From positions 11,099-35,645 of the IMG/VR virus record IMGVR_UViG_3300029573_000021: a stretch of 24,547 nucleotides of DNA. One strand, written 5' to 3'. Position numbers and translations under genes: made by a program. Shown here piece by piece: positions 1 to 24,547 of this stretch (positions are counted from its first letter, which is position 1; each line of letters starts with the position of its first letter). Under the pieces are notes generated by a model. That model ran no database searches. It saw only the letters and a program-made list of their open reading frames with translations, and was not told the origin of the DNA. The stretch is from a virus.

Positions 1-200
1 GCCACAAGCTTGCCTCCAAGAGCTTCCATAGCTTGCGGGCAACGGCGGTAACCGTCCTGCGCCTGGCCGGAGTGTCGCCGGATTTATGCCGCTTCATCGT
101 CGGACACGATTCCGAAGAAATTGAACGGGTCTATTTCCGGCCGGATTCTGCGGACGTCCAGGCGGCCATGAGCAAGATCGCAGTCGGCGTGGCCCGTTAG
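1..200 (+). CDS. int: tyrosine recombinase / phage integrase, C-terminal fragment (5' end outside window)
   Basis: The frame starting at nt 3 reads HKLASKSFHSLRATAVTVLRLAGVSPDLCRFIVGHDSEEIERVYFRP...VAR, with a TAG stop at 198-200. It shows the HxxR box, the GH box and the catalytic Tyr context (ERVY) typical of tyrosine recombinases. Confidence 0.8.
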   Translation, partial: HKLASKSFHSLRATAVTVLRLAGVSPDLCRFIVGHDSEEIERVYFRPDSADVQAAMSKIAVGVAR

Positions 201-232
201 CCTCCTTTCCTGCCCCGATCATGTTGTTGACG

Positions 233-988
233 TCAACAAGATGATCCGTCTGCGTTTTGAGGGAAACGGCAGCGGAACAAGGCATCCATCGCGCGGGCCC
301 GCTCGGATTTCGGGATGTTCGTGGGACGCGGGTTTCCGAAGGTAACCATCCAGAATTCGGCGTATTTTTTCGGCGTTACGGCGATGCTGAACCAGTTCCA
401 TGCCGTCCACTTCCCTTCACGGTAGAAGGGCGTCCACGGCTCATCAAGTCGGATCTTCTCCTGGGGAAAGAGCCCCTGGATGGTCCGGCAGATCGTCAGG
501 TCTTCGGGAGCGAGCTCGGGGATGTCAGCCTGCATCAGTTCCTCAGCCGCCAGTCTGGCCGCCCAGCCGCTGATGGCGTAACACGGACCATAGGCGGAGC
601 GTTCAGAAGGATGGCTGGGGACCTGGTAGCCTGAGGTATGAAACACCAGCCCGGTGTATCTCATGTCGCGAACCCAGTCCCCCGACAACAGGAGCGTGTC
701 GGAGTCGATTTTGACGATGACGTCATCGTCCTCCGCTTCCCTGGCCAGCGTGGAAATGACGCCCCGGACGCATTCCGGTCCGCGCAGGTTGCCGTTCCTT
801 GGCCAGCTGGTTTGACAATACCGCGCCCCGGCTTCAACAAGGGCGGTTCTGGCGCGTTCGGCAATGGGGTCGGCTTCATCGTCCACCACCGTGATGACGG
901 CTTCCGGGAGGGCCGCCGCAGCGCACCGGACGCATACGAGAGCTTCATCGGCGTCGCCGGCATAGGTGAATAGGTAAATTCTGATCAT
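233..988 (-). CDS. GT-A fold glycosyltransferase-like protein (251 aa)
   Basis: ATG start. The N-terminal beta-strand plus acidic motif (IYLFTYAGD...VVDDE) and a DxD-like KIDSDT suggest a nucleotide-sugar transferase fold. It is the last gene of the late operon and converges on the integrase. Confidence 0.5.
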   Translation of the reverse strand: MIRIYLFTYAGDADEALVCVRCAAAALPEAVITVVDDEADPIAERARTALVEAGARYCQTSWPRNGNLRGPECVRGVISTLAREAEDDDVIVKIDSDTLLLSGDWVRDMRYTGLVFHTSGYQVPSHPSERSAYGPCYAISGWAARLAAEELMQADIPELAPEDLTICRTIQGLFPQEKIRLDEPWTPFYREGKWTAWNWFSIAVTPKKYAEFWMVTFGNPRPTNIPKSERARAMDALFRCRFPQNADGSSC

Positions 989-1000
989 GATGTTGTCTTG

Positions 1001-3172
1001 TTATGCTGGTCCGTAGGGGTAGAAGGTTCCTCCGAAGACCGGGATCTGTATCATGCCCAGGGCGTATTGCGTCACCTGGTCATCTTCGATGTCGGCAATC
1101 AGGAAGGAATAGTCGAAGTTGACGCCCGGTTTTTCTTCGGCAAGCATGATTGGGTACACCGTCCCCGGAATGCCGGAGACGTCAACGCCCGTCAATTTGG
1201 CGTCCTGGCCGAATTGGACGTTGAGCCATACTTCCCCGCTGGTCATCGGGAGTTTCACCCAGGAGGAGCCGGAACTGCCCCCCTGCGGGTATTTGCCGAG
1301 CAGATTTCCGTTCAGGTAGAGCGCGCCGGGCTTGATTTGCGCCCCGGTGATGGCTCCCTCCGTATCTTTCTGTACCCGCACCTGGAAGCCGTATTCCGGC
1401 GCGGGCGTGGCTTCCCCCGTCGCCGTCGTGATGTGCTGGCTGATAGTGGGAGATTCCGGCTTGGGGTCGTAGGTCAGGACAATTGTTTTCGGCGCGCCCT
1501 GCATGTTTTCCAGCGTGGAAGACTCGTGAGATTTGGCGTTGATGCTCCTCAATCTTATCCAGTCTTCTATGCTTAAATAGTTCAAAGCTCCATAGGACAA
1601 CGTAATGACGTTGGTCTGCAGGTCGCGGTTCACCGTCTGAATCATGGTGTTGATGTTCTGCCACTCTGGGTTTCCTCCCAGCAGCGAGACGCGGCGGCCC
1701 ATGTATTGGCGCGTCTGCGCTTCTCCCAGCGCGACAAAGGAAATCGTGCCGTCGTAAGGAAGTTCCTGCATGGATTCCCACACCGTTTTTGCAATGTCCC
1801 CATAGGGCACACCTTCCGACGGTTCCGACGATTCCTCTTCTTCCGGCCCGTTGGAGGGCTGCTCCCCGTTGTAGATGCCGTCGATGGGGTAGCTCGCAAA
1901 GGGGCGGTCCATGGTGACCAGATCCACCGAGAATTCTTCCCAAAAGCAGGGCACACCCTGCAAGGTCCCCACATTCTTGAATTTCTCCCGCCACTTGGCA
2001 GAGGCTCTTTCCGGGATGGCGAGACGCTGCTTGATGGTGGCATTGCACCACTTCGGCCTGATGGATTTGGTATGAATTTGGCCGTCCGTCAGTTCATAGC
2101 CCGTGGCCGTGATATTATAGCCTTTCGGCTTGTCTTCCTCCGTTTTGTTCCAGGGCTTCCCGGTGATGACTGGCTTCTTATCATAGGCCTCGAGGGCGTC
2201 CACGTCTTTCATCCATGGGAAATGATTTTTCCAGAAACTGTTGATCATGTCGTTCTGGTCAATCCGGGTCCCCGTCACTTTCATGCGCTGGTAGGACAGG
2301 CTGCCGGCCCTGGTTCCCTGTACCGGTTGAGGATCTTCTACCGGTTCTCCTGTAGAATTATACTTAGAATAATAGAAGTCTACGGACGTTCGGTAAACGA
2401 TGGAATGCGGTAAGGTCGGGTCTCCGTCTTCCGGGTATTTGGACAGGTAAGAGACGCGATAGCCGTTGCTTCCGGTGGTTTCGGCGACAATCGCCACGCA
2501 GGGAGGCACGAGGTCGGCGCGTGGGACAAGGGAAACGTCCATGGCTTTAACATCGTTGGAGGGCTGCAATGGCAGGGAGATAGGCGTCAGGACGTCATAG
2601 TCCGTGATGATCATCTTGGGCCGCGCGCCACTGTAGTCGTAGTACGTGACCATGCGGGGCGACCAGTGGCGGATGGATTGGAGCAGACTTCCAAGGGTGT
2701 CGCATGAGGCGTTCCATGGGATCAGCATTTTGTCGTCGCTGATCCGCAGTTCGTAGTCCGCGGGGTGGTGTTTGGCCAGATTCAGCACCCGGGAAAGGGC
2801 GGAGGAAATGCTTATTTTAGGAATGATTTCATTCCCGCCGCCGGTACTTTGCCACATCGAAAAGACCGGTTTCCATTCGGAATCAAGGGCAAAGCAGTTG
2901 TCCAGGTAATACCAGGGATCGGAAAAGACGATTTTCCAGGCACGGGATGAACCGCTGTAGGTCTTTTCGATGCTGGAAACGAGGCCGGCAAGAATGGTGT
3001 TCCCGTTTTGGGAGATGGTGACGGTGTCGAATTGCCGGAAGGGCAAGACCTCGTCCAGGGCGCGGACGGGATAAACCGCGGTAATGGTGGAGGTGGAAAA
3101 GCTTCTTTGCTCGTGATTGAGGCTCGACGGTTTGAGAGCCAGCAAATCATTGATGGTGATGTCGTGGTTCCT
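1001..3172 (-). CDS. large tail-tip / host-specificity protein (723 aa if AGG start at 3172; 714 aa if TTG at 3145)
   Basis: This is the only long ORF downstream of the tape measure gene. The reading frame is open back to the TAG of the upstream gene (3199-3197). There is no ATG or GTG in that stretch, but AGG is the 9th codon after that stop. The TTG at 3145 is the conservative alternative. Confidence 0.6.
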   Translation of the reverse strand, partial: RNHDITINDLLALKPSSLNHEQRSFSTSTITAVYPVRALDEVLPFRQFDTVTISQNGNTILAGLVSSIEKTYSGSSRAWKIVFSDPWYYLDNCFALDSEWKPVFSMWQSTGGGNEIIPKISISSALSRVLNLAKHHPADYELRISDDKMLIPWNASCDTLGSLLQSIRHWSPRMVTYYDYSGARPKMIITDYDVLTPISLPLQPSNDVKAMDVSLVPRADLVPPCVAIVAETTGSNGYRVSYLSKYPEDGDPTLPHSIVYRTSVDFYYSKYNSTGEPVEDPQPVQGTRAGSLSYQRMKVTGTRIDQNDMINSFWKNHFPWMKDVDALEAYDKKPVITGKPWNKTEEDKPKGYNITATGYELTDGQIHTKSIRPKWCNATIKQRLAIPERASAKWREKFKNVGTLQGVPCFWEEFSVDLVTMDRPFASYPIDGIYNGEQPSNGPEEEESSEPSEGVPYGDIAKTVWESMQELPYDGTISFVALGEAQTRQYMGRRVSLLGGNPEWQNINTMIQTVNRDLQTNVITLSYGALNYLSIEDWIRLRSINAKSHESSTLENMQGAPKTIVLTYDPKPESPTISQHITTATGEATPAPEYGFQVRVQKDTEGAITGAQIKPGALYLNGNLLGKYPQGGSSGSSWVKLPMTSGEVWLNVQFGQDAKLTGVDVSGIPGTVYPIMLAEEKPGVNFDYSFLIADIEDDQVTQYALGMIQIPVFGGTFYPYGPA

Positions 3173-3196
3173 GCTGCTTGTAAAAAGGTTAAGGTT

Positions 3197-3646
3197 CTAT
3201 TTATTCCTGTCCTGCATGTTTTTCAAGATATGGACGCATTCCGCAATCCGGTCGTAAATTTGCCCCATCCACAGGAAAAACATTAACGAAAAGAATCCAG
3301 ATAAAAGACAGGCAATGGACAAACCGACCAATTCATTTGTTATACAAACAAAAAATCCGATGATTCCAGCAACAGCTACAAATCCCCCTATCATAGGGAA
3401 ATAATAACCTATAAGGGTTGTAAAGGAAGGCGTTTGACTACTTGATGCCTTTGTCTTCGGTACTATTTTTTTATGATATTTCGCCAATACCTTCTCAAAC
3501 TCTTCCCATTCTTGCCCCCCCTCTTGAAAAATCATGGTTTTCGCGTTGATCTTTTTCTGGTTAAAATAATCTTCCAGAACCTCAAGCGAAACGGGACCTT
3601 CCGTTTTCCCATCAGCGATCGCAATGTAGTACATGTCCTGATTCAT
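3197..3646 (-). CDS. GYF_2-like domain membrane protein (149 aa), moron between tape measure and tail tip
   Basis: ATG start. The N-terminus YYIAIADGKTEGPVSLEVLEDYF...IFQEGGQEWEEFEKV resembles the GYF_2/DUF4339 fold. The C-terminal half has two hydrophobic helices (YFPMIGGFVAVAGIIGFFVCI and LSIACLLSGFFSLMFFLWM). GC content is markedly lower than in the flanking genes. Confidence 0.65.
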   Translation of the reverse strand: MNQDMYYIAIADGKTEGPVSLEVLEDYFNQKKINAKTMIFQEGGQEWEEFEKVLAKYHKKIVPKTKASSSQTPSFTTLIGYYFPMIGGFVAVAGIIGFFVCITNELVGLSIACLLSGFFSLMFFLWMGQIYDRIAECVHILKNMQDRNK

Positions 3647-3680
3647 GCTCTTGTTCTGATACGTTGATTATCCAAAAATG

Positions 3681-5681
3681 TCAAGATACGAGCCAGCCTG
3701 CCACCATATTGAGACCGTTTTTCTGTGCCTGGGACTCTTTTTCGAGCCGTTGAACTCGTGCCTCCATGGATTTGATCGCGGCACGATATTGATTTCCGTC
3801 GGAAGATTCCTTTTCTACCAGGGCAATGATGCGTTTCACTAAATCAAGCGTTTGTGCATAGGTGATTTTATTCTCGCCTCTTGAGGACAGTTCCTGCATT
3901 AATTTTTTCGAGAGAACCTCCATTTCGTTCTCGGTGACCCTGTTATCCTTGAAAGCGTCTTTGATGTACCTGATGATGGCTCTATAGGCTTCATTAATAT
4001 TGGATTTTCGTTCCCGCGCTCTTCCGCTGACATCTCTATCGGGTCTTGACAAGGCGTCGGTCAACGATTTGCTGAATCCGGCCAGGTTAACGTTCTCGAT
4101 GATATTGTCACGTTTGTCCCTCTGGTTCTTGGTTCGCTCTTTAAGCCTGGAGATTTCCTTTTTCAGTTCACGGACTTCGTTTTCCCTTTCCCGTATCTGA
4201 TCTTTGATAGCGTTTTCATTCTCCTTCTGTGCCTGGACAATCCTTTTTTGCTGTTCCACAGCCTCGTTCCTCTCCCGCTGCGCTTCATCAATTTTTTCTT
4301 CGGAAGCATTTATTTTTCGGACTTCTTCAAGCTGTTGCGTGCTTGTAGTTAAAGATTTCTCCGCTTCCGTTTGATCTTCTATCGCCTTTTTAAGCGATTC
4401 CTGCGCCTGTTCTACCGCTTTGTCTCTGTTCTTATATGCTTCACGCAACGCATCATCCGTGCTGACGTCATATCCTGCATCGACAAGCGCGTTATCAGAA
4501 GCCGTCCTTTGTTTTCTTAAAGCGTTCAGGCGATCTAACTGCACCCTTCCATTTCCTGCGGCTAATACATCTTCCATGAATTTCGAGGCTGTTCTAATTT
4601 CTGGGAAGAATGAATTGAACTTGGAATCAAATATTCCCACTTTCTGTAGAAATGTATTGTTTAAAGCAGAAGTATCGCCTCCATTTTCTATTAATTGCTT
4701 AATCCACTCTCTCATATCATTAGATGAGATTCTTCCAAGTGTCGTCCATCCTCCTGCTTGTTCTGCCCCATTTCGGCTTACTTTAGCTATAGAAAGCAAG
4801 TTATCAAATATTTGTTTTTCCGCATTAAGGATTTCTCCATTGAGCTTTTCCCGTTCCTGGTAGGATAAAATATTCTGGTCCTGCAATCCTCCCAAACGTT
4901 CGCTGTTTCTGTTGGTGGCTTCGGTTTTTGACGCTAAATCCCTTTCCGCGTTAGATACATTGATTCTGGCGGATTCTTCCTGTTCTTGTCGATGCCGGGC
5001 ACGGGCTCGAAGTCTAATGTCTTCCTGTTTGCCTTCAAAGAACAAACGCGCGGAAAAACTTTCAGGATCGCCGAACGCTCCGCTATAGTAATCAGTTTCC
5101 AGTTTCAACAAATCCGCCTGATCCTGATTGTCCAGAATCTTTGATTGCAGGTCCAGCAAACGCTGCTGCTCCCGTACAGATTCTTTTAATGCCTGGGCTT
5201 CTTCTTTTCGGTTTCCTGCTATTTTTGCCGTCAAATCATTGGACGTCTTTAAAGCCGCCTCATTATTGAAGGACGCGACGATTTCCTGGGATTCCTTAAT
5301 GGCTTCTTTTTGTTGTTCAAGGGCCTTAGCGAGTTCTTTGGATTTTGCTTCCGTGTTTCCCATCCACTCGTAAAGCTTCGCGCCGGCTAAGACGGCAAGG
5401 GAGACAGCCCCGGCGAGCCCTGCCCCCCCTCCGAAGCCCATCACAAGCCCTGGAATATTATTCATGATACCCCTGATGCCGTATTGCAAGTCGTCAAAAA
5501 AGTAGGCAGCCTGCAAGGCTCCCTGCCCCATATTCTTCACGCTCCGGGTTGCCTGCTGGCTGTCTTTATCCAGCTGCTCCGTAGACTTGTTCAGGGAGTC
5601 AATCTTCTGCTTTGCTTCTTCTACGCCTTTTCCGTCCAGCGTGGACTTGAGCTTGATTTCGATTTCTTTCTTGGTAGCCAT
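3681..5681 (-). CDS. tail tape measure protein (666 aa)
   Basis: The protein is long and rich in K/E/Q coiled coil. It has a Gly-rich hydrophobic segment (PGLVMGFGGGAGLAGAVSLAVLAGA). It sits after a small chaperone-like ORF and before the tail-tip gene. Confidence 0.8.
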   Translation of the reverse strand: MATKKEIEIKLKSTLDGKGVEEAKQKIDSLNKSTEQLDKDSQQATRSVKNMGQGALQAAYFFDDLQYGIRGIMNNIPGLVMGFGGGAGLAGAVSLAVLAGAKLYEWMGNTEAKSKELAKALEQQKEAIKESQEIVASFNNEAALKTSNDLTAKIAGNRKEEAQALKESVREQQRLLDLQSKILDNQDQADLLKLETDYYSGAFGDPESFSARLFFEGKQEDIRLRARARHRQEQEESARINVSNAERDLASKTEATNRNSERLGGLQDQNILSYQEREKLNGEILNAEKQIFDNLLSIAKVSRNGAEQAGGWTTLGRISSNDMREWIKQLIENGGDTSALNNTFLQKVGIFDSKFNSFFPEIRTASKFMEDVLAAGNGRVQLDRLNALRKQRTASDNALVDAGYDVSTDDALREAYKNRDKAVEQAQESLKKAIEDQTEAEKSLTTSTQQLEEVRKINASEEKIDEAQRERNEAVEQQKRIVQAQKENENAIKDQIRERENEVRELKKEISRLKERTKNQRDKRDNIIENVNLAGFSKSLTDALSRPDRDVSGRARERKSNINEAYRAIIRYIKDAFKDNRVTENEMEVLSKKLMQELSSRGENKITYAQTLDLVKRIIALVEKESSDGNQYRAAIKSMEARVQRLEKESQAQKNGLNMVAGWLVS

Positions 5682-5699
5682 GGTGGAATTGATAAGGGG

Positions 5700-5981
5700 T
5701 TATCGTTGAGTGTTGACTTCTTCGATGGCGAAAGCAGGAAGTTTCCCGTCCGCGAGGCTGGCGCGGGCGTCGTCCACGCGTTTCTGCAGGAATTCCAGCA
5801 TCATCATATCGCGGATGATGACGCCGAAGGCATGGGAGGGATTGACGCCGGCAGATTCCGCAGCCTCAAAGACGCCTTCGCGCATCTCCTGCGCTGCCTG
5901 TTTCAGATGCGGGTTCTTGTTGCATTCTTCGGCGAATTCGACGAAAAGCCGTTCTATTCCGTGTTCTTGTTGTTCGTTCAT
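5700..5981 (-). CDS. small acidic protein, possible tail assembly chaperone (93 aa)
   Basis: ATG start. It lies immediately upstream of the tape measure gene, with an 18-nt gap. The call rests on position only, and I could not find a slippery heptamer for a G/GT-type frameshift. Confidence 0.4.
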   Translation of the reverse strand: MNEQQEHGIERLFVEFAEECNKNPHLKQAAQEMREGVFEAAESAGVNPSHAFGVIIRDMMMLEFLQKRVDDARASLADGKLPAFAIEEVNTQR

Positions 5982-6001
5982 GAATAATGGTTGATATGTT
6001 G

Positions 6002-7516
6002 TTAAGAAGGGCGAGCAATGGAAGTATAGCGGATGACGAGGGATAAGCTGAACGTGCGTCCGGGGGCGGTAGCGGAGGCCGGATAAGCATCATTGCCAAG
6101 GCCGTCAAATGACTGAGGGTTGTTCAGCATGGCGTTCTTCTCATAAATGCCGTTCTGATTTTCCACGACCAGCTGCCAGTCCGAACGAATTTCCACGCCT
6201 GGAAAAAACGTCCATTTCATATTTCCGCCCTCTCCGGTGGAAACAGCCTCGTTGCTGGTCGCCAGAAGAGAAGCCGTTCCATTTTCCACCCGGTAAAGCG
6301 ACAACGTGCCTGAATTGGAGCTCGTAGGATTCGTCGTCACGATTTCCTGCAGCGTGATTCCCTTTCCTTCCGGGTTGCCTTCCGGGAAATCGGGATAAAC
6401 GTCCGAGGGGATGAACCGCCACGAACTGTATCCCATCGGGACATCCGTATACTCTCCCTGGGGAGGTGGGAGCGTATAATTGCGCGTGACCAGTCCCGCG
6501 CGCAGCACCCTAAGGTACGCTTTTTCCCCGGAGTCCTGTTGTTTCGCGGTGATTCTTACTGTTCCCGCCACTCCTTCGTTGGCGGAGACTGCGACCTTGA
6601 ATGATCCGTTGTTGCCGTTGACCACATCGGAGATGACGACAGAGGAACTTGGTGATCTGGCCGTCCAGTCAACGCTGACCTCTCCCGGACTGTAAAAAGA
6701 AGACACATTCACAGAATAATCGCCTCCCGTAAAGGGAACCTGCAATTCGGTTGGAGAAAGGCCAAAGGAGAAAGTAGGAAGCGGCTGACGAAATTCAACC
6801 TCAACAGCCTGCCCGGTTCCGTCCTGAATGACCTGGAGCGACATGGTCCTGTCCTCGTCTCCTTCGTTGGCGGAGACTGCGACCTTGAATGATCCGTTGT
6901 TCCCGTTGACGACATCGGAGACGGTCAACCCTTCCGAGACGTCGGCTATTTGCCACCCCTGCCCGACCGGACCCGGGGTAAACGAAGATTCCACGTTCAC
7001 GGTATATTCACCACCCTGGACGGGCACGTCAAAAGAAGCGGGCGCCACGGAAAAAACCCAGTTGGAATTGTCGGGAACCCGGTCCGTGAGCGTCATGTTG
7101 ATGGATACCAGCAGACACAGATAGCCGTCCTCGGGAGACGGAGGCGGGACGAAGTTTTCGGTTTCAAACTGGTAGCCGGTGATGACGGCGGCAAACCGCC
7201 ATTGCGGCTGTTCGGCGAACTGCAGGTAGAGATAGCCGTTCTGGTTGCTGGCCAGCCACAGCGCCAGATTCTCCTGATAGGTGGCCATATCCTGATAATC
7301 GACGAACCAGCGATAAAACGCGACGGTGCGCTGCTCCACGGCGCTCCCAAGCCCCTGCGCGAACGCCCTGGGACCGTCTACCAGCGACGTTTCAAATGCT
7401 TCCATGGAACCGCCGAAACGGGGCGGCTCCGGCGTATCGTCCCAGAGGTTGAGAAGCTGAATCTGGTTGCCGGCGGCGGAAACGTAGCGGGCGGCGAAGG
7501 GGGCCTGGTAGGTCAT
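6002..7516 (-). CDS. tail protein with two tandem BACON/Ig-like domains and a C-terminal beta-rich domain (504 aa); possible major tail protein with display domains
   Basis: ATG start. Two roughly 96-aa repeats each contain SDVVNGNNGSFKVAVSANEG. The pattern (G..Y.V.V.S.......W......S...VS.......G.F.V.V.AN.G..R) resembles BACON or Ig-like carbohydrate-binding modules. It sits upstream of the chaperone and tape measure genes. Confidence 0.6.
   Translation of the reverse strand: MTYQAPFAARYVSAAGNQIQLLNLWDDTPEPPRFGGSMEAFETSLVDGPRAFAQGLGSAVEQRTVAFYRWFVDYQDMATYQENLALWLASNQNGYLYLQFAEQPQWRFAAVITGYQFETENFVPPPSPEDGYLCLLVSINMTLTDRVPDNSNWVFSVAPASFDVPVQGGEYTVNVESSFTPGPVGQGWQIADVSEGLTVSDVVNGNNGSFKVAVSANEGDEDRTMSLQVIQDGTGQAVEVEFRQPLPTFSFGLSPTELQVPFTGGDYSVNVSSFYSPGEVSVDWTARSPSSSVVISDVVNGNNGSFKVAVSANEGVAGTVRITAKQQDSGEKAYLRVLRAGLVTRNYTLPPPQGEYTDVPMGYSSWRFIPSDVYPDFPEGNPEGKGITLQEIVTTNPTSSNSGTLSLYRVENGTASLLATSNEAVSTGEGGNMKWTFFPGVEIRSDWQLVVENQNGIYEKNAMLNNPQSFDGLGNDAYPASATAPGRTFSLSLVIRYTSIARPS
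6571..6923. repeat. intragenic direct repeat: copy A 6571-6635, copy B 6859-6923 (period 288 nt)
   Basis: The two copies are 62/65 identical, including a perfect 43-nt run (ctccttcgttggcggagactgcgaccttgaatgatccgttgtt). The rest of the two encoded domains has diverged strongly. Confidence 0.9.
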
Positions 7517-7522
7517 GGGCGG

Positions 7523-8053
7523 TTACTGGTTGAGGTAGTCCTTCATCCCTTCGGCAATCGCTTCGGCAATGCGTCCGGGATGGTCCTTCATCAGGGCGGC
7601 GTTTTCAGGATTGGTGATAAACCCGCATTCGCACAGCACCCACGGGCAGCGGGTCCTTTTCAGGACGGCAAGGCCCGGGCGCGACTGCACGGTATTGGCC
7701 CGGCCGGGAAGCAGGCGGGAAAGAGGTTCCGCGATGCACATGGCCAGCCTGCTGCCCTTAACGCTCCCGGGATAGAAGCACACATGGGCGCCGTGAGCTT
7801 GCACATTATCCGATGAGTCACAATGCAGGGAAATCCCGAAGTCGTAGCCGCCTTCGTTGGCGGCCTTGATGGTGGCGTTCAGGTCGTCCGTGTTGCTCTG
7901 GGCCGGAAAGTCAATCACGTCCACCTTGGCGCCCAGCTGCCGCAGCATGGGGGCGAGGCATTCGGCGATCGTCACGGCGACGGCGTGTTCTTCAAGCCCG
8001 TTCCCGCGGGATCCGGTGTTGTTGGCATGGCCAATATCAATGGCTATTTTCAT
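7523..8053 (-). CDS. N-acetylmuramoyl-L-alanine amidase (endolysin, Amidase_3-like, 176 aa)
   Basis: The sequence MKIAIDIGHANNTG...EEH...LHCDSS...AHGAHVCFYPGS...PWVLCECGFITN matches the zinc-amidase (CwlC/AmiC-type) signature residues. Confidence 0.85.
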   Translation of the reverse strand: MKIAIDIGHANNTGSRGNGLEEHAVAVTIAECLAPMLRQLGAKVDVIDFPAQSNTDDLNATIKAANEGGYDFGISLHCDSSDNVQAHGAHVCFYPGSVKGSRLAMCIAEPLSRLLPGRANTVQSRPGLAVLKRTRCPWVLCECGFITNPENAALMKDHPGRIAEAIAEGMKDYLNQ

Positions 8054-8118
8054 GAGTATTCTCTTTTAATGGTTGGTTGTTAATATGATTGAACTTGTAA
8101 GAAAAACTTTACTGTTGC

Positions 8119-8370
8119 CTATTTTTCCAACTTCCGTTCGATATTCTCAATTCTGACGGCAAGAAGTTGGATTGCCTTGGCCGTCTCGACCTGGGCCTGT
8201 GTCTGCATGGTCATCAGGTCACACAGCCGGTCATTATGGCGTCCCATGACATCCCCGATGTACCAGCAGGAAGCGCCGCAAATGACCAGCGACAGCATGA
8301 CGCAGGCAAACACGGGTGACGCCTTGGCAAAATCCATGAAACGCGCCGGTACTTCGGAGAGTTTGCACAT
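8119..8370 (-). CDS. single-pass membrane protein with C-terminal coiled coil (83 aa); holin or i-spanin-like lysis accessory
   Basis: ATG start 5 nt after the upstream stop. It has a transmembrane helix (SPVFACVMLSLVICGASCWYI) followed by an amphipathic helix. It lies directly upstream of the endolysin. Confidence 0.5.
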   Translation of the reverse strand: MCKLSEVPARFMDFAKASPVFACVMLSLVICGASCWYIGDVMGRHNDRLCDLMTMQTQAQVETAKAIQLLAVRIENIERKLEK

Positions 8371-8374
8371 GGTG

Positions 8375-8698
8375 TTACTTCTTGGAGGGAATTACCTGCA
8401 CAACGGGCGGAACGTCCGTTTCGGGTTGCGCCTGTGAATAGGAGATATGGCCCGGTTCCAGCACCAGGCAGGAGCCGTCCTTGCATACGACCGTCTTGTC
8501 CGGCGTTACATCCACGGAATGACCGCAGCCACCCAGCAAAGCGGAAGCCGCATAGGCCGCCCCTGCCAGGACTACCCACAAAAGGCGTTCCCACCACTTC
8601 AGGCCGGTTTTAGTTTTACTCTTTTCGTAGGCATCTTTCATGCCCTGCTTCCCCGCCTCAAGGGCGGCCTGCTTTTGCTCGTCACTTAACTTACTCAT
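8375..8698 (-). CDS. membrane or lipoprotein-like lysis accessory protein (107 aa)
   Basis: I chose the internal ATG at 8698, which overlaps the upstream stop (ATGAGTAA), over the longer ORF-track start at 8815. The protein has a charged N-terminus, then the hydrophobic LLWVVLAGAAYAASALLGGC with a lipobox-like LGGC. Confidence 0.5.
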   Translation of the reverse strand: MSKLSDEQKQAALEAGKQGMKDAYEKSKTKTGLKWWERLLWVVLAGAAYAASALLGGCGHSVDVTPDKTVVCKDGSCLVLEPGHISYSQAQPETDVPPVVQVIPSKK

Positions 8699-9098
8699 GG
8701 TTTTGCTCTGTGAAATATTTAAAAAATGCCACGGCGGCGGGGTCCGTGATGATGAATTCCGGGTAGTCCGCAGACGTGAATGTCCGGCGCCCACCATCCG
8801 CATTGACGGCCTCAACCGTAAGGATCACCGCCTCTGTGGACTGGTAATTGTCTGCATCTCCAGTCGGCGCCTGGAATACCCAGTTGCACCGCACCCAAAC
8901 CTGCACCGCTTGCCAGTCCTCGTCCATGCCGGCGATCGCGGCCGCCGCTGCTTTCAAGGCCGGGGCTTGGTCGGCGGGTATATCCGCTTGTGTATAGCAG
9001 AGGGAGAGTACAAAGCCGTTATTGTCTGGAAATCTGGCGGTCATAACAAATTCGTTCCACTGTCCGGGCTTAGGGAACTGTAAATGTATCTCTTGCAT
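8691..9098 (-). CDS. hypothetical structural-module protein (135 aa)
   Basis: ATG start 5 nt after the fibre gene stop. Spacing is tight and codon usage matches the neighbours. I recognise no motif. Confidence 0.55.
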   Translation of the reverse strand: MQEIHLQFPKPGQWNEFVMTARFPDNNGFVLSLCYTQADIPADQAPALKAAAAAIAGMDEDWQAVQVWVRCNWVFQAPTGDADNYQSTEAVILTVEAVNADGGRRTFTSADYPEFIITDPAAVAFFKYFTEQNHE

Positions 9099-9102
9099 GG
9101 TG

Positions 9103-10776
9103 TTATTGCGCTAATTGGTTGATTTCTACAACGGCGGCCTCGGCGTAATGGTGGCCGACAAACGCCCACACCTGCCGCGGTTGTCCAGTCGTGTTTGCCG
9201 CCAGCGTCAGGACAACCTGGCCGCCGCCGGACCCTATTTCTTCAGAGGATTGCGTGCACCACACAGCGGCGGGGTCATGTCCGCACATGGTATCGTTCAG
9301 CACATAGATAGCCTCGGAGAGGGTGGAAGACGCCGTCAATGTCACCTCGCCGCCAGAGGCCGGAACTTCCTGAGCAGAAGCCGTTACTTCTGGAACTGGT
9401 TTAGGTGTCACGCCCTCCATTACCGTGTCCTTCATGAGGACCCAGGAGTTGGTTATGCCCAGTGAGGGTGCATTGTCTATCCTCATTCCTCCCATCCGGA
9501 GGCCCGCCTGATAAGTCCCGCTGACTTCGTGCGCCTTGAATTTGGTTGTAAGGCATGCTGTGTTGCCGGAGCCCCAAAAGGAGGAAGCCATATCCATTAC
9601 ATATTGCTTGTCCACAAACAAAGCCCAGCGATTGTAAATCTCCTGGTCATCGGGGTTGGGTGGCGTCATGGTTAATACCATATCGCACAAGTCGTTATTA
9701 AATACTCCCTTCTTCAGGGAGGCGTTAGCGGTAGCAATTGCGTAGCTTGTGTTCAACGACTGGGCTTCCACCAAGGCGGTCACCCATGACGGAATGACGG
9801 ATTCCAGAAAATAGTTGGTGCGGCTCCATTGGCCGGCAGCCGTCATGGTTATCATTCCCTCATAGGAAATGGCATTCTGCCCTGTGGCGGGCAGCGGCAC
9901 ACGGACTCCTTCGATTGCGGTGATCGTGGCGTCGTAGGTCTGCGGCTGCGTCCAGTTATAAGACCCGTCCGGATTAACATCCCCGGTATCTCCTTTCTCG
10001 CCACGGGGTCCTTGGGGACCCTCCGGCCCCTCGGGGCCTTGCGGGCCGGCAGGACCCTGCGGTCCGGTTTCTCCAATGTCGCCTCTTGGTCCCTGTTCTC
10101 CGGTCGCTCCCTGAGGACCTTGAGGTCCTGCGTCGCCCCTGGGACCCTGAGGGCCTTCGGGGCCGGTTTCGCCCGGTTCCCCCTGCGGGCCTGGTGGGCC
10201 TTCGGGACCGGCGTCTCCTTTGGGGATGGTAAACGACAACAGATAAGAGCCCGCTTCCGAGCCTTTCACGGCTTCCGCTGCGGCAGGAGTGCCAGGCTCG
10301 CCGGTAGTGACCCGGTCCACCGAAAGATTGAAATTCTCGGCGTACTTCTTGGCCTGCTCCGCGTACCAGGCGGCGCTTGACGCATTATCAAGCACCACCT
10401 GCACGCAGCCGCTTCCTTCCGGCAGCTGCACGACGACCGCGCCCGCCACGGCCTGCTGTTCGTCCGGCAAGTCAGGCGTTACACGGCCCGCAGAAACAAA
10501 GCATCCGTAGAGCAGCGGTCTTTCCTCGTTTCCGTCGTCCATGAAGACGTCGTAGGACCACCTGCCCGCAGGCACCGAAGCCCAGGAAAGCACGCCGTTA
10601 CCCTCATCGTCGCGGGAAAAGCCGAACTCGGCGACGCCTGTCTTGAGACGGACAGCGCCGCGGAGGGTGACGCCGCTCATGTCGACGGGATCCCCCTGAA
10701 AATCTACCACACGGACGACCAGCGACTGGTTCAGCCCCGTGACGGTCCGGATATCGTATTTGCCTGCCTGCTGCCT
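9103..10776 (-). CDS. collagen-like repeat fibre protein with BACON-like C-terminal domain (557 aa from AGG 10776; ORF track gives GTG 10710)
   Basis: There are 26 uninterrupted Gly-X-Y triplets ([13 protein letters not shown]...GEKGDTG, nt 9985-10218). The C-terminus VTLTASS...[20 protein letters not shown] is BACON-like. The frame is open up to the TGA of the upstream gene, with AGG as the 17th codon and no ATG, GTG or TTG before 10710. Confidence 0.7.
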
Positions 10777-10793
10777 GGGAAAAAAGAGGATGC

Positions 10794-10812
10794 GGGGGCG
10801 CAGCGCGCCCCC
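10794..10812 (-). terminator. GC-rich stem-loop (8-bp stem GGGGGCGC/GCGCCCCC, 3-nt loop) followed on the minus strand by GCATCCTCTTTTTT; possible attenuator or weak terminator
   Basis: The inverted repeat is read directly. The T-run starts 8 nt after the stem, so this is not a textbook intrinsic terminator. It lies between the stop at 10825 and the AGG at 10776. Confidence 0.35.
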
Positions 10813-10824
10813 TGGTGAAACGCG

Positions 10825-11475
10825 TCAGGAACCCGGCGCCGGCGTCACGTCCTGCACATTGGAGGGCGTGAACTGGTACTTGCCGCGATAATCCATTTCG
10901 AACTCGAACTGGGGTGAAGCAATCGCCGTGGTGTGTTCGGGATCCTGCAGGAGGCGCAAGGCGCCATGCGCCGTTCCGACCAGATAGATAGTACCCACGT
11001 CGTTCTGATACCAGAAGTGAAGATACCCCTCAATCTTATTGTCGCCGCCATGTCCGACGGTGGTCGATTCCTCGCCGTTGGCGGGAGGCGCTCCCAAGGC
11101 GAAAGAAAGCTGGAACCATTCGGGGGACATGTCCGGCGTGGTGAAGGTCATCCGCTTGCCGGTCGTGGTGTTCTTGCGCTGCTGGCGATATCCCAGCGCA
11201 CCGCCGTAAAAGCGCGTCACATCCCCTTCGACCTGGGTGGCGACGGACTGGAACGCTCCCAGCAGCCCGAAGCTCACCCAGGGCTGTTCAGGCCCGGCGG
11301 TCGGATCCGTTGGCGGAGACGTCGGAGGCGTCGGAAACTGGTCCGGCCCGGTGACGTAAGAAGCTCCCTCGTCTTCGGTCACCTTGATGCCGTCGGGGAG
11401 GAAAATAGCCAGAACGCCGGTAATCTGCGGCGTGACGTTGCGGTTCGTGAATGTGGGATCGTATGTAGTTGCCCT
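10825..11475 (-). CDS. structural protein with Pro/Thr-rich linker (216 aa from AGG 11475; ORF track gives GTG 11382)
   Basis: The 31 codons upstream of the GTG read ATTYDPTFTNRNVTPQITGVLAIFLPDGIK, which looks like coding sequence. They contain no ATG, GTG or TTG. The AGG lies 15 nt after the upstream stop at 11490. Confidence 0.6.
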   Translation of the reverse strand, partial: RATTYDPTFTNRNVTPQITGVLAIFLPDGIKVTEDEGASYVTGPDQFPTPPTSPPTDPTAGPEQPWVSFGLLGAFQSVATQVEGDVTRFYGGALGYRQQRKNTTTGKRMTFTTPDMSPEWFQLSFALGAPPANGEESTTVGHGGDNKIEGYLHFWYQNDVGTIYLVGTAHGALRLLQDPEHTTAIASPQFEFEMDYRGKYQFTPSNVQDVTPAPGS

Positions 11476-11489
11476 GGTGCTTGAAACGG

Positions 11490-11687
11490 TTAGTAGATGA
11501 TTGTTGCCTTGCCGTCGGCTTCCAGCTTATCGGCGAGTTCTTTCGTAACACGAATATGCGCTCCTTTCAAGAACGTTGAGCGCCCTATCCTCACTTCTTT
11601 GGACAGAATGAGGATGTTCGTGTTGATGACGGCGGCCTGCTCCGTCTTCTTCTCCGGTTCGGTGTTGGCTGCAGCTGCTTTGCTCAT
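11490..11687 (-). CDS. small hypothetical virion-module protein (65 aa)
   Basis: The ATG overlaps the upstream stop (ATGA), which suggests translational coupling within the late operon. Confidence 0.5.
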   Translation of the reverse strand: MSKAAAANTEPEKKTEQAAVINTNILILSKEVRIGRSTFLKGAHIRVTKELADKLEADGKATIIY

Positions 11688-11881
11688 TTGATGTCAACAA
11701 GGTTGAGGGTTGCCAGAGCTTCCGCGATGGTCGCGGGAAGTTCCGGGGTGTCGGTTTTCATGAAGAGGCTGATGACCAGCCCTCCATCCAGTTCTGTTTT
11801 CGTGCTGACGACGCGGACGGTCACCTTGTCCTGGTGATCCCCCTGGTCTTTTTGCTGTTTATTTTTTGGCGTTCTGCTCAT
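11684..11881 (-). CDS. small hypothetical virion-module protein (65 aa)
   Basis: ATG start overlapping the 3' end of the upstream gene by 23 nt. Same strand and operon as its neighbours. Confidence 0.5.
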   Translation of the reverse strand: MSRTPKNKQQKDQGDHQDKVTVRVVSTKTELDGGLVISLFMKTDTPELPATIAEALATLNLVDIK

Positions 11882-12389
11882 GGAATTCCGTTTTGGTTCG
11901 TATGTTGATATTGATCGGGACGCGGTAGTCCACGGTCAAGACGTTCATTTGCCTCTTCTCTCCGTCGATAATCCCGGAAGAGGCAAAGCGCCCCTTGATC
12001 TTGGGCTTCATCATGGCGGGCGCGGGAAACGGAAGTGGATTCCAGTTCCACAGGGCATGCTCAATCACGTCGCCCACGGCGCGCAAATAGTAGGCCGGCG
12101 TCAGGCATTCCTCCGGGAACAGGGCAGCGTTGTGATAGATGGCTACAATAATGAAATACTGCCTCCACATGGTAGGTTCCGCCGTCTGCCCGTGTCCGTC
12201 CTGGTATTCATCCGCATCCCCGGGACACACCAGCACCACGCCGTTATTCCCCATTGCAGACATGATGATGTCATTGGCGGCATACTCCGGATCAAAGGGC
12301 GCGTCAAAGATGTGGCAGCTCAATTCCTTGCTGCTTTTGAGCCGCTCAATGATGCGGCAGCTCATGGTCTGGTCAATGGAGGGGATCAT
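11859..12389 (-). CDS. head-tail joining or tail-terminator-like protein (176 aa)
   Basis: I chose the ATG at 12389, which overlaps the upstream TGA (ATGA), over the longer ORF-track start. The functional call is positional only. Confidence 0.5.
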   Translation of the reverse strand: MIPSIDQTMSCRIIERLKSSKELSCHIFDAPFDPEYAANDIIMSAMGNNGVVLVCPGDADEYQDGHGQTAEPTMWRQYFIIVAIYHNAALFPEECLTPAYYLRAVGDVIEHALWNWNPLPFPAPAMMKPKIKGRFASSGIIDGEKRQMNVLTVDYRVPININIRTKTEFHEQNAKK

Positions 12390-13051
12390 GATTCGTTTCC
12401 GATTTGGGTGAGGTATGTTTCCGCGGCGCGCTGCGCCATTTGGTCCATCGTCGGCAGGATGCCAGGAGTAGGAGCAATCGTTACTTCCCGGCACAGGATA
12501 TAGAGGACGTCTCCTGTTTTCGTTCCTTTGCTGAAAAGCTTGCGGGCCGCTTTCTTCCCGGTGGAGGACTGGGCTGTCTTGAGAATCAGGACACCGGTTA
12601 CATTTCCATTCCGTCCTCCATTTTTGGAGGGGATGAATTGCAAGTCCTCTTTGCGGAAGCCTGCGCTGTAAATGCTTCGGGTCCCTCCATGCCCTCGTGG
12701 CGCGTTGATGGTGGGGATGGCGAGGTTCTGAATCGGCTTGCCGGTGACTTCCGAAGTGCGTCCGGTGGGCCGCAGCGGGCCGCCCAGGTAGCCCTGCGTG
12801 CCTATCCAGTGCAGGCCGATGCCGCGCCAGGCAATGGAGACGCTGACGCCTTCGGCGGTTTCTTCCATGCTGGTGGCGTCCGCCGCGGCGTCGTAGTAGT
12901 CCTTGCCCTGCTGGCGCAAGGTTTGCTGAATCATCAGACTGAGGGCAACGCCCGCCTTGCGGATGGCGGTCTTGTGCAGGGCGGCGGACGGCGCCATGTC
13001 GGCAAACGCGCGGTTAATCGCGGATTGGTCGATGTGGACGGTTACAGCCAT
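12386..13051 (-). CDS. virion morphogenesis or neck protein (221 aa)
   Basis: I chose the ATG at 13051, which overlaps the upstream TAA (ATGGCTGTAA). The Arg-rich N-terminal extension in the ORF track overlaps the upstream gene and looks non-coding. The functional call is positional only. Confidence 0.5.
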   Translation of the reverse strand: MAVTVHIDQSAINRAFADMAPSAALHKTAIRKAGVALSLMIQQTLRQQGKDYYDAAADATSMEETAEGVSVSIAWRGIGLHWIGTQGYLGGPLRPTGRTSEVTGKPIQNLAIPTINAPRGHGGTRSIYSAGFRKEDLQFIPSKNGGRNGNVTGVLILKTAQSSTGKKAARKLFSKGTKTGDVLYILCREVTIAPTPGILPTMDQMAQRAAETYLTQIGNES

Positions 13052-14178
13052 TTGACGGGCAAAACGTAAGGGGTTGGCAGTTCCACGCGGATAGCTCCGG
13101 CGACGTCTTCCACTTTTTTGACGTGCCCGGAGGTAATGGGATAGGTGAATTCCCCCTCTTCCTTTGGGGAAACGGGGATATACTGGCGGGAGGACGCGGC
13201 GGCCACGTCTGCGGGCCGGGCGTACCAATCACCTTCCGGCTCGGAGAACAGGCGGTCCAGCAGGCGGTCCAGGTAGAGGGATGCCAGCGTTCCGGCCACC
13301 GCTCCCCCGGCTGCCGCCAGGCGGAAGGCATGGGCCTGGCGCAAGGGGATCTCTTCCGGGAAATCCCCGGACAGGAGTTCCGCCAGTTCCGCGTCCGTGT
13401 AAGGCCGCGTGCCGTTCGGATCGGTATAGACAAAGGTGGTATTGCCGTCGTTTTCGTTGTTGACGCGCAGGGCGTCTTTCAGGATGCCGCGGATCTTCTT
13501 CTTGTTGGCTTCCGTCACACCCTGGGCATTGCTTTCCAGCGTGGCGTTGAAGCTGGCCGGAGCGGGACGGACGCGGGAAACGTCCAGCCCGGCAGCGCGG
13601 GCTTCTTCGGCTCCGATGGGAGCAATGTTCATTCCGGACAGGTAGTCAAAGGGAGGGTAAGGCGTGCCGAACCGCGACAGACGGATCCAGATATCGGAGG
13701 ACGCCAGGGCATAGCCGACGGTCTCGCCCCGGATGAATCCGGAGGATACCGCTTCCGTGGCTTCTTCTTCCAGCCCGGCCCGGGCACGGTTCCAGCGTTC
13801 GGCCCAATAGCGCGGGTCTTCCCGCCCCTGGGAGCGGTAAAATTTGAAGGCGGCCGTGTCTTCGTCCTGCATCCAGTTATACCAGTTCCGGTAACCGTGC
13901 GCCATGGCCGCATTGGTTTCCATGACGACCTGGATGCGGAGCCAGGATGACAAATCCTGAATGCCGCCCTGCCCCGTTGCCGGCGGTCGGTAGCCCTGCT
14001 GGCGCAGGGTTTCGCGGATGGACTGCTGCGCCTCTTCATAGCTCAGGGCGCCGGAGGCGACCTTCCCCGCCTTTCCCTCAAAGTCGGACAGGATAACGCC
14101 GGGCTCCACGCCGGACACGAAAAAGGCGCGTTCGGCGTAGTCGTTGGCGATCATCTCCATCTGGGCGGCGGTCATCAT
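13042..14178 (-). CDS. minor head protein, Mu F / SPP1 gp7-like (378 aa)
   Basis: I chose the ATGATG at 14178, which overlaps the upstream TGA. The segment RIQVVMETNAAMAHGYRNW resembles the conserved MuF core (r.e.i.rTE...a.n.G). The upstream 73 aa of the ORF-track model overlap the neighbouring gene. Confidence 0.5.
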   Translation of the reverse strand: MMTAAQMEMIANDYAERAFFVSGVEPGVILSDFEGKAGKVASGALSYEEAQQSIRETLRQQGYRPPATGQGGIQDLSSWLRIQVVMETNAAMAHGYRNWYNWMQDEDTAAFKFYRSQGREDPRYWAERWNRARAGLEEEATEAVSSGFIRGETVGYALASSDIWIRLSRFGTPYPPFDYLSGMNIAPIGAEEARAAGLDVSRVRPAPASFNATLESNAQGVTEANKKKIRGILKDALRVNNENDGNTTFVYTDPNGTRPYTDAELAELLSGDFPEEIPLRQAHAFRLAAAGGAVAGTLASLYLDRLLDRLFSEPEGDWYARPADVAAASSRQYIPVSPKEEGEFTYPITSGHVKKVEDVAGAIRVELPTPYVLPVKWL

Positions 14179-14651
14179 CGGTAGGTGCTTCGCATGGGGT
14201 TGAACCAGGGGCGGCGCGTGTAGCGCGGCATCATGTAGGCGGGATCCGCGGGCGCGGAGCCGTCCACGCTTTCCGGCAGCATGTCCCCTTTGGCGTAGAG
14301 CGCCAGCATCGCGTCCGCCGATTCGGCGGCCTTCTGGCGCGTCTCGGTCAGGTTGAGCTGGTAGCGCAGGTAGAGCTGCCGGATGATCAGCGGCCATGCC
14401 AGGGACCGCATGCTTTGCGGAATGTCGTACATGCCGCTGTTCTGGAGCGATTGCCGCAGGGCGAGGTTGTTGGCCAGCGCCCCGCGGATGGTCATGCAGA
14501 CATCGTTGACCGCCTCCATCATGACATCCCGGTAGTCCAGGCTGCGCTGTTCCCCGGCTTTCACCAGGGCGTCGCGCTCCGCAGTGTTGAGGCCGAGGAG
14601 TCGGTCGGCTTCATCCGTAGTGATGGTGGACCAGGCGGGAAAGGCGGACAT
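14175..14651 (-). CDS. head-tail connector protein, Mu gp36 / DUF1320-like (158 aa)
   Basis: ATG start 21 nt after the capsid gene stop. Its size and its position directly after the major capsid gene fit this assignment. Similarity is judged by eye only. Confidence 0.5.
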   Translation of the reverse strand: MSAFPAWSTITTDEADRLLGLNTAERDALVKAGEQRSLDYRDVMMEAVNDVCMTIRGALANNLALRQSLQNSGMYDIPQSMRSLAWPLIIRQLYLRYQLNLTETRQKAAESADAMLALYAKGDMLPESVDGSAPADPAYMMPRYTRRPWFNPMRSTYR

Positions 14652-14672
14652 GATGGAGGCGGGTTGGGTGGG

Positions 14673-15596
14673 TTAAGCCGTGGCCGTCGCGTCGATGCGG
14701 ACGATGGCGCTGGGGTTCGTCAGCTTGGTCAGCGAGTAGACGCGGTTGGTTACCAGCGTCAAAGCGGGCGTCGGCTTGTATTCAGTGATGACTTCTCGGC
14801 GAAGCTTGCCGGAAAGACCGAAGGTCTTGACGGCGGAGGCGTCGAACTGCGTCGGGGAGTCTTCCTTGTACAGGACATAGACTTCGTTTTCCATGATGGT
14901 TTTCGCGTCGCCGGAAGCGTCGCGGTACGGCATGGAGGCGATGTAAATATCCCGGATGGGCCGGATCAGAGCCATGCGAAGAAGGTCTTCGTTGAACAGG
15001 CCGACGCTGTTGAAGGAAACCACCTGACGCGCGAGCGTGTTGGAGCGAAGCAGCTGCCATGCGTTGATGCCGAAGACAATCGTGTTCGGCATGTGTCCGG
15101 TTGCGGCGTTGATGGACAGGATCGCCTGGTCCAGATCCGCCAACGGGTTTTTCTGCTGGTTGGCCCAGTCACCCATCCCGGAAGCGGCCGGAAGCTGGCT
15201 CATCAGAAGCTTGGCGCGTTCGTATTCGTACGACGTCACAAACTGGGATTCGATGAGTTTGTATTCCGCCAGGGTGATGGCCTGCGCCTTTTCCCGGTTG
15301 ACGCCCAGCAAGGCGTCAGGGATGGGCAGCGTCAAGCCGTAGCCCTGAAGGGTGTCGGTTTCGTTTCTTCCGCGCAGGACGGTCTGGCGGGGAGGTTCGC
15401 CCGGTCCCACCTGGATGGGCTGGACGGTGAAGGCCGATTCCGTGTCCCAGACCTTGTACTGGAAATTCAGGTCATAGACCGGGACGATCGGAGCGATGCG
15501 GCTGATGATGGAGTTCTCTTCGGTGTTCCCGGACCCCGCGGAATAGGAGGTCAGGACATCGGTGAACTGAACGGCGGAGCAAAATGGAGTAGCCCT
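14673..15596 (-). CDS. major capsid protein, HK97 fold (lambda gpE / Mu gpT-like), 307 aa from AGG 15596 (ORF track gives GTG 15410)
   Basis: It follows the protease/scaffold and decoration genes. The 62 codons upstream of GTG 15410 read ATPFCSAVQFTDVLTSYSAGSGNTEENSIISRIAPIVPVYDLNFQYKVWDTESAFTVQPIQ with no ATG, GTG or TTG. AGG is the 10th codon after the in-frame TAA at 15626-15624. Confidence 0.75.
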   Translation of the reverse strand, partial: RATPFCSAVQFTDVLTSYSAGSGNTEENSIISRIAPIVPVYDLNFQYKVWDTESAFTVQPIQVGPGEPPRQTVLRGRNETDTLQGYGLTLPIPDALLGVNREKAQAITLAEYKLIESQFVTSYEYERAKLLMSQLPAASGMGDWANQQKNPLADLDQAILSINAATGHMPNTIVFGINAWQLLRSNTLARQVVSFNSVGLFNEDLLRMALIRPIRDIYIASMPYRDASGDAKTIMENEVYVLYKEDSPTQFDASAVKTFGLSGKLRREVITEYKPTPALTLVTNRVYSLTKLTNPSAIVRIDATATA

Positions 15597-15630
15597 TGTT
15601 CTTGGTCTTTCTGTTGGTTGGGGTTAATAG

Positions 15631-16062
15631 TTAGGCTGCGGCGACCTGGTAGGACGGAACGAAGCCGATTTCCACAAGGCCCTGTTCCCACTGGGCATGA
15701 ATAACGCGGGCATAGACGGTGTCGCCGCTGGCGGCGGCCTTCCATGTCCCGTTGGCCGTGATGGTGACGGGCGTTCCGGCGTTGATGGTTCCGGGCGTGT
15801 CGGATAGAGCCGCCTTGATCAGGCCGGCATACATTCCGACGAGCGCGGCGACGCAGGTTCCCTTGTTGGGCTGTCCCTGCAGGACGACGCCGAGCAGCTG
15901 CGTCTGCGTGGGGATGGCGGACAACGGAGTTCCGACAAATTCGGGGATGTCAGGATTGGCGGTCAGCGCCACGACGGTTCCTTCCTGTCCGCACAGGTCA
16001 ACGCCTTCCGGGGCGTTGAAATAGACGATGGCGCTTTTCTGGGTTACATTGAGTGATGGCAT
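15631..16062 (-). CDS. head decoration / capsid cement-like protein (143 aa)
   Basis: ATG start. The protein is Gly/Val/Ala-rich and beta-type. It sits between the scaffold/protease and capsid genes, as lambda D does before E, and resembles DUF2190-type proteins. Confidence 0.55.
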   Translation of the reverse strand: MPSLNVTQKSAIVYFNAPEGVDLCGQEGTVVALTANPDIPEFVGTPLSAIPTQTQLLGVVLQGQPNKGTCVAALVGMYAGLIKAALSDTPGTINAGTPVTITANGTWKAAASGDTVYARVIHAQWEQGLVEIGFVPSYQVAAA

Positions 16063-16083
16063 TGGTTTGATCAGGTTGAATAA

Positions 16084-17196
16084 TTAACGTTGGGCGGAGA
16101 CGATGAAGCCCTCTTCGGTCGCCTTCTGGCAGGCGTCATAGCGCTTCATGCCGTCCTTGATGAGTTCGTTCACGCGGTTGTTGAATCCGTCAATGGATTC
16201 CTTCTTGCGGAATGGGTCAGGGGGATTCAGAGTCGCGCGGCGGTTCAGAGGCGTCCTTTGCGGAAGCTTCTTCTGCTCCGGCTGCTCCTGTTTCTGCGGG
16301 CCCGCCTGGCGGTTGAGCGCGCGGATAAAGGCGTTCAGCGCGGCGGGGCTTTCCCGGAGAGAGTTTTTCAGCTCTTCCCGGCGTTCTTCCGTGAATTCCT
16401 CGCGTTCTTCCTCGTCCAGCGCGTTTTCGTACGTGCTGACGGCGTCGTCCACTTCGGCGTTCACGTGGTCTTTCTCACGCTTTTCCAGCGAGAGCAGTTC
16501 ATCAAGTCGTCCGAGGATCGCCCTGCTCATGTCGTCGGTGCCGTCAAATTCGACATCCAGCTTGTCAAGCAGGGAATCGAACAGGGCCCGCTGGGCCTTG
16601 TCCATTTCCTTGGACGGATATTCTCTATCGTCGTTTTCCATATTGGTGTTCTGGGTTGTTTCCCCCTCTTCGGGGCTTTTGGGTTCGCCCCCGGCCTCGT
16701 CGGAGGCGGGGGAAGTCTGTCGGTTGACCAGAGGCCGCTTTCCCTTGATGCGCGGCCGGTTGGTCAGAGCGAAGCCGGTCAGACGCGACGGGCGGTAGAC
16801 GCCGTCCGTCAAAGTCATGCCTTCGCCATATTCGGTGGATGATTGCGTGTATTCCTTGTCCTGCAGCATCTTCAGGCCGCGCGGCGTCCATTCGATGAAC
16901 CCGTAGAGTTCCAGCGTGCCGGAAGGGTCGCGGTAGGTGTCCAGCCTCTTGAGCCATCCGAGGGCCCGAGTATCGCGGGAAAGGTCGTGGCTCAGGTGGT
17001 CGCCGTCGATGAGCATGCCCGGGCCGTCAAAGGTGCGGGCGTTGAAGTCGTCCACCATGTCCCGGATCGCCTGCTCGTCGATGCGCAACACGGCGGGACC
17101 CTCGCCGTAGTCAACGTCATGGTCTCCGCTTTTCTCAACGTGGAACCAGCCGTTGGCGGGTCGGGACAGGTCATTGATTTGTTTCGTGCTGATCAT
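16084..17196 (-). CDS. prohead protease / scaffold fusion, Mu gpI-like (370 aa)
   Basis: ATG start. The N-terminus NGWFHVEKSGDH...IDGDH resembles Mu-like prophage protein I. The C-terminal half is acidic coiled coil and scaffold-like. Confidence 0.65.
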   Translation of the reverse strand: MISTKQINDLSRPANGWFHVEKSGDHDVDYGEGPAVLRIDEQAIRDMVDDFNARTFDGPGMLIDGDHLSHDLSRDTRALGWLKRLDTYRDPSGTLELYGFIEWTPRGLKMLQDKEYTQSSTEYGEGMTLTDGVYRPSRLTGFALTNRPRIKGKRPLVNRQTSPASDEAGGEPKSPEEGETTQNTNMENDDREYPSKEMDKAQRALFDSLLDKLDVEFDGTDDMSRAILGRLDELLSLEKREKDHVNAEVDDAVSTYENALDEEEREEFTEERREELKNSLRESPAALNAFIRALNRQAGPQKQEQPEQKKLPQRTPLNRRATLNPPDPFRKKESIDGFNNRVNELIKDGMKRYDACQKATEEGFIVSAQR

Positions 17197-18535
17197 CGGT
17201 AAATCCTTTCATGAGTCCGGCGTAAATCATTTGCTGAAGCTGTTCATAAGCATCGGGCGGAATGAGTGCTTTTTCCGGTTCCCTGTTGGCCGCCGCCGTC
17301 ACCGGAACGGGGTCCTGCGTGTCCTCGATCGACATGCCGATCTTTTCTTCAATCTCGGTCTTCTCGGGGCGGACGCCTCCGTCGGCAAGCGCGGCGATTT
17401 CCTCGGCTTTCTGCAGCGGGGTCTGGACGGTGTCAAAAGTGATGTGGAGGCGGGCCAGCGGTTCGCCGTCTCCCAGGACAAGCGGGCTGATGGCGGCGTT
17501 AAAAGCTTCGGCGACCTTGGAACAGACCGCGGAGACGACCGAATTCCAGCTGTCCGTGTGCGCTCCCCCGGCCAGCGTGCCGGATCCTGATTCATTCAGG
17601 ACGGTCAGAGTGCCGGCCATTACAAACCGCACCTGGTCCTTGTCGGACATGTTGATTCGGGATAGGAAATAGTTTTCGTTGATGTTGGAGGCTTTCAACG
17701 GTTCGGCGGCGCAGCCGGGAGGAAGCACAATGGAGGCTCCCGATTTGAGTTCCTCACAGGCCCGTTCCAGCGCGTCCATGACGGCGGCGCTCGCGTCCTT
17801 GGGCGCCGTGATGATGACCGGGGCGCTCCCGTAGCGGTCCATATGGTTGTCCCACGTAACTTTGGCGTGATTCCGCTCAAAAGAGGCGCGGGTTGCCGGA
17901 AAAAGAATGGGGTTCCGGTGCTCCATGACCACGAGCGTTTCTTCCTCTACGCTCTCGCCCGTGTCGACCCCGATGTAGCACTGGGGATTAAACTGCCATT
18001 CGTTCAGCTCTCCGGGCCGCACCCAGTATCGCTGCGGGATGAATTCAAAGCGGCGGCCCCAGGAATCTTCGATGTATTGGAGGTGGGCGTACCCGTAAAA
18101 CATAGCGGAGGCCAACTGCCCAAAGGCCTGTTGAAGTCCGGTGACGGAGTGATAGAATTCTTCCAGCGCGTTCTGCTGACGCTGGGCTTCCGGGCTGTCG
18201 TCCGCGGCGTCAATCTTCCATCCCTGCATGGAGACGCTTTCAATGAGCCGGGAATAGAGCATGCCCATCAAGCCGTCCGAGTAGATGACCTCGTCCCAAA
18301 TGAGCATTTGGCGGGCAAAGGCTCCACGCCGCGCTTCGTTCCGGGCGTCAATCAGGGTTTGCAGGTCGGCGCCCTGTAACGGGTCCCAATATTCGTACCA
18401 TTGAGGCTGGTTAGGCTTCCGGCTCTGTTCCGTCAACGCTCGCCGGGCCAGGTCCGTTTCAAGCTCCTTGATTCTGGTCTCCTGTTGGGCTACCAGCTTC
18501 GGGGCGTTGAGGATATTTCGGACGGCGTTAAACCT
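17171..18535 (-). CDS. portal protein (Mu gp29 / DUF935-like), 454 aa from AGG 18535 (ORF track gives TTG 18436)
   Basis: It lies downstream of the terminase. The 33 codons upstream of the TTG read FNAVRNILNAPKLVAQQETRIKELETDLARRA, a coiled-coil N-terminus with no ATG, GTG or TTG. The AGG at 18535 lies 23 nt downstream of the tRNA 3' end. Confidence 0.75.
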   Translation of the reverse strand, partial: RFNAVRNILNAPKLVAQQETRIKELETDLARRALTEQSRKPNQPQWYEYWDPLQGADLQTLIDARNEARRGAFARQMLIWDEVIYSDGLMGMLYSRLIESVSMQGWKIDAADDSPEAQRQQNALEEFYHSVTGLQQAFGQLASAMFYGYAHLQYIEDSWGRRFEFIPQRYWVRPGELNEWQFNPQCYIGVDTGESVEEETLVVMEHRNPILFPATRASFERNHAKVTWDNHMDRYGSAPVIITAPKDASAAVMDALERACEELKSGASIVLPPGCAAEPLKASNINENYFLSRINMSDKDQVRFVMAGTLTVLNESGSGTLAGGAHTDSWNSVVSAVCSKVAEAFNAAISPLVLGDGEPLARLHITFDTVQTPLQKAEEIAALADGGVRPEKTEIEEKIGMSIEDTQDPVPVTAAANREPEKALIPPDAYEQLQQMIYAGLMKGFTDDQHETNQ

Positions 18536-18558
18536 GCGGCGGGAGGAAAAGAAAAGGT

Positions 18559-18632
18559 TGGTTGCAGGGGGAGGAGTTGGACCTCCGACATGAGGACAGG
18601 AACCTCATATGATACCGTTTCACCACCCTGCG
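18559..18632 (-). tRNA. 74-nt tRNA, anticodon CCU (reads AGG), with initiator-tRNA-like acceptor stem and encoded CCA
   Basis: Hand-folded cloverleaf: CGCAGGG-UG-GUGA-AACGGUA-UCAU-A-UGAGG-UUCCUGU-CCUCA-UGUC-GGAGG-UCCAACU-CCUCC-CCCUGCA-A-CCA. Acceptor pairs 2-7 are Watson-Crick and 1:72 is a C/A mismatch. U8, G18G19, U33 and purine 37 are present. One deviation is C at position 55 of the T-loop. Confidence 0.6.
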
Positions 18633-18679
18633 ATTGAATATAAATCAACACATATAGATATGTTGATATATTGTCAACC
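18633..18679 (-). promoter_or_regulatory. AT-rich spacer with TTGACA hexamer and nested palindromes upstream of the tRNA
   Basis: On the minus strand, TTGACA lies at 18677-18672. Palindromes are ATCAACA...TGTTGAT (18644-18650 / 18661-18667) and ACATAT-AG-ATATGT (18650-18663). I could not fit a convincing -10 box at 17 nt, so promoter function is tentative. Confidence 0.3.
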
Positions 18680-20053
18680 CTAATATCTCCCGTAAGCGCG
18701 TTTTGATGACACGGGACGGGCGTACCAGGCTCCCAGCGTCCGCGCCAGTCCGCTGTTCCGGCGCGCGTGCCAGGCCATCACAAGGGCGTCGGCCCGGTCT
18801 GGGGAACGAACGCCCCGCTTTGCCATATCTTCTTTGCTTTCAATGCGGACGCGGCCTATTGCGTCGGTTTGGAGTCGTGGAGCAACCAGCTGCTCAATCG
18901 TATCCTCGTCAATGTCGAGGATGAGTTCTTTTTCTTCGATGGCGCGGGCGAGAGCCCGCCATGCTTGGGCGCGGAGGTTGACAAAGGCTTGTGTGTCATC
19001 TGCCGGGAAGCCTCCCCGGTAGGAGTGCACGGGGAAACCCTCAGCCCGGAAGTCGTCAATGATGGGAAGCCCCAGTCCGTCGCCGTCGGCAAAGATGCGG
19101 TCGGCAGAGATGCCGAGTTCGGCGGCCTTTCGGCGGAAACGTCCGCGCGCTCCTACAGTGTCTGGGTCGGCCCAGTGGTCGGCGATGAAAAAACGGTTGC
19201 CCTGTCCGGCCGCGAAGACATTCTCATCACCCCCGGCGGCGAAGTCAAAGCCGCCGCAGGTCTCCCCGGTGTCCAAAAAGGGAGGCGGGTTGTTGAGCAG
19301 CTCCATGATGGCGCGGCGGGAAATGACGGATTGCCCGTCGAGGTCGGTGAATTCGCCGAGGATGGCGGAGCGGTAGAAGGAGGACTGTTCGCCGTATTCT
19401 TTTTTCAGGCGCTCGGCCTTGCCCGGATCGTTGATTTCGATATGCGGGCAATCCTCGTATTTGACGCGGATTTTGTAATAGAGCGATGAATTTTTGTGAA
19501 AGCAGTCGTAAAAGGTGCCGGAATCGGCGCCAGGCGACGAGGTGATGAACGCGTGAAAGAGCGTGCAGCGGGAAACAGCGGTGAAGATGGAGTCGGGAAT
19601 GGTCTTGGCTTCGTCCAGGACGTAAAAGACGGGATCCACGTCGGGCGAGATTTTCGGGTGCCATCCTTCCGCGCGGCCGGCGTTGTCGGTCGAGAAGCCC
19701 ACGGCAAAACCTCCTTCAGGGGTACGGATTTCCGTCTTGTTGAACGTCCAGCCGTCAAAGAAAGGGTTGTCCATGTAGCGGCGGAGCGCGGGAAAGAGCT
19801 GCTTTTCCACCTGCATCCACGACGACGACGTGACCGGCACCTGCCCCCGCGGGAAGCAGGTAAGGAAGTACAGGATGGCCGGAGCGATGCAGTTGCTCGT
19901 CTTGCCGGATCCGTTGGGGGCGACCAGAGCCACGCTTTTCCCTCCCAGGGTCAGCTTGCCGAGGGACAACGCCTTGATGGCTTCCACCTGCCAGGGATAG
20001 GGATCCAGGCGGAGGATGTGGCGAAGGAAGAAGCTGACGGGGAGGTATGGCCT
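18680..20053 (-). CDS. terL: terminase large subunit, 457 aa from AGG 20053 (ORF track gives GTG 19987)
   Basis: It has Walker A (VAPNGSGKTS), Walker B (FYVLDEAK) and a C-terminal nuclease-like acidic motif. The 22 codons upstream of the GTG read PYLPVSFFLRHILRLDPYPWQ, which includes the conserved pWQ motif. They contain no ATG, GTG or TTG. The AGG lies 5 nt after the TerS stop. Confidence 0.85.
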   Translation of the reverse strand, partial: RPYLPVSFFLRHILRLDPYPWQVEAIKALSLGKLTLGGKSVALVAPNGSGKTSNCIAPAILYFLTCFPRGQVPVTSSSWMQVEKQLFPALRRYMDNPFFDGWTFNKTEIRTPEGGFAVGFSTDNAGRAEGWHPKISPDVDPVFYVLDEAKTIPDSIFTAVSRCTLFHAFITSSPGADSGTFYDCFHKNSSLYYKIRVKYEDCPHIEINDPGKAERLKKEYGEQSSFYRSAILGEFTDLDGQSVISRRAIMELLNNPPPFLDTGETCGGFDFAAGGDENVFAAGQGNRFFIADHWADPDTVGARGRFRRKAAELGISADRIFADGDGLGLPIIDDFRAEGFPVHSYRGGFPADDTQAFVNLRAQAWRALARAIEEKELILDIDEDTIEQLVAPRLQTDAIGRVRIESKEDMAKRGVRSPDRADALVMAWHARRNSGLARTLGAWYARPVSSKRAYGRY

Positions 20054-20058
20054 GATGT

Positions 20059-20574
20059 CTAGGGATTGAGCTTGCCAGCGATGGTTTCCAGCGCGGTTTT
20101 CTCGTCTTCCTGGAGCTGGGCCAGCTGCTCGGGGTCCAGGGTGATTTTCCGTTCCAGCGGCGCCCCGGGAACGCCGGCGACGTCCTGGCGGACCCGGTCT
20201 CCAAATTTTTCGGGAGCGAAACGGGCAGCGACTTTCAGCCGGGTTTCAATGGCGAGCTTCTTCGCGGCGACGGAGGCGGAGCCGCATTCCGGGTCAAGGG
20301 CGACTTTTGCGGCTTCATCGGCCAGTTCCTGACACGCGTCGAGCATAGCTTCCGACTGCGCTTCCCGCGAGCGTTGAATGAGTTGGGAAAAATCCGGCCT
20401 GGTTTGCCGCCAGTTCCAGACTGTCCAGACGTCCGGCATGTGATCGTCCGAGCAAATGGACTTCATCGTTTCCCCGTTGGCTAAACGGGAGGCTATCTCG
20501 TCGGCTAATGCCTCCGTATAGAGGCTGGGCCGTCCTATTTTCTTGTTGGCGGTAGGTGATTGCTTCTTTTTCCT
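20059..20574 (-). CDS. terS: terminase small subunit, 171 aa from AGG 20574 (ORF track gives ATG 20466)
   Basis: The 36 codons upstream of the ATG read KKKQSPTANKKIGRPSLYTEALADEIASRLANGET, the typical TerS N-terminal HTH (GRPs.Yt.e.a.eIc.rla.G). An in-frame TAG lies at 20583-20581, only 3 codons before the AGG. There is no ATG, GTG or TTG in between. Confidence 0.8.
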   Translation of the reverse strand, partial: RKKKQSPTANKKIGRPSLYTEALADEIASRLANGETMKSICSDDHMPDVWTVWNWRQTRPDFSQLIQRSREAQSEAMLDACQELADEAAKVALDPECGSASVAAKKLAIETRLKVAARFAPEKFGDRVRQDVAGVPGAPLERKITLDPEQLAQLQEDEKTALETIAGKLNP

Positions 20575-20582
20575 GCAGGTCT

Positions 20583-20611
20583 ACTCTAGAGGACAGTAGC
20601 TAGCAAATCAA
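20583..20611 (-). promoter_or_regulatory. putative late-operon promoter, TTGATT-17 nt-TAGAGT
   Basis: On the minus strand the -35 is at 20611-20606 and the -10 at 20588-20583. The -10 ends 8 nt before the AGG at 20574, which predicts a leaderless or near-leaderless TerS mRNA. This is a sigma70-type match by eye only, and the host promoter grammar is unknown. Confidence 0.3.
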
Positions 20612-20643
20612 GCACTCTGTTTGTTCTTTCCTTTCTGGGCCCA

Positions 20644-20672
20644 TTGACAAATCTGACCCTCTCACATATACA
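20644..20672 (+). promoter_or_regulatory. putative divergent promoter, TTGACA-17 nt-TATACA
   Basis: The -35 is at 20644-20649 and the -10 at 20667-20672. The GTG at 20679 lies 6 nt after the -10, which predicts a leaderless transcript for the zinc-ribbon gene. Confidence 0.35.
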
Positions 20673-20678
20673 GATTTT

Positions 20679-21044
20679 GTGAAAAAGTGTCCTATATGCG
20701 GCAAGGATGTTCCGCCGCGCTACGGAGCGCGGGAAAGCGTATACTGCTCCCGCGCTTGCCTCAAGGCACACTATGACGCCGCCTGGGAAACTATCACCTG
20801 CCCCGTGTGCGGAAAGGAATTCCGCGCTAAAAAACTCTTTCGGCGGAAACATTGCTCTTATCCTTGCGCAAATGCGGACATGGCAGCGGCGCCGGATGGC
20901 GGGTACTTGCCGCCCCTGCCGTCCCGAAGGAATAAAAAAGGGCAGCCCCGAAGAACCGCCCTTTTTAAGGGAATGAGCGTTTCCGCTCGTGCTGATCTTG
21001 TGATCGTTTTAATCCACAGCCCCGGAGGGCTGACGTGTTCCTAG
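20679..21044 (+). CDS. tandem zinc-ribbon protein (two CPxCGK...(Y/H)CSxxC units, YacG/zf-FCS-like), 121 aa
   Basis: GTG start. The two units are CPICGKDVPPRYGARESVYCSRACLKAHYDAAW and CPVCGKEFRAKKLFRRKHCSYPC. The C-terminal 50 aa look poorly coding. They contain an A-tract/hairpin/T-tract at 20935-20966. Confidence 0.55.
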   Translation: MKKCPICGKDVPPRYGARESVYCSRACLKAHYDAAWETITCPVCGKEFRAKKLFRRKHCSYPCANADMAAAPDGGYLPPLPSRRNKKGQPRRTALFKGMSVSARADLVIVLIHSPGGLTCS

Positions 21045-21140
21045 AAAGAACAAATTACTTCTCTCATATTCTGCGCCAGGCCGCAAGCAAAAACGGAATG
21101 ACAACTTTTTTCACCTTTTTTCATTTTTTCTCTTGCATTC

Positions 21141-21155
21141 CTATAAATTTTATAG
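21141..21155. promoter_or_regulatory. perfect 7-1-7 palindrome CTATAAA-T-TTTATAG in an AT-rich promoter region
   Basis: Read directly from the sequence. It lies about 80 nt upstream of the ATG at 21234 and is followed by TAATTTTG and TTGACG motifs. It is an operator-like site. Confidence 0.3.
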
Positions 21156-21233
21156 TAACTTAATTTTGTTGACGGGAGGTAAGGGACCGAACGAAGACAT
21201 AATCCAAATAACAAAACTAGAAAGAACAAGACA

Positions 21234-21557
21234 ATGAACGATAACAAAATCATCACCACGGAAGACGGAGAAGAAATCAACCTGACCGCTCTTGAACGTG
21301 AATTTGGCAGCTACAAGTTTGAAGGCAAGACCTACTATGCAGCGCGCCAGATGGAATACACCAACAGGGTTTTCCCTGGCTCCTATGCGGACAAATACGA
21401 AGACGGCAGCTATACGGAAGAATGGTCTGCTCCCGGCTATGATGCAGAAGGGAACAAGGTTGAAATCTTCATGGTCTTTGAACAAATGACGGGCGAAGAA
21501 ATTGAAGGAGAAAACCTCAACTGGACGCAGGACGCTTCCCGCGTTGAAGCTCTCTAA
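21234..21557 (+). CDS. small highly acidic protein (107 aa)
   Basis: ATG start. About a quarter of the residues are D or E, and the protein is rich in aromatic Y/F/W. It is followed by a strong hairpin and lies in the low-GC island. Confidence 0.6.
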   Translation: MNDNKIITTEDGEEINLTALEREFGSYKFEGKTYYAARQMEYTNRVFPGSYADKYEDGSYTEEWSAPGYDAEGNKVEIFMVFEQMTGEEIEGENLNWTQDASRVEAL

Positions 21558-21566
21558 ATAACCCCC

Positions 21567-21596
21567 AGGGGCGGCAAAGCCGCCCCTCCTTTCTCA
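21567..21596 (+). terminator. intrinsic terminator-like hairpin (AGGGGCGGC-AAA-GCCGCCCCT) followed by CCTTTCTC
   Basis: It has a 9-bp GC-rich stem, a 3-nt loop and a pyrimidine/T-rich tail. The next ATG is only 3 nt after the tail, so it may act as an attenuator rather than a full stop. Confidence 0.55.
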
Positions 21597-21598
21597 CT

Positions 21599-22903
21599 AT
21601 GACCGCACAAGAATTTATCGACTGGCTTCAAACTGCCAACAATCTTCCAAATCCTACCCAAGCTGTAAAAAGGGCCGCGCAGATGATGCGGGTGACGGAA
21701 GATGCTGTTTGGAAGTGGCTAAATACTAAAAAACCACATCCCACGCCTGAATACATGCAATTGCTCATGGAGTTATTGCATGAAAAATACCGAGAAAAGA
21801 GGTTTCACCGCATTATTTCTCACGAGCAGCGTGAAGAAATGCGGTCCATGTTGGGCAAAAAACCTGATCTGGAAATCGCCGAGCTACTCGGAATAGCGCG
21901 CGTCACGGTCCAGACTGAACGCTATAAATTAGGTATCAAAAAGTATTGCAGCCCTGAAGCAATCCGCATCCAACACGATGAAGAGCTTATTGCAGTGCTC
22001 GGAAAAATTCCTGACTCGGAGTGTGCCAAGAAGTTTGGATACTCAAATTCCAGAGTAGCCTACCTTAGAAAGAAATTAGGGATTAAGTCATATAGGGGGC
22101 CGCGTAAACCCCGTCAGCCACGAGACCCAAATAAACCACACAAGAAAAAAGAGTATCCCGAAGAGTTAATTAACATGCTTGGAAAGACCCCGGATGATGA
22201 AATTGCTAAAAAATTCGGTTATTCCAAGGCAGGAATTGCGCTTATTAGAAAAAAGATGGGCATTCCATCATTATCTGATACTAAATTCCCCGAAGAGAAA
22301 CGCGAAGAAATGCTATCCATGCTTGGGAAAGTTCCTGATAGCGAAATTGCTGAAAGGCTTGGAATATCGCTTAATGTTGTAGCGCGGAACCGTAGAAAAT
22401 TAAAAATTGCTCCAGCTCCATACTCTCCCATTAAGGATGCGGACAAGGATATAATTCTTAATTTATTGGGAAGAGTATCAGATTTAAAAATTGCAAAAAA
22501 AACAGGGTACAGCGTATATGTAATTAAAAAATTTAGAGAACAGAACAAAATTAAGCCTTTCAGTAAAAGCATTTTAGAAAGATTTTCACCGGACCAACGT
22601 AAAAAACTCTTATCTATGCTTGGGAAAGTTTATGATAGAGTAATAGCCGAAAAATTTAATATTGATGACGAGGCAGTAAGAAGAATTAGACAGAAATTGA
22701 ATGTTCCGGCATTACGTGAGGAAAAAAGCTTGCAAGAAACAATAGAAGGGGACGAATACATTAAATCCCTGCTGGGCACAATGACTGATAAAGAAGTCGC
22801 TAATAAAACAGGCAAATCAATACAAGTTATCGGAAAAGCAAGGAGAAAATTAAATATCCCGGCGTTTGATACAAGGGGGCGGTCTACAAAGAAACAATCT
22901 TGA
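21599..22903 (+). CDS. DNA-binding protein with an N-terminal HTH plus seven tandem HTH repeats (434 aa)
   Basis: The unit (M/L)LGK.PD.EIA.K.G.S...V...R.KL.I recurs 7 times at a period of about 45-60 aa. Examples are MLGKKPDLEIAELLGIARVTVQTERYKLGI and MLGKTPDDEIAKKFGYSKAGIALIRKKMGI. The unit resembles sigma-70 region 4 or a small HTH. GC content is about 40%. Confidence 0.75.
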   Translation: MTAQEFIDWLQTANNLPNPTQAVKRAAQMMRVTEDAVWKWLNTKKPHPTPEYMQLLMELLHEKYREKRFHRIISHEQREEMRSMLGKKPDLEIAELLGIARVTVQTERYKLGIKKYCSPEAIRIQHDEELIAVLGKIPDSECAKKFGYSNSRVAYLRKKLGIKSYRGPRKPRQPRDPNKPHKKKEYPEELINMLGKTPDDEIAKKFGYSKAGIALIRKKMGIPSLSDTKFPEEKREEMLSMLGKVPDSEIAERLGISLNVVARNRRKLKIAPAPYSPIKDADKDIILNLLGRVSDLKIAKKTGYSVYVIKKFREQNKIKPFSKSILERFSPDQRKKLLSMLGKVYDRVIAEKFNIDDEAVRRIRQKLNVPALREEKSLQETIEGDEYIKSLLGTMTDKEVANKTGKSIQVIGKARRKLNIPAFDTRGRSTKKQS

Positions 22904-22915
22904 TCTTTCCAAGAT

Positions 22916-22948
22916 AAAAACGCGCCCCCTATACGAGATTCCAGGGGG
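22916..22948 (-). terminator. hairpin CCCCCT-12 nt-AGGGGG followed on the minus strand by CGCGTTTTTAT; terminator of the replication operon, between convergent genes
   Basis: The stem is 22925-22930 / 22943-22948, and the T-run on the minus strand corresponds to 22916-22920. It is located between the stops at 22903 (+) and 22966 (-). Confidence 0.45.
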
Positions 22949-22965
22949 TATACGAGATTCCAGGG
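22930..22965. repeat. 17-bp direct repeat TATACGAGATTCCAGGG x2 (22930-22946 and 22949-22965)
   Basis: The two copies are identical and separated by GG. The first copy forms the loop and 3' arm of the terminator hairpin. Confidence 0.9.
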
Positions 22966-23706
22966 CTATTCCCGGAGGTTGTAGTTGATCTCACGGTACG
23001 ATTGCCAATCACACGTGATGATGATGCCGCAAAGGTGGATGCGGGAAACAATGGCTGGTCCAAGACGATCTTCCAGGGCTGTAGGGTTGTAGTTGGCGAT
23101 AAGGATGGTCGGCTTGCCGTTCTGGTGCCGGTAGTCAATGAGCCGTTCCAGCGCCGGGCCTGTAAAGTCCGTGTCCTTTACCTCGTGATACTCGTCCAGG
23201 ACCAGCAGATAAGGCGACTTGTAGCGGGCCATGACAGAGGATTCAGAGCCGCCGCCGTTGAACGTCTCCCTCAAAGCCATCGTGTAATCGTAAGCCTTGG
23301 AATAAAGGACGCGCTTCTTGCGCCGGTACATGACGCGGGCAAGAAACGTGCTTAAAACCGTTTTCCCGGTGCCGTAGCGTCCGTTTAGTACAATGATACT
23401 CCCAGGAGTCAAAACAAGGCGGTAGGCATCACGGAGGGCCTTCTTCCATGGTTCTCCGGTCACTTCGTCGAGGCAATCAATCGCCCGGCGAGGAAAGCCT
23501 CGGTCAACCAGGCCCAGGCGTTCATAGGTTGCCTTGCGTTCTTCCTCCCGCTGTTTCTCGGCGGCGAGCGCTTCCGCTTCCAGTTCTTCAATGCTTCTTC
23601 CGTCATCCGTGGCAAGCGCTGTCATGGATGCCAAGAGGCTTTCAATGTCGGCACCTTTGAGGGCGTGCCGGGCGTCAATGGGGTCGTCAGTCTGTCCAGA
23701 GTTCAT
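22966..23706 (-). CDS. DnaC / IstB-like AAA+ helicase loader (246 aa from ATG 23706; ORF track start 23754)
   Basis: It has Walker A (NGRYGTGKT) and Walker B (LLVLDEYHE). The ATG at 23706 gives a 20-nt overlap with the Rep stop, against 68 nt for 23754. Confidence 0.8.
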   Translation of the reverse strand: MNSGQTDDPIDARHALKGADIESLLASMTALATDDGRSIEELEAEALAAEKQREEERKATYERLGLVDRGFPRRAIDCLDEVTGEPWKKALRDAYRLVLTPGSIIVLNGRYGTGKTVLSTFLARVMYRRKKRVLYSKAYDYTMALRETFNGGGSESSVMARYKSPYLLVLDEYHEVKDTDFTGPALERLIDYRHQNGKPTILIANYNPTALEDRLGPAIVSRIHLCGIIITCDWQSYREINYNLRE

Positions 23707-24454
23707 CTCTTCGTGATGGTTTAGGTGTTGATTTTGATGCGGTTCCCGCGGCATTGGCGGGTTTCAATCCGGCATCGGCAACATTGTTCCGGGCCCAGGT
23801 AGCGGCGTATTGGCGGGCCAGCGGTCGCCAATCCGAGAGAGGCACGCCGTGCCTGTTCCGCCACCCAACGGCGGACTGTTCGTCGAAAAAACGTTCGGCA
23901 CACCGTGTCAGCTCGTCTCCGATCGGGTGTAAAGCCTGGGCGGCCATAAAACGGTCCACCTCGGAAACGTCCTGCGGAAATTGGCGGACTTCGCGCCCGG
24001 TTGTAGTTGTAGTAGTAGTATTATCTTCTCTTCTCTTCTCTGGTAACGGTTTTTGTAACGCTCCGAGCGTTACATTTGCGTTACATGTTTTTGTAACTCG
24101 CTCATTATGAGCTTTTCTACTATTCGCAACACGGCGGTTCGTATTGGCCCTATTTTTAGCGGTTTGGCCGTTGTGGCGGTCAAAATTGGGGATTGAAAGG
24201 AGGCCCTCGCGTCCATTCAACCAGCCGACTTTGACAAGCCCAGCGGCGAAACCGGGGCAGAATACGAGACGGTCGAGAAACGAATTTGTAACGGTGATGG
24301 CGTTACCAGAGACGGATTGCTGATCGGCCCAAATCCAGAGGCGAAGAAGCTTGCCAACCACGGCATCCTGATCAATTCCAAGGATGCCGGCCAGCTTCAC
24401 CACTTCCGGTTTGTCGGGCGTCGTGTGTTCAACTTTGATCCAGTCTCCGGCCAT
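23687..24454 (-). CDS. phage replisome organizer / replication initiator-like protein (255 aa)
   Basis: The N-terminus WIKVEHTTPDKPEVVKLAGILGIDQDAVVGKLLRLWIWADQQ resembles phage replisome-organizer N-terminal domains. A poly-Thr linker follows, then a C-terminal domain. It lies immediately upstream of the DnaC-like gene. Confidence 0.65.
   Translation of the reverse strand: MAGDWIKVEHTTPDKPEVVKLAGILGIDQDAVVGKLLRLWIWADQQSVSGNAITVTNSFLDRLVFCPGFAAGLVKVGWLNGREGLLSIPNFDRHNGQTAKNRANTNRRVANSRKAHNERVTKTCNANVTLGALQKPLPEKRREDNTTTTTTTGREVRQFPQDVSEVDRFMAAQALHPIGDELTRCAERFFDEQSAVGWRNRHGVPLSDWRPLARQYAATWARNNVADAGLKPANAAGTASKSTPKPSRRDELWTD
23999..24098. repeat. origin-like repeat cluster inside the rep gene
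   Basis: The cluster holds (GTA/GTT)n, then (CTTCT)x3 at 24025-24039. There is a perfect 10-1-10 palindrome TGTAACGCTC-C-GAGCGTTACA at 24054-24074. GCGTTACAT occurs twice with an 11-nt period (24067 and 24078). GTTTTTGTAAC occurs twice (24049 and 24087). Five GTAAC/GTTAC cores fall within 55 bp. Confidence 0.45.
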
Positions 24455-24455
24455 A

Positions 24456-24547
24456 CTAAAAAAGCGTCAGTTGGGGGTTGTAGTTAATCCACAGGCATTC
24501 CACACGTGGACTGCTCATGTTGGAAATGGTCTTGATGGAGTCCTTGT
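24456..24547 (-). CDS. 3' end of an upstream minus-strand ORF (partial; ...KDSIKTISNMSSPRVECLWINYNPQLTLF*)
   Basis: The frame is open to the window edge. The TAG stop at 24458-24456 lies 1 nt before the Rep ATG (TAGTATG), which suggests operon coupling. Function is unknown. Confidence 0.35.
   Translation of the reverse strand, partial: KDSIKTISNMSSPRVECLWINYNPQLTLF

Follow-up and report, generated by a model that had tools for sequence, protein, structure and literature searches.

Seven late genes of an Akkermansia muciniphila phage appear to begin at AGG, a codon that would be read in the P site by a neighbouring phage tRNA of initiator type with the anticodon CCU (for the seventh gene, that of the tail tip, this start is a probable one). 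We assign this reading, which is based on comparative sequence evidence, a probability of about 0.85. It draws directly on the positions and conservation of the codons, the initiator architecture of the tRNA, the interchange of ATG and AGG, and the pairing of anticodon and start codon in unrelated phages.

AGG codons at the 5' ends of late genes

The window, meaning the whole stretch of 24,547 nucleotides that was analysed, is the late-gene module of the phage and shares 84.6% identity with A. muciniphila phage DTMo-2021a (L078). Of its 27 analysed minus-strand genes, seven have an AGG start and 20 an ATG start, the latter including the genes for protease/scaffold and endolysin. All seven AGG starts fall within the packaging, head and tail module, and the replication genes start with ATG. 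Since 20 other minus-strand genes start with ATG, AGG is not needed for late expression in general. A preliminary description had stated that the other late genes use ATG and mostly overlap the upstream stop. The start codon was as described, but of the 19 ATG genes preceded by another gene in the window, only eight overlap its stop; the others are mostly separated by gaps of 4-65 nt, and one lies 2.1 kb downstream of its neighbour, across a plus-strand island. The seven AGG-started genes are as follows.

20059..20574, minus strand: TerS, small terminase subunit, 171 aa; AGG at 20574-20572
18680..20053, minus strand: TerL, large terminase subunit, 457 aa; AGG at 20053-20051, 5 nt past the TerS stop
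17171..18535, minus strand: portal protein, 454 aa; AGG at 18535-18533, 23 nt past the tRNA
14673..15596, minus strand: major capsid protein, 307 aa (245 aa from GTG); AGG at 15596-15594
10825..11475, minus strand: 216-aa virion-module protein; AGG at 11475-11473
9103..10776, minus strand: collagen-repeat tail fibre, 557 aa; AGG at 10776-10774
1001..3172, minus strand: tail-tip/distal tail protein, 723 aa; probable start AGG at 3170-3172, with a TTG at 3145

All seven codons were found in frame on the minus strand where the preliminary description had placed them, although the AGG of the 216-aa gene lies 14 nt after the upstream stop rather than the 15 nt first given. Chance placement at seven 5' ends had been called very unlikely, in line with our rough estimate of 5e-11 to 1e-7. 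Internal AGG accounts for 38 of the 7203 codons in the 27 minus-strand genes (0.53%). Because 11 of these 38 are concentrated in a single low-GC gene, AGG is scarce in the core late genes and not everywhere, and the earlier statement that it is otherwise very rare holds for the former only. The hand counts behind that statement were correct (none in the TerL, capsid and 216-aa genes, one in portal at 17284, and one in TerS at 20400).

A conventional explanation would be that the tRNA is an ordinary elongator tRNA-Arg(CCU) for a rare codon, that translation begins at downstream GTG, TTG or ATG codons or at a near-cognate, and that the AGGs are coincidental. ARAGORN does call the tRNA as tRNA-Arg(CCT), AGG is rare in the phage genes, and the downstream starts are the ones chosen by public gene callers. 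We nevertheless consider this explanation highly improbable: such a tRNA would find hardly any internal AGG to supplement in the core late genes, and conserved domains begin upstream of the canonical starts. In TerS, the AGG is the third codon past an in-frame TAG (TAG ACC TGC AGG), so that only ACC and TGC precede it and no near-cognate start is available. The first canonical start is an ATG 36 codons downstream (aa 37), and two profile matches, to Pfam Sf6_terminase from aa 19 and to phrog_1482 from aa 7, precede it. In TerL, no canonical start occurs before a GTG 22 codons downstream (aa 23), beyond the DPYPWQ motif. The alignment to phrog_5902 begins at aa 12, and distant TerLs that start with ATG contain the PWQ motif, which in the present TerL lies upstream of the GTG. 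For the major capsid protein, aa 13 aligns with position 14 of the phrog_1005 profile, and distant homologues of 300-320 aa are collinear residue by residue from their own N-terminal Met. The N-termini of TerS, TerL and the capsid protein thus line up with the AGG codons in the comparison with homologues and profiles that had been suggested as a check.

The portal protein matches Pfam Portal_Mu, and a TTG 33 codons past the AGG is its first canonical start. The tail fibre matches Pfam Collagen and PHROG tail-fibre families. No match in Pfam or PHROG was found for the 216-aa protein, whose first GTG lies 31 codons downstream, and no Pfam or PHROG profile matched the tail-tip protein. The tail-tip site is ambiguous because a TTG lies nine codons downstream of the AGG, as had already been flagged. 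The AGG and the C at position -1 are kept in DTMo-2021a, the one relative that covers the site, and the sequence further upstream has diverged; the start is probably at the AGG.

Conservation of the start sites

Start codons were compared at six sites in about 50 related contigs, giving 236 AGG, one ATG and no synonymous Arg codon. TerS starts with AGG in every relative (47/47, or 29/29 in the codon-substitution comparison set); one relative, L080, has an in-frame ATG 15 codons upstream of this AGG. The codon is also AGG in 50/50 relatives for TerL, despite variation in codons 2-3 and in the spacer, in 50/50 for portal, in 38/38 for the 216-aa gene and in 37/37 for the tail fibre. The capsid gene starts with AGG in 50 relatives and with ATG, at the identical position, in one (L037). 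Upstream of the AGGs the sequence is variable, with indels and no codon periodicity, and downstream the variation falls at third codon positions. This boundary was seen at portal, where the upstream spacer differs in length and sequence and periodic variation follows directly after the AGG, at the 216-aa gene, and at the tail fibre, where the leader is variable and pyrimidine-rich. The G content of leaders is 12% for AGG starts and 13% for ATG starts, as against 28% for coding sequence and likewise for the surroundings of internal AGGs.

Internal AGGs behave differently. At the corresponding positions in relatives, 207 of 403 codons are still AGG and 114 are CGN or AGA, and AAG also occurs. 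The difference between start and internal AGG substitution is marked (Fisher p = 1.6e-26, with non-independent sequences) and is retained when counted per site (0/6 versus 9/11, p = 0.002). At the starts, the sole alternative seen is ATG: the capsid gene has ATG in L037, and the endolysin gene, which has ATG here, has AGG at the same position in L080. The elongator-only reading is contradicted by these comparative data, as the start AGG never becomes a synonymous Arg codon.

A sequencing or assembly artefact, or a phage-wide reassignment of AGG to Met, has a negligible probability, and nothing but the strangeness of the AGG starts speaks for either. Identical AGGs are present across some 50 independently assembled metagenomes, and also in an Akkermansia MAG and in the genome of an isolated phage, and the interchange of internal AGGs with CGN, AGA and AAG indicates that internal AGG means Arg. 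Overall, conservation, N-termini, ATG/AGG swaps and the pairing in other phages agree with the original proposal that these AGGs serve as start codons and correspond to the neighbouring CCU tRNA.

An initiator-type tRNA with a CCU anticodon

Two features lie between the TerL and portal genes.

18559..18632, minus strand: phage tRNA with initiator-type body, CCU anticodon and encoded CCA end
18633..18679, minus strand: TerL-tRNA spacer, with TTGACA at 18677-18672 and an AT-rich inverted repeat at 18667-18644

The ARAGORN call, Arg(CCT), spans 18559-18632, and the Rfam tRNA score is 49.9 bits. The acceptor stem is CGCAGGG/CCCUGCA-ACCA, almost identical to that of E. coli tRNAfMet (CGCGGGG/CCCCGCAACCA). 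As in bacterial tRNAfMet, there is a C1xA72 mismatch, with G2:C71 and C3:G70, an encoded CCA, and G:C pairs at 30:40 and 31:39. In the window tRNA two of the three anticodon-stem pairs are G:C (A29:U41, G30:C40, G31:C39); in 11 of 13 family variants 29:41 is also G:C through a compensatory double change, and all three pairs are G:C in about 10-11 of the 13. Across the 13 variants cloverleaf pairing is complete (100%), with compensatory changes at six pairs. The C1xA72 mismatch is unchanged in 13/13, though one substitution could restore pairing, and that this initiator hallmark was never repaired also argues against an elongator. Among viral contigs and loci, 89 distinct sequences share the acceptor stem, and 64 of them have a CAU anticodon.

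Unlike tRNAfMet, the phage tRNA has the anticodon CCU rather than CAU, an anticodon loop of UUCCUGU rather than CUCAUAA, an unusual T loop (UCCAACU in the window), and U11:A24 instead of A11:U24 in the D stem. The anticodon loop is constant and U11:A24 is present in all 13 variants; the related tRNA of L079 and the L198-type CCU tRNAs described below do have A11:U24. Because the anticodon is CCU in every copy, the molecule is not a tRNAfMet in the strict sense. A Watson-Crick or G:U pair at 1:72 is needed for use by EF-Tu, and A20 in the D loop is an ArgRS identity element in E. coli. Among these traits of an elongator tRNA-Arg(CCU), the phage tRNA has the anticodon and neither the 1:72 pair nor A20; its D loop, AACGGUA, has U at the position numbered 20, and all four bases occur at the adjacent position. 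The change from CAU to CCU that had been read from the adjacent tRNA is consistent with this combination of an initiator body (C1xA72, acceptor stem, G:C anticodon-stem pairs) and a CCU anticodon, an architecture with which the tRNA could act like an initiator.

The tRNA was present downstream of the TerL 3' end in 43/43 closely related IMG/VR loci that reach past TerL, and TerL starts with ATG in more distant relatives that lack the tRNA, so the co-occurrence that was to be looked for in relatives was observed. In the spacer, TTGACA is kept in 23 of 24 distinct family sequences (L037 has TTTACA), and the arms of the inverted repeat vary yet remain complementary. Promoter-like matches there are weak consensus matches only. 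The spacer may be a promoter/operator of the tRNA or a hairpin.

The same pairing in unrelated phages

In another phage, L198 (30% GC), a CCU initiator-like tRNA is accompanied by capsid and tail-completion genes that start with AGG 6-8 nt past a GGAG-type Shine-Dalgarno sequence, and the capsid protein aligns with phrog_283 over residues 2-362 (3-380 of 385 in the profile). In other phages with CUU tRNAs, portal, capsid and major tail genes start with AAG after a Shine-Dalgarno sequence. The start codon thus follows the tRNA anticodon across lineages, CCU with AGG and CUU with AAG.

These observations bear on the suggestion that AGG is a weak start, used by the host CAU initiator with a middle-position mismatch for deliberately low expression, and that the adjacent tRNA is unrelated. 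This appears improbable, since the major capsid and portal proteins must be made at high or defined levels, the tRNA and the AGG starts co-occur perfectly, and elsewhere the start codon tracks the anticodon. It is quite likely that phages evolved natural orthogonal initiation more than once, with CCU, CUU and CCC/CCCU (8-nt anticodon loop) initiators serving private AGG, AAG and GGG/GGU virion starts. If so, initiation with a CAU anticodon would not be universal, and first residues other than Met would be possible. Private starts might then also allow late genes to be timed, or to be protected, for instance when the host attacks the initiator tRNA.

Proposed mechanism and purpose

In the mechanism proposed here, the tRNA would be expressed with the late region, perhaps under a TTGACA promoter of its own, then processed and aminoacylated. 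Arginine is a plausible charge because C35 and U36 are ArgRS determinants. The CAU anticodon, the main MetRS determinant, is lost, so methionine is unlikely; MetRS is almost certainly not the enzyme that charges this tRNA, and judged from the anticodon the first residue of the AGG-started proteins is at least as likely to be arginine or another residue as methionine. The tRNA may be formylated, which is possible because the determinants C1xA72, G2:C71 and C3:G70 are present. It would be accepted by IF2 and IF3 through its initiator features and would pair with AGG in G-poor leaders that lack a Shine-Dalgarno sequence.

Such a system may provide a private initiation channel or timing lock for virion genes, it may confer resistance when the host attacks the initiator tRNA, or it may reflect near-neutral drift; the translational lock, or insulation from host or satellites, put forward originally is speculation. 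Once the tRNA exists, near-neutral drift fits the ATG/AGG turnover among relatives as well as a lock does. With the same mechanism and no lock, starts would drift between ATG and AGG by a single T/G change, and the tRNA would become indispensable by a ratchet, with no regulatory or defensive role. This is a serious possibility, if somewhat short of an even chance. Between close relatives, flips in both directions are seen (the capsid start in L037 and that of endolysin in L080), AGG and ATG leaders are alike, and AGG is used by only seven of 27 genes, with high-quantity products such as protease/scaffold among the ATG genes. Against this, AGG is fixed at six sites across about 50 contigs, with one reversion, an alternative start marks the same gene class (portal, capsid, tail) in three unrelated lineages, and the origin of the tRNA still requires an initial advantage.

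Relation to known systems and significance

Every natural initiator tRNA described so far has, to our knowledge, a CAU anticodon. In a full-text literature search, non-CAU initiators were found as laboratory constructs only, and no natural private start codon was found. Varshney and RajBhandary reportedly engineered an amber initiator tRNA. The phage tRNA resembles engineered initiators in combining an initiator body with an altered anticodon and a complementary non-canonical start on chosen genes. Those are laboratory constructs used in E. coli with Shine-Dalgarno-led reporters; the phage tRNA, by contrast, is natural, is conserved across a phage family, and would serve essential virion genes that lack a Shine-Dalgarno sequence.

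Suppressor tRNAs are carried by crAss-like and Lak phages, which recode stop codons in late genes. There, as here, late or structural genes are where one finds most of a codon whose meaning is altered by a phage-borne tRNA, with mis-annotation by standard gene callers as a consequence. What changes in those phages is a stop codon, which elongation reads as sense; here a sense codon, AGG, would be read at initiation, and internal AGG stays Arg. T4-like phages carry an elongator tRNA-Arg for rare AGA/AGG codons. The present tRNA is likewise phage-encoded, with an Arg-type anticodon for a codon rare in phage genes, but it has an initiator-type acceptor end and no A20, and its codon is nearly absent within the genes around it and fixed at their first position. 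In every E. coli strain tested except one, no other non-canonical pair was as strong as an engineered i-tRNA(CCU) with an AGG start, for which the increases ranged from 35- to 402-fold (bioRxiv 10.64898/2026.04.16.719103). The mechanism is therefore feasible.

Six or seven essential genes are cut short by standard gene callers in all public copies of this phage family (for example, capsid to 245 instead of 307 aa and TerS to 135 instead of 171 aa), and starts in other phages are probably mis-annotated in a similar way. If the system functions as we infer, initiator/start-codon pairs tuned by evolution, one of them without a Shine-Dalgarno sequence, would be available as parts for synthetic biology. 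The phage would also be a natural exception to the near-universal CAU rule, one that is directly testable because records exist both for DTMo-2021a, an isolated phage, and for the strain that is its host, A. muciniphila NBRC 114322. Such a system would represent a new axis of phage-host conflict and would raise questions about the N-terminal residue, formylation and stability of the virion proteins.

Gene order of the phage module

The window is a phage module that runs leftward, on the minus strand. It shows 84.6% identity over 6 kb to the isolated Akkermansia phage DTMo-2021a (CP084202.1, host A. muciniphila NBRC 114322). An A. muciniphila metagenome-assembled genome (MAG) carries, on a contig of 283 kb, a tRNA identical to that of the window. 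The genes are arranged in the following order.

Replication initiator, DnaC-like helicase loader, low-GC island with one plus-strand gene
TerS, TerL, one tRNA, portal protein, head protease/scaffold, major capsid protein
Several small head/tail genes, 216-aa protein, collagen-repeat fibre, endolysin, distal tail genes

The low-GC island (21000-23000, 39-46% against about 58-60%) lies between the replication and packaging modules. Its gene at 21599-22903 (+), the sole plus-strand gene, encodes 434 amino acids with multiple HTH and HNH/homing-endonuclease-like matches; it probably arrived by insertion, as a mobile or regulatory gene. In the tail region, a 666-aa gene at 3681-5681 (-), located in a stretch of 44% GC, carries 11 AGG and 13 AGA codons, far above the other late genes, and probably represents a receptor-binding module of recent acquisition whose codon usage is foreign. 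These 11 codons show that internal AGGs are tolerated.

Late genes with proposed AGG starts

The preliminary description had proposed that seven late genes start at AGG.

20574 (-), TerS
20053 (-), TerL
18535 (-), portal protein
15596 (-), major capsid protein
11475 (-), 216-aa protein
10776 (-), collagen-like fibre
3172 (-), tail tip, ambiguous because of a nearby TTG

Stop-to-stop frames and hand-checked codons bore out the AGG at all seven positions, and from the upstream boundary to the AGG none of these genes contains ATG, GTG or TTG. In TerS the AGG follows an in-frame TAG after just two codons, ACC and TGC, so that there is no near-cognate codon to use. The internal AGGs that had been counted in the preliminary description were correct on recount; of 7203 internal codons 38 are AGG, with 11 of these in one low-GC gene, and the chance of AGG at all seven 5' ends was roughly estimated at 5e-11 to 1e-7. 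The accompanying statement that late genes with ATG mostly overlap the upstream stop was too strong, as fewer than half do.

Comparison of N-termini with homologues and profiles showed that the coding regions of TerS, TerL and capsid reach the AGG. When started there, TerS matches Pfam Sf6_terminase from residue 19 and phrog_1482 from residue 7, with its first ATG only at residue 37. The profile match of TerL begins at residue 12 (first GTG, residue 23), and a PWQ motif that is cut off in the GTG model is present in distant TerLs that start with ATG. Residue 13 of the capsid aligns to position 14 of phrog_1005, and no GTG occurs before residue 63. When the 307-aa capsid was used in an exhaustive HMMER search, 164 relatives were recovered; the distant full-length ones among them (300-320 aa) run collinear with it from the Met at which they begin, which falls within a few residues of the AGG. 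A protein search with the first 120 amino acids returned short fragments only. Judged from these alignments, the coding regions do extend up to the AGG. Public gene calls of this phage family (contigs L076, L077 and L080; proteins P0001-P0006) are systematically too short at the AGG-start genes, with predicted lengths of 135 aa for TerS, 435 for TerL, 421 for portal, 245 for capsid, 185 for the 216-aa protein and 525 for the fibre. The portal call of L080 is over-extended across the tRNA.

Start sites among relatives

The tRNA lies about 50 nt past TerL in 43 of 43 close IMG/VR loci (TerL 87-99% identical) that reach beyond the TerL 3' end. Across the six start sites that many relatives cover, AGG was counted 236 times, ATG once, and CGN or AGA never. 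Internal AGGs of the same genes are retained in 207 of 403 cases and otherwise replaced mostly by CGN, AGA or AAG, so internal AGG behaves as an ordinary arginine codon. Ahead of each AGG the sequence varies, with indels and without codon periodicity, and third-position variation sets in directly after the AGG. The leaders contain 12% G before AGG starts and 13% before ATG starts, against 28% in coding sequence and around internal AGGs; neither kind of start has a Shine-Dalgarno sequence ahead of it in the window phage. The complete isolate genome has the same seven AGG starts, every one within the late module.

The clearest evidence from these comparisons is two direct exchanges of start codon. 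At the capsid start, one relative (L037) has ATG at the position where 50 others have AGG, and the endolysin starts with ATG in the window (8053) and with AGG in L080, where the surroundings of the start are otherwise nearly identical.

In L080, a more divergent relative, the TerS gene (L080:2378-2938) has an in-frame ATG 15 codons upstream of the conserved AGG, and either could be its start. Codon 72 of the fibre (window 10561-10563, -) is AGG in 10 relatives and ATG in 24. No other internal AGG varies to ATG; the rest alternate with Arg or Lys codons. A simple exchange between Arg and Met could explain this, as could an internal start for a shorter isoform. An extended pairing of G37 in the tRNA with C(-1) in the mRNA, suggested by analogy with A37:U(-1) pairing (PMC10018350), is not claimed here. 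C(-1) precedes 6 of 7 AGG and 12 of 20 ATG starts (p = 0.36), and base composition can account for it.

An initiator-like tRNA with a CCU anticodon

18559-18632 (-), tRNA between TerL and portal
18633-18679 (-), TerL-tRNA spacer

The tRNA, CGCAGGGUGGUGAAACGGUAUCAUAUGAGGUUCCUGUCCUCAUGUCGGAGGUCCAACUCCUCCCCCUGCAACCA, was assigned as Arg(CCU) by ARAGORN. It has a C1xA72 mismatch followed by G2:C71 and C3:G70, an acceptor end almost that of E. coli tRNAfMet, and G:C pairs at 30:40 and 31:39 of the anticodon stem. Helix positions are paired in all 13 variants from related phages, with compensatory double changes at six pairs; A29:U41 of the window changes in this way to G29:C41, so that 11 of the 13 have G:C at 29:41. 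C1xA72 and the loop UUCCUGU are constant. Among 89 distinct sequences with this acceptor stem, from a viral-contig scan and the loci of the earlier comparisons, the anticodon is CAU in 64, and the stem is thereby shown empirically to be one of initiators. Departures from the initiator canon are U11:A24, the T loop UCCAACU and the lack of A20. By its sequence, the molecule is best described as an initiator in all but anticodon. Position 55, within that T loop, is C and not the near-universal U, which a few variants have, and in the D-loop GG the second position can be G, A, C or U; both suggest relaxed elbow contacts.

The spacer retains TTGACA in 23 of 24 distinct family spacers (TTTACA in L037) and contains an AT-rich inverted repeat whose arms differ among variants with complementarity kept (ATCAACA/TGTTGAT in the window, ACATATC/GATATGT in others). 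Promoter searches upstream of the tRNA gave weak consensus matches only, despite the conserved TTGACA. The spacer may hold a promoter/operator through which the tRNA is controlled separately, or else a hairpin.

The same pairing in unrelated phages

Pattern scans recovered further CCU initiator-like tRNAs in which the canonical loop is altered at position 35 only (CUCCUAA). They come from AT-rich gut phages and from seven other species-level genomes (MAGs), which belong to other phyla. The unrelated, mostly AT-rich phages are L198, L086, L119, L156, L209, L121, L201, L207 and L214. CCU initiator-like tRNAs of any loop sequence occur in 8 of 185,579 species-representative genomes (L217, L218, L219, L222, L223, L224, L225 and L227), namely A. 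muciniphila, whose tRNA is that of the window, and MAGs labelled Tenericutes, Clostridia (two), Eubacteriales, Bacilli, 'bacterium' and Alphaproteobacteria. The CCU initiator-like tRNA is rare and scattered across the phylogeny.

In L198 (30% GC) the portal, capsid, minor head protein and tail-completion protein genes start at AGG, 6-8 nt past a GGAG-type purine motif resembling a Shine-Dalgarno sequence. PHROG alignments of its capsid and tail-completion protein begin at residue 2, capsid residues 2-362 aligning to 3-380 of the 385 positions of phrog_283. In phages with CUU initiator-like tRNAs (loop CUCUUUA), AAG is the start of the portal, capsid and major tail genes and comes directly past a stop codon and a strong Shine-Dalgarno sequence; one of these frames lacks ATG, GTG and TTG throughout.

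L198, tRNA at reverse-strand position 514
L198:3390-4484, 8336-9634, 2224-2652 and 1823-2224 (all -), AGG-start genes
L111:7469-8938 (+), AAG start in a CUU-tRNA phage
L116, CUU-tRNA phage with AAG starts
L143:7001-7894, 4978-5421 and 10380-11837 (all -), AAG starts in a CUU-tRNA phage
L079:2035-2110, tRNA between TerL and portal
L079, starts near 593-597, 2128-2132 and 5038-5042

L079, a single contig, is a distant relative of the window phage with shared gene order and a capsid 39% identical. Its tRNA has all three initiator hallmarks (C1xA72, A11:U24 and the GGG/CCC pairs) and an 8-nt anticodon loop, AUCCCUUA, with CCCT as the anticodon called by ARAGORN. Canonical starts are missing from the TerL, portal and capsid frames of this contig, and these frames begin with in-frame GGU, GGG and GGG after A, A and U, respectively. 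The start could be a GGN codon read by CCC or a four-base AGGN site decoded as a quadruplet, GGG/GGU with CCC being the simpler reading. A metagenome scan with the L079 TerL found only relatives at 36-38% identity, all without the tRNA, and relatives of the L079 portal among 5.8 billion proteins did not exceed 27% identity. No convincing TTA starts were found in L097, where a UAA anticodon sits on an initiator-like acceptor stem (tRNA 5064-5140). Two Myxococcales MAGs (L220, L226) have canonical initiator acceptor stems with odd anticodon loops that ARAGORN could not assign.

In each of these cases the start codon follows the anticodon, and nothing argues more strongly for reading of these codons by the tRNA. 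As to purpose, the turnover between ATG and AGG among relatives and the many late genes with ATG are compatible with a near-neutral ratchet. Pure neutrality is opposed by the stability of the six AGG sites and by the marking of one gene class (portal, capsid, tail) in unrelated lineages.

Proposed mechanism and significance

For reading of AGG by the CCU tRNA, we propose that the tRNA would be transcribed inside the late region, perhaps under its own controlled promoter at the conserved TTGACA and AT-rich inverted repeat just upstream. It would then be charged, perhaps formylated, and taken as an initiator into the P site, where it would pair with AGG. Such a mechanism is feasible because an engineered E. 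coli i-tRNA(CCU) works with an AGG start, as the best non-canonical pair in all tested strains but one (bioRxiv 10.64898/2026.04.16.719103). Loss of CAU argues against Met as the initiating amino acid; C35 and U36 favour Arg, a reading weakened by the missing A20.

A translational lock, the purpose first suggested for the AGG starts, is possible; another option is that they make the phage resistant when the host attacks the initiator tRNA. A full-text literature search for a natural non-CAU initiator found engineered ones only. Mechanistically, the system of the window would be a natural version of that known engineered design, and the counterpart, at start codons, of phage recoding by suppressor tRNAs.

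What the first reader, a model, noticed from the sequence alone, without database searches (positions are those of the whole stretch)
18559..18632. Phage tRNA with anticodon CCU and the acceptor stem of an initiator tRNA-fMet
A 74-nt cloverleaf lies between TerL and portal on the coding strand. The sequence is CGCAGGGUGGUGAAACGGUAUCAUAUGAGGUUCCUGUCCUCAUGUCGGAGGUCCAACUCCUCCCCCUGCAACCA. The anticodon loop UUCCUGU gives anticodon CCU, which decodes AGG. The acceptor end is CGCAGGG...CCCUGCA-A-CCA. From memory, E. coli tRNA-fMet has CGCGGGG...CCCCGCA-A-CCA. This tRNA therefore carries the C1xA72 mismatch, G2:C71, C3:G70 and A73. These are the established determinants for methionyl-tRNA formyltransferase and for exclusion from EF-Tu. 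It also has two G:C pairs (30:40 and 31:39) adjacent to the anticodon loop, where canonical initiators have three. CCU is one substitution away from the initiator anticodon CAU. Phages commonly carry tRNA-Arg(CCU) as a rare-codon supplement, but an elongator should have a paired 1:72. Several features do not fit an initiator: U11:A24 is elongator-like, 29:41 is A:U, and T-loop position 55 is C. The charged amino acid (Arg, Met or other) cannot be inferred from the sequence.
Basis: partly seen in the sequence, partly recalled or inferred. Interest (0 to 1): 0.95.

Follow-up and report, generated by a model that had tools for sequence, protein, structure and literature searches.

The report
Phage initiator tRNA reading AGG starts
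An Akkermansia phage carries a tRNA built like a bacterial initiator tRNA but with anticodon CCU, and seven of its virion genes begin with an invariant AGG instead of ATG/GTG/TTG, which looks like a natural phage-encoded start-codon reassignment, a thing so far only engineered in the laboratory.

Summary
A 74-nt tRNA with anticodon CCU lies at window 18559-18632 on the minus strand, between TerL and portal of an Akkermansia phage.

Across 16 distinct variants from 46 related loci:
- 20 of 21 cloverleaf pairs are always paired, and 8 show compensatory changes.
- Position 1:72 is C·A in every variant.
- C3:G70, A73 and CCA never change, and G2:C71 is kept in 15 variants (G:U in one).
- Most variants have three G:C pairs at 29-31:39-41.

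New finding: seven minus-strand virion genes have no conserved canonical start. They are TerS, TerL, portal, major head protein, g11475, the collagen-like tail fibre and g3172.
- Coding-type conservation in each begins at an AGG found in 21 to 45 of 21 to 45 related loci.
- Upstream sequence is unrelated or carries indels that are not multiples of three.
- Pfam and PHROG profiles align into the stretch before the first ATG/GTG/TTG.
- AGG is rare internally (5.2 per 1000 codons) and absent inside the major head protein and TerL genes.

Best explanation: a phage-encoded initiator tRNA(CCU) that starts translation at AGG. The attached amino acid (Met or Arg) is unknown. No natural precedent turned up in the paper library. 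An engineered E. coli i-tRNA(CCU)/AGG pair works well. All evidence here is computational.

The parts
18559..18632 (-). Initiator-type tRNA with anticodon CCU. It has C1xA72, G2:C71, C3:G70, A73, an encoded CCA, G30:C40 and G31:C39 (A29:U41 in this copy), U20, G37 and a 4-nt variable loop.
   Evidence: ARAGORN. Rfam RF00005, 49.9 bits. 16 variants with 8 covarying pairs and 1:72 never paired.
18633..18679 (-). Conserved promoter-like and operator-like spacer between the TerL stop and the tRNA. A perfect TTGACA lies at 18677-18672, followed by AT-rich GATAT/ATATC repeats.
   Evidence: Consensus scan found 3 sites against 0.3 expected. TTGACA is conserved in 25 of 26 aligned upstream variants (TTTACA in L038). 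Function is inferred, not shown.
18536..18558 (-). Hypervariable, T/C-rich 23-nt spacer between the tRNA 3' end and the portal AGG. It has no Shine-Dalgarno motif.
   Evidence: Non-mod-3 indels and little conservation among 27 variants.
17171..18535 (-). Portal gene (Mu type) starting at AGG 18535-18533.
   Evidence: AGG in 45 of 45 loci. Variable columns after it by codon position 1/2/3 are 5/2/13. The 'TTG' at 18436 is CTG or TTA in relatives. Pfam Portal_Mu.
18680..20053 (-). Large terminase gene starting at AGG 20053-20051, 5 nt after the TerS stop.
   Evidence: AGG in 43 of 43 loci. The GTG at 19987 becomes ATC or GTA in relatives. phrog_2 aligns from residue 16, and the GTG is residue 23. 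The ATG-start homologue L048 aligns inside the extension.
20059..20574 (-). Small terminase gene starting at AGG 20574-20572.
   Evidence: AGG in 39 of 39 loci, with unrelated mosaic sequence directly upstream. Pfam PF20901 covers profile positions 1-105 only with the AGG start, scoring 99.6 against 75.2 bits. The ATG is residue 37.
14673..15596 (-). Major head protein gene starting at AGG 15596-15594.
   Evidence: AGG in 45 of 45 loci. phrog_1005 aligns residues 13-263 to profile positions 14-273. The first canonical start (GTG) is residue 63. No internal AGG.
10825..11475 (-). Structural gene of unknown function (216 aa) starting at AGG 11475-11473.
   Evidence: AGG in 37 of 37 loci. Indels lie between the upstream TAA and the AGG. 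Third-position variation follows it, 3/5/16 by codon position.
9103..10776 (-). Collagen-like tail fibre gene starting at AGG 10776-10774. It is preceded by a terminator-like hairpin (10812-10794) and a T-run of variable length.
   Evidence: AGG in 36 of 36 loci, with variation 4/2/18 by codon position. Collagen and tail-fibre profiles. Hairpin coordinates.
1001..3172 (-). Large tail-region gene (723 aa) probably starting at AGG 3172-3170. This is the least certain of the seven.
   Evidence: AGG in 21 of 21 loci. Three synonymous and two conservative changes lie between the AGG and an equally invariant TTG 9 codons downstream.

Best explanation
The tRNA is a phage-encoded initiator tRNA whose anticodon has changed from CAU to CCU. 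It lets host ribosomes start translation at AGG codons that head seven virion genes: TerS, TerL, portal, major head protein, g11475, the tail fibre and g3172.

**Steps shown by sequence evidence**
1. The tRNA is real and under purifying selection for the cloverleaf.
2. That selection also keeps an unpaired C1xA72, G2:C71, C3:G70, A73 and G:C pairs next to the anticodon loop.
3. The seven genes lack any conserved ATG/GTG/TTG. Their coding conservation begins at an invariant AGG that sits in the same G-poor leader context as the phage's ATG starts.

**Steps inferred from established E. coli biochemistry**
1. The host formyltransferase accepts the tRNA through the 1:72 mismatch and the 2:71 and 3:70 pairs.
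2. The mismatch together with formylation keeps it off EF-Tu and protects it from peptidyl-tRNA hydrolase.
3. IF2 and IF3 place it in the P site through the G:C pairs and a fully complementary AGG:CCU pairing.

**Amino acid.** This is unresolved.
- Met is plausible. C34, U36, A73, G2:C71 and C3:G70 are kept, and E. coli MetRS is known to mischarge tRNA-Arg(CCU).
- Arg is also plausible because C35, U36 and A73 are present. However, the main bacterial determinant A20 is missing.

**Likely biological role (inferred).** Synthesis of key virion proteins is tied to expression of the phage's own tRNA, which has its own conserved promoter-like element. This would act as a translational switch or lock on particle production.
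For: **The tRNA**
- ARAGORN and Rfam both call it.
- It is present in all 46 close relatives that reach the site and absent from relatives with TerL identity of 41% or less.
- Across 16 variants, 20 of 21 pairs are always paired, 8 pairs carry double changes, and 1:72 is C·A in 16 of 16. G2:C71 is kept in 15 of 16 (1 G:U). C3:G70 and A73 are kept in 16 of 16.
- 12 of 16 variants have G29-G31:C39-C41.
- The acceptor end matches E. coli tRNA-fMet at 13 of 15 positions and argW (CCU) at 3 of 15. U20 replaces the A20 of argW.
- A gapless 72% match with the same architecture exists to a phage tRNA-Met(CAU). That tRNA has a 1:72 mismatch and lies in a head-gene module.

**The AGG starts**
- AGG is present in 39/39, 43/43, 45/45, 45/45, 37/37, 36/36 and 21/21 loci for the seven genes.
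- Leaving out TerS, whose 6-nt indel upsets the ungapped count, variable columns in the next 20 codons are 23, 21 and 87 at codon positions 1, 2 and 3.
- Upstream spacers carry non-mod-3 indels or unrelated sequence.
- The first canonical codons downstream are not conserved.
- Pfam and PHROG profiles extend into the pre-ATG stretch for TerS, the major head protein and TerL.
- The ATG-start TerL of the tRNA-less phage L048 aligns within the extension.
- Leaders of AGG and ATG starts both have 12% G, against 27% overall and 29% upstream of internal AGG codons. Position -1 is C in 6 of 7 AGG starts and 11 of 16 ATG starts.
- Seven of 23 genes start with AGG, while internal AGG runs at 5.2 per 1000 codons and is absent inside the major head protein, TerL and g11475 genes.

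**Feasibility from the literature**
- An engineered E. coli i-tRNA(CCU) with an AGG start was the best of 12 non-canonical pairs in all six strains tested, giving 35- to 402-fold increases (bioRxiv 10.64898/2026.04.16.719103).
- With the native initiator, AGG starts are suppressed by IF3 (PMC6868393).
- The roles of the 1:72 mismatch, the 2:71 and 3:70 pairs and the three G:C pairs are described in PMC6393288.
- Identity rules and mis-methionylation of tRNA-Arg(CCU) are described in PMC9976931.
Against: - No expression, charging, formylation or N-terminal protein data exist. Everything rests on comparative sequence analysis.
- Some initiator hallmarks are missing:
  - 11:24 is U:A, not A:U.
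  - The window's own copy has A29:U41.
  - The T-loop has C55 in most variants.
  - The anticodon loop is UUCCUGU, where E. coli tRNA-fMet has CUCAUAA.
- If Arg is the attached residue, formylation may be poor. From my own recollection of E. coli work, not checked here, basic residues are poor formyltransferase substrates.
- The host's own tRNA-fMet and tRNA-Arg(CCU) could not be retrieved. I therefore cannot exclude that Akkermansia's normal tRNA-Arg(CCU) looks similar.
- For g3172, an invariant TTG nine codons downstream remains a possible start.
- A near-identical phage pair differs only in CAU versus CCU and shows no start-codon changes (L211 versus L216/L218). Isolated CCU variants of initiator-type tRNAs can therefore occur without AGG starts.
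Confidence: 0.78

Rival explanations
1. This is an ordinary phage elongator tRNA-Arg(CCU) that supplies a rare AGG codon during late gene expression. On this view the 1:72 mismatch is a tolerated quirk, and the AGGs at gene heads are unrelated to it.
For: ARAGORN labels it tRNA-Arg. C35, U36 and A73 are Arg identity elements (PMC9976931). The phage genes do contain 36 internal AGG codons. U11:A24 is elongator-like.
Against: - AGG makes up only 8.7% of Arg codons (5.2 per 1000 codons). It is absent inside the major head protein, TerL and g11475 genes, and 11 of the 36 sit in one low-GC gene.
- A20, the main bacterial Arg determinant, is missing.
- C1xA72 is kept in 16 of 16 variants while other acceptor pairs covary. 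That is the opposite of what an EF-Tu client should show.
- This reading gives no explanation for seven genes without canonical starts that all begin at an invariant AGG.
Confidence: 0.06
2. The tRNA has a dual use. It initiates at AGG and, when not formylated, also reads internal AGG codons as an elongator. Start-codon reassignment would then be only part of its role.
For: In E. coli, initiator tRNAs with a 1:72 mismatch can enter elongation when formylation is slow (PMC6393288). The phage keeps some internal AGG codons. If the tRNA is charged with Arg, formylation is likely to be inefficient.
Against: There is no positive evidence for elongator use. Internal AGG codons are few and sit in G-rich contexts like ordinary codons. 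If the tRNA carries Met, elongator use would misincorporate Met at Arg codons.
Confidence: 0.12
3. The AGG starts are read inefficiently by the host tRNA-fMet as near-cognates of AUG, to keep virion proteins low. The phage tRNA would serve something else, for example as a decoy or replacement against a host tRNA-cleaving defence.
For: AGG differs from AUG at one position. Low-level initiation at AGG by the native initiator has been reported in E. coli. Phage tRNAs that evade anticodon nucleases are documented (PMC10264068, listed).
Against: - The major head protein is needed in hundreds of copies, and IF3 suppresses AGG starts with the native initiator (PMC6868393).
- An exactly complementary CCU anticodon on an initiator-shaped tRNA inside the same operon would have to be coincidence.
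- The tRNA and the AGG starts co-occur in every locus. The nearest phages without the tRNA use ATG.
Confidence: 0.04

Closest known systems
Bacterial initiator tRNA-fMet (for example E. coli metZ/metY)
   Same: Unpaired C1xA72, G2:C71, C3:G70, A73 and G:C pairs closing the anticodon stem. 13 of 15 acceptor-end positions are identical to E. coli tRNA-fMet. By inference it is used only at start codons.
   Different: - The anticodon is CCU, not CAU.
- 11:24 is U:A, not A:U.
- The D-loop has 7 nt and the variable loop 4 nt.
- Position 37 is G, and the T-loop has C55 in most variants.
- It is encoded by a phage inside the virion-gene operon.
- It pairs with AGG, not AUG/GUG/UUG.
Engineered orthogonal initiator tRNAs with altered anticodons (for example amber i-tRNA(CUA), i-tRNA(AAC), and i-tRNA(CCU) with AGG starts)
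   Same: Same principle: an initiator body with a new anticodon starts translation at the complementary codon. The CCU/AGG pair is the best-performing engineered pair in six E. coli strains (10.64898/2026.04.16.719103).
   Different: Those are laboratory constructs made from metY. This one is natural, conserved across a phage lineage, and matched by seven native AGG-start genes.
Phage suppressor tRNAs and stop-codon recoding of late genes. I know of this system from memory and did not check it with the tools.
   Same: A phage-encoded tRNA changes how a codon is read, so that late or structural genes are translated properly only when the phage tRNA is present.
   Different: That system reassigns stop codons during elongation. 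Here a sense codon is used as a start codon through an initiator-type tRNA.
Phage-encoded tRNA-Arg(CCU/UCU) as a rare-codon supplement, and E. coli argW
   Same: Anticodon CCU, A73, a short D-loop and a 4-nt variable loop.
   Different: argW has a paired G1:C72, A20 and A37. The phage tRNA has C1xA72, U20 and G37. The phage's own genes make little internal use of AGG.
Phage-encoded initiator-like tRNA-Met(CAU) in head-gene modules (IMG/VR contigs L216 and L218)
   Same: 72% gapless identity and an identical 15-nt D arm. Both have a 4-nt variable loop (TGTT versus TGTC), G37, A29:U41/G30:C40/G31:C39, a 1:72 mismatch, G2:C71, C3:G70 and A73. Both lie next to head genes.
   Different: It keeps the CAU anticodon, and its neighbouring major head protein gene starts with ATG. 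The mismatch is U1xC72 and CCA is not encoded.

Membership tests
Bacterial initiator tRNA | No Watson-Crick pair at 1:72 | tested here: met
   C·A in 16 of 16 distinct variants, while 20 other pairs are always paired. Rfam marks the pair as non-standard.
Bacterial initiator tRNA | G2:C71, C3:G70 and A73 (formyltransferase and MetRS acceptor determinants in E. coli) | tested here: met
   G2:C71 in 15 of 16 (one G:U). C3:G70 in 16 of 16. A73 in 16 of 16. Pairs 4:69 and 7:66 change by compensatory substitutions and 5:68 varies on one side (G:U in one variant).
Bacterial initiator tRNA | Three consecutive G:C pairs at 29:41, 30:40 and 31:39 | tested here: inconclusive
   All three are present in 12 of 16 variants. 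The window's variant and one other have A29:U41. Two variants have U31:G39.
Bacterial initiator tRNA | Purine11:pyrimidine24 (A11:U24) | tested here: not met
   U11:A24 in 16 of 16 variants.
Bacterial initiator tRNA | Anticodon CAU | tested here: not met
   CCU in every copy. This is the point of difference that makes it a variant.
Bacterial initiator tRNA | Decodes the first codon of genes | tested here: met
   The evidence is indirect. Seven genes begin at an invariant complementary AGG and have no conserved canonical start. There is no direct translation data.
Bacterial initiator tRNA | Aminoacylated, formylated, bound by IF2 and excluded from EF-Tu | not testable with these tools
   Needs acid-gel northern blots or tRNA-seq, formylation assays and pull-downs.
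Elongator tRNA-Arg(CCU) | Anticodon CCU with C35 and U36 | tested here: met
Elongator tRNA-Arg(CCU) | A20 in the D-loop (the main bacterial ArgRS determinant) | tested here: not met
   The D-loop is AACGGUA, so position 20 is U. E. coli argW has AAUGGAUA with A20.
Elongator tRNA-Arg(CCU) | Paired 1:72, as needed for normal EF-Tu use | tested here: not met
   C·A in 16 of 16 variants.
Elongator tRNA-Arg(CCU) | Codon demand: AGG enriched in the phage's genes | tested here: not met
   36 of 6955 internal codons are AGG. None occur in the major head protein, TerL or g11475 genes. Host codon usage was not available for comparison.
Phage tRNA-mediated recoding of late genes (stop-codon type) | In-frame stop codons in late genes read by a suppressor tRNA | tested here: not met
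   All 23 genes translate without internal stops under table 11. The tRNA is not a suppressor. Only the logic is analogous.

The most novel reading that the evidence does not exclude
This may be a natural, phage-encoded orthogonal translation-initiation system. A dedicated initiator tRNA with a non-CAU anticodon reassigns the sense codon AGG as the start codon of the terminase, portal, capsid and tail-fibre genes. Virion production is then translationally locked to expression of the phage's own tRNA. It would be the first natural initiator tRNA known to read a codon outside the AUG/GUG/UUG family.
Probability: 0.7. Interest if true: 0.95.

Novelty: new variant of a known kind. Interest (0 to 1): 0.9.

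Why it matters
**A new kind of natural code deviation.** Every natural translation system described in the papers I could search starts with an initiator tRNA carrying anticodon CAU. Non-AUG starts (GUG, UUG and others) are read by that same tRNA through mismatches. A natural initiator tRNA with a different anticodon, matched by its own set of start codons, would be a deviation at the level of initiation.

**Consequences for phage biology.** It would add a new layer of phage gene control, a translational lock on virion genes.

**Consequences for annotation.** Gene callers mis-place the starts of major structural genes in these gut phages. tRNA finders label the key component 'tRNA-Arg'.

**Consequences for synthetic biology.** It would provide a ready-made, evolution-tested orthogonal initiation pair. 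The pair is the same CCU/AGG combination that performs best when engineered.

**Medical and ecological relevance.** The host, Akkermansia muciniphila, is a prominent human gut commensal and probiotic candidate.

Tried and rejected
1. **Spurious AGG candidates.** Candidate AGG starts for minus-strand ORFs 21150-21593 and 20586-21008 were rejected. The region is coded on the plus strand.
2. **Long open frames without early canonical starts.** Two frames (13013 to 11859 and 13228 to 12386) looked like further cases. Substitution phasing against phage DTMo-2021a showed ordinary ATG starts at 13051 and 12389 that overlap the upstream stops.
3. **AGG as a Shine-Dalgarno remnant.** Rejected. No in-frame ATG/GTG/TTG follows within 5-13 nt, the ATG genes also lack a Shine-Dalgarno motif, and codon-phased variation starts immediately after the AGG.
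4. **Descent from tRNA-Arg.** The D arm and variable loop resemble E. coli argW, so I considered this. The same D arm also occurs in phage tRNA-Gln, tRNA-Asn and initiator-like tRNA-Met. The best overall match is the last of these, at 72% gapless identity.
5. **An anticodon/start-codon covariation test.** I hoped the pair L211 (CCU) versus L216/L218 (CAU) would provide one. The contigs are 99.3% identical, and no start codon differs in the 4.4 kb they share. L211 is therefore an isolated variant or an error.
6. **Initiator-bodied tRNAs with CCU outside phages.** These were found in an alphaproteobacterial MAG and six metagenome contigs.
   - They sit in ordinary chromosomal contexts.
   - At the syntenic Nitrospira site next to fmt, three other genomes have CAU.
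   - Such a search picks rare single-base variants out of millions of initiator genes, so I do not count these as further examples.
7. **Host tRNAs.** Akkermansia tRNA-fMet and tRNA-Arg(CCU) could not be retrieved.
8. **Literature.** Seven searches found no natural precedent.
Full report
**1. The observation**

- ARAGORN finds a single tRNA in the window, at 18559-18632 on the minus strand, with anticodon CCT.
- Rfam's tRNA model matches it with 49.9 bits (gathering score 29, E = 4e-8) and marks the 1:72 pair as non-standard.
- In standard numbering the tRNA has these features:
  - C1xA72, G2:C71, C3:G70, A4:U69, A73 and an encoded CCA.
  - D stem G10:U25, U11:A24, G12:C23 and A13:U22.
  - A 7-nt D-loop, AACGGUA, so position 20 is U.
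  - Anticodon stem U27:A43, G28:C42, A29:U41, G30:C40 and G31:C39.
  - Anticodon loop UUCCUGU, so position 37 is G.
  - A 4-nt variable loop.
  - T-loop UCCAACU.
It matches a tRNA-Met gene at 100% identity, present at a median of 4 copies per genome, in all 5426 E. coli genomes.

**2. Context**

- The window is 86% identical to Akkermansia phage DTMo-2021a (CP084202.1, host A. muciniphila) over the 2.2 kb around the tRNA (17500-19700).
- Pfam and PHROG profiles identify these genes on the minus strand:
  - replication initiator, DnaC-like loader, small terminase and large terminase;
  - the tRNA;
  - Mu-type portal, Mu-like prohead protease, major head protein, collagen-like tail fibre, amidase and further tail genes.
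- The tRNA lies 47 nt after the TerL stop. A perfect TTGACA at 18677-18672 and AT-rich repeats precede it. TTGACA is conserved in 25 of 26 aligned upstream variants (TTTACA in one). The tRNA probably has its own promoter and operator. This is an inference.

**3. The tRNA is conserved and its odd features are selected**

- A TerL-based search of IMG/VR returned 75 loci.
- Every locus with TerL identity of at least 88% that reaches the site carries the tRNA at the same place. Loci with identity of 41% or less do not.
- There are 16 distinct tRNA sequences. Counting pairs on the standard cloverleaf gives:
  - 20 of 21 pairs are paired in all 16 variants;
  - 8 pairs show changes on both sides, which 0 of 500 shuffles reach, and slid controls give 1-4;
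  - the one exception, 1:72, is C·A in all 16.
- G2:C71 (15 G:C, 1 G:U), C3:G70, A73 and CCA are essentially fixed. Pairs 4:69 (A:U to G:C) and 7:66 (G:C to A:U) covary, and 5:68 is G:U in one variant.
- The positions that do not move are the ones that E. coli work identifies as determinants for formylation and for avoiding EF-Tu and peptidyl-tRNA hydrolase (PMC6393288).
- Twelve of 16 variants have all three G:C pairs at 29-31:39-41. The window's copy (A29:U41) belongs to the minority.

**4. Seven virion genes start with AGG**

*How it was noticed.*
- The portal frame is open from inside the tRNA, and the first ATG/GTG/TTG (TTG at 18436) lies 56 codons in.
- I aligned the 200 nt after the tRNA from 27 variants.
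  - The first ~20 nt form a hypervariable, T/C-rich spacer whose indels are not multiples of three.
  - Conservation then begins at an invariant AGG (18535-18533) and continues with third-position and conservative changes in the portal frame.
  - The 'TTG' is CTG or TTA in relatives, so it is simply a Leu codon.

*The wider scan.* Looking for long open leaders and aligning relatives showed the same pattern for TerS (AGG at 20574), TerL (20053), the major head protein (15596), g11475 (11475), the collagen-like fibre (10776) and g3172 (3172).

*Numbers.*
- AGG is present in 39/39, 43/43, 45/45, 45/45, 37/37, 36/36 and 21/21 loci.
- Leaving out TerS, where a 6-nt indel disturbs the ungapped count, variable columns in the 20 codons after the AGG are 23, 21 and 87 at codon positions 1, 2 and 3.
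- Between 18 and 30 of the 30 columns upstream vary.
- For TerS, the sequence upstream of the AGG is completely unrelated among sub-lineages, and homology starts at the AGG.

*Independent protein-level support.*
- With the AGG start, TerS matches Pfam PF20901 over profile positions 1-105 with 99.6 bits. From the ATG, which is residue 37, the match covers positions 20-105 with 75.2 bits.
- The major head protein aligns to phrog_1005 from residue 13 to profile position 14, although its first canonical start is residue 63.
- TerL aligns to phrog_2 from residue 16, and the GTG is residue 23. That GTG is ATC or GTA in relatives.
- A tRNA-less phage (L048, 39% identity to TerL in the alignment) starts TerL with ATG at a position that aligns inside the window's AGG-to-GTG stretch.

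*Context.*
- The phage's ATG genes have no Shine-Dalgarno motif. They have A/C-rich leaders with 12% G, usually ending in C.
- The AGG genes have the same signature: 12% G, and C at -1 in 6 of 7. Sequence upstream of internal AGG codons has 29% G.

*Codon usage.*
- Seven of 23 genes start with AGG and 16 start with ATG.
- Internally, AGG accounts for 36 of 6955 codons. It does not occur inside the major head protein, TerL or g11475 genes.
- If gene heads drew AGG at the internal rate, seven of 23 would have a probability of about 1e-11 (my binomial estimate from the numbers).

**5. Mechanism**

- The most economical reading is that the tRNA is a phage initiator tRNA whose CCU anticodon pairs perfectly with AGG start codons.
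- What the sequence evidence shows directly: the initiator-type acceptor end is conserved, G:C pairs adjoin the anticodon loop, the AGG gene heads are invariant, and tRNA and AGG starts co-occur completely.
- What is inferred from E. coli biochemistry:
  - formylation by host Fmt;
  - IF2- and IF3-dependent P-site binding;
  - exclusion from EF-Tu.
- Feasibility is documented experimentally.
  - An E. coli initiator tRNA mutated to CCU gives 35- to 402-fold activation of AGG-start reporters. It was the best of 12 non-canonical pairs in all six strains tested (bioRxiv 10.64898/2026.04.16.719103).
  - With the native initiator, AGG starts are selectively suppressed by IF3 (PMC6868393).
- The amino acid is open.
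  - ArgRS determinants C35, U36 and A73 are present, but the main one, A20, is missing.
  - MetRS determinants C34, U36, A73, G2:C71 and C3:G70 are present, but A35 is not.
  - E. coli MetRS is known to mis-methionylate tRNA-Arg(CCU) (PMC9976931).
  - I regard Met and Arg as about equally likely.
- The likely purpose is to make synthesis of packaging, capsid and fibre proteins depend on the phage's own tRNA. This would act as a lock against leaky expression in lysogens or as a timing and stoichiometry device. This is inference.

**6. Origin and distribution**

- Searching IMG/VR for initiator-type 3' ends with a G:C-closed CCU anticodon arm gave only this phage group plus about 11 chance matches that are not tRNAs.
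- The same kind of pattern in 185,579 representative genomes found one Akkermansia MAG carrying the prophage.
- A D-arm search uncovered a phage tRNA-Met(CAU) in contigs L216 and L218. It has a U1xC72 mismatch, G2:C71, C3:G70, A73, the same D arm, G37, a 4-nt variable loop and the same A29:U41/G30:C40/G31:C39 stem. Gapless identity to the Akkermansia phage tRNA is 72%. It sits just upstream of the scaffold and ATG-start major head genes.
- For comparison, over 60 fixed positions the identity is 63-67% to E. coli tRNA-fMet and 45-48% to E. coli argW.
- The Akkermansia phage tRNA therefore most likely descends from a phage-borne initiator-type tRNA-Met.

**7. Caveats and side paths**

- A third contig of the L216/L218 phage (L211) has CCU in an otherwise identical tRNA. 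No start codon differs in the 4.4 kb it shares with L218 at 99.2% identity.
- Canonical initiator bodies with CCU also turn up in chromosomal contexts in an alphaproteobacterial MAG and in six metagenome contigs. At the syntenic Nitrospira site next to fmt, three other genomes have CAU.
- Such searches select rare single-base variants from millions of initiator genes, so these cases are not evidence for further systems. They show that CAU to CCU is a small mutational step.
- Host tRNAs could not be retrieved.
- The start of g3172 is the least secure of the seven.
- There are no expression or protein data.

**8. Novelty**

- Seven full-text searches found only engineered initiator tRNAs with altered anticodons. 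None reported a natural initiator tRNA with a non-CAU anticodon or a phage with AGG start codons.
- I classify the finding as a new variant of a known kind (initiator tRNA, and phage tRNA-mediated recoding).
- As a natural phenomenon, start-codon reassignment by a dedicated tRNA has no precedent that I could find.
- Public gene calls on identical contigs place these starts wrongly. For example, the fibre is called at 525 aa instead of 557, g3172 at 714 instead of 723, and g11475 at 185 instead of 216.

**Verdict**

Confidence in the initiator-tRNA/AGG-start model is about 0.78, and interest is 0.9.

Noticed in passing
L066 1174-1247, L067 1974-2047, L070 2274-2347 (IMG/VR phages with about 25% TerL identity): These unrelated gut phages encode a tRNA-Met(CAT) upstream of TerL. 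It has a G1xA72 mismatch, A11:U24 and G30:C40/G31:C39, so it is an initiator-like phage tRNA with the normal anticodon.
   Followed up: partly
L216 and L218 (tRNA at about L218 281-355) and L211 (about 609-683): A phage lineage carries an initiator-like tRNA-Met(CAU) with U1xC72 just upstream of the scaffold and major head genes. One of three 99.3%-identical contigs (L211) has CCU instead, with no start-codon changes in the shared 4.4 kb.
   Followed up: yes
L179 140-216 (Alphaproteobacteria MAG); L180, L181, L183, L186, L187 and L191 (metagenome contigs): These are canonical bacterial initiator tRNA bodies with anticodon CCU in chromosomal contexts, for example next to fmt in a Nitrospira contig and next to def in L187. 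Three other Nitrospira genomes have CAU at the syntenic site. L183 also differs by a compensatory 27:43 change. They may be rare variants, errors or real genes. This is unresolved.
   Followed up: partly
window 18633-18679 (minus strand): A perfect TTGACA and GATAT/ATATC repeats lie immediately upstream of the tRNA. TTGACA is conserved in 25 of 26 aligned upstream variants. This is a probable promoter plus regulator-binding site inside the late operon.
   Followed up: partly
window 10794-10812 (minus strand): A G+C-rich hairpin with compensatory changes among relatives, followed by a T-run of variable length, lies between g11475 and the fibre AGG. It looks like an intrinsic terminator or attenuator within the tail module.
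   Followed up: no
window-wide, gene starts on the minus strand: None of the 23 genes has a Shine-Dalgarno motif. Leaders are A/C-rich with 12% G and usually a C at -1, which suggests Shine-Dalgarno-independent initiation in this phage-host pair.
   Followed up: partly
window 3000-5700 and 21000-23000: Two low-GC islands (39-46% GC, in a window that is mostly 55-65% GC). The first holds a 666-aa coiled-coil gene that contains 11 of the 36 internal AGG codons and 13 AGA codons. The second holds a plus-strand multi-HTH gene. Both are probably acquired modules.
   Followed up: no
L119 and L120 (ENA metagenome contigs identical to the window): Automatic gene calls place the starts of AGG-start genes at downstream GTG or TTG codons. 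The fibre is called at 525 aa instead of 557, g3172 at 714 instead of 723, and g11475 at 185 instead of 216. Public protein databases therefore hold N-terminally truncated versions.
   Followed up: partly
L198-L252 (37 large IMG/VR phage contigs): tRNA-Gln(UUG) genes in large phages share the exact 15-nt D arm GUGAAACGGUAUCAC with the Akkermansia phage tRNA. D-arm identity alone is therefore not a reliable sign of common descent.
   Followed up: no

Follow-up and report, generated by a model that had tools for sequence, protein, structure and literature searches.

Conserved promoter spacing predicts a leaderless terS message beginning with AGG in a putative temperate phage of Akkermansia muciniphila

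Leaderless mRNAs are a known class that includes phage-regulator and host messages, among them lambda cI transcribed from PRM and the products of about 10% of Akkermansia muciniphila start sites (PMC4782308). They have a sigma-70 −10 element 6 to 9 nt before the start codon, no 5′ untranslated region, no Shine-Dalgarno (SD) sequence and an unstructured 5′ coding end, and the known bacterial messages begin with AUG, less often with GUG or UUG. Recognition of the 5′-terminal start codon of such a message by the ribosome has had a single direct test, made in Escherichia coli, which suggested that AUG itself is needed and not pairing with the initiator tRNA. According to the accounts of Van Etten and Janssen (1998) in two later papers, an anticodon-matched (amber) initiator tRNA in E. 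coli rescued initiation from a non-AUG codon if the mRNA had a leader, and failed to do so on leaderless mRNA (PMC8459731, PMC9031893). For Caulobacter, one of these papers gives a figure of about one half for the leaderless translation left after each added 5′ nucleotide (PMC8459731). Non-AUG first codons occur in mammalian mitochondrial leaderless mRNAs, as these are described in PMC11775629. A further related arrangement is the divergent control region of temperate phages (PR/PRM type), in which two outward-facing sigma-70 promoters lie within about 100 bp between opposed genes.

The phage locus described here combines traits of these systems. A sigma-70-type −10 element lies 8 nt before the proposed start codon of terS, and a message without 5′ untranslated region or SD and with an unstructured 5′ coding end is predicted, as in the known class; the difference is that its first codon would be a conserved AGG. 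A leaderless mRNA with a conserved non-canonical first codon is what would be new, the leaderless class itself being known, and the case is of interest because it conflicts with the E. coli precedent. The phage family appears to keep AGG at most 2 to 3 nt from the terS 5′ end through many promoter replacements, together with a matching initiator-type tRNA. If start-site mapping confirms this, the locus would be a natural system for testing whether anticodon pairing suffices, and would show ribosome recruitment to the head of an operon with a private start codon.

The window analysed is a stretch of 24,547 nucleotides, bases 11099-35645 of a 35.6-kb virus record in IMG/VR (IMGVR_UViG_3300029573_000021). 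By direct reading, 104 bp (20575..20678) separate terS on the minus strand from a zinc-ribbon gene on the plus strand, and this gap is probably a divergent promoter region. The features of the region are as follows.

20059..20574, minus strand: terS, small terminase subunit, 171 aa if the start is AGG 20574
20582..20575, minus strand: discriminator ‘agacctgc’ of the terS promoter, followed by AGG 20574..20572
20588..20583, minus strand: −10 hexamer TAGAGT of the terS promoter, 17-nt spacer from the −35, by direct reading
20611..20606, minus strand: −35 hexamer TTGATT of the terS (packaging/late operon) promoter, by direct reading
20644..20649, plus strand: −35 hexamer TTGACA of the putative zinc-ribbon promoter, by direct reading
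20667..20672, plus strand: −10-like hexamer TATACA of the same promoter after a 17-nt spacer, followed by ‘gatttt’ and GTG 20679
20679..21044, plus strand: zinc-ribbon protein gene, GTG start, two CPxCGK...C motifs
20935..20966, both strands: GC-rich hairpin with a 14-bp stem and T-runs on both strands, from a terminator scan, in the 3′ part of the zinc-ribbon ORF

TerS was matched to Pfam Sf6_terminase (E = 1e-28, residues 19-130) and to PHROG 1482 (E = 1e-30). Beyond terS, the minus strand carries terL, a tRNA with anticodon CCU, a Mu-type portal, a Mu-I-like prohead protease and further genes; the terS stop lies 5 nt ahead of the AGG of terL, and the downstream genes are tightly packed. To the right on the plus strand, the zinc-ribbon gene is followed by an acidic 107-aa gene and a 434-aa multi-HTH regulator, and farther right DnaC-like and replication-initiator genes run leftward. 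Unlike a PR/PRM-type switch, the gap divides a packaging operon from a small accessory island, not a repressor from cro, and the operator search in the gap region found no operator-like palindromes or repeats. The search yielded a weak 15-nt direct repeat (73% identity) and a 9-nt inverted pair 92 nt apart, both judged to be due to chance, and Rfam at a permissive threshold gave no match in 20400-21100. The phage appears to be temperate, and its host is A. muciniphila, since prophage copies occur in an A. muciniphila metagenome-assembled genome (MAG) and a host CRISPR spacer matches the phage; the two copies in the MAG encode TerS proteins 87% and 61% identical to that of the window. Ten N's at genome 11089-11098, directly before window position 1, mark a scaffold join or a masked stretch in the apparent integrase region.

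The first-pass annotation had placed two back-to-back promoters in the gap, and its observation was confirmed: both hexamer pairs, the 17-nt spacers and the gaps of 8 and 6 nt to AGG and GTG were right at every coordinate. The terS pair agrees with the consensus at 8 of 12 positions, and its hexamers are spaced within the 16-18 bp of sigma-70-type promoters. The zinc-ribbon pair has the same spacing, though its −10, TATACA, lacks the highly conserved final T. A position-weight sigma-70 scan with an E. coli-based matrix covered both strands of the whole 35.6-kb phage, and among the 36 hits of at least 8.5 bits the terS pair ranked fourth (11.1 bits) and the zinc-ribbon pair 17th (9.3 bits). When the 150 nt ahead of the gene were shuffled 300 times, one shuffle came up to the terS score. 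Both pairs were absent from the list of a stricter consensus promoter scan, which likewise missed the promoters in L002, and on the window sequence alone promoter strength is middling.

The comparative evidence came from 45 terS loci, 43 from a TerS scan of viral contigs and two from a genome collection. The 100 nt upstream of terS fell into 10 clusters with pairwise identity of approximately 55-70% between clusters, and an eleventh family was added by protein look-up. When 150 nt of upstream sequence was scored per family (75 nt for L074), the best sigma-70-like match ended 6, 8 or 9 nt before AGG in 10 of the 11 families, and in the eleventh the AGG-proximal match was the tied second best. 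With about 124 possible positions in each, the chance of such placement is approximately 0.03 per family. The families are partly related, five or six sharing the −35 and an upstream (A/G)ACAAACA motif; even if six independent families are counted, the promoter placement is very unlikely to have arisen by chance.

The elements themselves are conserved across these families. In most others the −35 at the same place is TTGAYT or TTGACx, with only TTCCCC in the island family of L046, and the −10 at the same distance is TAAACT, TAGATT, TATGGT, TATAAT, TATGAT, TATCTT, TAAAAT or TATTAT; all family −10 hexamers, TAGAGT included, preserve T-A...T. In the cluster of the window (13 loci), TTGATT and TAGAGT are invariant and the spacer is variable. 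Within clusters, substitutions and a 1-nt indel (spacer 17 to 18) are confined to spacer and discriminator, and the hexamers are fixed or altered at tolerated positions only. The upstream neighbour of terS is a mosaic, being the divergent zinc-ribbon gene, another divergent gene, a co-directional gene or an integrase. Because promoter and AGG are present with every kind of neighbour, the promoter-to-AGG module seems to have been retained through repeated replacement of its surroundings. The one more distant relative scored, the ATG-start Sf6-type terS of another Akkermansiaceae (L084), showed no promoter-proximal start, and judged from this upstream region the leaderless geometry looks specific to this phage group.

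The (A/G)ACAAACA motif precedes the terS −35 by 4-6 nt in the window (20612-20630) and in L004, L013, L014, L037 and L074. In L014 and L037, where TTGATT on the opposite strand is the zinc-ribbon −35, the motif directly adjoins that hexamer. Possible roles for the motif are those of an UP-like element or a regulator site.

Several of these observations bear on whether the promoter is used at all. We consider it improbable that terS is expressed mainly by read-through from the replication or early operon, or from an activator-dependent late promoter, with the hexamers weak or incidental. The rejection of both promoters by the stricter scan and the poor −35 of the island-type family (TTCCCC) point that way, as does the fact that the late genes of a temperate phage have to be silent in the lysogen, for which a plain sigma-70 promoter gives no explanation. 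In the L002 family, moreover, the upstream gene is co-directional and the terminator scan found none, so that AGG could lie within a read-through transcript in that family. In the window, by contrast, the nearest leftward genes are 2.3 kb off, behind three opposed genes and the strong hairpin at 20935-20966, which would stop leftward replication-gene transcripts short of terS and shield it from read-through, and the hexamers and their spacing are conserved over unrelated sequences.

The promoter grammar of the host agrees with these elements. In Cappable-seq data from the mouse gut microbiome, A. muciniphila start sites show a −35 element and TATAAT with Y−1/R+1, and 10% of 886 confident start sites fall exactly at annotated start codons, compared with 0.4% in E. 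coli (PMC4782308). The objection that the host might use another promoter grammar, such as the Bacteroidetes type, is removed by this −35/−10 pattern. For calibration, 800 kb of the A. muciniphila MAG was examined at the start codons of ORFs of at least 100 codons, from crude ORF calls. Start codons 6-9 nt after −10-like hexamers were found 53 times against 22.6 expected (P = 4e-8), with a sharp onset from 1 case at gap 5 to 14 cases at gap 6. Among these, 45 of 53 were ATG and 29 of 53 had C at −1; over the host genes, C stands at −1 in 46%. The gaps of terS (8 nt, ‘c AGG’) and of the zinc-ribbon gene (6 nt) both lie within the 6-9-nt window of the host. Position-weight scan, conservation and host grammar thus all support two divergent sigma-70-type promoters as originally placed.

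The phage carries further examples of this layout. Its top-scoring promoter, TTGACT-17-TATGTT at genome 9684-9719 on the minus strand (1379-1414 nt before the window start), ends 6 nt before the ATG of an early RHH-type gene of 71 aa. This ATG-first gene shares the leaderless geometry of terS; its message is predicted to be leaderless, and it likely encodes a lytic/lysogeny regulator. In the virion operon, TTGACA-17-TATCAG (window 3646-3684, minus strand) ends 9 nt before ATG 3646 of a 149-aa protein with no family match and is a possible internal leaderless promoter. Altogether, a gene start follows 6-9 nt after 4 of the 36 promoter-like hits, where a rough, uncomputed estimate that assumes about 50 gene starts gives approximately 0.1 by chance.

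That the AGG starts lack a recognisable SD sequence had also been pointed out. The statement is true, but phage ATG-start genes lack SD sequences as well, and host genes show no SD enrichment (66/372 versus 67/372 in a control window), so the missing SD says nothing special about the AGG starts.

The position of the terS 5′ end was predicted from the same geometry. The start site would be G 20576, the seventh nucleotide after the −10 and preceded by T, or A 20574, the ninth and preceded by C, which gives a leader of 0 to 2-3 nt. The 8-nt gap counts against a zero leader, as it puts the textbook start site at G 20576 and leaves a leader of 2 nt. In the families with a 6-nt gap, the A of AGG is itself the seventh nucleotide, and all families with an 8-9-nt gap read ‘..GC AGG’. 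In the minimum-energy fold, the predicted terS message has no base pairs in its first 24 nt. The comparative and host evidence gives good support to the promoters and to the predicted near-zero terS leader.

These details also suit the view that the promoter is real and that transcription starts at G 20576 or earlier, so that terS has a short leader and is translated by an ordinary SD-independent 30S route, the closeness of promoter and gene reflecting compact mosaic boundaries. The seventh nucleotide is a G after T, ‘GC AGG’ recurs in all families with 8-9-nt gaps, host genes in general lack SD sequences and must therefore have an SD-independent route, and leaderless starts other than AUG are disfavoured by the E. 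coli data. On the other hand, 2-3 nt of leader would be too short to enter the 30S mRNA channel on the upstream side of the P site, and such a message would functionally belong to the leaderless class. If leader length were free, it should vary over the 11 families, yet the gap is 6-9 nt throughout, and host genes show the same sharp window. On balance, a short leader of this kind appears unlikely.

The terS open frame was examined for other starts. It opens after an in-frame TAG two codons ahead of AGG and contains no ATG, GTG or TTG before codon 38; the first ATG is residue 37 (ATG 20466), within the HTH. All 45 loci share AGG-AAA without change. Between AGG and the GRPS motif lies a stretch of 11, 12 or 13 codons that changes only by whole codons and is always in frame and always basic. 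Position 3 of the PHROG 1482 profile aligns to TerS residue 7 and the Pfam match begins at residue 19, both upstream of the first ATG. In other Akkermansiaceae, TerS homologues begin at the equivalent position with Met, followed by a basic (Lys/Arg-rich) stretch and then the HTH. Judged from the reach of the profiles, the constancy of AGG-AAA, the preserved frame up to GRPS and the Met with basic stretch in the homologues, terS cannot start later than AGG 20574.

Initiation at the near-cognate ATA 20538 by the normal initiator tRNA, or at ATG 20466, with AGG..AAA as a leader of at least 36 nt from the same promoter, is therefore very improbable. In its favour, NCBI starts TerS of a related Akkermansia genome (P0002/L078) at ATA, and two relatives (P0003, P0012) have an ATG directly ahead of GRPS. 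The loci of P0003 and P0012, however, retain the upstream AGG-AAA and the promoter, the AGG-to-GRPS stretch behaves as coding sequence in keeping its frame and basic character, and the PHROG profile extends to residue 7. A start at ATG 20466 would lose half of the HTH. ATA 20538 was discarded as a start for lack of conservation, the codon being CCG, ACG, ACA or CCT in most families.

Existing annotation offers no good terS start. The ATA start is the one that NCBI gives at position 3001 in L078/L079 (GCA_937925135.1, GCA_001580195.1), and other gene callers shorten TerS to 135 aa from the internal ATG. The AGG start bears on gene calling in Akkermansia phages, where terS is now truncated or given an ATA start. 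In the families of L004 and L025, a longer transcript could make use of an in-frame ATG that precedes AGG by 14-17 codons; by a rough, uncomputed estimate, such ATGs in 2 of 11 families are at about chance level.

For the zinc-ribbon gene, the evidence points more weakly in the same direction as for terS. The 6-nt gap makes G 20679 the seventh nucleotide after the −10, with T before it, so the geometry allows a 0-nt leader, and the predicted message is free of base pairs over its first 8 nt when folded to minimum energy. Its GTG is one of the first codons known from leaderless messages (AUG, GUG or UUG), which the AGG of terS is not. The first Cys of the protein is residue 4, so no later start is possible. 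Homologues begin MKKC, MKQC or MKRC with an ATG start codon, and zinc-finger/YacG-like Pfam matches were found below threshold only. In all four upstream families, the best −35/−10 match ends 6, 9, 9 or 4 (or 7) nt before the GTG or ATG; in the relatives, CAAACT lies 9 nt, or TATAGT/AAATAT 4-7 nt, ahead of the ATG. The leaderless geometry proposed at the outset is thus conserved in 10 of 11 upstream families for terS and in four families for the zinc-ribbon gene.

The reader proposed for the AGG start is encoded in the same operon, and the features concerned are as follows.

18559..18632, minus strand: tRNA, anticodon CCU, proposed AGG-start reader, by ARAGORN and Rfam
18649..18677, minus strand: candidate separate tRNA promoter, TTGACA right after the terL stop, 17 nt, TATGTG (weak −10)

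The tRNA(CCU), found at the same place in related phage loci, carries hallmarks of an initiator: a C1:A72 mismatch, flagged as a non-standard pair, and G:C pairs at the base of the anticodon stem, 2 of 3 in the window copy and 3 of 3 in most relatives. The AGG codon and the CAU anticodon mismatch at the middle position. In mitochondria, near-cognate AUA and AUU are read by a single tRNA-Met with a modified wobble base, and mitochondria are not known to use a separate initiator with a new anticodon that reads a change at the middle position. A separate tRNA(CCU) promoter is possible. The candidate ends approximately 16 nt before tRNA position 1; TTGACA after the terL stop is kept in nearly all relatives and the sequence after it varies, with TAT(A/G)TG, a weak −10, following at 17 nt.

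Taken together, these features favour, with moderate confidence, a host sigma-70-type promoter that produces a leaderless terS message starting with AGG and read by the phage tRNA(CCU), along with a GTG-first zinc-ribbon message. TTGATT-17-TAGAGT would head the packaging and virion operon and be driven by the sigma-70-type polymerase of the host, with the A of AGG 20574, or a position no more than 2-3 nt ahead of it, as the first nucleotide of the leftward transcript. Since a near-zero leader has no room for a ribosome-binding leader, terS would have to be started in the leaderless way, a ribosome carrying the initiator tRNA engaging the 5′-terminal codon. The match for AGG would be the initiator-like tRNA(CCU) of the phage itself, whose gene lies 2 kb farther down the operon, and because the genes behind terS are closely packed they would be reachable by ribosomes already on the message. 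On the other strand, TTGACA-17-TATACA would give the GTG-first message for the small zinc-ribbon protein. We infer the exact 5′ ends, the 70S leaderless pathway and the decoding of AGG by tRNA(CCU) from this arrangement.

The proposed decoding has a described counterpart and a negative precedent in one organism, E. coli. Like the engineered amber initiator tRNAs, in the accounts given of them (PMC8459731, PMC9031893), tRNA(CCU) has an anticodon matched to a non-AUG start; those accounts have the engineered E. coli system working on leadered and not on leaderless messages, whereas here a natural phage appears to keep a leaderless arrangement in an SD-independent host. The conserved geometry suggests that matched-initiator pairing may suffice in such a host. 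A literature search combining Akkermansia, prophage and initiator tRNA found no paper. The interpretation in the first-pass annotation was supported in part. Its premise that leaderless initiation depends almost entirely on codon-anticodon pairing is opposed to what the same two accounts state for E. coli (PMC8459731, PMC9031893). Its suggestion that the first late gene is especially reliant on tRNA(CCU) is likewise not supported, as every AGG start should, from standard base pairing, be equally dependent on it.

It is also conceivable, though quite unlikely, that the leaderless AGG start is the late-gene switch itself, with tRNA feedback and helper sensing by satellites. The terS promoter, an ordinary host promoter, might then fire even in the lysogen, and the terS message could not be translated until tRNA(CCU) was made from its own TTGACA promoter in the palindrome-rich spacer. 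Transcription polarity would end the untranslated message before the tRNA gene; once some tRNA was present, terS would be translated, transcription would continue and more tRNA would be made, as a positive feedback. Satellite-like islands with a terS homologue and the promoter-to-AGG module and without the tRNA would sense a helper through its tRNA. If this is true, the rule drawn from E. coli, by which a leaderless message requires AUG itself, would have a natural counter-example.

An element of this kind was seen in the A. muciniphila MAG. An island of approximately 12 kb beside tRNA-Tyr (L046 1-8480 and L053 ~14000-19991; G001:C4, ~122-134 kb) carries an integrase, a terS homologue (61% identity), a Toprim primase, an ERCC4 nuclease and two large unknown proteins, with no portal or capsid among the ORFs scanned, and from this gene content it looks like a phage satellite. 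Its terS retains TAGATT-9-AGG-AAA and lacks a canonical start ahead of the HTH. As tRNA(CCU) is missing from the island, production of its TerS might depend on a helper phage as the source of the tRNA.

A related integrase-terS element (L075/L076 4406-7167, L077 565-3326) directly follows a prophage terL-tRNA(CCU), as though the tRNA gene of the phage itself had been the integration site. It has a second tRNA(CCU) with the same ‘...GATATTAGG(A)TTGACA’ ahead of it, and its terS has an ATG before GRPS as well as the upstream AGG.

The tRNA gene is also represented in host immunity. An A. muciniphila MAG CRISPR array on the minus strand of L048 (~1500-1535; G001:C11:88417-88451), with the repeat GTTTCAATCCACGCACTCGTGAGAGTGCGAC, holds a spacer that is 100% identical to nt 8-42 of the commonest phage tRNA(CCU) variant, from related loci, which indicates that the host targets the private initiator tRNA gene of the phage. 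The window copy differs from the spacer-matched variant in the anticodon stem. Elsewhere in the window (10777-10815, minus strand), a terminator-like element stands directly ahead of another proposed AGG start: a GC-rich hairpin followed by a T-run (GGGGGCGCGCTGCGCCCCC...TTTTTT) stops 3 nt short of AGG 10776, at which a 557-aa gene is proposed to begin.

Follow-up and report, generated by a model that had tools for sequence, protein, structure and literature searches.

A seven-unit helix-turn-helix array encoded by an Akkermansia prophage as a probable accessory DNA binder

What is the function of a phage protein in which seven helix-turn-helix (HTH) units follow each other in tandem? This question is raised by a gene on the plus strand of the 24,547 nt stretch of DNA analysed here (the window). 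The gene extends from 21599 to 22903, begins with ATG and encodes a poly-HTH protein of 434 aa (P0001) with a pI of 9.9 (92 lysine and arginine residues, 57 aspartate and glutamate residues). The start is common to the homologues, whose N-termini read MTAQEF or MTIQEF, and their reading frames are intact. No catalytic or enzymatic family was found for P0001 in Pfam, NCBIfam or PADLOC. GIY-YIG, HNH and LAGLIDADG domains were absent from the 434 aa when Pfam, PHROG, NCBIfam and PADLOC were searched, and matches to endonuclease families fell in the repeat region only.

P0001 consists of an N-terminal HTH domain (aa 1–72) and a 362-aa array of seven tandem units. The initial annotation had described the ORF in this way, and the seven units were confirmed by a leave-one-out test, in which each unit scored 37–65 bits (E 1e-10 to 2e-19) against the profile of the other six. 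The best score of 1000 shuffles per unit was ≤8.4 bits. The units aligned without gaps, and L13, G14, D18, A22 and R36 were invariant. Each unit has a length of 48 aa and comprises a conserved core of about 30 aa, a helix preceding the core and a linker. The unit of about 30 aa reported initially is thus the conserved core, while the period including the preceding helix and the linker is longer, namely 48–51 aa, and 60 aa from unit 2 to unit 3, which are separated by a long basic linker. On the plus strand, unit 1 (aa 73–120) is encoded at 21815–21958 and unit 2 (aa 122–169) at 21962–22105. They are followed by an extra basic and proline-rich linker (aa 170–181, KPRQPRDPNKPH, inside RGPRKPRQPRDPNKPHKKK; 22106–22141), which is disordered in the model and variable in length among the homologues. 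Unit 3 (aa 182–229, 22142–22285), which is duplicated in the homologue P0005, unit 4 (aa 230–277, 22286–22429), unit 5 (aa 278–325, 22430–22573) and unit 6 (aa 329–376, 22583–22726) follow on the same strand. Unit 7 (aa 380–427, 22736–22879) is the best conserved unit across the homologues.

The N-terminal domain (21599–21814, plus strand) has four helices and resembles Cro/YdaS-type regulators. The matches were weak and below the curated cut-offs (PF15943 of Cro/YdaS type, E 0.0035; phrog_16553, 'transcriptional repressor', E 0.008). An excisionase-like N-terminus had been suggested initially, but there was no excisionase match for this domain, and the match to HTH_17 fell in unit 1. A stand-alone gene for a 69-aa version of the domain is present at the same locus in phages without the array (L024:5322-5531; 50% identity, E 1e-19). 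A small Cro/YdaS-like HTH gene resident at the locus thus bears the seven-unit array as a C-terminal extension.

The AF2 model of full-length P0001 (pLDDT 75, pTM 0.27) showed the N-terminal four-helix domain and seven three-helix units with low-confidence linkers between them. Flexible linkers, most of them basic, connect the units in the manner of beads on a string. Unit 4, when modelled singly, formed a three-helix HTH without a wing (pLDDT 92). A structure search of the predicted model, a check proposed together with the initial annotation, returned generic HTH proteins and no significant match. The full-length model found nothing in the PDB at E≤0.001, the best hits being unrelated multi-helix proteins, as was expected for a beads-on-a-string model with this pTM. 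The single unit retrieved only generic HTH or wHTH structures from the PDB (E>0.6), and a subfamily could therefore not be assigned. Sequence profiles yielded nothing significant against the PDB, with GerE (E 0.038) as the best match of the full-length profile and LrpA (0.0038 over 19 residues) ahead of the sigma-54 RpoN-box domain (0.057) for the unit profile. Because of the lack of a significant structure match in the PDB, the binding mode considered below is assumed from the general HTH fold. The structure search in BFVD found other multi-HTH phage proteins, a 'D5 protein' and endonucleases. PADLOC had no significant match for P0001 (best mad1, E 1e-4 over 25 residues, and 'HEase', 3.7e-4) and nothing for the genes next to it.

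We also searched for the unit in other proteins. Its pattern can be written as LLGxxxD..IA..xG.S...V...R..LGIP. As family members we counted proteins that are covered for the most part by tandem units with a period of 43–53 aa and conserved L-G, D, A and R; P0001 belongs to them with its seven units. The unit profile matched at least 6,864 cluster representatives at E≤1e-3, of which 444 reached E≤1e-30. For the 143 best representatives the median was 7 units (range 3–19), and units made up 74% of their length. The family was found on phages, conjugative plasmids and chromosomes, and proteins consisting of the array only number thousands in cellular genomes and plasmids. Homologues were present on 58 plasmids, mostly conjugative plasmids of Pseudomonas, and megaplasmids had them at as many as 9 places each. 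The 48-aa unit is not represented by any Pfam or NCBIfam model, and we found no paper on it. As far as we found, the unit appears to belong to a very large, previously undescribed family. The architecture had initially been called unknown; this holds with regard to Pfam and NCBIfam models, but not with regard to the tails of homing endonucleases, which share the repeat, or to PHROG 323 with the T5 protein D5 as a distant relative. P0001 matched PHROG 323 and PHROG 12058 as well as thousands of uncharacterised proteins. The GIY-YIG protein AUR92327.1 of Vibrio phage 1.170.O has three units in its tail according to the unit profile, the two strongest with E 1e-13 to 1e-16 and the third with 8.5e-08 when a broader profile was used.

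The composition of the gene differs strongly from that of its surroundings, in agreement with the low-GC island noted initially. The GC content is 40% compared to 54–62% in the flanking core genes, and GC3 is 0.36 compared to 0.54–0.77. When P0001 was recoded with the codon usage of the core genes, the GC content was 0.52. The low GC content is therefore mostly due to synonymous codon choice and not just to a lysine-rich protein. The gene also lies, as reported, on the strand opposite to the rest of the phage: all long ORFs matching phage virion, lysis and replication families are on the minus strand. The plus-strand block contains a Zn-ribbon gene (20679–21044), an acidic gene (21234–21557) and the P0001 gene, which is located between DnaC and TerS and is antisense to both lytic operons in the window. 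The Zn-ribbon gene is truncated in the window (121 aa compared to 172–189 aa in relatives) and resembles Zn-binding segments of HNH endonucleases (phrog_1271, about 1e-10). Phased T-tracts at 21104–21134 and iterons within the rep gene were seen in the repeat and tandem-repeat scans of the window. The boundary with the convergent DnaC-like gene (22925–22965) contains a 17-bp exact direct duplication with copies at 22930–22946 and 22949–22965.

The acidic gene encodes 107 aa with a pI of 4.1. It was considered as an obligate partner of the basic array, either as a DNA mimic or as an antitoxin, and rejected, because it is present without the array in L023 and L024/L025, and because the array follows an unrelated acidic protein in L020. 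Between the acidic gene and the P0001 gene, 12 nt before the ATG, a conserved GC hairpin (GGGGCGGC-AAA-GCCGCCCC; 21568–21586, plus strand) can be read from the sequence. In L013 and L015 a T-run follows the hairpin and forms an intrinsic terminator upstream of the ATG. In the window the T-run is interrupted, so that the terminator scan missed the hairpin, and a scan for consensus promoters gave nothing above chance. The hairpin or terminator probably acts as an attenuator and restricts the HTH gene to low expression.

Related phages do not always carry the gene. It is absent from the complete genome of the related Akkermansia phage DTMo-2021a, which has the late region in common with the phage of the window, and L024/L025, which have the same backbone, harbor just the array-less N-domain gene. 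In L015 and L019 the block is located elsewhere and follows an S24 CI-like repressor encoded on the same strand, and in L020 it is found in a third context. The P0001 family is also present in common prophages of the gut bacterium Akkermansia. Together with the foreign-looking codon GC, the absences and the differing sites substantiated the horizontal acquisition that had been suggested initially. Genome comparison marks the P0001 gene as accessory ('moron'-type), as close phage relatives do without it; dispensability is meant here in this genomic sense and not in that of a genetic test. No obvious S24 repressor was found in the genome beyond the window. With respect to a reading of the array as the sole repressor, this layout is shared by relatives lacking the array, and a CI-like repressor is present in addition in L015 and L019.

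The gene diverges much faster than its surroundings. Identity between the window and L013 was 47% for P0001 compared to 94% for TerL, 90% for DnaC and 81% for the acidic gene. Variation in repeat number, for which a search among homologues had been recommended initially, was indeed found and ranged from 4 to 9 units. Hybrid and duplicated units occur among the homologues, and whole units were gained, lost or swapped between variants. The overall dN/dS of P0001 was 0.24–0.28 compared to 0.05–0.10 for TerL and DnaC. The strongest constraint was seen in the N-terminal domain, for which two of the four comparisons gave dN/dS values of 0.07–0.14 and a near-identical pair gave 0.23. These values indicate that the gene is under purifying selection and evolves several times faster than its neighbours.

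HTH proteins usually touch bases with the first turns of helix 3. In P0001, conservation among orthologues is lowest at helix-3 positions 29, 31 and 34, at which the seven units likewise show no consensus. The dN/dS of the helix-3 positions was 0.74–0.87, a value that is biased upward because these positions were chosen for their variability in an alignment including the compared sequences. Hypervariability at the recognition positions is equally compatible with relaxed, non-specific binding and with a changing specificity. All seven recognition helices of P0001 differ, which argues against a simple repeated DNA site, and the repeat and tandem-repeat scans of the window revealed no array suiting a seven-fold reader. 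The iterated DNA target proposed initially is not supported by these results.

From these data we favor, with moderate confidence, P0001 as an accessory, horizontally exchanged protein that has no enzymatic domain, binds DNA over a long footprint and works by occupying it. Coating of DNA, an idea already present in the initial annotation, would be retained together with the binding of long sites as the most plausible activity. Helix 3 of each unit would sit in the major groove, while the invariant Arg36 and the basic linkers would grip the backbone or the minor groove, so that the chain would occupy a long stretch of duplex, roughly 70–90 bp if the units bind successive turns. Occupancy would repress, silence or shield the bound DNA without cutting it. 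The hairpin or terminator upstream of the start codon would hold the dose of P0001 low. The gene position would fit expression outside the lytic operons, since the gene is antisense to both of them and elsewhere lies on the same strand downstream of a CI-type repressor. Against this reading, HTH-like three-helix units are also able to mediate protein–protein contacts. The P0001 gene of the Akkermansia prophage is best read as an optional passenger and not as the gene for an origin-binding protein, a late activator or a sigma decoy.

An accessory and mobile gene with quick diversification and unit turnover could also provide the prophage with a defence or exclusion factor, whose fast-evolving array would coat or silence DNA from competing phages or other invaders. 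Such a role would suit a gene that runs antisense to the lytic operons and that, as seen in L015 and L019, comes after a CI-type repressor on the same strand, just as rexAB follow cI in phage lambda. One distant homologue is located beside genes for helicase-MZB-PLD (DISARM-like) and VapBC, and coating was proposed as the mechanism of effector-less poly-(w)HTH systems (bioRxiv 10.64898/2026.10.19.760177). However, no effector adjoins the P0001 gene, PADLOC had no significant match, the unit is wingless in contrast to the wHTH of the systems in the preprint, and homologues are also found in anti-defence-like or plasmid accessory regions. We consider a defence function rather unlikely, although worth keeping in mind.

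It seems improbable to us that the 48-aa unit is a modular DNA reader, in which each unit reads a few bp through the hypervariable start of helix 3 and arrays of 3–19 units are shuffled and resized for long arbitrary sites. We have just as little confidence that the arrays serve in this way as nuclease-free occupancy devices on mobile elements and as targeting tails in homing endonucleases.

The array might also protect the incoming or replicating DNA of its own element from host nucleases by coating it. In line with such an anti-defence role, the homologue P0034 is encoded immediately behind an AcrVA2-like gene, on an element with ParB, SSB and orphan methylases, and many homologues reside on the mostly conjugative Pseudomonas plasmids mentioned above. 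This context comes, however, from relatives with 28–30% identity, and no early-injected or leading position was identified for the gene in the Akkermansia phages. A stoichiometric coat would need abundance, but the terminator upstream of the ATG points to low expression. Self-protection appears quite improbable.

P0001 could alternatively be a core regulator like D5 of phage T5, that is, a cooperative duplex binder needed for replication and for the switch from early to late expression, and would hence be sited between the replication module and the late operon. The gene does lie between DnaC and TerS. PHROG 323 ('D5-like transcriptional regulator') matched P0001 in three stretches with an E of 4.6e-26, repeat on repeat; T5 D5, which also consists of tandem HTH-like units, matched by BLASTP with an E of 9e-4 in the same manner, and the T5 record annotates D5 as DNA-binding and required for replication and late transcription. 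But the lack of a copy in DTMo-2021a, the array-less N-domain gene in L024/L025 and the different site of the block in L015 and L019 are hard to reconcile with a core function. In addition, the unit profile barely detected D5 (E about 1e-5, covering 15 residues; a broader profile gave 7.6e-4) compared to the far stronger matches in the homing-endonuclease tail. T5 D5 and PHROG 323 are only distant relatives of P0001, and we regard a D5-like core role as highly improbable.

The initial annotation had also proposed mimicry of sigma-70 region 4, by which the units would titrate or re-aim RNA polymerase, and a similar mimicry may be imagined for the sigma-54 RpoN-box, the second-best, not significant PDB match of the unit profile. 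The Pfam matches of P0001 were to HTH families only, among them a marginal match to Sigma70_r4_2 (E 5e-6, 26.4 bits with a cut-off of 25.7 bits). This match spanned only the 19 residues of the generic HTH core, Sigma70_r4 reached 17.2 bits with a cut-off of 24.1 bits, and HTH_23, HTH_28 and HTH_AsnC scored as well as Sigma70_r4_2 or better. The structure searches against the PDB showed no preference for sigma domains, and the same type of unit serves a nuclease as DNA-binding tail. We conclude that a sigma decoy is very unlikely. Decay of a homing endonuclease, which would have left P0001 as a functionless remnant after loss of the nuclease domain, as might be suspected from the repeat shared with a GIY-YIG endonuclease tail, the HNH-like Zn-ribbon neighbour and the low-GC island at a module junction, is the least credible explanation in view of open frames in homologues down to 47% identity, a dN/dS of 0.24–0.28, a regulator-type HTH instead of a nuclease relic at the N-terminus and the thousands of array-only proteins in cellular genomes and plasmids.

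Tandem-HTH proteins are known in outline from T5 D5, from homing-endonuclease tails and from the recently proposed poly-HTH systems. For the 48-aa unit we found neither a model nor a paper, yet it occurs in thousands of protein clusters. If long sites are bound via the variable helices, the arrays would give mobile elements a widespread tool for silencing, shielding or marking DNA that leaves the DNA uncut, and could be a scaffold for engineered DNA binders. If modular reading applied, they would be a natural HTH counterpart of zinc-finger and TALE arrays with a decipherable code. For the phage itself the practical result is more modest.

The likeness to small phage regulators of the Cro/YdaS type is confined to the N-terminal 72 residues, with weak matches and the known stand-alone 69-aa gene; in P0001 this domain is fused to the 362-aa array. 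Poly-(w)HTH systems are tandem wHTH arrays that were proposed to coat invasive nucleic acids or foreign DNA (bioRxiv 10.64898/2026.10.19.760177). Like P0001, they have at least six rapidly diversifying HTH-type domains per polypeptide, and some are effector-less with variable N-terminal extensions (bioRxiv 10.64898/2026.10.19.760177). Compared by description only, their domains are winged and linked to ParA and effector genes, whereas P0001 is wingless and has neither nearby. T5 D5 (T5.118, 255 aa) resembles P0001 as a phage protein made almost wholly of tandem HTH-like units. It differs in having about four units with a longer period and no Cro-like N-terminal domain, and it is annotated as required by T5, while the P0001 gene is dispensable among relatives as far as their genomes tell. 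Expression of D5 by itself was mildly toxic, and in an AlphaFold3 model the D5 HTH is predicted to bind the msDNA of retron-Kva2 (PMC13405049). The DNA-binding tails of free-standing GIY-YIG and HNH homing endonucleases of phages contain the same repeat unit (W..LLGT..D..LA..LGYS..TI..RRK.LGIP.Y); examples are AUR92327.1 of Vibrio phage 1.170.O and the protein called 'homing endonuclease' in Vibrio phages eugene and helene. The unit differs from the nuclease-associated HTH of Pfam family NUMOD1 (PF07453), which was not among the Pfam matches of P0001 at E up to 10. Compared to the endonuclease of 1.170.O, P0001 lacks a nuclease domain, has seven units instead of three and carries the Cro-like N-terminal domain. 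Common to P0001 and the homing-endonuclease tails are modular units joined by linkers, an arrangement that would suit a long DNA site.

The window is the final 24.5 kb of a 35.6-kb IMG/VR virus record and stems from an Akkermansia prophage. Its late region is 88% identical to that of Akkermansia phage DTMo-2021a, and Akkermansia massiliensis is the named source of one close protein homologue. The long ORFs matching phage families, including endolysin, tail fibre, head protease, terminase, DnaC-like loader and replication initiator, are located on the minus strand. The gene for the 434-aa HTH protein (21599-22903, plus strand) follows a Zn-ribbon gene (20679-21044, plus) and a gene for an acidic 107-aa protein (21234-21557, plus) in a three-gene block flanked by TerS, which opens the late operon, and by the DnaC-like gene, which ends the early operon. 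This confirmed the opposite orientation and also the low GC content described in the initial annotation: GC was 40% compared to 54-62% for TerL, TerS, DnaC, Rep, head and tail genes, and GC3 was 0.36 compared to 0.54-0.77 in core genes. Recoding the very basic protein (pI 9.9; 92 K+R, 57 D+E) with the codon usage of the core genes resulted in 52% GC. Thus, synonymous codon choice and not the lysine-rich composition alone causes the AT-richness. Another low-GC stretch (0.42-0.49) was observed at 3000-5500, with ORFs 3197-3646 and 3681-5681 (minus) at the distal end of the tail module; neither ORF had a PHROG match.

Outside the window, positions 647-2861 of the full record harbor a second, diverged set of TerS-like, MarR-like, DnaC-like and Rep-like genes. 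The DnaC-like and Rep-like genes have 30% and 55% identity to those of the window, and the TerS-like gene showed no significant match to the window TerS. A 51-bp sequence is present upstream of both rep genes with 92% identity (record region 1-2907; 35548-35598, corresponding to window 24450-24500). It is possible that the record exceeds one genome in length or joins two phage variants.

The LG[KRT] motif of the HTH protein occurs at residues 85, 134, 194, 242, 290, 341 and 392. Seven 48-aa segments centred on it were aligned without gaps, with L13, G14, D18, A22 and R36 invariant. Against the profile of the other six, each unit scored 37-65 bits (E 1e-10 to 2e-19), while shuffled units (best of 1000) did not exceed 8.4 bits, and we conclude that the repeats are real. 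The length of about 30 aa assigned to them earlier fits the conserved core; the units actually recur every 48-51 aa, with a spacing of 60 aa from unit 2 to unit 3, which are separated by a basic proline-rich linker (RGPRKPRQPRDPNKPHKKK). The whole chain, modelled by AlphaFold2 with 15 homologues (pLDDT 75, pTM 0.27), resembled beads on a string, with a four-helix N-terminal domain (residues 3-68), seven three-helix units and low-confidence linkers. For a single unit, modelling with the alignment of all seven gave pLDDT 92 and the order helix 1, LGK turn, helix 2, helix 3; the unit is thus predicted to be a plain tri-helical HTH lacking a wing. Foldseek searches of the PDB with whole chain and unit returned no significant match, only generic HTH/wHTH proteins. 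In predicted viral structures, matches of the whole chain were to other multi-HTH phage proteins (E as low as 6.6e-13), and also to a "D5 protein" and several endonucleases.

In the complete DTMo-2021a genome, the late region is common to the window up to the first base of TerS, where the sequence passes directly into a different replication gene; no match to the HTH protein was found anywhere in this genome. In L024 and L025, loci of a common variant with the same backbone, the plus-strand block consists of a 93-aa acidic gene and a 69-aa ORF. This ORF (L024:5322-5531, plus) has 50% identity to residues 1-71 of the window protein (E 1e-19) and stops where the array would start. Hence, a small Cro-like regulator is resident at the locus, and the seven-unit array is a C-terminal addition. 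The public gene call at L024:5322-5531 is a 70-aa ORF on the minus strand, opposite the Cro-like homologue. Gene order in the related loci L013 and L014 is as in the window, with an array of nine units, and in L021 the right-hand neighbour is DnaB in place of DnaC. L015 and L019 belong to a different phage type, in which the block follows an S24 CI-like repressor encoded on the same strand and converges with the lysis genes, and the array context in L020 differs again. Judged by these genome comparisons, the HTH gene is accessory and mobile.

A GC hairpin (21568-21586) lies 12 nt upstream of the HTH gene ATG. It is kept in L010, L013, L015, L019 and L021, and also in L024 with a changed stem sequence. 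In L013 and L015 it is followed by a T-run, resulting in a textbook intrinsic terminator. The hairpin is likely an attenuator between the acidic and the HTH gene. The space between hairpin and ATG is too short for a promoter, and the HTH gene is therefore probably expressed by terminator read-through from the transcript of the acidic gene, which would result in a low dose of the protein. Upstream of the acidic gene, in an AT-rich region, T-tracts recur in 10-bp phase (21104-21134; ACTTTTTTC, 3.4 copies) and may form bent promoter DNA. The HTH gene and the DnaC-like gene converge, and their stop codons flank an exact 17-bp direct duplication (22930-22965; TATACGAGATTCCAGGG twice, period 19), of which a third copy with 76% identity is present at 23062-23078.

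About 40 variants of the acidic protein (pI 4.1) occur, with or without an HTH array; those with a named source are from Akkermansia. A role of its gene as obligate array partner was rejected, as it is present without the array in L023 and L024. In L019 and L021 the protein forms the C-terminal half or domain of a 196-aa protein, and in L020 its position is occupied by an unrelated acidic protein. Homologues of the Zn-ribbon protein (121 aa) are 172-189 aa long (L013:6813-7331, L015:6637-7206, L019:7378-7947 and, in L021, a GTG-start ORF missing from the gene calls), and the match to them is confined to its first ~70 residues. The window protein lacks their C-terminal domain of ~110 aa, and its tail corresponds to downstream, out-of-frame sequence in L021.

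Identity between window and L013 was 94% for TerL, 90% for DnaC, 87% for TerS and 81% for the acidic gene, and 47% for the HTH protein. The dN/dS (Nei-Gojobori) of the whole HTH gene was 0.24-0.28, indicating purifying selection and thus a functional gene, and was higher than for TerL (0.05), DnaC and TerS (0.10) and the acidic gene (0.16-0.18). Constraint was strongest in the N-domain (0.07-0.14, compared to 0.26-0.30 in the array). Compared to L021, the N-domain is near-identical (dN 0.03, dS 0.43) and the array far more diverged (dS 1.27), so that the HTH gene is itself a mosaic. Within the unit, positions 13, 14, 18, 22, 32, 36 and 41 form a conserved scaffold. Conservation among orthologues was lowest, and a consensus across the seven units absent, at positions 29, 31 and 34 within the first two helix-3 turns; their dN/dS of 0.74-0.87 is inflated, as they were selected for variability.

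Repeat number, raised in the initial annotation, does vary among homologues (e.g., 4, 6, 7 and 9 units). When units were mapped onto the seven reference units of the window protein, the four-unit variants, 98-100% identical elsewhere, contained a hybrid of units 1 and 4 and are the product of a deletion between 71%-identical DNA repeats (D2). One lineage has 6-, 7- and 9-unit versions (proteins P0024, P0021 and P0017). In the homologue P0005, unit 3 is duplicated and three additional N-domain copies are present. This protein (L015:8001-10187, 728 aa) has four tandem Cro-like N-domains followed by eight HTH units, which shows that the N-domain, too, can be repeated as a module.

Pfam and NCBIfam gave generic or marginal HTH matches only (HTH_23, E 2.6e-10; HTH_28, E 2.3e-07; Sigma70_r4_2, 26.4 bits) and hold no dedicated model. 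PHROGs matched were phrog_323 ("transcriptional regulator, D5-like", 4.6e-26), phrog_12058 (unknown function, 1.1e-21) and, more weakly, homing-endonuclease families. Of 1.84 billion protein cluster representatives searched with the unit profile, 6,864 matched at E<=1e-3, 2,900 at <=1e-10 and 444 at <=1e-30. The view of an unfamiliar family therefore holds for the lack of a Pfam or NCBIfam model, but not for the unit, which occurs in these proteins and in a homing-endonuclease tail. The best 143 of the 6,864 matches had a median of 7 units, a period of 43-53 aa and unit coverage of 74% of length; extra domains were rare among them, with one fusion to a ResIII/Helicase_C helicase. The maximum was 19 units, in a 934-aa "hypothetical protein" of Pseudomonas guariconensis. 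Homologues, all annotated as hypothetical, were present on 58 plasmids, mostly conjugative Pseudomonas plasmids, in up to nine places per megaplasmid. The distant homologue P0034 (533 aa, 9 units; L026:6971-9602) directly follows an AcrVA2-like gene in an element that also has ParB_N, SSB, VRR_NUC and DNA methylase genes. Another, P0033 (L018:1-8104, on a 5.2-Mb chromosome), adjoins DISARM-like helicase, MZB (DUF1998) and PLD genes, with a VapBC pair nearby.

The protein is an accessory chain of eight HTH modules with basic linkers and rapid modular evolution; its unit is homologous to the DNA-binding tail of a nuclease, and a catalytic domain is not present. It seems rather probable that the chain would bind a long stretch of duplex DNA and act by occupancy. 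For its role, an exclusion or silencing factor expressed in lysogeny is the most attractive sub-hypothesis, if an improbable one; it parallels the "poly-HTH systems" proposed to coat invading DNA (bioRxiv 10.64898/2026.10.19.760177). The genomic contexts of distant homologues are the sole pointer to an anti-defence shield, which they suggest. That close relatives lack the gene speaks against a core D5-like regulator. For a sigma decoy, derived from the proposed mimicry of sigma region 4, we found no specific support, as Sigma70_r4_2 matched just above its cut-off (25.7 bits) over 19 residues. Purifying selection on the gene contradicts the idea of a dead nuclease remnant.

Tandem HTH DNA binders of mobile elements are already known as a kind of protein; the unit and the fusion of its array with a Cro-like regulator were found in no database model or paper. 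D5 of bacteriophage T5 (255 aa; about four HTH-like units) aligned to the window protein repeat on repeat with an E-value of only 9e-4 and was barely detected by the unit profile. The tblastn matches in the phage collection were Vibrio phage homing endonucleases, GIY-YIG and other. The GIY-YIG enzyme of Vibrio phage 1.170.O, whose N-terminal 100 residues match homing-endonuclease families, carries three units in its tail (e.g., WNELLGTKTDRVLAEDLGYSNGTIASRRKSLGIPSY), two with E 1e-13 to 1e-16 and a weaker third. By these profile scores, the DNA-binding module of homing endonucleases, rather than D5, is the nearest functionally understood relative of the unit.
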